DNA from: Lytechinus pictus | Lineage: Eukaryota | Direction: 5' to 3' | Assembly: GCF_037042905.1 (NCBI RefSeq) | Contig: NC_087245.1 | Coordinates: 2,110,001-2,174,000, forward strand | DNA: 64,000 nt | In this document: positions 1-64,000 of the stretch, piece after piece | How the letters are laid out: the number at the start of each line of letters is the position of its first letter | Position numbering within the stretch: the stretch's first letter is position 1 | Program-made: the position numbers and the translations under genes | Notes under the pieces: generated by a model | What the model was told of the DNA's origin: nothing | The model's input: the letters and a program-made list of their open reading frames with translations, nothing else | Database searches by the model: none

Positions 1-372
1 CCTTCCCCTTCTCTCTCTCTCTCCCTTTCTTCTCCCTTCACTTTTCTCCGTCTCTCCCGACCCGGCCCTTCATTTTCTCCCTCTCCTCCCTTTCCTTTTA
101 TCTCCCTCTCCTTTCTCTTTCACCCTCTTTCCTTCCTCTCTATTCCTTTTCTCTCCCTTTTCCCCTTGAATTATCTTCCTATCCCCTCTCTTTCCCTTCT
201 TCTTTTCACTCTTCCTCCTTCCTTTTCAATCCCCTATTACCTTACTTTCTTTTCCTTCTCTTTTTCTTTCCCCTTCCTTTTCCCCTCTTCTTTTATTTCC
301 CTTTTTTCTCTTTCCTTCCTTTTCTTCCCCTTTTCACTTCTTTTTTTAATTTTTTTATTACCATTTTTTTTT
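1..372. repeat. Pyrimidine-rich (CT/TTTC) low-complexity tract
   Basis: Almost pure C/T on + strand; explains the F/S/L-rich and K/R/E-rich ORFs at 166-587. Confidence 0.9.
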
Positions 373-419
373 TTGGGGGGGGGGGCAAGGCCCCTTCGGC
401 TCCCCTGAATCCGCGGCTG
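373..419 (-). repeat. End of poly-G-containing interspersed repeat
   Basis: Minus strand reads CAGCCGCGGATTCAGGGGAGCC...CCCCCCC; similar ends at 5194-5240 (-) and 14668-14710 (+, CAGGCACGGATCCAGGGGGG). Confidence 0.6.
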
Positions 420-589
420 GGTGGGCATGGCTTGTCGTTGTCGAATGATGACATAATTCTTTTCTTCGTTCCTTTCATAATTTTGGAAAAACTGTGCTCG
501 TAACTTTATGTAACATAGCGCCATCTCAATCTCAAGCGAACTAAATAGCATACTACTCCTGACAAATAACCATAGAGTTGAAATCACAA

Positions 590-998
590 TCCGACACCAC
601 CACGCTTTCTGGCCTCAATCTCTCGTAACGCAAAGCTCCGATAACGGAGCGGGCGACGTTACACTAGACTGCGAGCGAGGTGGCTTTGATAGACCTAATG
701 CAGTCACTTTGGGGGTAGTGTCTTGGGGTACTAGTTATAGGTACCGACCGGTACACGGCAGAAACCATACACCCGAAATGTAAAACGTATAAGGAAGTTT
801 CTTCGCAATGTGTTTATCGCTGGTAAGACACACGTCTAGTCTCGGGGAAACAAATTTCAGTCTGCATGGGACTTCAAAAACTTGACCGACTATTTTCAAT
901 AACTTTTCAGAAACTTTACAACTTACTAGTTACTGGATCACGTAACAGTTAGAGGAGCCTAAATCTTCGCATAAGTTTATAAACTTTGTCGTTTGAGT
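590..998 (+). promoter_or_regulatory. CpG-rich promoter / 5' UTR of the host gene
   Basis: Non-repetitive stretch with many CpGs directly upstream of the signal-peptide exon, contrasting with the CpG-poor downstream intron. TSS not determined. Confidence 0.6.
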
Positions 999-1134
999 AT
1001 GGGAGCTGAATCCAGCGATCGCAGTATGTCACGTAAAGTGGATGCGGTTAAGGTGATTGTGGCTTTCAGCCTAATGCTGGTCGCGTGGCCCGCCGTCGCA
1101 TCGGGGGAGGCGGTGGCTCTGAATGCTGATCGAG
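999..1134 (+). CDS. First coding exon (signal peptide) of an unidentified secreted or type-I membrane protein
   Basis: ATG 999 (alternative ATG 1026): MGAESSDRSMSRKVDAVKVIVAFSLMLVAWPAVASGEAVALNADR(G). Basic n-region, hydrophobic h-region, small-residue cleavage region; GC/CpG-rich; ends CGAG|GTAAAT (136 nt, phase 1), with abrupt switch to AT-rich sequence. Confidence 0.8.
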
Positions 1135-1252
1135 GTAAATGTTATGTACTTCTGTTATTTCCTCTCTTTTCACGGCAGAGCAAAACTTTTTTTTTTAGAT
1201 TTAAGGAAATTTCGATAATAACGTCATAAAACAGTAAAGAGTGACAAATATG

Positions 1253-1764
1253 TTAAAAGGGAAGTTCCCCGGGAAGTTCACCCGGCCCTGACAAAAAGTT
1301 AATATTTTTATAATTATAGTAAAATTATCTGATAATTTTGAGGGAAATCAATCTAATATAAAAAAAATATTAGTATTTTTTTTAATTATTATTTGCGACG
1401 TCATATGCGATTAGCTCCCCATATATCATGTAGTAAAAAGAACCAATTGAATGAATGAATGTTACTTTCTCCAAAAATTGAAAGTGTTTTTTTTTTGCAC
1501 CTTCAGTATGTTAATAGGTCATTTCACACCCGTTCCTGAAAGAAAAAAAAAGAATGATACATGCAGTCATCATGGACCATTAAAAATATTATATTACATA
1601 ACACATATATAGGGCATCTGCATGTATATGATGTCACAAATAAAAAAAAAAAAATTTCGAACAACTTTCTCAATCTTTATTGGGTTTTCATCAAACTTAC
1701 TTTCACCAATATATTTTTTTTACATTTTGGGGGTATTTTAAAAACAAACTTTTCTTGAACATTA
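1253..1764. mobile_element. Degenerate Kolobok-type (TTAA) MITE
   Basis: Starts TTAA-AAGGGAAGTTC; decayed inverted arms (AAATCAATCTAATAT / TTTATTGGGTTTT; GACGTCATATGC / ATATGATGTCAC); same architecture as the other TTAA MITEs. Confidence 0.55.
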
Positions 1765-2424
1765 AGCCTTATTTAGACTAGTCAGAGTGTGATGATGGTA
1801 ACTTATTAGGGCCTATTTCTTTGTGACCCATTCCCTTTAGATATCAGAACAAATTGATGAGGTTACCCAATGTTTGCCTCAGCAATTAATATGAAAAATG
1901 CTATCCAGAAGTTTAAAACCTTTTTAAAATTATGTCTCTAGAGGAAATTGGTTTGAAGGAAAATAAAATTTTGATTAGGCCTATTCAGTTCACTAAAATG
2001 TACCTCTAAAAGTTGATCATAATCTGTTGTCTAGTTGCTACATGTAGAACATGAAGTGTCTGTAGTGTCTGTAGTTCTTGTTTGGTCTTGATGTGGAGTA
2101 GGTGTATGTATTATTCCTGGTACATACTGTACAGTGCAATACCTCCTTGGTTTGAGCTAGCTTCAAAAGAGAAAAAGAAGTTACACTCTAAATTCTAATT
2201 CTAAATTTTATATTGTCTATGAATAGTGACCACTGGCTAGCTGTATATTTGATTTAGATTAGAACGTTGTGGATTTAAATATAAAGCTAAAGATTAAACT
2301 CCAAATCTGTTTATATTTAAAGGTTAGACCTTAGGATAAAAAAATAAATACAATGTTCTGCTGGTCACAATCCACCCCCAATGTGGATTTATTTTGAATC
2401 TTTGAAATTTAGAGTAGCCTATAT

Positions 2425-2555
2425 GAAAGGGAGGGAGATGTAAGGAGAGGAAGAGAGACAGGGAAGATGAGAAAGAAGATGAGAAAGAAGAGGAGGAAGG
2501 GAAGAAACAACAAATTAAGAGACAGAATACAAAACAAGATGGAGAGAAAAGAAGG
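2425..2555. repeat. GA-rich low-complexity tract
   Basis: GAGAAAGAAGAT-type purine repeats. Confidence 0.75.
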
Positions 2556-4147
2556 TTAAATATCACCATAACTTCCTTCTGTTGGCTGTCTGTTTCCTGG
2601 CTATATCATGTTTGAAAATATTGCCAAGGGAATCGCAACCATTTTCTGATAGCATCAACTTGATCTATGTCCCTGGGTTAACCCAAATTAATTCCAAGAA
2701 AATATAGTGTTTTCATCCAATTTTTACAGGAAGTTTGTGAAAGGCATACAGAGTGCATGTTGGCACAGATGCCACAGATCAAAGATCAAGTATCCATGTA
2801 AATATTCCGATCGTCTTCTTTTTCTAAGTTAAATTGAGGAAATACATTTTTTAGTTCAATAATACATACAGTAGTTAGTAATTAGCAAAAGTAAAAAAAA
2901 ATAGATTTGTGTACACACTTGCCTGGCATGTAACACAATGTGCTACCATTTTGAAAGTGGTAAATATCAAGATTATTATAAGATTAAGAGATGATAAAAA
3001 TAAAAATAGATTCTTATGGAAATCATTGAAGAGGGTAGAAAGAGAGACATTAGATGGGTGTTTCCCTGTGTCAGTGTTCTCCTACACACTTTATTGTCAT
3101 CTCTGTTTCATGAAGTTGATTCATTTTGGTTCAATGATGAACTAGTCTACATGTACATACACATAATCCACTTCATTCCGCCTCCATCCCCCCCCCCACA
3201 GACAGACGTCATATCTTCTAGTCTCTACCTGATGATGTATGGTGTTTAGATGCGTTCATATTGTATGTGAACCTGCCAACCCCGGAGGTCACATGACACA
3301 GGCTTTCAATATGGCTTTCATCCAATTAGAAAACTTTTTGATCTCTTTCCAAGATGTTGAGAAGATGTTGGATGTCTTGGAAAGCATGTACTGTGGCATG
3401 CGTGATTTAATTCAGTTGGTCGTTTGAACTTATACGTAATTTCCTTTCCCCGTTGAACGTGATGTACTCATACACCCATTCATCCTTTTATAATATTTGT
3501 GAATACTATCAAATAGAGAGATCTGGGTAATTTATATGATTACTCCTAATATTCAATTCAGAGGGAAATAATGGCATCAGCTTTATTTTATGTGGTATCG
3601 CCCCCCCCCCCCCCCATAAAAATATCCTGGCAAGACCCCTGTCTACACATTTTTATACAGGCCTGTTTGGTGTAAAAATAATAAACCCTGGAAAAGTGTC
3701 CTCAATCATCATTGTGTGTAAAAAAAAAAGAGAGTAAAAAAACATGTAGAAAGTGATTAGAATTTGGAAAGTGACAAAAGGTACAGACTATCATGTTTTG
3801 ATGAAGTTACCCAATATTTTCATAACTTTTAGTATTCTACTTGATAATTTACATTCCTGATTCATCACTCATATTTGAAGCATTGACATTTAACAATTCC
3901 AACAAATTACACAAAAATCTAAAGTTACTTTAAACCCTTTAAAGATCAGTGGAAGTGTTGAAAATACTTGAAGTTGAAGAAATTGATGCAGGAGGTCATT
4001 GACTTCTAGTGCTTAAAGTCAGTGAAGTAATGTTATGAATAGCAGCTTTGTACATGTTTGATGGAAAGGGTCAAAGTTGTTATTCCACTAATTGTCAAGC
4101 ATAGTAGCAGAGTGATGAATGATGGGATGGAGGTCTATAGCCACTTG

Positions 4148-4700
4148 TACCCTTTTTACACACGCTAAAATTTCCTTAACCCCGTACTATAGGTGGGGCT
4201 AAATTGCCATTTAGCCCCACCTATAGTACGGGGTTAAGCTTAGCCCACTTTCTTTTTACACAGCATTTTTGCAAAGTGGGCTAACCCCACCTATAGTACG
4301 GGATTATTTGGCCCTGCAAAAAAGCAGGGTTATCCCAGCAATTGCGGTGCTAAGAGCGATAGTACGGGGTTAAGATCGCTAGTGTAAAACGAAAGTGGGC
4401 TAAGCTTAACCCCGTACTATAGGTGGGGCTAAATGGCAATTTAGCCCCACCTATAGTACGGGGTTAAGGAAATTTTAGCGTGTGTAAAAAGGAATGAACC
4501 CTCAGTGCGCTCGTGAATATTCACGAGCTACCACTAGTCCGGGGTTAGCGAGTTTCGTGTGTGAAAAGCAAGCATTCCTTATCCGGGGATAGCAATAACG
4601 ATTTGGCATGTGTGAAAAGGAAAAAAAGATAGTACGGGGTTAAGGATAGTACGGGGTTAGCGATAGTCCGGGGTTAAGAAAATCCTGTGTAAAAAGGGTA
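4148..4700 (+). mobile_element. PIF/Harbinger-type MITE, hairpin family A, copy 1
   Basis: TIR TACCCTTTTTACAC...GTGTAAAAAGGGTA; two perfect 30-bp-stem hairpins; near-identical to 10595-11161 and 34047-34625; flanks TTG/TAA (imperfect). Confidence 0.9.
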
Positions 4701-5014
4701 TAAGTCTACTCTATAAATATAATTTGGACCAATTTCTTTATCATTGGCTAAAATAATTTGGTCTTGGTCTCCTTGGAATTTGGTCCAGTTATCACTTTCA
4801 TGCCCATGCCCTTCGGCTGAGTTTTGTCTCATGATGAAATGTTCTCCATCCCATGTACAATTTTGATCTAATTAGCTTTGTCCATTTTTCTAATTGCCAC
4901 TAGTTGTCTGCTGAAAAGGTCTAAATGGTGGCGGTGGTGATTTGTTTTAACCTCATTGCCCCCAAAACCCATGAATGCTTGTAAGTAAGAAATCAAACTT
5001 CCGAAAACTCAAAG

Positions 5015-5240
5015 TCCTCTAATTTGACAAGCCAAAAATTAAGGACATTTCGTCCACAAAAAAGTTTGACAAGCAAAACAAAAAAAATAAAGAAAATTTT
5101 AAAATATACAAAAAAGGTCTTCACTTTCAAAAGGGGGGTACACTACTATTGTAACTGCATTTTTACATTAAAAATTTTAATCGTGCCTCTCAAAGGGGGG
5201 GGGGGGCACGGGCCAGCTTCCCCCCTGGATCCGCCAGTGC
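5015..5240 (-). repeat. Poly-G-containing interspersed repeat fragment
   Basis: Ends GGGGGGGG...CCCCCTGGATCCGCCAGTG; TTTGACAAGC-AAAA internal repeats; resembles reverse complement of 14668-14920. Confidence 0.6.
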
Positions 5241-6552
5241 CTGAGGGAATACTCCAGTTGGCTAATATCACTCATAGCTCATGAGAAGTAATGTTCTTCA
5301 CCTAAATGATTGTCTGTTAGAAAAGATGCCATCATGTGATGAAAGACATGCTCATAAGTCATAAGACCTTCAATATTGTCTTTTCAATTTTCACACTTGA
5401 CTTGGCCAAGAGAGAACAACTGTTCTATTCCAAGATGGCATTTAATCTCTTTGCAAGTTAAAAAAATACATAGATCTGAAATAATATTCAGTTATTCTGA
5501 ATTTGTTTTATGAAATGATCCTTTTCTTATTTTGTGTGCTCATTGTGCTTTCTTGGCAGTAAAATTTATATCTTTGATTTGAACTCTTGACATTTCCTGT
5601 GGCTGTGGAAAAACTGATCCAAATTATACAATTTTATAGTTTGTAGTTTGGTGTAATTTCATTGAATTAATTCGACAAAGTTTGCTGTTATTGCTTCTAG
5701 CTTTTCTTGATGCTAAGAAATAATTTCTTTTACTGTTGACTGTACATGTACTATGCAGTAGGGATAAGAGTAAATGGTTTTCAGACTTTATGTGAGTCAT
5801 CATTATGAATCATAACAGGACAAAGTCTATAGAGTTTTAAAGTGTTTGAAATGTTTTGAGATACTTTGAAAGGTTGCCATGACAATGGATGACACTCCCA
5901 GAGAAGGGAAATTGTCAAGGGGGTATGGTTTTGTGGTTTTCCACAAAATCTAATAGATGGGCAATAGTAGATGTTATTTCATGAATTAATAGTACTAGCT
6001 ATCACTGCCTGTTTGACAGTTTTGACTAATGATTACATCAACACAGAAGTTTTTGCTCATGCAGGCCTCCATTTACATCTATATTGGCAGAATACAGATT
6101 GAACTGCAATAATCCTATAATATATTCACAAGCGATTTTGCTATATTATATACTTTAGATTCTATTAATGAAGCTTGTATAGTATACAGTCATGTTTATG
6201 TTATATAACTCATTTGTGAAACGTGGACTACTCAGCACTAGTCATAGTATTTGTATAGGTCATTTCTTTGGCAAGGTTGTTTAAGTGATTGTATAAAGGC
6301 AGGATTTGTAGTGGATAAGAGCTCTTTGTGTATAAATGCAATGGTCATTGATTTTTGTAACGATAGATTTAGTGAAGTACATTGTAAAGTTTGAATTGGG
6401 ACACATTATAGGTTAATCCTCCAGATTCCTCCTACATTATTACTCCTTCATTACAATCGCTCCTTGGCAATTTCCTGCTTGAATAAAATTTGTTACTTTT
6501 ATCTGAGACCTGTCTTTATTATTTTCCATATAAAGCCAAACTCGACATCTAT

Positions 6553-7021
6553 TATGCTTTTCACACTGCATTTCCTTAACCCCATACTATCTTTTTTTCG
6601 ATTCACACTGTCTTTCTTAACCCCATACTATTTGCTTAGCCAGGGTTAACGCCTTACCCACGGACTATCACACAGCTCAAGAATATTGATGATTATTACC
6701 ATACAGAGCGCGATTAATGTGCAATTTCGACTTCTGTTATTGGCTAATGCTTAGCCCCACTTTTCCTTAGCCCTGTTTCATTTCACACTGCATCTCTTAG
6801 CACTGCAATTGTGGTGCTAGCACCACAATAAGCCGGCCCACCCTGCTTTTTTGCAGGGCCATATAGTACTGTACTATTTACTGTGCTAGCCCACTTTGCT
6901 AAAACGTAGTGTGAAAACGAAGTGGGCTAAGCTTAACCTCGGGAAATTGGTGGGGCTAAGGTCCCCCTTAGCCCCATCAATTTCTTGGGGTTAAGGAAAA
7001 AAGTGCTGCGTGAAAAGCATA
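6553..7021 (-). mobile_element. PIF/Harbinger-type MITE, family B (relative of family A)
   Basis: TIR TATGCTTTTCAC...GTGAAAAGCATA; inverted copy of 22069-22533; shares AAGTGGGCTAAGCTTAACC and GGCCCTGCAAAAAAGCAGGG with family A; flanks TAT/TAA. Confidence 0.88.
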
Positions 7022-7237
7022 TAACTAAGGCATAGAGTAATTACTTATTAGTTTCTAGTAAACCAAGTTATAATGTACAGACATCATCATCCTATATAAA
7101 CTAAATCATTGAGCTAGATCCATTCCTAAACACCAGTCCAATATGAATACATTTTTTAGAAACTACATGTACTTGCAGTCATAAAGCTACATACTTAAGA
7201 AGTCACTGCATACCACCACGAGCTGGAGGACATAGAG

Positions 7238-7471
7238 TAGGGACAGTGATTTTCTGTTTTACCGGTAAATAAAACAGATATTCTGTTTGGTTCTTATACT
7301 TTTCATGTAAAAATTCATGGAATTCACCTTTGCAAAACAGAACTCAGGTTTTTGCCGAGTACATTTGCAGTGACAAAACAGAATTTCCATTTTTAGATCA
7401 AGCTGGAACGGAATTACAGATTTTCAGAAACGGAAAATACAATTTAAAAAAATGAAAAATCACTGTCTCTA
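7238..7471. mobile_element. hAT-like MITE with 6-bp TSD
   Basis: TIR TAGGGACAGTGATTTT / AAAATCACTGTCTCTA; direct repeat ATAGAG on both sides; internal AAACAGAA/AAACGGAA repeats. Confidence 0.75.
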
Positions 7472-8651
7472 ATAGAGGAACAGAAGATCCTGCATCCAGA
7501 ATTGAGTTTTATTATTCTAATTCAAACCTCTATTCAACTCACACCTCAGATTGGGTGTAAAATAAAGTTTATAATATTTCAAATTTTAACAAAACAGTTG
7601 AGGATAAATCTAGAAAATATATATATTTTGAGAATTCTTGATTTGTGTACAGTCTGGAAAAATATGTACAAATTAAATTTTTTCCGCTGTTTTGATTTAA
7701 AAAAAATCGAGGGGGGGGGGCAGGTGGTAAAATACCAGATTTTTTTTCCTTGTCTAAGAATATAGAATCTGGCATTGAAAATAACATAGTCACCATCATG
7801 TGACAACTTACGTTATGACCATGGATCTACTACATCTATATTCGTCTGTGAATCATTAATCTTTCATCAGTTTTTCCAGTTCTTGGAAAGGGTTTTCATA
7901 CAATGTGCATGTACTTGCACAATGCAAACATCCTACAAGCGTCCGCAAAAACCTAGTCATTAACCTACACAAATTGTTGCATGGAATATCTCACTTTATT
8001 TCATATGGGAGGTGCATTTGATGAGTAACAATTGAATTGAACAAAGATCGGCAGTGTTTTTTTTTAGTGTTATTTGCTCAGTGAGTACAATCAACAAGAT
8101 TCTAGTCTACATCCAGACAAGGAAGGCCATTTTATATTTTAGAAATGAAAAGGTTTTTATGTCAAAGCATTATAAAGACCTGTTCAAGTGTCCAGGGTGT
8201 GATGTTACTAAAGTTTTTTTTCTAAATTTATTTTTCAATCTCCCTAAAACATCACAATATTTGTTAACTAAGTTTCACTTGTCACATGATATTACAGATG
8301 TCATAATTTATTAATTCTACTAATGAAAATGACACAGATTATCTTAAAAAGTGTTCATGAGATTTTGAATTCAATCATGTAGGCCTACTTTACAGTCTTC
8401 TGAGAGAATCAGTAACATATTCTGGAATAAAAACTAAGCCCTGCAAATATGTTTTCATTACAAAATTTGTTGAGTGCATGATTCTTTTATAGGTTGTGTG
8501 GTTTGACAATATTCCATTCTATTGTAGATGTTGATTTGATAATTACTTAAGTTCTACCATACATGTACATACATGTATACCACAGCACTGTATAAGGATA
8601 GTGGTCTGTTGTCATTTATACAGTAGGGGACTATGCCCTACGTGTTGTTAA

Positions 8652-9229
8652 AGGACAAGTCCACCCCAACAAAAACTTGATTTGAATAAAAAGAGAAAAA
8701 TTCAACAAGCATAACACTGAAAATTTCATCAAAATCGGATGTAAAATAAGAAAGTTATGGCATTGTAAAGTTTCGCTTCATTTCACAAAACAGTTATATG
8801 AGGAACTGATGACATCACTCACTCACTATTTCTTTTGTATTTTATTATATGAAATATGAAATATTTTTATTTTCTCGTCATTGTCATGTGAAATGAAGTT
8901 TCATTCCTCCCTGAACACGTGGAATTCCATTATTTTAACATTTTGTGCTTCAGGTAAGGAGGTCCTAATCGTCAAATTCGTAAAAATTGAAATATTGTAT
9001 AATTCAAACAATAAAAAACAAAAGAAATAGTGAGTGAGTGACATCATCGACTCTCTCATTTGGATGTATCTGGCTCGTTCACATAAGTATTTTGTTAAAA
9101 ATAAGCGAAACTTTGAAATGTCATAACTTTCTTATTTTACATCCGATTTTGATGAAATTTTCAGCATTGTGCTTGTCTGATTTTTCTCTATTGATTCAAA
9201 TCAACATTTTTCTGAGGTGGACTTGACCT
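8652..9229. mobile_element. Kolobok-type MITE, family K1
   Basis: TTAA TSD (8648-8651, 9230-9233); ends AGGACAAGTCCACC / GGTGGACTTGACCT; long inverted arms; same family at 12432-12925 and 26540-27134. Confidence 0.92.
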
Positions 9230-10594
9230 TTAAATTAATTTGTGTAGAAGTAACCACTAACTCTATAATTTCTAAAAGTAAAACACATTGGTCATACCAA
9301 TTTAGACTTTCACTGAAGTTTATCAAATTGAATTATTAATATTACTACCATACTTATTCATAAATGTATCCCAAGAACTTGTTTCGAGGATAAATTTTCA
9401 ACAGCATTCCTTCATAGATCTGGTTGTAGCATCACAAGGATTTGTGATTCTTGTTAAAAAAAACCTACACCAACTGAATAATGGAATGGTAAATATATAG
9501 CTTCTGAGTAAGCCGAAGGACTATTGTCAATACCCCCTTTAGATCTGAAAGGAAGGATGTATGTAGGCTACACTTTCATTGTGTTCCATGGTCCTACCAA
9601 AGAATTCAGCATTCCATGTTGGCCCATGTTTGTACCACTTAGGCCGACTGTACATGGAGCACTTGTAGAGGTTATGGGGGCAGGCATTTCTTGTATGATA
9701 TTGGAGATTGCAAAGGCATGATACACGTACGCCTTCAGAAATGGACAAAAACATGTCAGATGTCAATGTTTTGCAATGCTTAGATTACTTTGAAGACATC
9801 ACTGCACAATAATGATCTTGCTGAATAGCGCATGAAATACTTTCAGATTACTTGACGTAATAATGCTGTTCTTGATCACTGTTTGTGTTCAGTAAAACCA
9901 TTTCTCTGTGTTCATGAATTCTCACTTCCAAGTAGATGAGTAATTCATCAAGAAATCAATTTGCATTAACTTTTTCATCTTTTGCTTTAGAAACTCGTGT
10001 TGAAAAATGTAATTAAAGTTAAAGTATTTTATTTAAATTTGTTTTGAATTTAAAGGTGACATATAAAGATATGTGACAATTTTATCACATGATATGCAAT
10101 GACAAACATAGGCTACAAGTTTGACTGTGTTTTGTTTTGTAAAACAGTGGTGGATTGTAATATATAAATTTGCTTTTTAACACAGATTTGTGAATGGTTA
10201 GGTTTCTGACAGACCTGCTTTTTTCTATGACTTTTAAAAAGTGTTCCGTGTAGGCGTATTCACCTATAGTCAATCTCACAAGTTTTGACAGAATATGAAG
10301 TTAACTTGGCCCTGGCATTGTCCATGATTTTTTTTTGGTATTCTGTCTATCAAAAGACTATTTTTCTACAATAATATAATTCACTGATGTGGGAGTATTA
10401 TGACTTTGAACTCTTCAAACACATTCCATTTACTGTTCTTACCCCCTGGTTGCTGTACTGTGACATGTGTTCTTTCAAAACTATTGCCTACAATTTTTTT
10501 TTTTTTTGGGGGGTGGATTTATAAACAGAATGCTTTGGTATCATGTTTTGCATCAGAACCAAGCTTGTTTTGGTTACGTATAAAGCATCTCTTA

Positions 10595-11161
10595 TACCCT
10601 TTTTACACACGCTAAAATTTCCTTAACCCCGTACTATAGGTGGGGCTAAATGGCAATTTAGCCCCACCTATAGTACGGGGTTAAGCTTAGCCCACTTTCT
10701 TTTTACACAGCATTTTCGCAAAGTGGGCTAACCCCACCTTTAGTACGGGATTATTCGGCCCTGCAAAAAAGCAGGGTTATCCCAGCAATTGCGGTGCTAA
10801 GAGCGATAGTACGGGGTTAAGATCGCTAGTGTAAAACGAAAGTGGGCTAGGCTTAACCCCGTACTATAGGTGGGGCTAAATTGGTGGGGCTAAATTGCCA
10901 TTTAGCCCCACCTATAGTACGGGGTTAAGGAAATTGTAGCGTGTGTAAAAAGGTACGAGTGAAGTACTTGTACTACGAATGATCGACAAAAACCACTAGT
11001 CCGGGGTTAGCGAGTTTCGTGTGTGAAAAGCAAGCATTCCTTATCCGGGGTTAGCAATAACAATTTGGCATGTGTAAAAAGGAAAAAAAATAGTACGGGG
11101 TTAAGGATAGTACGGGGTTAGCGATAGTCCGGGGCTAAGAAAATCCTGTGTAAAAAGGGTA
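10595..11161 (+). mobile_element. PIF/Harbinger-type MITE, hairpin family A, copy 2
   Basis: Same TIRs as copy 1; exact 3-bp TSD TTA/TTA. Confidence 0.93.
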
Positions 11162-12431
11162 TTATAGGACAGAGAAGACAGGGTTTTTCATAGTTCACTT
11201 TTGCAAGATTACATAGGCCTACAGATTTACTACCACCCCCACAAAACAACAACATACTGTTGTATATGTAGCTTATTTAATTTGCTTGCAAGCCTGATTA
11301 CAAACAATTTTAAAAAGTAAATATTTTATTATGGATTATTGAATCAATGATGTGTAAATGTAGGCCAATGTCTGTTCTCTACATGGGGATAGCATGAAGA
11401 AAATTCAAATTAAACATTCACCATTGCCAGATTGTACATCAATTTACGATTCACCAGGTGTGTAGTAAATAAAGGGGGGGGGGGAGGCATCACCAACCAC
11501 TTACTGGCCTGACAAAATGGGAGAAAAAGTCAATAATTTTCAGATTATGATTTGGTATTGGATGCATTTGCTGGTATGTGGATGTGATACTACTAGAGAA
11601 CCCTCGTATAAATTGGGTAGGGCCATGAAGTGCAAATACTTCTATTGCTTTAGAAGTGGACCAAACAAGTCAAGCTCAATACCATTCCAACTGTATTCAT
11701 GATGTATTTGTAGAATTCATTCTTATGTACAGTATGTACTTCACACATTTGTACAGTGGAATAGAGGCTTATTTGAAAAAAAAACAATTTGCCAGTGAAT
11801 GTTGAACTAGTGCCAAATCATGATTATGATCCAATTTAATTTGCAATTTTTGTATACACTTATTGAAACTGGTACATGTATGCATGTCAAGTAGCTTAGA
11901 AACATTCATTATCAAGTCAAAGTAAAATTATTTCTCAAACAGACAATCTCTTTCCTCTCATATTGATCAAGATATTTGGTATTTCGGACCTTTTAAGTTT
12001 AATTATGATTATTTAAATCAAAATCTTGTATTCCTTAAACCCTTCACAGATAATCTGATCAAGAAAGGGAGGGTTTTATGTAAGCAGTCAGAGAACCAAT
12101 TACTTCAAAGTCCTTGCCAAGGGATGTGGTATGAAGATATAGATGCCTTAAAACCAAATGGCAGTTTTTGCTCAGACTAGTTTTAAACTTTGGTCCCTAT
12201 TTTGTAAGATTTTACATCTTGCATCTTCAGTATACAGTACTAATGTATCCTAAATGTGTAGCATTTGTTGTATTAAAGGAGTTAAGTAAAATAGTGTGTG
12301 TTCAATGTTGAGTTTCAAATTTAAACAGCAACATGAATCATTGTTGAAAACTCAGTTACAAAATACAGGACACAAACACGATCAGCGGTGCACTGTTCAG
12401 TGTCAAAAAATATAAAGCTGTTTATATGTTG

Positions 12432-12925
12432 ACAAGCATAACACTGAAAATTTCATCAAAATCGGATGTAAAATAAGAAAGTTATGACATTTTAAAGTTT
12501 CACTAAATTTCACAAAACAGTTATATGCACATCCCGGTCGGTATGCAAATGAGGGAACTGATGACATCACTCACTCACTATTTCTTTTGTATTTCAATGA
12601 ATGAAATATTCTAATTTTCTCATTTTCCTGTGAAACAAAGTTTTATTTCTCCCTGAACATGTTGAATTACCACAGCTTAACATTTTGTGGTTCAGTCAAG
12701 TTGGTCCTCATTGTCAAATCTGCAAAAATTGGAATAATGTATAATTCGAACAATAAAAAACAAAAGAAATAGTGAGTGAGGGACAGCATCGATTCTCTCG
12801 TTTGCACGTGAGTAAAATTGTGCATATAACTATTTTGTGAAAAATAAGCGAAATTTTCAGCATAATGCTTGTCCAATTTTTCCCTATTGATTCAAATCAA
12901 CATTTTTCTGAGGTGGACTTGACCT
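12432..12925. mobile_element. Kolobok-type MITE family K1, left end truncated
   Basis: Matches 8652-9229 from ACAAGCATAACACTGAAAATTTC; intact right end GGACTTGACCT-TTAA; internal deletion in right arm. Confidence 0.88.
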
Positions 12926-14264
12926 TTAAATTTCCTGCTTTCGTTAGTGCAGTTTGACCCATCACAAGAAAGGTCAGTTTGGCACCTGCTTGTGTAGGCT
13001 CCACTGCGAGAGCAAAATCAAAGACGTAATAGAACTCAATCGTGTTCAATGTGGTATTTGCGATGCTGAAGTCGTAAATCTGTGGTGATCGCGTTTACAG
13101 ATGTATCTTTTTCAACGTTTAAATTTTTCTCCGAATCGTGATTCGAAAGACGTTTACTTTTACGCCAGGAAAATGGAGGACTTTGAACGTACCCTTTGTT
13201 TCTCATTATATTGGTGTTTTTTAATCACGTTTTCAATCATGATTCATGTTGCCACTTAAACTTTGAAACTGACATGGAACATACCCTAAGACTGGTTATT
13301 GGTTAAAAGAGTTAAGTAAATTGATACAGTCTTTATTCAAAACTACGCTGTCATAAATCATCATTACCGTAATTTTATTGTTTTCGATTGACTATGAGTC
13401 AGCTAGTAGTGAACTTTGGAAGACTTATCATTTATCAACATTCTACAACTGTTTAAAAAGAAAAGTTCAAAGTAATGTCATGTGACAAGAATTATAATTG
13501 CCTATATACCACCAAACATGCTTAAAACTGTCGCCCTGTCAGCACTAAACCTGTAGAGAGATATTCAATTTAATTTAATTTAAAAAATGGTCTGTATTGA
13601 TGATCAAACATGTTTATAATTGTCGTACATGTACGTGAAAAACAGCCGCAGCTGGAAATTTCATGTGGACAAGTTTGTATAGGCACAATAAATGATATAG
13701 GTAAAAACAGTAAAAATATTAAAAAGGCTGTATTCAAAAAGCTAATTAATGCAATTTTAGATGAAACTCATAAGACAATGAATGAATATAACATGATATG
13801 AATAGTATTTTTTAAAAGTAGTCACCTTGAAGGAGAGAAGACTCACACTTTATACAAAATCTAATGACAAAAGTTACTTACAAAAGTCACAGCTGAAACT
13901 GTTGACAAATCTGGAAAATTTAAACCTTATTTTGCAATTTTGGCTTTAAGTAATGCACTGTAAGAATGAGCAAACTTTTTATTCCAAATGGTATTATATG
14001 TGAACATTCCCTTCCATGTTCCAGTAGCAATGTACAAGCTGTTTTCATTTTCAGTTATCGAATATTTGAGGTCACAAGACAAACATCATTACAACTGATA
14101 GGACTAAAGGTTATCATAGATAAGATGGTCTCAGATCTAAAGTAGTTAACTTAGTTATGTTGATGATTACTGGTAGCAGATATCTTGGTACTTTCACAAG
14201 TGTAATACCGAGACACCTGATGAGGACCAATACTCTTTACCAAACCCTTTAATACCCCTGTCAT

Positions 14265-14366
14265 TAACCAAAGCCCCAATGCTGAAACCAGTCCTAACCC
14301 TTACCCCTAATCATAACCAAAGCCCCAATGCTGAAACCAGTCCTAACCCTTACCCCTAATCATAAC
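14265..14366. repeat. Perfect 49-bp tandem duplication with CCTAACCC motifs
   Basis: TAACCAAAGCCCCAATGCTGAAACCAGTCCTAACCCTTACCCCTAATCA x2. Confidence 0.9.
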
Positions 14367-14667
14367 TATTTTGTATGGGTACCTTGATCAGAGGGGAGCC
14401 AGAATATTTTAATGGGGGGGGGGGGGGAGGAGGGGAGGAGACACATTTTTCTCAATTAAGTTTATATAGGGAAATTATGAATTAAAGTTAAATGCCCCAA
14501 CCCTCATCTTTTATACTACTTTTCTTTACTACTTGAGTCACCATTGGGGTGGGATGGTCGGCCCGCTGTGCCCAATTCCAAAATCCAACCATATTTCTGT
14601 TGTACCCAATACCAATGAAACAAAAGAATGATCTTGACAGAACATTAAATTTGTTTGGTATCTTCAT

Positions 14668-14920
14668 GCAGGCACGGATCCAGGGGGGGGGGGGCACAGG
14701 GGGCACGAGCCTTCCCTTTTGAGAAACATAATTAAAATTTGTAATATAAAAATGCCATTAAAACTGAGGTGTGTCCTGTCTTTTGAAATTGAAGACCTTA
14801 TGAAATATCCTTTATTTGTGGTTGAAACCTTTTTTTTTTTTTTTGCTGGTTGTCAAATTTTTTCGGGTACAAAATATCCTTAATTTGTGGTTGAAAACCT
14901 TTTTTTTTTTTGGCTTTTGA
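14668..14920 (+). repeat. Poly-G-containing interspersed repeat
   Basis: CAGGCACGGATCCAGGGGGG start; internal duplication AAATATCCTT(T/A)ATTTGTGGTTGAAA-CCTTTTT. Confidence 0.65.
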
Positions 14921-15131
14921 CATATGCTCTTGCGACAGTTGCTTCGCTAAAGATTCCACTATAAATTCCATACGTGTATGAAATGACCAATTTCGACCCT
15001 GGGTTTAACACTATACCCTATCCTAAAACTAACCCTAAACCTAACATAAAACCCTATTACAACCCTAACCCTACATCTAGGATGAAATAAAGCCCGGAGC
15101 AATTGTCGTTGGAGCAAATGTTGTGTCACCC
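14918..15131 (+). mobile_element. Non-autonomous Helentron/HINE-like element
   Basis: Subterminal inverted repeat GACATATGCTCTTGCGACAGTTGCTTCG / CGGAGCAATTGTCGTTGGAGCAAATGTT around a degenerate (CTAACC)n array. Superfamily inferred from architecture. Confidence 0.55.
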
Positions 15132-15327
15132 TCTGATACAGTTCATATAGTGGCCATTCATTTATTATACATATTATACAATAGCAGGGCCCGCTGGGAG
15201 AACAGTTTTCGGAACTGAAGTGGCTACCCAGGGTAAATATACCTTTATTATTATTATTATACATATTCCAAATATCTCAAATATGAATATTCCCTTAACC
15301 AAAATATTAGTTGGAGGATGCCACTAT

Positions 15328-15709
15328 TACCCGTTTCATAAACCCAATAAAATCCAATTATGCGGCTAATAGCAGCATAATTTGGTCGTAAAATCAGAGG
15401 AGGACAAGAGTTATCCGCATTATTCTGATGCTGCTATTATCCGCATAATAGCGGCATCGGGACAAGATTTTGAGTTTATGAACGTATTTCCAAATAATGC
15501 GGATAATTGCCATGGTGCGGTCACAAGGTCACCCTTTTCCAATACAACCGCATCGGAGGGGGCGATTATCCGCCTTTTTCAGGACGGGCGCTCGTAAAAA
15601 TAATGCGGATAATTTTCGGAGTTTGTGAATGCAATTTTTATTGAATTATCCGCATTACTCTTAGGCGGCTAATTGGAGGATAGGTTTTATTGGGTTTATG
15701 AAAGGGGTT
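15328..15709 (+). mobile_element. PIF/Harbinger-type MITE, family C, copy 1
   Basis: TIR TACCCGTTTCATAAACCCAATAAAA / TTTTATTGGGTTTATGAAAGGGGTT; near-identical to 37149-37549 except an 18-bp deletion; ATTATCCGC repeats. Confidence 0.9.
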
Positions 15710-17801
15710 TAAGAATTATTTTTTTCTATTGAAGGAAACAGAGATGGAGGATAATCTTTGTAGAGATGAAGAGAGATGGGAAGAGAGAGAGAGAGAAGAT
15801 GAAGAGAGTATGATCAAACCATCATCTGTTTCTGACATCATGGTATCAGTTGTCTAGAATACTTCCTTGGTTGACATTCTTTTCGGCTTTGTTTTGAGAA
15901 GTTTCAAATGACAAGAATGCGTCACAGATGTTTAAAGTTTCCCACAACTGTGTTCACTTCTTCGTAATGAATTTTTTTGGCCACTAGTTCAAAATTAATT
16001 ACTGATTATAAGACTTCCAAGTTCCAATGTTCTACAGACTTGAACAAGCTATGAATATCAGTAGACCTAAATGTACTTTTTCAGGGTTTGATGCAATCTT
16101 ATTGGATTAACAGGGTCCTAAACTATGAGACTGTTTCGTTTGCTAAGGTTTTAATATCAACTTGTATGATTTAAGTGTGTGTTTACCTTGTGGTTAATGA
16201 TTAACTTGTTAATTGTTTTTAAGAAAATCTCTATACTACAGTTACATGCATATGAAGGCATTGCAATGCACAGTTATGTACACAGAGTCAGATTTAATCC
16301 CAGGATCATGCAATAAAGCTAGGGCAGTATCCTTCCACTACAAGGCACACGGTGTCTTTGTAATTTCAAACTTCAAATATTGCTAACTTGTAGTTGACTA
16401 GTCTGTTCAACTTCAAACGAAATAAGTGGCTATTTTGTGTAAGGAATTCAGCCTACTTTGAGCCATGTGTTTATTGTATTTTCAAGACTCAGCTATAAAT
16501 CAACTGACATGTATATAGTTATTTTGCTTTTAATATTAGTAATGAAAGTTTAATTTTCAAAGTCACTTGAAAGCGAAAGATTAAAAACCCCAAATGCCAT
16601 TAAAGCTTGAAGCTAGACATGTTGATTTAATGCATTCTATAAAAGCTCTTGCCAAACGATTATGATAGATAATTATAAAACATGTCAATTTGATAAGCTA
16701 TTATTGTTTGAAATGTACTTGCTACTGGAATCATCATAGTTAATTTTTAACTGCAATCATATATTTTTTTAAGTAAGAGAGTATAATTAGCATTATATTT
16801 ATAGGTGTGAAACAGAAATATATTTGACCCTGAAAAGGTACCAAAGCATGATACTTGATTGAAACTGTATATCTCATGAAACAATTCCAGGTAATTTTGG
16901 CATTATTTAATTTAAGACCAGTATTGAACTAAAATGTGAAATACTTTGATATAGCAGAGAATAGATTAAAAAAAATTGTAGTCCATAGAAAAATTGGCTT
17001 AAAAACAGAGCTTTATTGAAATGGAATTATAGTAATAGTTCAAGTTCAAATTTTTTTTCATGAGAATCCTGTTTTGACTGGTAACTCTTCATGTTTCAAC
17101 ATGAACAAAGTAATTATTTGTTTTAAAACATTTAGTAAATATTTTGAAGTGAAATAAAGAATGGCTCCACCTTTCTTCTTCACCCATGAAAGTTTACAGT
17201 TCATTCTCTTGAAATATTTTATCATGACTTTCAGCAATTCTAAACAATATTATAATTAGGTCAATGATTTGTATTTTGTATGACTTTTTCTAAGAGAAAA
17301 ACTCATGGAGAATTGGGAAAAATGTTTTCTTTTCATTGAATGAGATATGCTGAAAATGAAAGAGACTGAGACAACTGAAATCATCTTTGAATTAAAATGA
17401 AAGTAAAAAATATGAGTAACAAACTATTGATCGTCAAAGTCTGTATCCTAGAATTCAAGCAAATTATACTTGAAAGATAATGCTTGTTTACAGTTTTCAC
17501 GTGTTTTTGTAGCACTGTCCATGGAGGTAAAACATCCATGCACTGACACGTTCATCATATTTTGTTATAAAAACTTTATTCTGTCAATGTACATATCAAG
17601 AGATCTATATATAGTATAGTTCATTCCCATGCAACATTGGAAAAAGTTGTGTTGAGGTGAATTATGTAAGAGACAAATTCTACAGATATGTATGTGGTGT
17701 GTGACAATTTTTACCAAGCGTGCGACCTCCTTATATGGCACATAAGGGCAGCTGCCAAGCAGCATGGGTTCATTTTTTCTCTTCGTCAGGGATAAGGGAT
17801 A

Positions 17802-18882
17802 CAGTCAGTCCGCAAGCCCTGAAAAAGTAGCTTCTTTTATCCAAGTGATATTCATGACAAGAGGGTTTTTGCATAGTTAATGAGCTTGGTGCGAACCAAA
17901 ACACCTCTTTTTATTCGGCCATTGCTGCTCTAAATATTGACCAAATTTCATGTTTTTGGTATCTTTGTAAAGAAGAAGAATCATTCTTTTAGGTCATGTG
18001 TTTGGATTTTTTAAAAAATGTTGTAATATAGGAAAAACTTTTGATCTAAAACATGAAACAAAATATTTTTTTTCATGCAACAAAAGTTGTTGTTTTCACA
18101 CTTAATTTCTGTTTGGGCACAAATGATTTTTAAATCATGATAAAGCTGAAGATCTAAGCTTTAATATGATATAATTTTTATAAGAAGATGTATTTTAGAT
18201 GGGTCAGCAGCCAGCTTTTCATAGACCAAGTACATTTTGCAGCTCAAAAACAAGAATACTGCGCTCTGATTGGTCATAGACCACACACCCACGCAAATTC
18301 CAATGTTCCCCACACTGGGCCTCTGCAAGGTCACACTCACCATGTGGTAATCTCTTCAAATTACCCGCGCCTGTTTGTTTTGAAAACAGTATTCAGCCAA
18401 TCAGAACTCTGGATTTTATGTTACTCAGAAATTTAAGAAATCTCGTCTTGCATCTTGATGGAAATAACTGGCTGCTGACCCATCTAAAAGATGCCACATA
18501 TCAAGAGTGACATTGTAAGAAAGTATAGAGTTTGAGCTTTCTGATGATATAAATAATGTTGGTGCCTAAAACACAAAATGTTGCACAATTTGCAAGTGAA
18601 AACAGAGGAAGAAAATTCTGTTTGATGCATCTTTTCAGGTAAAAAATTCACTTATTTATCAAAATATTTCATTCAAAAGAAATGACCAATATAAAAGGGT
18701 AACATTTACTCTGCCCATGGTACAAAAATAATTAATATTACTCAAGGAGAAAGTGGTTAAATTCTTTGAGAAAGAAAGTCTCACAATTCACGAGATTTTG
18801 CAGGGACATGAATTCAGCCACGAGAGGACTTGGATAAATCTTGCTCATTTGCTCATTAACACAGGGGCTTGCGGACTGACTG
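17802..18882. mobile_element. Non-autonomous DNA transposon (~1.08 kb), superfamily uncertain
   Basis: TIR CAGTCAGTCCGCAAGCCC / GGGCTTGCGGACTGACTG; GATA on both flanks; internal inverted repeat TTTTAGATGGGTCAGCAGCCAG / CTGGCTGCTGACCCATCTAAAA. Confidence 0.85.
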
Positions 18883-20547
18883 GATAGCTAGCAATGACTA
18901 CGATTCCTCATCCATGTCAACTGCCCTGATGATTGGGTTGACAAAAGTCATTCAATTACAGTCTAGGGCGGAAGAAAACGGCAGGAGGTTTGTAAAGAAA
19001 GATATAAGATTCTTCAGCTGTGATTGTGTTTGTGTATGGTGGTATTCTCTTTGTTATAGGAAATAACTGTACTTTACAAAGAAGTTATTGCATGTTAAAT
19101 ATAAATTTCAGTTGTGTTGGCTCATCTATTCATATATTGTGCCTGTTGATTAATCAGTTACATTGGATTGTTGTTGTGGATGTTAATGTTATGAGAAACA
19201 TTGAGTTTCTTTGGTGAATACTCATCAGATCTGTTATTTTGAATGTATACGGTTCTCTGCTTTATAATAGCCAACAATTGGCTGCTTTTTTAGCATACTA
19301 CATTAAATTGCTATATGATGCGATCTGGACTGCATTTAGGCGACCTCATACTACTGTAGAATAAAAACTATGAATTGTGATTCAAAACACATGTATACAT
19401 AACTGTAACTGCAGAATCAGGGTTTAATCAACTTTCTTTCCAATGCTTTTTGTCCCTCACATCAAGTTTTGCCCTAATTGCCCTTTTTTGAACGAAACTC
19501 TGCAGAAACCTCTTTCAATATGCCCCTTTTTTCTGCGTTTCATGTTTCTGATTTGAAACACATTTTATACTTTTGACTAAACGCAATCGTGATTCTTCAG
19601 AAACGTGTGTTTCAAAATGTCTTTCAAATCATGGTTCTAGAGTAAATAATTATTAACTAAAGGCACCCTTAAATGATAAGCAGTAATATCTTCCGTCTCG
19701 ACATAAGTTTATTTCTTTTCATATTTTCATTAGAAAATTGAAATGTACATTATTTGAATGTCAAGGTTTTGGAATAAGGGCTACACCTGCCTAGATCACC
19801 ATCACCATGAATACCTGGAAATCACACCCCCTTTTGAAAATTCAATCTTCAGTGAAGTTTAATGTTTGTTCATTCTTTGTTGTTAGGAATTATATGATGC
19901 ATGTTACATGTACATGTGTAAATATTATTGAATCATATGATCAGCTGAGTTGCTGACTATTGTGAGCCCTCTTTTTGAACCCCTTGTATTTAGTTAGACA
20001 CAGCATGATGAATACACCATCAACTACCAATGTTCATGTACTACTGCACCTGTCTTTATTCCATGTTAAATGATCACATGACCTTCATCATATTCGCCCT
20101 TCAACTTTGATTCAGTTCAAATATGGCCCATGGTCCCATCCAATCATATTAAAAGAGGGAAGCCCTTCGTTACACTCATCATTTTGACAGGGAACGCGTG
20201 GAAATGGTTTGGAAGACGAGGGGGGTTCCTTCCTACCACAAGATGCTGAAGGAATCAGTGCAAAGAGAACCCGCTGGGATCATCTCTGTAGGGTTTCATA
20301 CCATAGAAAGTATACCATCATGTTCACACCACAAATGGTAGAACTTGGCTTATTTTTCTGTTTTGCATTAAGTTGGTCTCAGTATCATCCTGAGAATCTT
20401 TTGAACTTGTGATCTTAAAAAAAAAATAGGCCTGTTAGTATATTCTCATGCATGAATAAGATCAAAATTATGTGTTGGGCTAAAATCATCTTTGTATAAA
20501 TGAAATAGTAGTTGTCTAATCATGCATTTGCGGATAATAGTCAATTA

Positions 20548-20985
20548 GACCCTGTTCTCATCTAATGTTTTGAACTGGTTTCCCTTAAACCACTTCACAC
20601 ATCCAGTTTAGGAGATCTCTGTGCTAGCATTTTCATGGTTTTCAAACGTAAAGCGATCAAGTTGCTATGGAAATGGTCTTGATGGGGTCACATGCTTCTC
20701 GCAAAATTTGAAACCACAGCGTAGGCATTCTACACACGGTGTGCTGAGTAGCATACTCAACATGCACACAATCTTGTTCTTCCGTGCGAAGATCACTTCC
20801 CAAAGAACAGTCTGTCCTCTTCTATGCTTATAAACCAGTGCAACGAGGCAAAGAGATCTTGAAAACCACATTGTGAGGTGGTTTTCAAAAACAGTTTGGA
20901 AGACCATTTAAGATCGCTTCCAGGACTGCCATGAGCATTTGCATTACACGTTAAACTGGTTTAAGGAAATAGTTGAGAATGAGTC
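20548..20985. mobile_element. Degenerate PIF/Harbinger-type MITE
   Basis: Imperfect TIR GACCCTGTTCTCATCTA / TAGTTGAGAATGAGTC; flanks TTA/TCA; AAACCA/TGGTTT internal repeats. Confidence 0.6.
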
Positions 20986-20994
20986 TCAGACTTA

Positions 20995-21821
20995 TACCCC
21001 TTTTATACTGCGCTTTTCCCCGGTGAACTTCGCCGGCGAAGTTTGCCAGCGAAGAGGAAAGTGTCCAGTATGAAAGATACACAGGAGAACTTCTCCACCT
21101 CTAGAGGTGGAGAACTTTGCCGTTGAAACTATTTCCCCGGCGAAGTATGCAGGTGAAACAGCCAGTATTAAAGCTAACCGGAGAACTTCTCCTCGTTAAT
21201 GACGTCAGAGGTCATTTTTTTTCTCTCCGAAATCCCCTGAACTGAGATTCCGCGGCTGAATGTAGAAGGCCACGCTTTATGAGCGATTCGATCATTCCAT
21301 AGAGTTTAATACCCTCAAACATTTTTTTTTTCACTAACGATATTTATAATAAAAGCGTTATTTTACAGGCTGAAAATGCGCTTAAAATATCAAAATACTT
21401 TGATTCTTTTTTGTTTTGCTTCTAATAGTTCTAGAATATGTTGTAATTTATTTTTTACACCTTTTTGTAATCGGTAAGAAGCAATGTTTACAAATTTTTT
21501 TTCGTTCGTTCTAATTCTGCAGCAGCAGCAGCAGCTGAGAAGTGTTTACCAACCGTCATCTCCAAAACTTCACTGATAAAATTTATTAGGTATCTGCAAT
21601 TAATAAGGAAAGAGTACGATTAAAATTCAAATTAAAAAAAAAACGCGCGCTTTCATTGACACCGGGTCTGCACTTACTTCCGCCCGAGCAAATCTCCCGT
21701 CGACTTTCGCCGGGGAAAAGATGTCAGTGCGAAAGGATACATTTTTTTTCGCTGGGGAAGTGAGGAATGTGTGCCGGAGAAGTTCGCCGGGGAAAATGAA
21801 GAGGCCAGTTTGAAAGGGGTA
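20995..21821. mobile_element. PIF/Harbinger-type MITE, family D
   Basis: TIR TACCCCTTTTATACTG / CAGTTTGAAAGGGGTA; TSD TTA/TTA; subterminal TTCGCCGG/CCGGCGAA repeats; CpG retained. Confidence 0.88.
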
Positions 21822-22068
21822 TTACAAGGGAAGTGCAGGAGTCAAAGAATGTTGTAGGCCTACCAACTACAAGTATATAAATTTTCTGTATGTATGGACC
21901 TAACAGATTTATTTAGAAGCTACATGTAAGTCAGGCTGTATGGTATGAGATATGATTTGTATTCTGTTATTAGCACCCAAGTGAGGTCCACAGTCTAATA
22001 AATCATAGTCTAATTGAGGACTGCAAACAACTTTGTCATGTAGTTGCATCTCTTCTGAGATGCAGTTG

Positions 22069-22533
22069 TATGCTTTTCACACTGTACTTACATGTAGACC
22101 CACCAATTTCCCGAGGTTAAGCTTAGCCCACTTCGTTTTCACACTACGTTTTAGCAAAGTGGGCTAGCACGGTAAATAGTACAGTACTATCTGGCCCTGC
22201 AAAAAAGCAGGGTTAGCCGGCTTATTGTGGTGCTAGCACCACAATTGCGGTGCTAAGAGATGCAGTGTGAAACGAAACTGGGCTAAGGAAAAGTGGGGCT
22301 AAGCAATAGCCAATCACAGAAGTCGAAATTGCACGTTATTCACGCTCTGTATGGTAAAGTTATCAATATTCATGAGCTGTGGGATAGTCCGGGGTTAAGG
22401 CATTAACCCCGGCTAAGCAGATAGTATGGGGTTAAGAAAGACAGTGTGAATCCAAAAAAAGATAGTATGGGGTTAAGGATAGTCCGGGGTTAAGGATAGT
22501 ATGGGGTTAAGGAAATGCAATGTGAAAAGCATA
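22069..22533 (+). mobile_element. PIF/Harbinger-type MITE, family B, copy 2
   Basis: TIR TATGCTTTTCACA / TGTGAAAAGCATA; reverse complement of 6553-7021 with the left hairpin arm replaced by a short filler containing TACATGTA. Confidence 0.88.
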
Positions 22534-25500
22534 TTAGTTAGGTTTGTCTGCTCTAAAGAAAGTTCAATTTTCTCAGTGGCAGAAACAGGATCTCCAAAGT
22601 TTATAATCTTGGATGCTGTATAGCGTGCATGAAGAGTATTGTGATATAATGTGAACTATACTGGAGACAAGTTAAATTTTTTTTAATGAAAAGCTATCTA
22701 TTGATGAAAACCTGTGAAATACAGTCTTATTTCTAAGGACCTTGTTGCACTGAATCTGGCCTGGGTCAGTGTCCCAAACCATACTGAATCGCCTGAAGAC
22801 CGTTCTAGTATAATTATTTCAGTATGCGTTGGTGATGTCTTGGCATATTTAGATGTTATCAACTCTCATTTAACCATGTCTGCATCATCACCAGGTTTAT
22901 ATAAAACACAGATTTGGATGGTTTATAGAGCATGGATGGTGACTCCATGTTGGAATGTTGTACCGCGATTCCTTCCCATGAATCATCAGAGTACACATTC
23001 ATGACTGTCAATGTGAAGTATGAAGGGGTAGTCCTAAACATGTCTGGGACTTTTATTAAAAGCACTATCTTCTCTTTAAATTGGGTGCTTTTCTTGTAGA
23101 TGCCATTAATTTCTACTGAACAAAAATTGTCTTTTAATAAGCTATGTATTTTTGCTCTTGTTTACTCACAGGTGAACGCTTGAAAAGGCATTATCATTAT
23201 CCCCTCTAAATTATGTTCTGTTATCAGTAGACCTTATCCTCCACATTGTTTATTCTTTCTCCCTAAAGCAATAAATATTTGTTTTATAGAGATGAAAATG
23301 TTATTTGTGTATCATACTGCTTGTTGTTCAGTTGCTTTCTTTTCTAATCAATTTTGGTAGAATTTGGCCTTTACTTACTTATACACCTGTTCATACAATC
23401 AAGTTCATACAGTGCTCCCTTCTTCCTGTTCAATGAGCATACATTGCTTATGGTTTGCTGTCAAACAAATTGTAATATTACATTGATCAAGCTTTTGATA
23501 ACAATGGCCAGTTTCCAACATATATTTTCAAAAGATATTTTAAAGGATAATTCAAAGTACAGTAATTATATTTATACTGATTCATATTTCTCAGCAGTGG
23601 TGCAGTTGTTTTACATCTTATGAAGATATCTTTCTTTTTATTCAATTTGCAAGTATATTGTATTTTCATAGATCAATTGAGAAAATTGAGTGATAGTATT
23701 TATTTGTTGATCTTGTGGATTTCTCTGAGGTTAATATTTCAATATTTGACTAACAGTGACACACTTTATATTTCAAGGAAATAAATCCAAATCACTGTGA
23801 TTAGTCACCTGCCGATCCTAAGTATTACCTTTTAAATCTCAAAGTTCCAATTCAAATCTTGTAAAGCTTAGACAAGAAATTGAAATCCCCTAGGTTTAAA
23901 AATCTAAATCTAAATTTGGCTGGTTACTAATTCACAGCTGATCTTGATTATTTCAATTATCCTTTTTATATATAGATAAAACATCATATTTTGAACTTGT
24001 TTATCAAATATCAATCACTGCAAAAACAAAAGAGAAGCTGTGTGAACATCGAAATGAGACACAGGTATGGGTGCTTTATATGAAAATCGTGGCAATGAAT
24101 GGAAATAATGAATGCCAAAAAATCAGGCTTCAAATTGTAATTTAGACCAGCACGTCTGATACTGAAGATTACCATTATTTCTTCATTATCACAAATTTTC
24201 AATTACTCTTTGCCCTGCTGCCTGACCGTCCTGTAGATTTGCGTGCAGTGAGGATAGGCACAGATTCTGCCGTGTCGAATCTGTGGCTTAAATTATTGCT
24301 GAAAACATGTAATGCATGATTAGTGAGATGCATATTACACCTGGTTAGAGTTACGCCATGTCATTCTCAATAACACGCTTCATTAGTTCAACGTCTTTAA
24401 AAGATGTAGCCAGTAAAGATCGAGTGAGGGGTTAAGTGATGATAGAAAATAATAATATGTTTCAACATTTGGGATTTCAACCTGCGGATATAACTGTTGG
24501 AGTTTCAGAATCAGGTAGCTTGTGAGCAAATTAAATTTGTTGTATATAAAAACAGTGTTTTCTAAGATTTTATTTGAATTTGATTCAGTTGAACTTAGTT
24601 GTAATTGTTTAATTGATTGAGCAAAAAATATGAACAAGGTTTATTGATCTCTAGATCATTTTCCTAGTACAGATTATCTCCTTTATTCAATAAACGTTTA
24701 TTTCTGCAAAAATTGTATTATTTTAGGATTGAATGCATTGCATCTAAAGTCCTATAACATTTGAGATATCCTGTTTATAATTGTGTCCCTATTAATGATA
24801 CATTACTTTGTAGGTGCAATGCTCATTAATTGGATGTTAGTAATTTGAAGAGGATGAATTCAGTGAAGTTGATTTCTATGTTGCTTAAAATATATTTAAT
24901 TGATTATCAGAGTTCAGAGCATGAAGAAATAAGAGCCAATGAATGCAATTTACAAGATTTTGGTGGCCAAAGATAGAAAGATTTAGAACGATGACAATTT
25001 CATGAGAAGTTATGAACTGTTAATATGCATGTCAATTTGAAATTGATATAAGTGTGCAATGCGGCTGAGTTTATTAGCGTTTGGAAAGAGTGCCTGGTAT
25101 GTTCTATGGGCTGTGGTATCACGCTGCTATTGGAATGCAAGCAATGTAAATCAAGGACTTGCTTGGATGCGTAATAATAGCTCATCCCTCGTCTGTAGGT
25201 CTACATCTATGTTGAGATTATCTTGTATCTGTCGTTTTACCCCTCCTCTCTCTCTGACTTTTATCTTCTCCAAAGTTTATAGAACAGGAAAGCAAGGCTC
25301 TTGGATAATAAGGTTTACGAAAGGAGGTCTCTGTGATTAGTTCTAAGGCTTTGACATGATGATTCTACATGCACTATTGGATGGCCGATTACATGGTCTT
25401 GCTGTAATAGTCCCACTTACAGGGAAAGTTGTTTTATTAATAGTTTTATGTGATTTTCTCAAAAGCAAAGTAATGAAGCGAAATATCAAAGTAAAAAAGT

Positions 25501-26539
25501 GACAAGTTTGAATGGATATGATTACCATGAAAATGATCCCTGAAATATATTTTTCAAATCCTTTTAAAATTTCTAGACTTTAGAATAATAACATGCAATG
25601 ATTCATTGATTAATATAGGCCTACTTGACAGGAACCATTTTAAAACATCCTATATATGCCTAATGAAGCTGAAATAATCTGTCTCAGTCTTCACCATTCC
25701 ATGAAACATGTAGGCCTATTAAATAAATATGCCTGAATTAATGATAATGACTTAATTGTAGGTCCATGGTGAAAGTTAAGGATCATCTTTGTCAATTGGC
25801 TTTATGGCCTTCCTTGAAAGAAGGATATTAAGATAGCTGTATGATATAACTATATAGATTAAAAGTGAATGATGATCGCTACAAGGATATGTGTGTCTCA
25901 CTCCAATCTGTTCATTCTTATTCACATATAAAACATGCAGTGTGTCAATCAGATCATGTGAATTCAAAAGGTAAGGAGACATCGACCACAAACATTTTTT
26001 AGATGCAGATTAAACCATGTTTTTTTAGGAAAGTGATCAGAATATGCAGCCTATATGCCCTAATTGGAACTTGAACTTACAGACCCTAAAGTTATATATT
26101 TGTGCCGAACTTGCCTGCATACATTGGTAATCTTCTTTATGATTTCCATACATGGTTTAATTAGAATGGCTGATCCTTAACTGTTACTCTGCAAAATCAC
26201 TCTGATTTTCCCATAAGGATTGTGATAAACTAATGATATGCAGTGATATTTTATTTAGCACTATCTGATTTGATTAGTTCAATATTATATTTCAGGTGTG
26301 AATAGGGCCTGAAATACATGGGGCATGTCGTGATGAGCTATCTACTCTCAGTATCAATCATGGGTCATCAGTATTTTGTCTTTCTACAGCCAGACATCAA
26401 CATGATACCCTTTCACACTAATGAGTATTATATGTCACGGTATGGAGTGATGAGTACATCAACTGGGTTAGGGAGGTTTAAGAGTGGATTTATTTCTTTC
26501 AGAGAAAACTAAATAATGATGAACATTATTTCTATTTAA

Positions 26540-27134
26540 AGGACAAGTCCACTCCAACAAAAAGTTGATTTGAATAAAAAGAGAAAAATTCAACAAGCAT
26601 ATCACTGAAAATTCCATCAAAATCGGATGTAAAATAAGAAAGTTATGACATTTTAAAGTTTCGCTTAATTTCACAAAAAAAGTTATATGCACATCCTGGT
26701 CGGTATGCAAATGAGGAGACTGATGACGTCATCCACTCACTATTTCTTTTGTATTTTGATATATGAAATATTCTAATTTTCTCATTGCCAAGTGAAACAA
26801 CGATTAATTCCTCCCTGAACATGTGGAATTAGCATTGTTTAATACTATATGGTTCAGTCAAGTTGGTCCTTTTTGTCAAATCTGTCAAAAAATGAAATAT
26901 TGTATAATTAAAACAATAGAAAACAAAAGAAATTGTGAGTGATGGACATCATCGACTATCTCATTTGCATGTTACTCAGTTGTGCATATCACTGTTTTGT
27001 GAAAAATAATTGAAACTTTAGAATGTCATAACTTTCTTATTTTACATCTGATTTTGATGAAATTTTCAGTGTTGTGCTAGTTTGATTTTTCTCTATTTAT
27101 TCAAATCAACATTTTTCTGGGGTGGACTTGACCT
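26540..27134. mobile_element. Kolobok-type MITE family K1
   Basis: TTAA TSD both sides; AGGACAAGTCCAC / GTGGACTTGACCT ends; long inverted arms. Confidence 0.92.
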
Positions 27135-29219
27135 TTAAGGGCTCATGTCTGTCAGATATGACACTCCTAGCACTTAAATTAAAATTCTTGCCTTAGCTTT
27201 CTTAACGGTGCTCTAATATTTAGACATATAAATTGACTTTAGGTCCTTAAAATTCTGAATACTCAAATACAATCATGCAGTTTAGCATCCCTATAGTTTT
27301 CTATTTATATGTATTTCTCCTCCCAATACCATCATTTGTTTCTGAAGAAATCCAATCAAAATGGGAATTTTTAAAAAGAGTTGTGAACATAATGAGATGT
27401 GCAAACCTGCATTGACATGAAGAAAAGAAAATCAGAGAGTTAGTGATAAATTCAAGTTCAAATGAATACAAAATATGCATGAAGAATAATTTGAGTTTAA
27501 AAAACAAGACAAAGCAAAACTATTATTTTGTTTTCCATAAGTACAGACCAACTGAAAGCAAATAGAAACCGCTGTTCTTCCATATCAGTAACAATACAAC
27601 TGAAACTTAACAGATGGGATGGCTGTTTAAACCAGTAGACAGCTGGGGAATCTTTCATTTGACCCCAATTTCTTAAATACTATACTGGAAGTGTATATAT
27701 CCATCTTCCAGATTTAAAAACATCTCATCTTTCCTTCCATATATCACATTGTGGAAGTTACATGTATTTTTACTAGAATTATACCAGTATTTCAGGAAGA
27801 GGTAATGAGGAGATAAGTTTGATATACGACAAAAATAATGATCACAATGATTTATTGAAATTGAAATATTGAAAATGAAATATATAAGGTTATTCTATGG
27901 CATGGGTGAAAATAGGATGGGATGTTCACCCCCTTGAAATAAGAAAGACTGATAAAAAAGCCATAGATGAAAGAACAATTTAATGAATAAAACTTGTTTG
28001 AATGAAAAGTGAGAAACTCGTACTGTATTACTAAAGACACATTGTTTATGCAATTTTGATTTTTTAAGATGTAATGATAAAGTCATAAGAATTAAGTGGT
28101 CCAGTTAGATGGTAAATATTAAAAAATAATCTGAGTTGGTATAAAGTATAAGGAAATGATATTGGTTTGCAATTTAACTTCTTTTTGAACAATGCTTGAA
28201 GTTTAGGAAATTCTAAAATGATGAGGATCAGAAATGTATGTATTTCTTTTATTATAATTTATGTACTGGTAGTTCATATACTATGTAGTTTTATACTCTA
28301 ATTTATATAAAACAAATGCAGGTATGTGCGTATTACTTAGTTGGAAATCAATAAAATATCTACCCTGTGTAACTTTGAAAGAGTAATAAACATACAAAGC
28401 AAACTTTCTGTGCATCAGATTTTCCACAGCTACCAGCGGGCACATAATTCTTTATAAATCAACAATTGATCATTAAGTTCTTTAATATGACATTTTTGGA
28501 CGTAATTGCATTATTTTTTTCCAATGTTTTATCATGCTGTGTACAGAATTTCAAAATGTCAAACCCCAAACTAAATAAAAGAGCAAAATCCTGGAAATTC
28601 TTTTATTCAAAGTTGACAATACAACCTCTTTCCGTCAACCAATTCATTGACATTTATTATCAGTCATCCTATTGTCTGTTTACCTCCTAAAATATTAGCA
28701 CTAAATCAGTGAATAGAAAAAGCTCAAGAGAAGGAAATGTGGAGCCTGAACTTCGCCCTCCAATTGAATTGCTTTTGCACAATTTATGCTGCATACTTTT
28801 AATAAACAGTGACTTTATAAAGAGTTGTATTGTAGGCTTGATAGCCCAAGGCATTCAATTGTATAAGAAATTTTGCTCATATAAATATTATTAGCTTGTC
28901 ATACTTGGTCTGAAATTTAGATAATCCATTCAAGTGAAGACTTTTTAACCACGGCAAATTGGGATAGGTTGGCATGAACTCGATAGAGCCTATAGAACAA
29001 TCATTATTGATTTCAATAATCTTAAAATCTATACAATTTGCTTAAGTTTTTTTGGCTGGATGCCAGGTGGGTGAATTACAGTTAAAGAATAATAAAAACT
29101 AATTCATTTTCTAACAATATTAGATATTAAAAGAATGATTTTGGTATGCAAAAAATATTGGGCGCGTGATTTTTTTTACAGTGTATTTCTCTTAACGGTT
29201 CAGTAGTTCTGCCGCAACA

Positions 29220-29403
29220 CTGATGCTGATGTTGCTGCTGCTAGTGCTACTGATGCTAATATCACCACACGACTGTTGCCAACACTCACACCACTTCTAT
29301 GACTCCTACTACTGCTGATATACTGCTGCTGCTGCTGCTACTACTACTAATGCTGCTACTGCTACTTCTACTACTACTAAATAACTACTGTCACTATTAC
29401 TAC
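29220..29403. repeat. Degenerate (CTG/CTA)n microsatellite
   Basis: Runs of CTGCTG and CTACTA. Confidence 0.8.
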
Positions 29404-29470
29404 AAAAAAAAAATCCATATTGTTTGAAACAGAAATCCTCAAAAAAATTATTTTGCCCAATTAATTTATA

Positions 29471-29608
29471 GCTCTATCCCTTGAACTTTTGAACGCCAAA
29501 CAGGGTAGCAGCAACACCCATCTTTCAACCTCTTTGGTCTGACGCGCCGGGTATGATTTTCCAACCTCCAGGTTGTGAGACAGATGCTCTACCAACTGAG
29601 CCAACACA
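29471..29608 (-). mobile_element. tRNA-derived SINE (head and core)
   Basis: Minus strand GTGTTGGCTCAGTTGGTAGAGCATCTGTCTCACAACCTGGAGGT (Pol III box A, tRNA-like head) followed by core GATGGGTGTTGCTGCTACCCTGTTTGGCGTTC; box B decayed; second copy at 31725-32918. Confidence 0.8.
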
Positions 29609-31743
29609 CTATATACTTCCACCACTAGCACTCTTACCATTCTACCACTTCTACACTTCTATGATGATGATGAGTGCTATTACAATTAAAATTATGTATG
29701 CTTGTTCTACAAATCCTAATATGATACAACATCTACATATTCCCTCCACATCTATTAATTTTTTTCATTTTATTTCATCTACAGTATTCACAAATATTTG
29801 CTTAATTTTATTTCTTTTAAATAACACACTTTCAAAACAGGACAGAGGACATGTCTTAAGAAAAAAATGACTTGTTACAGAAATCTAAAGTAGACCAGTT
29901 TGAAAACTACTTGTCAGGTTTCCATTACAGAAGACACTTTTAGGAGAGCAAGTGAGATCACATGTAGGAAATAATAGAATGATGACAGACAAATCACCAG
30001 ACAGAGAGGCAGACAGAAACTGATAGGGTATTAAAAAATAAGACAAGTTCATATTCAGGAAATTTTCCCAGGGTGAGAAAATATAAGATGTGTTGAAACA
30101 ACTTCTTATGCGATGGGTTTATTTTAAACAGAAATATGGTAGATAAATAGTGAGTTTTCTGTGTTCAAATATATTAAAATACCATTGTTTGTGTTGCTGA
30201 ATCTGAGAATTCAGTTCAAACTGTAATATTTGTTTTTCTTCAGTCATAAAATTCTGCCAAACATAGTCATTTGATTTTGCCATAATGAAACGGAGATCTT
30301 GGTCATAATTCTGTGCACATCACTGCAGTCGTAGACATGATAGAATTGATCATTAACTTATCCCTTGCATTAAGACGATTTTAATTTGCACCTTTTCAGC
30401 CTTTCATGTTTGCCTTTGCAATAATTATGAAAAATAGTGTGAGTACAACATTGGTCTGATTAAAATACATTTGAAAAACCATGTTTCTCCTATAAAAACT
30501 TGAATGCAGTCTTGAATGTGCCTAATCTTATCTAGATATTTTCATGTTTAGACCATGTTTAGACTAGTTCATAGAACACCCTTCTAGTGTATTCCTGGTA
30601 TATGTAGTTTGGTAGGCATGAATCATGTGTGTTATTCCACTGCCATATATTATCATATTTATCACACTTCTTCAACATCTATACCCCATATATAGATCTA
30701 CAAAAGCTAAAATACAAAAATCAGAATATTAAATAGCACTATTAGACATTATTTGATAACTTGTTGTTTACACATGGCTAGCATCAATATTAGAAAAGGG
30801 CTGCTGTCTATTAATTTTTAAGTTTCATGTTATCTTCATCCAGTCTACAAAGTTACTCTGTTAAGCTTTCTAAACTTAGTTTGGTTTGACATCATGAAAC
30901 CTTTCCCATGAAAGGTTAGCATCTGAAACTGAGAGACTGGAATTGATGGGTTATTTGATTCTAATTCTGTGAGAAAAGAACAAAAATGCATTTGTTCCAT
31001 TTAACATGCACGGTCTCACCAGCATAATCATCTCTCAAAGGTATAAAATAACTGAAGGTGGTCATATTTTATAGTTGTTAATAGTCAGTCTGTCTCAATT
31101 TATTGCTATCATCTCTAAATCAGTTTCATAAATCAGTAAATACACTTATTTTTACAAACTGTATTTCTGTGATACCTACAATGTATTATTTGTATTTTCT
31201 CATCAAGATGATAATTTATTGCCTCAAAACTTTTATGATCGCCTATTTTGAATCACATTATTTTTATTCTATCTTGGTTTATGACTTTTGTAAAGTAATG
31301 TTTTATCAAGCTTCAATATTTTTCAATGAGTAATAAACTGTCAAGTGTCAATTAGTGTATAGTGTGAAGAGTGGTTTCGATGGTCATTAGGTGGTCAGAA
31401 GGAAATTAATTCAGGGATATGTATATTTGAACTGACTACTGCAAACTTCCGTATATTCAGCCTAGAAAATTATGACCACAAAAATCATTTAAGGTAATCA
31501 TATGGGCTATTAGTAAGAAAGCTAATGAAATACAAACTGTCTCTGAGCTCGACTAGATGCATTAGAATCCTAATCAGAAGTTTCCCTAAATTTGTTATGA
31601 ATGCTTGGTAATCAATACTACTGGCTGTTCATGATATTGCATGAATTATTATGGTAACATTGCTAAACAGCAAATCAATATAACAGATTTCATGGTAATT
31701 ACCATTAGCTGTGAAGTAATTTGTGTGTTGGCTCAGTCTTTAA

Positions 31744-32346
31744 AGGGGAATCCAACCCAAATAAAAACTTGTTTTTATAAGGAAAAGAAAAATCAGACAA
31801 GTTGATAGGTGTAAGTTTGAACAACATTGGACAAACAACAAGAAAGTTATGAATTTTTAAAAGTTGTAAATATTGGTAATCACTATACCCATGGAGACTT
31901 CAAATTGGCCGCATATGGGATGTCATAGTGATGTACATGTAAGGCAAGGACTACTCTTCCATGTACTCCAATACATATTATGGCTAAAATGTCATTTTTC
32001 CCAAAAGTTTTATTTCAAATTATATTTTTCTTTCATGAGGACATAAAACAATATACTACCTGGGTTTATATTAAGATTACTGCCCCAGGGAATGGGTACT
32101 TATAGGAGAAAACCACATATCCCTGATAATAAAGTACATGGCCTATGGGAAAGTTGTCCTTGCCCCTTTTCATAATTTACTTACCCAGTTGCCAATTTGA
32201 AATCTACATAGTAATAGTGATCTCAATTTTAAAGCAGCTGTAACTTTCTTATTGCTTGTCCGATTTCTTTCAAACTTTCACCATTCTGTTTAATTTATTT
32301 TTCTCCTTCACAACACAACATTTTATGGCCAAGGCTGGATTCCCCT
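31744..32346. mobile_element. Kolobok-type MITE, family K2
   Basis: TTAA TSD; ends AGGGGAATCCAACC / GGCTGGATTCCCCT; inverted arms. Confidence 0.9.
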
Positions 32347-32444
32347 TTAAGCATCGGTCTCACAACCTGGAGGTCTGGGGTGCAAGCTCTGGCCGTGTCA
32401 CACCAAAAGACATTAAAAGATGGGAGTTGCTGCTACCCTATTTG

Positions 32445-32885
32445 CAAACCTGCCAACCAGTACGTTTTTGGTGTATTTAGTATGTTTTTGCAACCAAAAT
32501 ACGGCAGTACGTTTTTTCTTTTAAAAATATGTATTTGTATAAATTTTTTTATTTTTTACAAAATCGTAATTTATTGAGAAAAATCATCTCTATATGTCTC
32601 TATTTCATAAAACTTACACAAATATGGTTATTAGATCAATGTAATTTCAGGTAACTTGTTTTTTCTTTCTTCAATCATTTTGTTAAAACCAGGGTGAAAT
32701 ATACACATGTTTAATTTTTTGTTTTCATCTGCAAGAGCAGTGTGCATTTTAGCTTGCATGCAGCTTGAGCGCCGCGATGAGCAAGTGCGCCACGCAATTT
32801 ATTATGAAATACACTTTTTTTGGGAATAATACACTTTTATTTATCACAGAATACACTTTTTCATTCCCAGAGGTTGGCAGGTCTG
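32445..32885. mobile_element. hAT-like MITE with 6-bp TSD
   Basis: TIR CAAACCTGCCAACC / GGTTGGCAGGTCTG; TATTTG duplicated on both sides; the other SINE copy has a single TGTTTG at this position. Confidence 0.88.
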
Positions 32886-34046
32886 TATTTGGCGTTCAAC
32901 ATTGCAAGGGATAGAGCTATGTTGATCTGGCGCTGCACAGTGGCTGCCGGGCTCACGATCAATTTGGCAAAAAGAATTTCAGTATTTCAATTTCAGATTT
33001 CGTTTAGAACAATAAAATATGGATTAAAAAAAAATCATCAATTGTATGTTTTATGTAACAAGTCCCTAGTTTGGCTTTTCTTTTCTTGGCCCTTCATATA
33101 ACTACAAGGGTTTTGATCAGGGAGTGTTGGGACACCATCATTAGTCCTAATTGGCACGTTCTTCAATGTGAACTTTGACATCCAGGAAGTGATATATCCA
33201 TGGGATGGGTCAGATAAGTCATCCAAATTGGATATTTGGTGTTGATTTTGTGAATGAATTATGGCTTTCGGGAAGGAAGCTAGTACAGGAAGCTGGTGGG
33301 CCGTCTTGGGTTAGATCAGGCCAGGCTATCGGATCTGGTAATGGTTTACAATCATTATCCTTGTTGAACAAGATTTCACAACCGCTTCCCGATTTTTGTA
33401 TAGTAGAAGTAGGGGTCATAGAGTTCAGTACATGGGTTTGCATACATGTCACAGCAGATTCTTTCAACCTACTAGTTCATTTAGCACAGTAGAACTAATT
33501 GTACATGTATGAGATTTAGAAGTGATCTGTGATTTATCTGAAATCATCACTACTGCTTGAAGTGTAGAACGATTGAATGTAATCAACATCTGGCTGTAGG
33601 AGTTTAAATTATTCTGATTTTACTTATGGGGCGATTGTCATGCATATGAAAGTACATCCATTGTTAATAATATTTATTACAACCTTTTGTGAAATTTTTT
33701 TTCTCCAAAATAATGGTTGCCAGGACAGACATGTTTTTTATATAGTATTGATAAAATTGAGATTTAACTCACAACACTGCTAACTTTCATCTTATTCACT
33801 TCCATATAAGGCAAAAATTTAATGTGCCATCATCCTGGAAATTAAGTTTCACTTTTTAGCTTTATTTTTTTATTTCTTTTATTACTTATAATTTTTGTAT
33901 TTTTCTCCCAACATGAATATAAGCCTCATTCATAATTCAACAATAAAAATCTTTAAAATCTCAAACAAAATACAAAAGTATCTTGTAACAAAAAGTGTTT
34001 TAAACTAACACTAATCATGGAGTTCTACGTAGTGCACTAGTTCTAA

Positions 34047-34625
34047 TACCCTTTTTACACAGGATTTTCTTAGCCCCGGACTATCGCTAACCCCGTACTA
34101 TCCTTAACCCCGTACTATTTTTTTTCCTTTTCACACATGCCAAATTGTTATTGCTAACCCCGGATAAGGAATGCTTGCTTTTCACACACGAAACTCGCTA
34201 ACCCCGGACTAGTGGTAGCTCATTCACTCGTACCCTTTTTATACCCTTTTTACGCACGCTAAAATTTCCTTAACCCCGTACTATAGGTGGGGCTAAATTG
34301 CCATTTAGCCCCACCTATAGTACGGGGTTTAAATTGCCATTTAGCCCCACCTATAGTACGGGGTTAAGCTTAGCCCACTTTCGTTTTACACTAGCGATCT
34401 TAACCCCGTACTATCGCTCTTAGCACCGCAATTGCTGGGATAACCCTGCTTTTTTGCAGGGCCAAATAATCCCGTACTAAAGGTGGGGTTAGCCCACTTT
34501 GCAAAAATGCTGTGTAAAAAGAAAGTGGGCTAAGCTTAACCCCGTACTATAGGTGGGGCTAAATGGCAATTTAGCCCCACCTATAGTACGGGGTTAAGGA
34601 CATTTCAGCGTGTGTAAAAAGGGTA
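34047..34625 (-). mobile_element. PIF/Harbinger-type MITE, hairpin family A, copy 3 (inverted)
   Basis: Same TIRs; exact TSD TAA/TAA; extra duplicated hairpin arm and doubled internal TIR. Confidence 0.93.
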
Positions 34626-35665
34626 TAAGTGTCATACAATTGCACTAGCAGCCTTCAACCACACAGTGCCAATTTATATTGACTGGAAAATGAAGTAATC
34701 TCCTTTATTGTCAAATTTGTTTGCAGTTGATAAAATGAAAATGGGAAAGGAATTCAAAAGGAAAAAAATGGCTAATCGTCCCTGGCACTGACCTTTCAAC
34801 CGGGAGTGTGTTTAATGAATAACATCGTCAAAATCTGGTAATATCATTGAGGGCTGCCTCTGATTTCTTTCTAAAGAGGACATGATATTTCTAAAGGTTC
34901 AGTCATGGGTGATAGTTAGATATCACTATGAATGTAGTGATCTCACAAAGCTATAATTGATTATCATTCATATCTGAGCTTTCTGAGCTCTCTATCCCTG
35001 CCTCCCTTACTCTCAAACTATTGTTAATATTGAATGAGGAGATTATGTGTAGTTTAGGTGGAGAAATATTGCAAATTTCGTCACAAGGCTCTGTACATGC
35101 GTATATATCCTGCGCCATTCATAAAGGCCTATGTTCAAAGGAATTAGATTATTCTTGAAGTTGGATGTATTGAATGTTAGATCCCAAAGTAATTGTATGA
35201 GAAAATGGAAGGAGACTATCAATAACTTCATCCTAATATGATCATGATCAAATAGCTCTGAAGACATAAGAGGGAATGGTATCCAAACTCTTTGATCTTG
35301 TGGACGAAAATTGTAAAATGAATCCTGTTTATGCAAGGGGAATATGCAGGGCCTTCTGTGTGTATTCATGTCTGTGATTATATTGGGAACAGAAACTAGA
35401 TTCCGAATGAGAATAATCACAACTTTTGGCAGTAAATAGCTTTGAGCATTTGGTTAAGATTGAACAACTTTACTGGATGTCAAACAAGGTCCACAAGGGC
35501 CCCATCATTGTTATGATTGGTAGAAGAGTGATGACACGATTTGCCCCCATATTGAAACCTCTGCATAAATCAGTCAGTGTTATAATTTGGCTGAGAAGCA
35601 ATGTCTATATATTAAACTATGGTATAAAACTCTTCTGCTAGTAAATTTGTGATCTGATTTCTAAC

Positions 35666-36880
35666 TTAAAATGAGAATGAAACACAGGGGACAAGTTGGG
35701 TTGTGTGAAAGGAGGAAAGTGAAAGAATAGGGTCTACAAAAGTTTGAGTAAAATTGGACAAACAATCACGCTTGAGTTAAGTTATGAGCATTTGAATGTC
35801 GAGAACGATGGAGTTCCAATAGCAATGCGACCAAGGCCGTGTTTATGCTTCCACTTTTCAGGCCAGAATCAGCGTTTCCATACGTGATTAGTCCAAAACA
35901 TGGTTGTGTCCAAGCTTACTTTCATTTAAACGACGTTTCAAAACGCCGATCGTAAACTCACAAAAAGGTGCGTTTGTCAACGTCGTTCGACCAGAATCAG
36001 GCTTTCTGGGGAAGTATAAACAGAACCACGATCGTAAACGTGTTTAAATGACGTCATTTGGTATTCGCTTCCGGTGAGATGAAAATCCGCGCGCAAATAC
36101 AGTCGCATCGCTCCATGGTCGCATGTTACCTCCACGGAATTAGCTCTCATCTCCCTTGTTACATTCGCATGTGTGATATTACTAGTATCACTCTTCCGAT
36201 TTGTCATCACGATGAATGTTGAGGGATTTACACAAAAAAACTGGAACATGAGTTATAATGAGGAGACATCGCCAGATGCCCCAGTAGCATAAACGAAATA
36301 GATTTTTTATTTGATATTCTTAATTTTTTTCTCACTATTATCCTCACCATGGTGGAAATTATATGGCTACGTCAAGAAGCTCCATGCATTGTTCTATGTT
36401 TATATAACAGTCGACGACCATCCCCATAACAACACTCGGAAAAAAAAAAATCGAAAAAGGGCATAAACAGCACTCCCAGAACCACGTTTACTATCGGCGT
36501 TTTGAATCGACGTTTGAAAACGCTGATTCTGTCCTCACAATGGAAGCATAAACACACCCCAAGATCTGTGATGTCACACATGTACAACTGTCTCCTTTGG
36601 AAATTATACTCCAAACATCTCTTTTTTGCTCATTCTAATGATATGAAGAACAATTCATCTATAATATAGGCCTAATGTGAAATATGTTTGTCCTCTCACT
36701 GATCTAGCGATAAACTACGGTATATAAAAGAGAAAGTGTAAGTTGAATTTGTACTTAAGTTATGGGGAAGTTATACATGTGCGACATCACAGTTTTTTGT
36801 TGTTGCATTGCCAGATCACAATCTGATTAAAAGCATTCCTGTTGAATTATCTTCTTTTTGGGTTTGTGAGTTTCTCACCT
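35666..36880. mobile_element. Degenerate Kolobok-type MITE family K3 (host of nested insertion)
   Basis: Aligns with 45430-47885 (GAGAATGAAAC, GTTATGAGCATT, GCAATGYGACCAAGATCTGTGATGTCACAC, CTTTTTGCTCATTCTAAT); ends approximate. Confidence 0.7.
35835..36559. mobile_element. PIF/Harbinger-type MITE nested in K3
   Basis: TIR GGCCGTGTTTATGCTTCCA / TGGAAGCATAAACACACCC; TSD CAA/CAA; empty site GACCAAGATC seen at 45591-45600. Confidence 0.88.
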
Positions 36881-37148
36881 ATATCATACAAAATTAATCA
36901 GTCTGTCACCTTTATTTTATCATTTTAAGGTACATTTAGAAGCTAATGTTCATCCCATTATTCCACTTCATTCTTCAGCTGATTCTGCAAGTGTTGTGTG
37001 AAGAGGTTAAAATAGTTATGCACTTCAAAAGTAATTAAAAACACTATTGATATATGTTCAAAACCACAACTACAATGACAGGTGGATATAAGCTCCATAT
37101 CTCTCTGGATGTCCCTTTTGGAATCGCTCCCTGATCATTCATGAGTAA

Positions 37149-37549
37149 TACCCCTTTCATAAACCCAATAAAACCCAATTATGCGGCTAATAGCAGCATA
37201 TTTTGGTCGTAAAATCAGAGGAGGACAAGAGTTATCCGCATTATTCTGATGCTGCTATTATCCGCATAATAGCAGCATCGGGACAAGATTTTGAGTTTAT
37301 GAACGTATTTCCAAATAATGCGGATAATTGCCATGGTGCGGTCACAAGGTCACCCTTTTCCAACACAACCGCATCGGAGGGGGCGTGTCCAGTTGTCATG
37401 ACGATTATCCGCCTTTTTTCAGGACGGGCGCTCGTAAAAATAATGCGGATAATTTTCGGAGTTTGTGAACGCAATTTTTATTGAATTATCCGCATTACTC
37501 TTAGGCGGCTAATTGGAGGATAAGTTTTATTGGGTTTATGAAAGGGGTA
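37149..37549 (+). mobile_element. PIF/Harbinger-type MITE, family C, copy 2
   Basis: Perfect TIR TACCCCTTTCATAAACCCAATAAAA; TSD TAA/TAA. Confidence 0.93.
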
Positions 37550-37768
37550 TAAGTCTCATAAAAATTAATTCTAATGACTGATTGAAGTGAATGATTACTG
37601 GAAGTGAGGGATAATTAATAAGCAGTTATTATATACCCACTTTAAGCATCTGTCTGAATTCTTAAGTGGCTATCATTGTGTGATTATTTTGCTTAAAATC
37701 ACAAGGAAATCAAAATAAAAGTTTCAGTCAGTGATTTCAGACCTGCATGTTTGATCACAAATTACCCG

Positions 37769-37791
37769 TATATATATATATATATATATAT
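37769..37791. repeat. (TA)n microsatellite
   Basis: About 11 TA units. Confidence 0.9.
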
Positions 37792-37863
37792 GAGAACTTA
37801 TTAAGGCCTAAAACCCCCAAATGATTAATTATGTGCATTCACACTTGCCTGGAGTTTCCTTAA

Positions 37864-39830
37864 AGTAGAAGTATATTGAAAATCATGAAAATAAAGAATT
37901 ATATATCAAATTAAAGGGGAAAATAAGAAGAACACGATGGTGTACATCATTTATCATGGAGACCGATGAAACTTACTTAATTGACAGTTTAAAGTTCTCT
38001 CTCTGAATGCTTCAAACACGCACAATTACGTCCGCGAAATTGTTTTTTTTTGATGAAGTGTATAAGTGTACGAGGGACATGATTGGCTCTCCCACGTCAA
38101 GCTCCACTTGCATGCAAAACCTGTTGCTAGGGTACGTTTTCTCCACACTGTCACTGAATACTTCGATCACGAAATGAAAGAAAACTCAGAAGTTTATCTA
38201 GATTTTGCATTTTCAAATTGATGATTTTGAAGATGAAGAGAAAATTGATGAAGTCTCTAGCTCTAGTGACGTGGATGGAGGTAAATTAGGGGAATTACGC
38301 CTAAGTAGATGATGATAAATCGGACAATTCAACTTGCATGCCGATTCGCTACCAACTCATGCAGCTGCTAGTGCTAGCTGAACGTACCATGGGCCAAAAT
38401 AAATCCATGAAAATTAATTCCAGCCTGACAATCTAGACAGAGTCTCTTCCCTCATTTACTCTAAAGAAGGAAAATAATGATATAACTGTACTTACAAACA
38501 AGTGAATATATCCGAATCTGAAGGCAACTCAACGAATAGCAGCAGACGATATGCACCGACGATAATATTCACGTGGCTGGGATAAATTGTCACTCGTTCT
38601 GTTAGATATAATTTCTATCTCATTCTTTTGACAAAATTACGAAACTCAGGAAATTATTTATCTATATAAAAATATAGTAACACCTCGTACTATTTTTAAA
38701 TTATGATAAAACCTTTTTTGAAGCAAAAAGTTGAGGGAAATTAAAATTAGATGTAAAAGATCATCCCCAACATGCATAGCTCGTTCCGTATGTGATTGTA
38801 AACAAACCATCCAAAATGCCGTTTGAGAGCTGTGCAACACGTGCATCTACCGTACTCTCTCAGCTAAGCCAAGGCGAGCAAGCAATGTGTGTTTGTGATT
38901 GTTTGTTTACATACGAGCTACGCATGCATGTTGGGGATGATCTTTTACATCTAATTTTATGTTACCTCAACTTTTTGCTTCAAAAAAGGTTTTATCGTAA
39001 TTTAAAAATAGTACGAGGTGTTACTATATTTTTATATAGATAAATAATTCCCCGAGTTTCGTAATTTTGTCAAAATAATGAGATAGAAATTATATCTAAC
39101 AGAACGAGTGACAATTTATCCCAGCCATGTGAATATTATCGTCGGTGCATATCGTCTGCTGCTATTCGTTGAGTTGCCTTCAGATTCGGATATATTCACT
39201 TGTTTGTAAGTACAGTTATATCATTATTTTCCTTCTTTAGAGTAAAAGAGGGAAGTGACTTGGCCTAGATTGTCAGGCTGGAATTAATTTTCATGGATTT
39301 ATTTTGGCCCGCGGTACGTGCAGCTAGCACTAGCAGCTACATGAGTTGGTAGCGAATCGGCATGCAAGTTGAATTGTCCGACTCATCATCATAGGCGTAA
39401 TTCCCCTAATTTACCTCCATCCACGTCACTAGAGCTAGAGACTTCATCATCATTCTCTTCATCTTCAAAATCATCAATTTGAAAATGCAAAATCTAGATA
39501 AACTTCTGGGTTTTCTTTCATTTTGTGATCGAAGTATTCAGTGACAGTGTGGAGAAAACGTACCCTAGCAACAGGTTTTGCATGCAAGTGGAGCTTGACG
39601 TGGGAAAGCCAATCGCGTCTCTCGTACACTTATACACGTCATCAAATTCGAGTCAATTCATAGACCGCTGGGAGACGTATTTCAGAGAGGCATTTTAGCG
39701 CTTTTTAATTGGCGATTTCCACCTTATGTATTACTTTCGTTATTTTTGAATGACCAAATGATAATCCCCACATCATGACCTTTCCACTGATATATAATAA
39801 GGCCATATTCATAATCAATATATTTCTCCT
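37864..39830. mobile_element. Kolobok-type non-autonomous element with giant internal inverted repeat
   Basis: TTAA at 37860-37863 and 39831-39834; imperfect TIR AGTAGAAGTATATTGA / TCAATATATTTCTCCT; internal arms ~38050-38806 and ~38900-39646 are near-perfect reverse complements. Confidence 0.85.
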
Positions 39831-40526
39831 TTAAACATGAGCCAGCAACAGGACTCTCAAATTCCTATCCAAAGAATGCACATTCGGGGAGTCTTTATCA
39901 AGACAAAGTGGGTACCTTTGCCTGCTATTACTGATTCGGTAGTCTGATCAAAGAATATCAGGCTTATTTTCTCCTGATTTTTCACTGAAAGAAAAGGTCA
40001 ACCCAAAACATCTTGGACCAATGCACACCAAGTTAAATCTTACTTTGTTCTGATGAAGACGCAATACAAACTTAAGCTTACTTTAGCTGATTCACATGGA
40101 AGGGAGCTAGAGTAACCACTTCAGGTGAAGACCAACCTATTTCAAAGATTTTGTACTTCGCTTTCCCTTTGCAAAAATCCCAAAGATTTCCAAAAATCCT
40201 TGTTAAAGTTCTCGTGATTATCAAACGTAGGCCTATCTCCTAACTTGCAGATTTTGTTTTGGAGATACATGTATTATGAGTAGGGCCTACTTTGTTTTCA
40301 CACTTGCAAACTACATGTTATTTCCTGATCTGAGTAGGATGCCAAATCAGACAATATTGACAATGATAGAGTGGATATGAATGTACCTTATGGTGGTCAG
40401 GATATCTGCTGAAGTAATTGCTACCTTCTCTTTTACTTGACCTCCACTTTTTAATCAAGAAAGGGGATGACTGAGTAGACAGAGCTGTGGTGCCAGGCTG
40501 AACTTGGGTTTAGAAAGTTCTCTACA

Positions 40527-41515
40527 CATCGTCACTGAATCCACGAAGTGGCACAATGTCCCAAAATCACATGAAAAGTAAATTTTGAGTTTCTTTCAGT
40601 TTTAGTATTCTCTAGCTATGGTCTATCATTTCACCAAGATTTAGAACCCAATTCTCACTAATTAATGAGATAATTAAAATGAAAAAGCGACACAAGCCTT
40701 AGAATCCTTTGTAAAAAAATCCATGAAGTGGCACACAGGTGCGCGCCGTTTCTACGCACAAAACGACACTTGTGTTTGAATCACTGCTACGTCAAGATTT
40801 GATGTTCATTCAATAAATTTTAAACTTGGAATGCAGCAGTAGATACCTGGCTCTTGGTTGGTGCATTCTTAATTCTGTTAAACTTCACAATCATATAGCA
40901 ACGGGCAGTTGAAAATGTGAAAAATTTTATTCACGTTTATCTCGAAAAGTGCATCATCGGTCGTGTGTGCCACTTTGTGGACTCGGTGACGTCACTGAAT
41001 CCATGAAGTGGCGCAATGTAACAAAATCATGTGAAAAGTCAATTTTAAATATCTTTCTGTTTTAGTATTCAATTTTAAGTATCTTTCAGCTTTAGTATTC
41101 CTTGGCTATGGTCTTTCATTTCACTGAAATTTAGAACCCAATTCTCTCTAATTAATGAGATAATTAAAGTGGAAAAACACACTAGCCTCAAAATCCTTTG
41201 TAAAATAATCCACAAAATGGCATGCACGTACACACCATTTCTACGCACACTGAAGTAATATTTTCCACAAAACGACGCTTGTCATGCTTGTGTTTGAATC
41301 ACTGCTATTTTAAGATTTGATGTTCATTCGTTAAAATTTTAACATGGAAGGCAGGAGTAGATACCTGGCTCTGGGTATACATTCTTCATTCTGTTAAACT
41401 TCACAATCATGTGGCAAGGGACAGTTGAAAATGTAAAAATCTTTATTCGTGTTTATCTTGAAAAGTGATTTCACGCATCAACGGTTGCGTGTGCCACTTC
41501 GTTGATTTGGCGATG
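40527..41515. mobile_element. Head-to-tail dimer of a ~470-520 bp TIR element
   Basis: TIR CATCGTCACTGAATCCACGAAGTGGCAC / GTGCCACTTCGTTGATTTGGCGATG; two diverged direct units joined at ~40990. Confidence 0.85.
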
Positions 41516-41772
41516 ATATGCCTACTTGGTAGACAAATGCTCTTTGCTGGTCAGTTGCTAGCCCCTCTTTTAGGTGTTTTACAGTACGTTTCCTTAAACC
41601 GCCGTACTATCGCTTGGCAATTTAAAGAATTTTTTGCAAGTGTAAAAAAGCATATTACAATGCCATTTCTAAAACAATTCAGCATCATATCAGTGGCTTC
41701 TACCAACCCCTTCCCCTGTACATGGCATCTTGTTACGTTTTTCTTTGACTAACGAGTTTTAAGTAAATCTCT

Positions 41773-42027
41773 GCCCCATCTTACAAAGAGTTAGATTGAT
41801 CGGATCAACCACAACTATGGAAAGCCAGCAACGTCAACATTTAAAATGCATGTTTGTTCAAATATTTTCTAGATATGCCATTTATTCATAAATTCATTGT
41901 TTTCTTGACAACTCAGTTTGTTCCCATTTGTTTACAAAGGACATTTTGCACATTTCCTGTATAAAAAATAAGACACTGATGGATTTCCATAGAGTTACGA
42001 TGGGGCTTTGATTAATTTGTAACTGGG
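41773..42027. mobile_element. Degenerate MITE
   Basis: Decayed TIR GCCCCATCTTACAAA / TTTGTAACTGGGC; internal inverted CAACTATGGAAAGCCAGCA / TGATGGATTTCCATAGAGTT. Confidence 0.55.
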
Positions 42028-43669
42028 CTGTTATTAAAGCGTTAATGTCATTATAGCTGAATAACTTTCCGACTGTAACTGTATAACTGATCACATCTTA
42101 GTGGCCCTCTTCCAGGACAGGCAACTGAGGCTAGTGTGTGTGTTTGCAATGTCATCCCTTTTTAGGGGGGGGGGGTAGATTGCTGCTATAATGGGAATTA
42201 GTACATGTAGATGTCATTCAGTACCACATAAATTGTGCCATTAAATCTATTAATTTATGAGTTTGTTTGACTGGATTGTGATAATGATATCTGGTTGAGA
42301 TTCCTCTGACCATGTAAATACAAATGCATTGTCAGTCAGTAGAAGCACATGCAGGGCAGACTAGACTCTTCACCGAGAAGCCTTTACTTTACTTGAAACT
42401 ACCATCATCAAACTTGTATTAAATATATCTGTATGTCTATTCTTTTTTTAACTGTTTTCTTCATTGTGGCATGATATCATTTATATGTACAAGCACTCCA
42501 CCATGTAGCATCTTCAAAAGGCTATGAGCAATGCTTTTGAATATTTGTGTCACTCAAGCTTTGATTTAAAGGTTTTTAATGTCCCTCTGGTTTTGACTTA
42601 CTCTGCATGACTTTGGACCTGTAAAAGTTCAATAACTCTTTCTTGCAATGAATATGCAAACCCTTGGGACCTTTACAGCTGTGATAGTTTCAGTTTCTCT
42701 ACAAATAGGTTCTTGATTTTACAAACAATCATCTGGCCCCATGGGCAGATTTTTAGCAAAAAGGTAGATGCGATAAGTTAACACTAGGTCCTGTTAAGTC
42801 AATAGTCATGTTCATACATGTACATGTCATAGTAATTAGATATTAGACCATCTACTCGTTCCATTCTATTTGGAGTTGGACACTCTATTTACTCTCGTTT
42901 GTTTTTACTCTTAAAATAATTTCCGGCTGAATTATTTTTTAAGGGGATTGCATCATACCAGTTATGATATTCTATTCTAATAAGTTCAGAGTTTGAAAAT
43001 GAATAAAATATGAGATGAAATGAAAGTTGTATTGTAACAGTGATGAGAAATACATATATCTGAAATGTTTTTTTTTATGTAGGCATATGTTTAAGCTTAC
43101 AACTGAAATATCTGCGAAGAAGAAAAATTTCAGACTACTAATAATTTAATTGTTTCCTTTTTGGTATTAATAACAACCCCTTCTCGATTTTAATTTTATT
43201 GTTTGTTTTACTTTCATTTGAGATGTCCTTCACCTAATTGGAAAAGTTTACATTATCGCGACACTTTTATTTTCCTGTTTTGACTCAAATGGAGAAGTGA
43301 ATAGGAAACAGAACTACACATCTTTCATTTTGAGATTAATTGAATCATTGAATGTCACATGGGTAAATATAGAATACAAATGGAATAATAGATTGAATTT
43401 GTTTTGCAGGATTTTTTTCTCAAGATTTTTTTTTCAAATAAACAATCATTAACATATGATGTTCTTTTGTTTTCTCCCCAACTTTCTTTTGTTCAACTTG
43501 AAATCCACTGGACACTGTTCTCTTTTGTGGTCATTATTAATAGGTAAGAATAATGATTTATCAAATACATTGAATTTAAATTTTGTGATAATTCTGCTGA
43601 GAATGTTGAATGATACCATGAATGTAGTGCATGTAAATGCTTTTGTTGATGTTGCGTTGCTGCTGTTGA

Positions 43670-43894
43670 TAATGTCAGTGATGCTTATGGTGATGTTGAG
43701 GATGGTATAGGCAATCCTAGTAGGGATGATGAGGAAGATGATTGATGATCATTATGATGATGATGATTATGACTGTTGATGATGATGATGATGATGATGG
43801 TGCTGATGATGATAATGATGATGATGAAAATGATGATAATGATGCTGGTGATGAATGATGGTGATGATGATGACGATGATGATGATTAATCAGT

Positions 43895-43926
<32 letters not shown>

Positions 43927-43990
43927 GGTGATAATGATGTTGACAATGAATGTAAAGATGGAAATAAGGGACATGATGGTGATATAGATA
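43670..43990. repeat. Degenerate (GAT)n microsatellite
   Basis: Long GAT/GGT/AAT array; explains the poly-D, poly-H/S and poly-I ORFs. Confidence 0.9.
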
Positions 43991-45429
43991 TCAATAAAAG
44001 TGACATTTTTGATAATTTGTTAATACCAACAGTAATGGTTGAATCGATGTTAAGAATAAATGATAAAGTTAATGAAACCATTGAAGTACTAATGAGATTA
44101 GTGATAAGAGTGGTAATGATGATGGTAATTTTTATAATAGGACTCGGAGAATATACTTTCCTTGTAAAATGAAACAATGTTAAAGTTTTCCATCTTTTTA
44201 AATATGGAAGCCAAAGAATAGATGAAATGGTCGGCCTGTTTCTTTTTTGTAAATTGTTAGCGTGCTTGTTCTTTTGACCACATATTACAAATTTAATGAA
44301 CATTTTGTTTCACTTCATTCGTTACATTATATAAATTTTTCTTTTCTATCTTTGCGGAATTGTATAATTGTGAATTGTAAACAATTATCTTGTTACAAAA
44401 ATGCTAGTTAAAAATAAAGTTCAGATGCCCTTGGTTAGGAGAACGGGAAGTCAGATCACGTTAGCAGCTTCCATTACCATACAAGTTTAGGAAACATATT
44501 GCGAATAGAAACCTAAATTACCCTGAATGCAAAAAATAGCATGTTTTAGGGGCAGTCAGGAACGCATATTTCCTGAAGGAGTATATAGTGATACCGGTAA
44601 TGATTTGTCTGCCTGTTAGATGTAGTCAGTAGAAAGGACATGTGGTTATTAGTTGTTTTTTTTTCCATTTCTTTGTCTTCATTGTGATTAATATCTGATG
44701 TTTGTCAGTATGTGTTGGTGGTGATTTTTTACCTGATTGCTAAGAAAGCATGAATGCTTCTCGATAACAAAGGGAATCTTGCATTTTTGCAATATCCCAA
44801 AACTTAAAAGTGTTTGGGTCTAGGCTTATAGATAATTTTAGAGAAGTGAAGTCTAAATTTTCATCTGATCACAACAATATCATCAAATCAAGAAATTTAA
44901 AGGATATGGTTGATAAGCAAACAATTAAAAAGGCCCTATATAATACCATATTTGTAAGTGAATTTTAAATTTATTTTGAGACTGCTGAAAAGTTTGCATC
45001 TCGCATAAAACCTGCATCGAATGCTTTTACAGTGCTCATGGGCAATGCTGTGAGATGTGATCTTGGTATGAATTCAGTATATGAAAGTGGGTCCCTATGT
45101 AATGACCAGGCTTGTTGCCTTAGTCAAAGGTTAAAATAGGTAGGCCCTATATACCATGGAGTAAGCTGCTAGAAACTTTCCATTTCTAAGAACCTCTAAG
45201 AATATTATAACATCACTACCATGATCTAGCTCCCTGGATTCTTCTCAGTAGATAGTATCATTGATGATCGCTGTGATGGTATGATCACTTTATGACTCGT
45301 TGATTGCAATTCTGACCTTTACATGGTCGTTGTACATGATCCAGATTTCTGATTATGTTGTCAACCTGTCACTATATTGTCTGTGATATTGGTCCCTTGA
45401 CTCTATGGTGGGCAAAGCCATGCCCTTAA

Positions 45430-47885
45430 AGGAGAATGAAACCCTTGAAACCAGCTGAATCCATATCAAAGAGAAAAATCAAAGAAACATATTGTTGAAA
45501 CTTTGAGGAAGATTGAATGAATAATGGAAAGTTATGAGCATTAGAATATTGAGATCACTAATGCCATGTAGACCTTTCCATTGGCAATGTGACCAAGATC
45601 TGTGATGTCACACACGTACAACTCCCTCATTACTTTAGTACTTATTTCACTTATATTCTCACTTTTATAGAGTCTATCACAAGGTGAGTTGTTCTCTTTA
45701 TATGAGAGGACAAGTACAGAGGTTTCACAACATTATATCATTGATGAATCGTTTGTCATATGATTAGAATGAGCAAAAAGAGTTGTTTTGGGGTATATTT
45801 TCAGTGTCCAAAAGGGGAGAGTTGTTCATCTGTGACATCATAGATCTTGGTCGCATTGCCAATGGGAGGATCTCCATAGTAGTGCTGTAGCCGAACCGCC
45901 GAACCGAACGGTAGTTCGCCGAACATGGCACTTCCGAACCGAACAGAACCGAACCGAACACTAAGACTTGGTTCGGAAGTTCGGCAACAAAAAAAAAAAC
46001 GGCTTTCAGCTAATAAATTTATAAGTTTACACCCTTTCTAATCATTATATTTGCGCATTCTCTATTTAATCTTCTTTGCAATTGTATGTTGGAAGTATGC
46101 GCTTATTTTGCGGTTACTAGATTTTGTTTTCATTTTCATGTTGACATTGTGGTTTTTACGGCCCTGATTAAGAAAGGAGATCCGATGAATGATGTTGCGC
46201 GAGCTTGCGCTATAATCATTTTACTGGCTTTCATCATCTCTCGCTCTGTGGCCGAATCGCCGAAGCATGGTAAAGAAAACCAAAACTGTATGAGTGTTCA
46301 TTGGTTAAATCTAATTATCTAAAATATTGTTGTTTTTAGGTGGCGAACAAGATTCTTGTTTGAAAATCTTCAAAGTATTTTGAATGAACGAGCTCAATAA
46401 ACTGAAAGTGAAAGATGAAGTACCATTAATATTACGAATTACGATACGATGTGATTAAGATCGTAACTCGTGTATTGTTCCGGCGGAGAATAAAGATCTG
46501 ATTGAGGTGATTGACATTATTATTGAGGTGTCGGCTCGATACTGTCTAGTTTTCATGATTTTAGAGAGAAGTAAAGAGTTTTGAAAACGAGAGATCCAGT
46601 GAAAGTGGGAAATAAAGTGAGTGACTGTTAGAGATGGAAAGGAGAGACGCAAAACAAATAATATAGAAATGAGATGAGGTGAAGTTATCTTTTTTATTAT
46701 TAACAATCAGATGAAAATAAAAATCAAACACTCATGAATGATTACGGTATAGCATATAGCAAGATCCCCTTCCCCTCGTTGACAAGTTGAATGAAGAAAA
46801 AGCCATGCGGAAACATTCATCTCTTGGGGGAAAATGACCCCCAATCTTTACTTTTTTTTCCCTTTCTTATCAACTTCTCAAATTAACCATAAACAATTCG
46901 ATGATAACTCTACTCCCCCTGTCCCATTACAGTCGTAAAACTTTGCATCCCACTTGGTCTGTATGTTCATGGTCGAATGAAATCTGACCAATGAAATCAC
47001 AGAAATCTCGGGAATTGCTCTTCAATCAGTGAGCTGAGTTTCGCGAGCAGACAAAGCACGTGGCTGCATGTACCGATGCGACAATCAGCGACATGCGATT
47101 GGTGGTTTAGTTCACCCATCGAGCCAATTAGCGAAAGGCGCATTACATAAGCACGCTTTCTTCGACACGCCCCTGGCCCTACTATGCCTACAGTTCAGTG
47201 CACTGGCGCTGGTCGCCTCGTATGTGATGCAATTGCCAATCACGTTTGGCCGGACTGTATATATAAATATTCATGAGCTCAGAGTCCCGCTACAAGCCTA
47301 GCCTAGCCTAGCGCTTAGCTGGTACGAGTGCGAGCGCGAGCGTAGTTAATTTGGCAAGTATCCAAAGTGTGGTCCAGGTATGGACGACTAGGAAGAGTCG
47401 CCATTTTAGAACTGTGAGTTACCCAATAAATTAAATCTGTCATCAGATAATCAAATTCGAGATAACAGTTGATTCGTTGAGCGCTATAACTTTCATAGTT
47501 TCATGTCAACAAGATAGAGATAAAATGGTTTGATGTGACAGAGGTACACGTACACGCGAGCACATGCAGTCAATCAAGTACAAATTGTCTACCGGGTACG
47601 CTACGTATAATATACCTGAATGAACTATAGCTTTATCAGTCTATCATTACCGAACCCCGAACCGAACCAATGTTCGGCAAATTTCTGCCGAACCTTGCCG
47701 AACCGAACCGAACCCGAACATGGCGCCTGACTTGCAGCACTACTCCATAGCATTAGTGATCTCGAAATTCAAATGCTCATAACTCTTCTATTGCTAGTCC
47801 TATTTTACTCAAACTTTTGTTGATCTTATTCTTTGATTTTTCTGCTTTCACAAAAGCTAACTTGCTCCAAGAGTTTAATTCTCCT
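45430..47885. mobile_element. Kolobok-type MITE family K3 (split by hAT insertion)
   Basis: TTAA TSD; ends AGGAGAATGAAACCCTTG / CAAGAGTTTAATTCTCCT; inverted arms restored after removing 45880-47750. Confidence 0.88.
45880..47742. mobile_element. Non-autonomous hAT transposon (~1.86 kb)
   Basis: TIR TAGTGCTGTA / TGCAGCACTA; exact 8-bp TSD CTCCATAG; CCGAAC subterminal arrays at both ends; no transposase ORF seen; CpG-rich. Confidence 0.92.
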
Positions 47886-48542
47886 TTAATGACAATGTTT
47901 ACTACCAACACTGAATGCTTGTGTGAATATTTCTTCTTCTTTTTTTTTTTTTGGGGGGGGGGGGGGGGAGGGGGGAGACGTACATGTTACATTTAATATT
48001 GACATTTCCCTACTTGTATTATCACCTCATTTTACATTGTCCATCGGGGAAAAAAATCTTACAGAATGCAGTATAGCAGTAAATTAATTTGTCATCAACT
48101 TCTATCATTTTAATTACTGTTCTCAAGCAGTACTTGCATGAGGTTTAGCATGATTGAGTTCAAGCAACAAGCTTCAGTAATGAGAGGTTTTGGTATGGTC
48201 GTGGACATATTGATCAGTGCTACAATACCAGTATATGAAACAAGCTATATCCACATGAGCAGTCATCTTTGGACGAGATGCTTAAGTCATATGTCGCCCT
48301 CTAAATGAAAAACTGAAGAAAATAATCAAATTTGATTTTAATATTTTGTTAGTTTGTAGTTTTGTACATGGTTTAAACTTGCGATAATAATGATTTATCT
48401 TCAAATGTAACATGTTTGTTACTCGGCCCTGCTCTCTATAATAAGGTTCTTGATATATAATAATTTCAAAAAGCTCTTCAACTACCTCTTATGATGTATG
48501 GAGAATATTTTACTGAGGGTAACAAAAGAAATGTCCCTTTAA

Positions 48543-49130
48543 AGGGATGGTCCGGGCTGAAAGTATTTATAGCTTAATAAATAGAGTAGAATTCACTGAG
48601 CAAAATGCCGAAATTTTCATCAAAATCGGATAACAAATAACAAAGTTATTGAATTTTAAAGTTTAGCAATATTTTGTGAAAACAGTCGTCATGAATATTC
48701 ATTAGGTGGGCTGATGATGTCACATCCCCACTTGTTCTTTTGTATTTTATTATATGAAATTAGGTTTATTCAAATGTTAACCTCCTAGAACTAGAAAAAT
48801 TGGATTGACAACTGATTTAATGCATTAGATATTGATTGCTGCAACTTATTTCATTATAAGGGAGACATACATTATATTATTCACAGAAGTATGAAATAAT
48901 GAGAAAATATGATTTTATGTAATAACATAAGAAAATGGAAAGGGGAGATGTGACATCATCAGCCCACCTAATGAATATTCATGACGACTGTTTTCACAAA
49001 ATATTGCTAAACTTTAAACTTCAATAACTTTAGTATTTGTTAACCGATTTTGATGAAATTTTCGGCATTTTGCTCAGTGAATTCTACTCCATGTATTAAG
49101 ATATAAATATTTTCAGCCTGGACCATCCCT
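48543..49130. mobile_element. Kolobok-type MITE, family K4
   Basis: TTAA TSD; ends AGGGATGGTCC / GGACCATCCCT; ~190-bp highly similar inverted arms. Confidence 0.93.
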
Positions 49131-50839
49131 TTAAAGAATATCCCCTCATGCAATGATGCTGGAGTGGAAGGAGGCATGCATGATTTGAGGCGTAACATAT
49201 CTGCAGCAGTAGTCATATTCAGACGAAAAATACTGTCATCTAATGCTTGGTTGGTGAACCATGCTCAGAAGAAGCGCTAACTTGGTGTTCTCTTGCTGAT
49301 AGGTCCACTATTTGCCTTGATTTTCATCTGGCTACAATTAGTATGGTAGTCTCAAAGAAAAGGATGAGTTGGTGGTTTCAAGGTAAAATATCAATTTGTG
49401 AGCTGTCTCTGTTCTGTCACTACCACGTGGGATATTAAAGCCACTACAATTGGATTCATACTTCGGTTCCAGTTTACAGGCACATTGCTTAAAACATGAA
49501 CTTTGGACTGAGTCACACTATTTGTTAAGATGCAATTGGAATGCCACATACATCCCCTGAACAATAAACAGATGATAGGTGATCAGTCCTGACCTTAAAA
49601 ATCGTGACTTGTGTGATTTACTGTGAAAAGTACCTTTTCTTTGAACCAAATAATGCATTTTTGTGTCTGCTGTTCAAAAGCTAACAAGGATATATTTTAA
49701 AGAAATAGATAAAATTCAAAGAGCATGTGTAAATTTGTTAAGAATAACAAAATCATTCATTTGAGTCATTTGAGTCCCCGTACTAAACATGTTTCTCCTA
49801 CTGGTCATGGGTTCATTTGTAACCCAGCAAGTCTAAATTAAAATTTAAGAATACACATTTAATAGGCCTATTAGGAAAATGAAGCGGCATTGGGATCAAT
49901 CGTATTTGACGTCTATATGCGGTTGAGGATGAGGGAGAAGATCATTCTTAATTGATATCTAGACCTTAGTGTTGGTCACAGTTCATGATTTGTTGTCGTT
50001 TAGAGAATCATCAATCTGTGATGAGTTCTTTACCAGATGGTGTCTAATATGAGCTCCTTTCCTTTGGATTCCATCTCTCAAAGACTGTGTGATTAGTGGC
50101 CATAAGAGGGCACTGTTTAATAATTCATCTGATGGTGTCACGCGCGTAAAACATTCCCCATAGACTTGTGTGTTAAAATGGCACTTTTGAAAAATTCATA
50201 AAAAATAAATGTGAAATTAGAGGGTGGAATGTTTACTACCAATGGATAGGTTATATATCTGACATTCCAAATCTGACCAGGATAGGGTACCGTAGCCAGC
50301 TCATTTAAAAAATAAATCGCCATTTATGAAGATAACTATGAATGGATCGAATTCATCAACTGAAACAGTAAAATAGCCCTAATTATTCCGCCAGTCAAAA
50401 AATAGTTCCAAGTCACTTATTTATCTTCCCAATTTGGGCGAAGGAAGTTCAATAGTTACCATTTTTAGAATCAGTGTTAGATTTTGAATCATATTTATAC
50501 ATTTTTGACAATCAGCAATATCAAATTGACAAAAATTCGAATGGGTTGGGTCGAACGAATATCTTTAGCCCTCCTGATGTAATTAGGCCCGTGGAACCTG
50601 ATGTGGTCTCTGAACACCATGTCCATTTTACAGTGATGTTACTTTTCAGGACAATATAAGAATGCCAATAGATATTTGAAATATATAATTTAACCGTAGG
50701 AAAATGTACTTTATGAAAATTATTAGAAAAAGCATGTTCTTAGATGTTTTCCAAAAGGTTCTTATTAATTATAAGTGTTATCTTTAATTGCTTGGGAGCC
50801 TCAGGTAGTGTCTTAAGTGCCAGAGTAAATGGAATTTCA

Positions 50840-52512
50840 ATATACAAATATATCAGGCTTTGAGAAAGTATAGTGGGAATTATTTATCAGAGGTTGGACT
50901 GGCAATCACTATTTTCCCCAGGGGGCGAAGCCCCACGGGAAAAATTGTTTCACTAGGCGGTGCTGCACCATCCGGAGTTTGCTCAATCTCGAGATTTTAG
51001 CCCGATCGGCCCACTTCGCGATTAATCTCGAGATTCAAGAAACCCCGTCTGCACCATCGCAAGACAGCGATTCCTGCTCGAGCGAGGCAACAAACCCGAT
51101 ATTCCGAGCATGCGCACTTTCGGATCTTGGAGTTTCAACGGCCTGCGCTTTTGAATAACTTCCCGCGATATGCAAGCAATGTACTCCTTTCACTAGCACT
51201 TTCGCCGAATTCGACCGGTGTTATGCAACAATCCTCTCAGCTCAGCGAGTGAAGAAGTGATGTATTCTTCGTTAAATATGATGGCGGAGTAGGAGGCAAC
51301 GACAGAGAGAGAGAGAGGGGGAGAGAAGGAGGAAAGAAGGAGGAAAGAAATGCTATTTGCTCACATTTTGCGAAGGATTAAGACGACACTGCTGTCAGTG
51401 TTGTTATTGAATATGACCATCGTCGATGAGCGCCTCCCCTGGTCTCTCCCAAAATCCATTCACTGGTGGGACACCATCATTGCTGATTAGGCAATTGATG
51501 AACGCTATTCGCGATAAATCTATTCGCATGTATAAAGTTGACTTTCGCACGTGTTTATGTTTTGACCAAGGCGGAAGTGGAACGCGAATTGCATTATGGA
51601 CTGACGTCATGAATAAATTACCCCGAGTCCAATCTCGAGTGCGTCTGCACCTATGAATTAGCAGGATAATTCATAAAATAGCGCGCTATTTTGCAAATAA
51701 ACCCGAGTTGACTTGGGATTGCAATCTCAAGATTAATCCTACGAACTAGCGCGATAATTGCGTCTCCACTGCAAACTATCTCGAGATTTTTCAGATCGGG
51801 ATAATTTGCCGGATCAGAAATAGCGCGCTAATTTGAAAACTCGGGATGGTGCAGACGGCCCTACTGCCAGTCCTAAAGAAACGCCTGATATATTTGTTTT
51901 ATATCCCTCTTTAACTTGTAGACCTAGTCCTTGCTGATTTGCAACCAATCTAGACCAATTCTAATTTTGCCGGACCTAGTCCTAACTAGTCTTAGGCCTT
52001 TCGAGCTAATGCCTGCCAGTCCCTAGGTAGATTGCGTGCGGTTTCTACCCGACTGCAGTTAATGAGAGGTATGCTGCGCTGCTGCAGTTGCACTCAGTGA
52101 CAGTCTCAGGGTAATTTTGTAAGCGTGCAGGTTAACTTATTTTTAAGACTCTCGTATCGGACTTTGACTCATCTTCCACGTATGCTATTTTACCATCAAT
52201 TTAGGTGTCTTGTATGAATGGCCGTCACGGAATTATATTTCTTGCATGATAATCTAGACCCGATTCTACACTGTTCAAATTGTCGGTAAATAATTTGAGC
52301 GAGATCTGGATATGATCCGGTCAAGTCAGGGAGCATGCGCAGTACTCCCCATAAAAGTATATATCGAAGAATATACAGAGCTGGAAGAAAACTATATGGA
52401 ACTATTTGCAGCAGTGTATTTCCTATTGAAATTATTCTTTGTCACATGATCATGAATTGACAAATCGTAATATAGAAAACTCATGAATATTCATGAGAGG
52501 GATATGATAAAC
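50840..52512. mobile_element. Palindromic non-autonomous element, possibly Crypton-like (host of nested MITE)
   Basis: Inverted pairs ACAAATATATCAGGC / GCCTGATATATTTGT and GGACTGGCA / TGCCAGTCC around the hairpin TTTTCCCCAGGGGGCGAAGCCCCACGGGAAAA; second pair TATCCCTCT / AGAGGGATA; no TSD seen. Superfamily is inference. Confidence 0.55.
50956..51860. mobile_element. PIF/Harbinger-type MITE nested in palindromic element
   Basis: TIR GGCGGTGCTGCACCATCC / GGATGGTGCAGACGGCC; TSD CTA/CTA; ATCTCGAGAT palindromic repeats; internal (GA)n. Confidence 0.88.
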
Positions 52513-53050
52513 TTTATACTTAGGATAATACCATTATGAATAACAACCCCCTTTATCTTTGTAGCAGATGTGGCAATATAATTTTCTGAATATAATAAGA
52601 CTTGTGGAGAAAAAGTATAGGCCGACTATATTCTTTCCTCTTGATTCTATATGCTGTCTATTATGGGTTTTGTATTGCAGTTTCTTTAATGGGTATTTAT
52701 ATTGATGTGAACAAATTCTTTTATATTGTTTATATCTCGTAGATTTAAGTTTCCTTAATGATCTCTGAGCAATATGTTGTTGGACAATAATCAGAACATT
52801 TTGTTGATACAGTCGTGTTTGCAACTGAAATATAGTATGTGAAATGTTGGATAGTAGGGAAGATCTGTCAGTATATCTCTTTTTTTAATGGAGATCAAAG
52901 CTTAGAAGGGAAATTCACCCAGATATTAAATTGCCTTTGACAAGCAATAAAATAAAGAAAAATATCAATTAAATAAATTAATCAAAACATATTCTTTGAT
53001 AATTAAAAAAGATATCAGATTTTTGATATTTTGTGAGCTACTTTGAATTT

Positions 53051-53180
53051 CATTTCATTTTTCATTTCATTTATTGATTTATTGAAGTCCATAAAAATAC
53101 AAAGAGCATATAGAAAATGACAAAAACATGATTGTAAAAAAAGTATTAAAAATTTTACCTATACATGCAGATATAGAAAA
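53051..53180 (-). mobile_element. Isolated 3' tail of CR1/L2-group LINE
   Basis: ATTTCATTTATTGATTTATTGAAGTCCAT identical to the tail at 58461; lies inside a decayed TTAA-type MITE (~52905-53390). Confidence 0.7.
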
Positions 53181-56100
53181 AAAAAACATTCAGGAATCAT
53201 GAATATGTAAATTTCTAGAATATCTTACACACATACGTAGAGGAGCTGGCCACAAACATGTTTTCATTTTGAACTGCATTATATCCACAACTCTCTTAGA
53301 TTATCATGGATTTTCATCTAAATTTAATTGGTATGCTTCTAATTGGTTTATTCTTTCATAATACCAAACTGTTCTAAGGATGGGCCCTTCCAGAGCCAGA
53401 AAGTATTTTAAGATGTTCTGCTAGGGTTACATTGAGTATGGTGGATATCAATTCTGTCCCATATTAATAGTTGTATGCTGCCCTCTTGTGATTGGTTTGT
53501 GCACTGCTTTATTCAGCTTGAACACTATTACAACCAAGCTACATGTAGGTCATTCATAGAGTGAGACTTCTGTATATGATTTTAAAACTAATTGATAGAG
53601 ATGTGAAACATGTAAAGTATTATTCTTATTACAGATAACATTTCTTTCTTTAAATTATTTTGCATTGTATGTAAAGAGGATTTTTTTTTTTTTTTTGGGG
53701 GGGTAATCTGTTGTAGGCCTTATGCTTAGTAAGAATAATTGTTGAATAGGTAATAGTGGAAAAGTCAGTAATAATTTAAATGTATGTGTAAAGTGGATGT
53801 AGTAGTAAAGGGGGGGGGGGCTGTGGAGGGGGCAATGATATTTACCACTGCAATTATCACCTAGATATGTACCTACTTCTAGATACTTGACTTAATAATA
53901 TGAAATAGAGAAAAAGTTGCAGTGTATATGAATAATAAATAAAAACCAATTGGACAAACTTCAAACGATATCACCAAGCAAATTCTCTCACGAGGAGGGG
54001 AAAATCAAGTTAAAATTTGTTTTTCATGATAATTCCCCTAACATTTTGAAAATTATATATTTTGAGTCCATAAAATATAAATGCTGCACTAAACCAGACT
54101 GTAGTAGAGCTTTGGTTAATATACTACATGGTTAACTGGTTTTTCTGACTGGTCCCACCCATCACCATATGTCCTCAGTATGAACCGGTGTTTGACTGGT
54201 GGTGTTCCGATGATGAATCTCATGGCTGATAGGGCATCTTGGCTTTAAGGGGTTCATCTCCCATGAAATGAGGAAACCAGCCAGGAGTTTGTTATTAATG
54301 CAGTTTGTCTACTTTATCAGTAACGCCTTTCTTTGTATGCTCTGTACTGCCTTACTGCCCATACACACAATATAGTAATGTATATCATTGTTGTTTATTC
54401 TGTATATTTTGTGTACTTTTTGAAGCAAAGTAGCATCTAAAAAGTCCTTTGGAAGTGCACAGAGATATTAGATGAAACATAATATTCACTATATGTACAG
54501 AATCTTATATTATTATTTTTTTCTCTCTAAGTATCGTACTAGATTTTTAAAATTCTTTAATTTGAGGTACTCTATTCACAGATTATGCATCGTAATTGTT
54601 TGTGTTTGAAATATTCTCATTGAGATTTGGTCAATGCATTACTAAGACTTACACTTCTTAAAACCATATAGATAAGTCAGTTTATATTCAAATAACCATT
54701 CATGAAGTCTTATTTTGTGTCTTTATGAAACGAAAAATGAAAAAGCTCTTTTAAGAAGGAAATAAAAATGAAATTCTTTAACCTTAGAACTGTATTATTT
54801 CTCCTCAAAATCATGTCACATGATCAACCTTCAAGTCATCCTCGTTATCCATCCTTCTGCTCATCTGTCTATTCGGATGACGAACTTCACTTCATCAATC
54901 TCAAAAACACAAATTTTCTCCCAAATAATTTACTTAATGCAGGGCAGGCTAGTGACGATTCCCCTGTGATTGGCTTAAATGACTCCCGGGGCGACCGTGG
55001 TTTAGATGATTCTTGTCTTCCATTAAATAGATGTGTGTCAAATCAGATTAATGGAGTGGCTATGCCTGTCGGCAAGGCTACCTCTTCTTTTTTTTTCTTT
55101 TCTTGTTACTCAAACTGCGAAGTGGACAGGCTGAATAGAAGATTAACCATAATTTTTCATAACAGATTGGTGGACAAATTGCAGGAATAAGCTGAATGAA
55201 AGCTTATTGTGTATTGTATATTTTGCTTCTATTTTTTTTCCACTGTAGGTGATTATCATTATATTTTTAGTAACTATAGGATGATCTGAGGACCTATTAA
55301 ACTAAATAGTTCGCCTCAGTATTATTAATTACTGTTTATGGATAGTTAGAAGTGTTGTAGTTGAAATTATGATTGTAAGACCGAGCTTGTTATGAATAGT
55401 AAGTTCATAATTACACTTCGATTGATGTTTCTAGATATTTTTTATGTATTGGGTAGAACTATTTATAAGGCAAAATATTTAAGGCTATCTCACATTAGTT
55501 TAGACATAGAAAAGTACTAGAAATTCAACCAGTCCTTGTTTACGAAGTAGGACTGTGTGCATAACCTTGCGCCCACTTTCACCATACATGAATGCAGTAA
55601 ACATCAACCAATCACACACCTTGCTTGGAAGATGATTCTAACCAATCAAGTGTGATGATGACTGGTCAAGCGGATGTAATGGCCCAGAGAATCACCGCTT
55701 GCACCATTTTCTAACCAGTCACAAGAATACTTAGCAAATAATATAGATGCATTTGTGTCTTGTAAACCGTCTTATTGAAGTCCCTTGGGGTGTTCAAAGA
55801 AACCAATCATTCATCTTCTTTGATTGCATTTAATTTTGGAAGCTTCAAGTCCGAGGTTCCTTGTGGGATAAAGCTTCACGACATTCATAAAAGCCCAATG
55901 TTTTATAAAGAATGGAGATTAAATGTTTAAGATCTTTCATTTAATTTTATTCATTTTTTCTTTTATTTCTTTGGTTCCACTCATGTCAATTTTCCCTGCA
56001 TCAAGTTTAAAAAGATAATCAAATGCTATATATTTTCGTGATTATATTTTTATGATTTTTTACTCATTCAAAATCTCAATGATTTGTTTTTATTTTCAGG

Positions 56101-58460
56101 ATTTTCCTATTTTCTTGTACTGCAATATCATTGTACAAAAGTGACAATTTTGAACTTAGGATATTAGCCATGAATTAAAACCAGAAGATATTTATCTAAT
56201 AGTTTTAGAACATGTTCAGTTTCTAAATGTTGGATAGATGGACAGATTGGGATTGAGAGATATACATTCAGTCAGATCATTCACTTGGCGGTGATCCTTT
56301 ATGGTGATATCTCACAAGAATATAAATGTAGGGCATTTCTTATGACGTGATAGAGGATTCATTGTCACCCAATGACGTTATGATGGCTTTAAAAGGCTAC
56401 TTATACATGTAATTACACTACAGGTGTTTGCTCACTGTCAAAAGCTGATGTATACTACTTCATCCTAATGAAAAATGTCTAAATTATTATAATTAGCACG
56501 ATGAGGAATAGAGAGAGCTTTTTGTAATGAAAATGGATCTTAATTACGCTATGTTTGATTTCACACAGTTAATATGTTATGAGAAAGATTTATTTTTAGC
56601 TGTGACTAAAATGAAATTCTCAAGTGACTAATTTTATTGAAAATTTTGTGGAGTGCACAAAGGTAAAGTATTCTCTTTATTTGATGCCGGAATCAGTAAC
56701 AGCTTCATTGTTATCCTAGCCATTTTGTTGGCATTTATTCGCATCATTTTATAAAACTGTGTGAATTGTGAATTCAAATTTAAAGTAAAGCTTTCCTCTA
56801 TATCATATCATACAGTGCTGCCAATTGCACTTTAATATATGCACTTATCCTAATAGTAATATACCTAGTTTACTTGCAAGTTAGTGTACAGATATAGCAG
56901 CAAGCATGATTACTGTCTCTTAGATAGGACTGTTATCCAAACCATCATACTAAATTTAATTTGCTGCTGTAAACATTTTGAAATGATTTTTTTTTCTAAT
57001 TTGCCCTTGAATTAAAAATGTGCCATTTCTACAACAACAAAAATGGAACTTTCACCCAAAATAGAATCTGGCTTCCACTTTGATTGTGATTGTGTATATG
57101 CAAGGTTCAAGGTTTTCTCTTCCTAAGTAAAATACAATATCATTTATCAGAAAACAAGTGGAATGTGTTGCACTATTCCCTGAAAACTAGGACATTATTC
57201 ATAGAAATTGAGTATTAAAGTGATAATTTTGGAGTCCCATTGATTACCAGTCTGTGTGTAATGCAGCATCGTGAAATATTGGCAAAATTTTGTTTGAAAT
57301 CCTGGAAGGATTGATGCAGAAGAGAAGGGTTACTGTCACTGGTTATTGTATGCTGAGACGTAATTGAATTGTTTTATTGACCATGATGATGATTAATAGG
57401 TAGAATGGGAGATGAGTAGGTGTCAGGAGTGGGATGCTGAATCAAGATCATGGCTGATACAGAATGAAAGACAGAAATGAAGGTTAGAATGGATGAAAGT
57501 GTGAGTGGGACGAGAGAGAAAGAGTTAGAGGTGAGAATACACAGGAAATTAATAGACAGAAATGTTTAAAATCTGTTCATCTCTGCTCTATGACTTTGAA
57601 CATGTTAAAATAGTTGACATTGACACCACATAGATACACATAGATTCTATATTTTGTAATTTCTCTCTGAATTGTGATGTATTTGATGCTGATTTTCAGT
57701 CTCAAACTTGTTATAATCCTACTCAAAGGTCTAGAAATTCCAATAAATTTGTCTTGATTTCACATTGCTTCATTGAAAAATACCAAGCCAAGCTTGTAGA
57801 TGTGAAGTATAGCAGCACTTGAAGAGGGAAAGTAATAAGTAAAGGTTAACGTCTATACTCCTGTCTTTAATCAGGTATAATATGACAGTGACAGTACTTG
57901 ACAGATTTCTGTTTTCTTGCCATTCAGCATTTCCACTAGATTTGGTGAAAAATATGAAGCGTGAAAAAAAGGTGCACTTGTTCAAATGCAAAGAAGTAAG
58001 AATCTGTCCTGTTTTAAATGTGATTGACAAGTATGAAATGTTTCTTTATATGGAATATCAAAAAGTATTTAATGGCTATTCAGTTGGTCAATGTTTTTCT
58101 CTTAAAACAGAAAAGATCTATTTGAAAAAAGGCGGTTTGGGTCAGTAACTGAAAAGCACATTGTTCCATTCTTCAGGATTACTGACATAAGTTCAGAGCA
58201 ATAAAAAATCTTAAAGTGCGAAAGTAATTAAATGAGATACAGGCAAACCTCAATATTATATTTAGATTCTGAAAAGATCATAAAATCAAAAATATCTTTA
58301 CTGGGAAAAAACGTTAGTAAGCACGAGCACTGGAAAGTAGTTTTTTAGTAAATCGTTTGACAGCAAGTGCTTGTGCCCCTTTACAACGCGTAATTACGTC
58401 ATTATTTACGTCATTGTAGGCAATTACAGTTATACCAAATGAACGAGCTATCAAAACTCT

Positions 58461-59584
58461 ATTTCATTTCATTTATTGATTTATTGAAGTCCATTAAAAT
58501 ACATAGAGCAAAATGAAAATGACAAAAACATGAAAAGAAAAAAAGAAATAGACACTTTTTAGTAAGATGCAAGTAAGATAAAAAAAGTTAAGATTGTACG
58601 ATGCTATAATTTACAGTACATGCATAAAAATGAGCATGAAATGGGAAGCTGCAAAAGAAGAAAGCAAAGGTTCTGTCGAGGCAGTCCCTATGGACAGTAA
58701 AGTATAAAATTCAAGACTTGTACTAATAAAATAAACATATAATAATAAGGAAATATGATGGGATAAATTAAATTAAGATGTTGAATGGTTGTAAAGAAAG
58801 TTTTTCAGCTTGGATTTAAAGGAATTTATATATAAAATCTGTTTGATGTTACGGGGAAGAGAATTCCAAATGCAAGGTCCTTTGAATTTAAAAGAAAAGG
58901 AAGATGTTGTATTTTTACATTCTTCAACGTAATAATTTTCAGGATTTCTAGTGTTATAACTGTGCATTAATATTTTACATTTGATCATAGATGCATGATT
59001 ATACGGCACTTTATTTTGTTTATGTTTAAAAACCATTAATGTGACACAATATCGATTCAACTGATATACATTTTATTTAGGAAATTAAGTTTTTTTTAAA
59101 GTGGTTTTGAGGGAGCATTAAGATCAGACATGCAACATATTCTAACAATCTTTTGTAATTTCAACAATCCAAGGCGCCTGGTGAGATATGTGTTCGCCCA
59201 GACAGTGTTACAATACATTAAATAAGGCAAAATCATTGAGTTGTAAAGTAAAAGCAAAATATACTGTGGCAAGTAATGGTGCAGTTTGCTGATGACACCA
59301 ATATTCCTTGATATTCTATTTGATATGACTCATATATGTTAATTCCATGGTAAATGTTGGTCAATAACAACCCCTAGGAAATTTGCAGATTGCACACATT
59401 TTATGGCGACATTATTCATTTTGATGATTAAATTATTCAATAAGTCATCTGTAATTAAATTTTACTTATAACTAAAGTAAATTAAACTGGACTTTGATGT
59501 GTTAAGTGATAAATTATTACAATTAAATCATTTTGAGACATATTGTAATTCATCGTTCATAGTTTTCTTTAAGTCGTTAGCACT
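58461..59584 (-). mobile_element. 5'-truncated, decayed CR1/L2-group LINE (RT C-terminus, 3' UTR, microsatellite tail)
   Basis: Minus-strand translation gives TMNDELQYVSK*FNCNNLSLNTSKS, FLGVVIDQHLPWN, YLMYCNTVW and SFKFKGPCIWNSLPRNIK...SFKSKLK, with stops/frameshifts; tail AATAAATGAAATGAAAT. Confidence 0.9.
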
Positions 59585-60660
59585 AAAACACACACACACA
59601 CAAATATCGGTAGAAAATCGGGCTAACGCCCTTCTGCCAGCCTTCGAGCTAATGCCCTTCTGCCAGCTGTTTGACGAAATGTCTTTGAAAATTGTTTTTC
59701 TAGGGTTAAAAGTGTGTATATTGAATGCAGTAATTTCATTTCTCGCATTCACTATACCTCACATGGACTGAATATCAATAAGCATTTCTTTACCTCATTT
59801 CTTTCCTTTCAGTTAAAATCATCATTGACTGTTGATAAGACTATGTCTCCCAGATCAAATGTCTATCTTGCTTTTGTGAAAAGACAAAAGTCAAGTCTGT
59901 AAACATGATATGTAAAGGGGAAGAAGACAAACACAAATTTATGCACCTGGGACCAAAGTCCAATCGTCTATGTGCATCAAAACTTATTGGCTCAGACCTG
60001 AAAACACAAGCATCAAGTAATATTTGTGTTCTCGAAGAACTAACAATACCCTCCTATCCAGGGACCTATATTTAGGAATCTTTAGTGTGTTGGGTCTTAG
60101 TTTTAACCTGTCCTATATTGGATTAAATCATCAATAGAGGGGCTAACTGCGAAAGACAGATTGTCCTGATATCTTAAAAACTTAAGATTTTCATGGTTTT
60201 ACACTAGAAATAGATTAGAAATCTAGTATGATATCACCCATGCATCCATGATGTTTGTATGGTATCTGTTATGAGCAAATAGTATGACCTTGGTGCATAA
60301 GAATACATGTATAGAAACACAACATCCTTCCAGTTCTAATTAAGTGCAAGTATACTTACAAGGATTCTCAAAGTAAAATATTGGTAACTTAAACGTTAAC
60401 TACCGCCTCTGAAAAATCAAGGTGCTCATAGTGCTTGATAAAATGTATTTGTAAGAATTTGAGAATAGTTGTGAATCCATGTGTAAAACTGATAAAAGAT
60501 AGGCCTAAGTTGCAACTTATAATTATGCTCTTTAACAAAAACTAATATGCTTGCTATATATTCTGTATTTTGGGATTTGTATAAGATAGAGTGAGTTATA
60601 AACTAAAGACTATTCATTGATGCAGGAGTGCATGCCACCTACAAAATAAGTTCAGTTGCA

Positions 60661-61039
60661 ATTCGGTGGATTCACAATATGGTGCGCCATCTATCGGTTG
60701 CAGCGAATAGGCCAAATTTATAACTTTGAGGTCCACATCGCACGCAGGCAGCGCACAGTGCTAGTGCTTCAAAAATGAAAACCATATGGCAAGAATTCAC
60801 CAAAAACGGTCTAAATTTCGCAAAGAAATATGCAGGGAAATTTCTCTCCTACCACTTGCACCCTAGTAAACAGCATATCCGATCGAGCCGCGTCGGCCAG
60901 CGCTGAATAATCACATGCATCCATTCACTCTTAGTACTAGCATCTGAACAGATGTTGACCTTTTCCCATGATGCATTGTGAATTTTGGCCTATTCGCTGC
61001 AACCGATAGATGGCGCACCATATTGTGAATCCACCGGAT
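60661..61039. mobile_element. MITE with ~60-bp near-perfect TIRs
   Basis: CGGTGGATTCACAATATGGTGCGCCATCTATCGGTTGCAGCGAATAGGCCAAA and its exact reverse complement; TSD and exact ends unresolved. Confidence 0.85.
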
Positions 61040-62123
61040 AGTGCAGATCCAAAGTGACCATGCTCCATTTCAGAAACACATTGAAATTCTCTTATCAAAT
61101 GATCTTGCATATTTATCCTTACTTCCAAGGCAGACAGCTTGACATTGAGTACTTTGTAACAATTATTATTGTGCTAATTAAACTACACATTAGTTTCAAT
61201 CTTTTTAATGGTAATGTCAGATTTGCCCTCATCTTCTACTAGATAAAATAAAAAAATTGAAGTGCAAAGAGTGTGTGTATAGATTTTGTTTACGAGTTAC
61301 CTGGAATAGATCAGTACCTGTAGTTTGATGAAGTTTGACTGGCTCTTTGCCAGATATTGTAATTTGAATCACACAAAGGTTATCATTTTATTCTGCAATA
61401 GTTTATGGTTCATTGTAACATTATCAAAAACACTTTTGTGAAAATGGGCCTCAGATTCCATCATTCCTTGAAATAACAAATGATTAAAGAGCTTCATCAG
61501 TGCTTATTATTTAATGTGCAATTTGGACACAACTAGCACAGCATGCATGGAGTAATAACAACAAAATTCCTTGAATACTAATTCCCAAATCGGTGGATTA
61601 AAATGTCCAATAAAATTTTGCTATTTGAGATTCTGACTATTTCTTAGAGTCAACTTTCTTCTCTTCTGTTATTCTTCTTGTATTTCTTTTAAAAACATCC
61701 CCCACCTCATAAAGCTTTTTAAAGTTTGTACTCCTTTTTATCTAATCTTCTTTTCAAGTAATCTTGCCTCGCTTGACTGGAGGATAGACTAGTTCCAGAC
61801 TTTCCCATTTATTTGAAAGTTAGAAGAAAAGTTGAAGTTGAAGAAAAGCTGATCTGATCATGTACATGTACCTACATGTACAGTACTTACCTGTCTCTGT
61901 AATTGTGAGTAGCTAGCTGTACCCACCTACCTACCTGTATACTAAACATTTTCATTGTAGAAATCTTGCCAGCAGTTGAATTAATTAATATGCTTATGGT
62001 TACATTCACTCCGAAGCTACTCCTTTCCTTCTATCTCTCTCTTTCTGAAACGAACATTTTTATCAATTTATGAGTAGTCATTATTTATGTGCTTTTGTTA
62101 AAACCTGTTCATATGTTATTTAA

Positions 62124-64000
62124 ATGTCTATTTCAACGTCTTGTTCTTTTTGTTTGAGGCAACTCCCTAATTTGAATAATCATGAATGTCCTTTTTGTAA
62201 GGAGAGTTTACAGGAGCATGCTTCTGTGGGGACTGTAGAAAATGATTTTATTAATGATACCTGCTATTATCTGCCACCTCAATTAAATGATCACTTTAGT
62301 TCTTGCCAATATAATCTTAATGACCATAGTACACTGTCAGTTGTGCATTTCAATTGTCGAAGTATTAAGAAAAATTTTGAAAATATTGAATCTCTTTTGT
62401 CTACTTTGAATTTTTCATTCCATATCATAGCTCTGTCTGAGACTTGGCTAATCAATGACGAGACATTTATATTCAGTGGTTACAATTTTGTTGGTACTGG
62501 GCGTAAGAATAAGCGAGGTGGAGGTGTTGGCTTTTTTATTAAACATGGTGTGAGGTTTCATCGGCGCACTGATCTTGATGTTTTTAATGATTCTATTGAG
62601 TCGATTTTTATTGAAGTGTCTCAAAAAGAAAAAAGCTTAATTCTTGCCACAGTGTACAGACCCCCTTCTCAACCTGTCACTGATTTTTTAAACTTTTTTG
62701 AGCCATCGCTCCATAAAATATCAACAGGGCAAAAGGAATGTCAATTGATTGGTGATTTTAATGTTGATTTATTGAATCCCACAATGAATAATGATATTGA
62801 TAAATTTATTGATTTTCTTCTTACATTTTCCTTTACTCCGTTGATTCTTAAACCAACACGGATTACTGATAATTCTGTGACTCTTATTGATAATGTATTT
62901 ACAAACAGGCCTGAATACAACCTTGGTACTGGCATAATTTTAAGTGATGTGAGTGATCACCTGCCTATTTTTACCTTTTCTAAATTTTATAGTTTTCCCC
63001 ATAAATCACTGTGCAATAATGTAAAATATAAGCGTGTTATAAATGAGGTTAATATTTCTAGATTTTGTACTAAATTGCAAACTGTTGACTGGAATATGGT
63101 TCTTGAATTGCCAGATGTTGATATCAAGTTTGATTCATTTATGTTGAGTCTTACTAGTATTTACAACGAATGTTTTCCTCTTCAAACAGTAAAACAAAAT
63201 ATATCTAACAAAAATAAACCCTGGTTTGATTCAGGATTAAAGAAAATGATTAATAAAAAACATCTTTTGTATAGGAAGTATCTTAAAAATCCAACAACGT
63301 ATCGAAAAAATGTTTACTGTACTTATAGAAATCTAGTAACTTGTGAGATACGTAGACACAAGAGAGAATATTATTTTAATTTGTTTAAGAAATCTTGTAA
63401 CAACACAAAAAGTACTTGGAAAATAATTAATCATATTTTGAATCGAGTGAAGAACAAGTTACATTGTCTATGCATTAAGATTGACGATGTACAAATTTTT
63501 GACAAAAATACTATTGTAAATGCATTTAATAATTTTTTCGCTGATGTTGGGAATGACATTGAAAGAACATTACCAGTTGTACAGAATCATTTTTCAGAGT
63601 TCCTTCCTAAGAAATATCATATACATTCTATGTTCATGAATCCAATTGAATGTCATGAAATACTAGAAATTGTAAGACATCTAAAATCTAGTAAAAGTCC
63701 TGGATATGATGATATAGACGTTGACATTATTAAAAAGACTATTTTATTATTTGTAAAACCTTTGTGCAATATTTTTAATTGTTCTTTACAAAACGGGATT
63801 TTTCCAAGTAAGCTTAAGTTAGCGAAAGTTATTCCTGTCTACAAGAAAGGAGATAAATGTGTATTAAATAACTACCGTCCAATTTCAGTACTCTCTACAT
63901 TTTCTAAGATTTTTGAAAAACTTGTTTATACTCGCCTCATGTCATTTCTATGTAGTAATAATATTTTGTATAATAGACAATATGGTTTTAGGAAAAAATA
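62124..64000 (+). CDS. CR1/L2-group LINE pol-like ORF (APE endonuclease plus start of reverse transcriptase), partial at window end
   Basis: ATG 62124, no stop in ~625 codons by manual translation: VVHFNCRSI, IALSETWL, RGGGVGFFIK, VYRPPS, IGDFNVDLL, KPTRIT, LIDNVF, SDHLPI (APE); KSPGYDDI, LKLAKVIPVYKKGD, NYRPISVL, SKIFEKLV, QYGFR (RT). Confidence 0.95.
   Translation, partial: MSISTSCSFCLRQLPNLNNHECPFCKESLQEHASVGTVENDFINDTCYYLPPQLNDHFSSCQYNLNDHSTLSVVHFNCRSIKKNFENIESLLSTLNFSFHIIALSETWLINDETFIFSGYNFVGTGRKNKRGGGVGFFIKHGVRFHRRTDLDVFNDSIESIFIEVSQKEKSLILATVYRPPSQPVTDFLNFFEPSLHKISTGQKECQLIGDFNVDLLNPTMNNDIDKFIDFLLTFSFTPLILKPTRITDNSVTLIDNVFTNRPEYNLGTGIILSDVSDHLPIFTFSKFYSFPHKSLCNNVKYKRVINEVNISRFCTKLQTVDWNMVLELPDVDIKFDSFMLSLTSIYNECFPLQTVKQNISNKNKPWFDSGLKKMINKKHLLYRKYLKNPTTYRKNVYCTYRNLVTCEIRRHKREYYFNLFKKSCNNTKSTWKIINHILNRVKNKLHCLCIKIDDVQIFDKNTIVNAFNNFFADVGNDIERTLPVVQNHFSEFLPKKYHIHSMFMNPIECHEILEIVRHLKSSKSPGYDDIDVDIIKKTILLFVKPLCNIFNCSLQNGIFPSKLKLAKVIPVYKKGDKCVLNNYRPISVLSTFSKIFEKLVYTRLMSFLCSNNILYNRQYGFRKK

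Follow-up and report, generated by a model that had tools for sequence, protein, structure and literature searches.

The window analyzed here comprises 64,000 nt of Lytechinus pictus (assembly GCF_037042905.1, contig NC_087245.1, positions 2,110,001-2,174,000, forward strand). Two palindromic words, TACATGTA and TAGGCCTA, are dispersed through it alongside old MITEs, an inverted-repeat element, an open LINE frame (62232-64000) with no site inside, and a CpG-rich, promoter-like bin (44001-48000), which also holds none (Table 1). All 22 copies of TACATGTA and 10 of TAGGCCTA recorded in a first-pass annotation matched exactly (32 of 32), and the window contains no further copy.

Table 1. Palindromic words and a candidate source element in the window (X5 and X13, runs of the comparison with a relative)
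Positions	Feature	Remark
1976..1983	TAGGCCTA	exact match, unique DNA
2039..2046	TACATGTA	CATG core 2041-2044 missing from one X5 contig
3148..3155	TACATGTA	X5 record 26: length unchanged; no letter missing over 3003-3314
5743..5750	TACATGTA	length unchanged in X13 record 20 and X5 record 29
7164..7171	TACATGTA	exact match
8376..8387	TAGGCCTA (8380) with CATG adjoining left TA, without outer TA	
8558..8577	two TACATGTA (8560, 8570): one word plus perfect 10-bp tandem duplication	
11214..11221	TAGGCCTA	exact match
11873..11880	TACATGTA	exact match
13626..13633	TACATGTA	exact match
19905..19916	TACATGTA then CATG, without outer TA	
21855..21862	TAGGCCTA	exact match
21921..21928	TACATGTA	exact match
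22089..22096	TACATGTA at MITE internal-deletion junction	paralog comparison
25616..25623	TAGGCCTA	exact match
25707..25718	TAGGCCTA (25711) with CATG adjoining left TA, without outer TA	
27759..27766	TACATGTA	exact match
31934..31941	TACATGTA within old TTAA-flanked MITE (31740-32350)	arm comparison
33502..33509	TACATGTA	exact match
36667..36674	TAGGCCTA within old MITE	paralog comparison
40228..40235	TAGGCCTA	exact match
40266..40273	TACATGTA	exact match
42202..42209	TACATGTA	exact match
42815..42826	TACATGTA then CATG, without outer TA	
49863..49870	TAGGCCTA	exact match
50955..51862	~0.9-kb inverted-repeat element, candidate GG..CC source	
53540..53547	TACATGTA	exact match
56404..56411	TACATGTA	exact match
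60304..60311	TACATGTA	exact match
60500..60507	TAGGCCTA	exact match
61859..61882	CATG and two TACATGTA (61863, 61873), 10-bp tandem repeat, 9/10 matching	

The two words had been described at first pass as over-represented, and this excess persisted against Markov backgrounds of orders 2 to 5. After masking of all transposon-like DNA, which left 45.9 kb, and with both words excluded from training, TACATGTA was observed 20 times against 1.7-2.2 expected (p<=3e-13) and TAGGCCTA 9 times against 0.3-0.9 (p<=4e-7). When in-window repeats were masked (52.8 kb), they ranked first and second both among 136 TA-N4-TA words and among 256 palindromic 8-mers. The 10- to 25-fold enrichment is restricted to these two TA-bounded words, whose density is about 0.6 per kb of non-transposon DNA, and the enrichment of both extends to other eukaryote-like contigs. 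When the 10 TA-N2-TA words were ranked, the +4 type (TACATA/TATGTA) was not in the best 6, of which the last reached 0.8x. Sleeping-Beauty-type +5 words likewise showed no enrichment, TACAGTA being outside the best 6 of 32. TAAGCTTA (10 copies) was rejected as a third family in the window, as 7 of its 10 copies are a MITE-internal motif. One-mismatch neighbors of TACATGTA numbered 49 against 40.6 expected, an excess that is not significant, and those of TAGGCCTA 23 against 8.3 (p=2e-5). Such an excess of near-matches is the pattern expected of decaying neutral inserts, and the GGCC words look older than TACATGTA.

Thirty of the 32 sites lie outside in-window repeats, and transposon DNA holds 3 of the 32, compared with 25% of TAs (p=0.027). 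CpG-poor DNA is favored by the sites, none of which falls inside an array detected by Tandem Repeats Finder. For both words, the base just outside the TA is C on 24 of 64 sides against 17% and A on 9 of 64 against 32%. T at +3 (33/64, p=0.003) lost its significance on correction for 32 tests; it is the only one of three positions at which the flanks agree with ATATATAT, the target of Tc1/mariner, and neither T at +1 nor A at +2 was flagged as raised, the base in excess at +1 being C.

Given the two 10-bp tandem duplications, the 22 copies of TACATGTA represent about 20 events. Furthermore, CATG without an outer TA adjoins 5 of 64 word sides against 0.7% expected (p=1e-4). The proposal that single sites went through many rounds of insertion and excision was not supported, with no full double scar in the window and the outer TA absent in all five adjacent CATGs; the idea that scars stack up by sharing a TA was rejected on the same lack of full doubles.

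Comparison with a relative about 8% diverged covered 4 of 16 runs over 6.7 of the 64 kb, holding 8 of the 32 sites (run X10 consisted of repeats only); site states were taken from 12 of 173 gaps, and 3 of the 8 sites were readable. One of these three lacks CATG, through a gap of four bases, not six, and two are unchanged in length. The X5 gap at 2041 is exactly CATG, in a local alignment that is shaky because two further 4-base gaps lie within 20 bp. A scar core was struck by 1 of 6 non-repeat gaps among those listed (rough chance, 0.03), and no substitution fell at any site among the 40 of 553 substitutions listed. Within the window, the paralog of the 36667 site (45592-45850, 72% alike) lacks GGCC and is a net 3 bp shorter. 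At 22089, TACATG lies at the junction where a MITE has an internal deletion of a net 37 bp, and the word is missing from the paralog at 6549-7023; that at 31934 is missing from the other arm of its MITE, in an alignment too poor for gap size. No scar-type insertion beyond those named was seen among the in-window repeat gaps, and an all-against-all alignment of metagenome loci (120; 57 of the 120 in a second pass) gave no orthologous pair over a site among the alignments listed. In these comparisons, which bear on the suggested check for 6-bp indels, the core is absent in some cases (2041 and 36667), but no clean 6-bp indel appeared.

As for source elements, 17,708 end pairs in the window yielded no TA-CA..TG-TA element, and a further 2,901 pairs yielded no clean TA-GG..CC-TA element. 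The sole in-window GG..CC candidate (50955-51862) reads as TA-GG..CC-TA or as ACT-AGG..CCT-ACT, with a 3-bp duplication, and an element starting GGCC at 35835 shows a 3-bp CAA duplication; none of the elements found in the window combined TA flanks with a CATG or GGCC start. As to the idea of a second family missing from this DNA, elements with GG..CC ends are present in the window, their duplications being 3-bp or ambiguous. One end of the 50955 element has 16 matches in the viral collection, which we take as chance; the compound word had no match in viral contigs, nor the MITE pattern in metagenome contigs. The element at 17802-18882 was rejected as a Tc1-like source: its ends are CAG..CTG, yet its duplication is GATA, 4 bp long. 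Also rejected was a 3-bp-duplication origin of TAGGCCTA: among 80 non-repeat GGCC, 9 are TA-bounded on both sides and 1 is TAA-bounded, and AGGCCT carries a 3-bp repeat in 1 of 17 cases. A three-base duplication around the scar, which we take to be the PIF/Harbinger footprint, is thus not what surrounds TAGGCCTA.

With moderate confidence, we favor the explanation that TACATGTA and TAGGCCTA are excision scars of TA-targeting DNA transposons. The data themselves give the excess of the words, their dispersal, their flank bias, a sign of age and two comparisons without the core; transposon agency here, and everything about a GG..CC family, is our inference, and the sources are putative, above all for GGCC. 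A cut-and-paste transposon would insert at TA in the germline, duplicating the TA, and excision would cut two bases inside each end, so that either flank would retain a 3' overhang, CA (or GG), not complementary to the other. If end joining then preserved and filled in the two overhangs, the product would be TA-CA-TG-TA (or TA-GG-CC-TA), that is, the empty site plus six bases. Scars of this kind may build up neutrally in old, CpG-poor DNA, probably methylated and in gene bodies, and later decay, the GGCC wave presumably being the older. The excision-footprint reading of the first-pass annotation is supported in part, by the enrichment, the germline Tc1 product and the absent cores, but not in its clean 6-bp indel or its repeated cycles.

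Several known systems are comparable. The Minos footprint is made of four terminal bases plus the TA. Minos leaves 6 bp (PMC10992017), and ZB and Sleeping Beauty, which target ATATATAT, leave 0-3 bp (PMC7913693); in common with the present words, these systems target TA and leave short scars of fixed form, composed of element ends and TA, but as described there the letters are other, and here C, not T, adjoins the TA (PMC10992017, PMC7913693). Tc1 excision, whose cut geometry is taken from the literature, leaves 2-nt 3' overhangs. In the germline of repair-proficient Caenorhabditis elegans, a frame-selected assay yielded TACATGTA as 24 of 103 products (PMC4490562, supplement file 4); it is class L of that Tc1 table, an agreement in form only. 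Describing the word as a classical Tc1 footprint was correct in that it is a genuine germline product, but overstated because the typical scar in worm soma is +4 (78%; PMC4490562, PMC13148408), a class that shows no enrichment in the window. TA-CA-TG-TA is among the two commonest worm germline products, and the flank-templated inserts in worms resemble the 10-bp duplications here, whereas the worm spectrum in that table is broad (26 products) and here one 8-mer is dominant (PMC4490562); the GGCC word has no Tc1 counterpart. In Triticeae Stowaway, past excision was likewise inferred from scars, formed by 1-4 bp of element ends in a TA duplication, but that account concerns one locus with several scar types and no genome-wide word (PMC1925063). 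A literature search, with most subscription journals outside its scope, found nothing on genome-wide accumulation of TACATGTA or TAGGCCTA. A gene-dense, bacterium-like contig, L015, holds 17 TACATGTA in 10 kb. It recalls HIP1, a highly iterated palindrome, and the word is highly iterated in both L015 and the window, but there the DNA is gene-dense with T...A flanks, and the flank bias here is opposite, A following the word at 13 of 17 L015 sites against 6 of 44 sides in the window. A HIP1-like identity was rejected on the empty LINE frame, the depletion of A at +1 and the excess of near-matches.

Other origins must be weighed against excision with a two-base cut. Elements beginning CATG or GGCC and cut four bases inside their ends would leave self-complementary overhangs on the flanks, which would re-ligate to one invariant scar and account for the single dominant word per family without enriched +4 or +5 siblings; Minos is a precedent for a 6-bp footprint (PMC10992017), and a GGCC-starting element does occur in the window. 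We nevertheless consider this unlikely, as that element has a CAA duplication, its TA-flanked counterparts were not found in the window, and TACATGTA has a documented origin by the simple 2+2 route (PMC4490562). A novel TA-targeting element or insertion process, which would generate invariant CATG or GGCC by self-complementary re-ligation at about 1% of CpG-poor gene-body TAs in several animal lineages, seems doubtful, although worth keeping in view. Little credence is given to a mutational process without transposons, writing the palindromes by inserting four bases at TA-TA, by repair from a template or by converting near-matches in the manner of HIP1. It would agree with the four-base core as the sole gap seen at a site in the relative among those listed, the local duplications at two sites, the adjoining CATGs and the iteration in L015; however, the L015 flanks differ, near-matches are not depleted, the 36667 paralog would, in our reading, fit a single TA better than TA-TA, and we know of no such palindrome-writing process in animals.

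It is very improbable that the words are selected protein binding sites, even though two of three readable sites kept their length in the relative and TACATGTA appears in an abstract on an oomycete MYB factor (PMC11134190). Neutral DNA at 8% divergence is also expected to keep its length, one core was lost, and the sites favor CpG-poor DNA while leaving the promoter-like bin empty. That same CpG-poor setting, together with the many doubled-word metagenome matches within purine-pyrimidine microsatellites, could suggest a by-product of CpG decay or microsatellite slippage, which we regard as highly unlikely. CpG decay is largely refuted by its sister products, which are not enriched (TATGCATA, 0 against 1.5; TACACATA, 4 against 2.9), and it offers no route to TAGGCCTA; slippage is opposed by the lack of sites in tandem arrays.

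Because a transposon that excises normally leaves nothing to count, both the rate of DNA-transposon departure and the germline repair route are hard to measure. If the words are excision scars, a single recognizable mark, present in two age classes with a density of about 0.6 per kb, would permit the counting, dating and methylation mapping of excisions, and would point to a TA-targeting GG..CC family. Should the re-ligation reading be true, they would form a datable, genome-wide record of germline excision by families that are perhaps extinct. In practice, motif discovery in genomes of this kind will pick up TACATGTA and TAGGCCTA as contaminants.

The words TACATGTA and TAGGCCTA (the CATG and GGCC words) occurred 22 and 10 times in the window, and every count and position in the first-pass annotation was exact. 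With in-window repeats masked, they ranked first and second among the 136 TA-N4-TA words and likewise among the 256 palindromic 8-mers. Under a stricter background, in which all transposon-like DNA delimitable by eye was masked (45.9 kb left) and both words were excluded from training, TACATGTA was observed 20 times versus 1.7 to 2.2 expected and TAGGCCTA 9 times versus 0.3 to 0.9. The over-representation first claimed from base composition thus persisted for both words at Markov orders 2 to 5. Without masking and in-sample, the order-5 expectation was higher (7.7 and 5.2, respectively), as the words then add to the background against which they are counted. Since two TACATGTA pairs are local 10-bp duplications, the 22 words represent about 20 events. 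TAGGGCCTA or its reverse complement, found at 1807, 40281 and 45141 (3 versus 0.17 expected; not significant over 512 words), may be related to the GGCC scar as a sibling with one extra base.

The window is AT-rich, non-coding animal DNA, dense in MITEs (short inverted-repeat elements). Transposon DNA held 3/32 sites, though 25% of TAs lie there (P = 0.027), and 6 of the 31 inter-site gaps were ≤100 bp versus 2.1 expected (P = 0.012). The surroundings of the 29 non-transposon sites were CpG-poor (observed/expected ratio, 0.28 versus 0.39; shift test, P = 0.008), with P = 0.11 for the GGCC sites taken alone. At the first base beyond the TA, over both words and all sides, C was raised (24/64) and A lowered (9/64); T at +3 was also raised (33/64), an effect lost on correction for 32 tests. 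CATG adjoined the scar TA on 5/64 sides, versus 0.7% expected. Simple stacking of scars was rejected, as the outer TA was missing in all five and the window contains no full double scar; either a preference for TA next to CATG or local duplication is a better fit, and the pattern is partly unexplained. The CpG-rich bin 44001-48000, which includes the second tabulated exon, holds no scars.

Reads from related organisms were compared over 1900-8640, covering 8 of the 32 sites in 4 of 16 runs. Divergence from the window in the listed unique pieces was 7.8% for organism A and 0.7% for organism D. The gap evidence consists of the 12 listed rows of 173, six of them outside repeats, and one of these six, in a contig of run X5, left out exactly CATG 2041-2044. 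If the adjoining letters match, this allele reads TA-TA, and the stretch around it has two further four-base gaps. By gap arithmetic, site 3148 had the same length in X5 record 26, as did site 5743 in X5 record 29 and in record 20 of run X13; with 2039, these were the readable sites, the other five being unreadable. No clean six-base indel of the kind expected in relatives appeared in the listed rows: the CATG core was absent at one of three readable sites, with a gap of four bases rather than six, and two sites were unchanged in length. Within the window, the MITE around 36667 has a paralog without GGCC and net 3 bp shorter, which would fit the gain of six bases together with the loss of three, though it is not proof. 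The word at 22089 lies on a deletion junction and is missing in the paralog; comparison of site 31934 with its counterpart was uninformative. Separately, the MITE at 4148-4703 is missing from X13 record 18, where 4147 joins 4704; this insertion polymorphism comprises 553 bp and a duplication of 3 bp. TTA and TAA duplications are seen at the sister copies of this MITE, 10595-11161 and 34047-34625.

The best explanation, and probably the correct one, is that both words are excision scars of TA-targeting DNA transposons, with two bases of each element end kept and filled in. The +4 scar of Tc1 in worm somatic cells is TACATA or TATGTA, and these words, unlike TACATGTA, showed no enrichment in the window. 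Tc1 excision leaves 3' overhangs that are two bases long and not complementary, and C. elegans germline revertants yielded TACATGTA in 24/103 and precise loss in 25/103, with TACATGTA in 3/39 revertants of polq-1 mutants (PMC4490562). This assay selects in-frame products; therefore, +4 scars, typical of somatic worm Tc1 (78%; PMC13148408), cannot show up in its table. Minos leaves six bases (PMC10992017), ZB leaves 0 to 3 and prefers the target ATATATAT (PMC7913693), and Stowaway scars have already been read phylogenetically (PMC1925063). The mechanism is already known; the novelty lies in how uniform and how dense the words are and in the GGCC class, and no report of genome-wide accumulation of these words was found in the literature searched.

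Excision followed by rejoining of self-complementary CATG or GGCC overhangs appears unlikely, and the writing of the words by some non-transposon process seems just as doubtful. One-mismatch neighbours numbered 49 versus 40.6 expected for the CATG word and 23 versus 8.3 for the GGCC word, implying, very roughly and from small counts, decay of 5% and 17%. Both words are real and behave as neutral, ageing inserts at TA; retention by selection is highly improbable. A compositional artefact, to which we give equally little credence, is opposed by the CpG-decay sister words, which showed no enrichment in the masked window DNA.

Regarding source elements for the favored excision scars, 17,708 end pairs in the window yielded no TA-CA..TG-TA element, and 2,901 yielded no clean TA-GG..CC-TA element. 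The proposed absence of a GG..CC family from the window consequently holds for clean TA-flanked elements and is weakened by one ambiguous inverted-repeat element (see table). An origin of the scars from elements with 3-bp duplications fails for the scars themselves. The LINE at the right end is young.

Coding and transposon-like features of the window
Feature	Position	Strand	Details
Likely signal-peptide first exon (inferred)	1026-1135	+	GT donor after
Element, 1,081 bp	17802-18882		CAG..CTG ends; 4-bp GATA duplication; inner inverted repeats 18193-18489
Element with GGCC start	35835-36559		CAA duplication; lies within an older MITE (empty site seen in the paralog of that MITE)
Foldback element, 1.6 kb	38049-39646		Arms about 730 bp, 95-96% complementary
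Probable signal-peptide first exon	about 46185-46270	+	GT donor after
Inverted-repeat element	50955-51862		Reads TA-GG..CC-TA or with 3-bp ACT duplication
Inverted-repeat element	60663-61037		59-bp arms; readable with 2-bp AT duplication
Open LINE frame	62232-64000		589 codons uninterrupted; endonuclease domain and reverse transcriptase start; runs off right window end

A metagenome scan for the doubled word returned at least 120 loci, many of them microsatellites; CATG formed the central four letters in 43 of the 148 matches listed, and GGCC did so in 2 (contigs L027 and L093). Complexity filtering passed 57 of the 120 listed loci, 26 were picked by eye, and L015 was removed because it is gene-dense and bacterium-like, leaving 25 loci (86.6 kb). 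With seeds masked, these contained 44 TACATGTA (3.4 expected), 6 TAGGCCTA (0.6 expected) and 6 TAAGCTTA (1.1 expected); since locus selection favors TACATGTA enrichment, the counts show occurrence elsewhere, not frequency. L015 (1-10224) carries 17 TACATGTA in 10 kb with T...A flanks, A following the word at 13 of the 17, in contrast to the window, where A is lowered beside the TA. It is a separate, HIP1-like use of the word.
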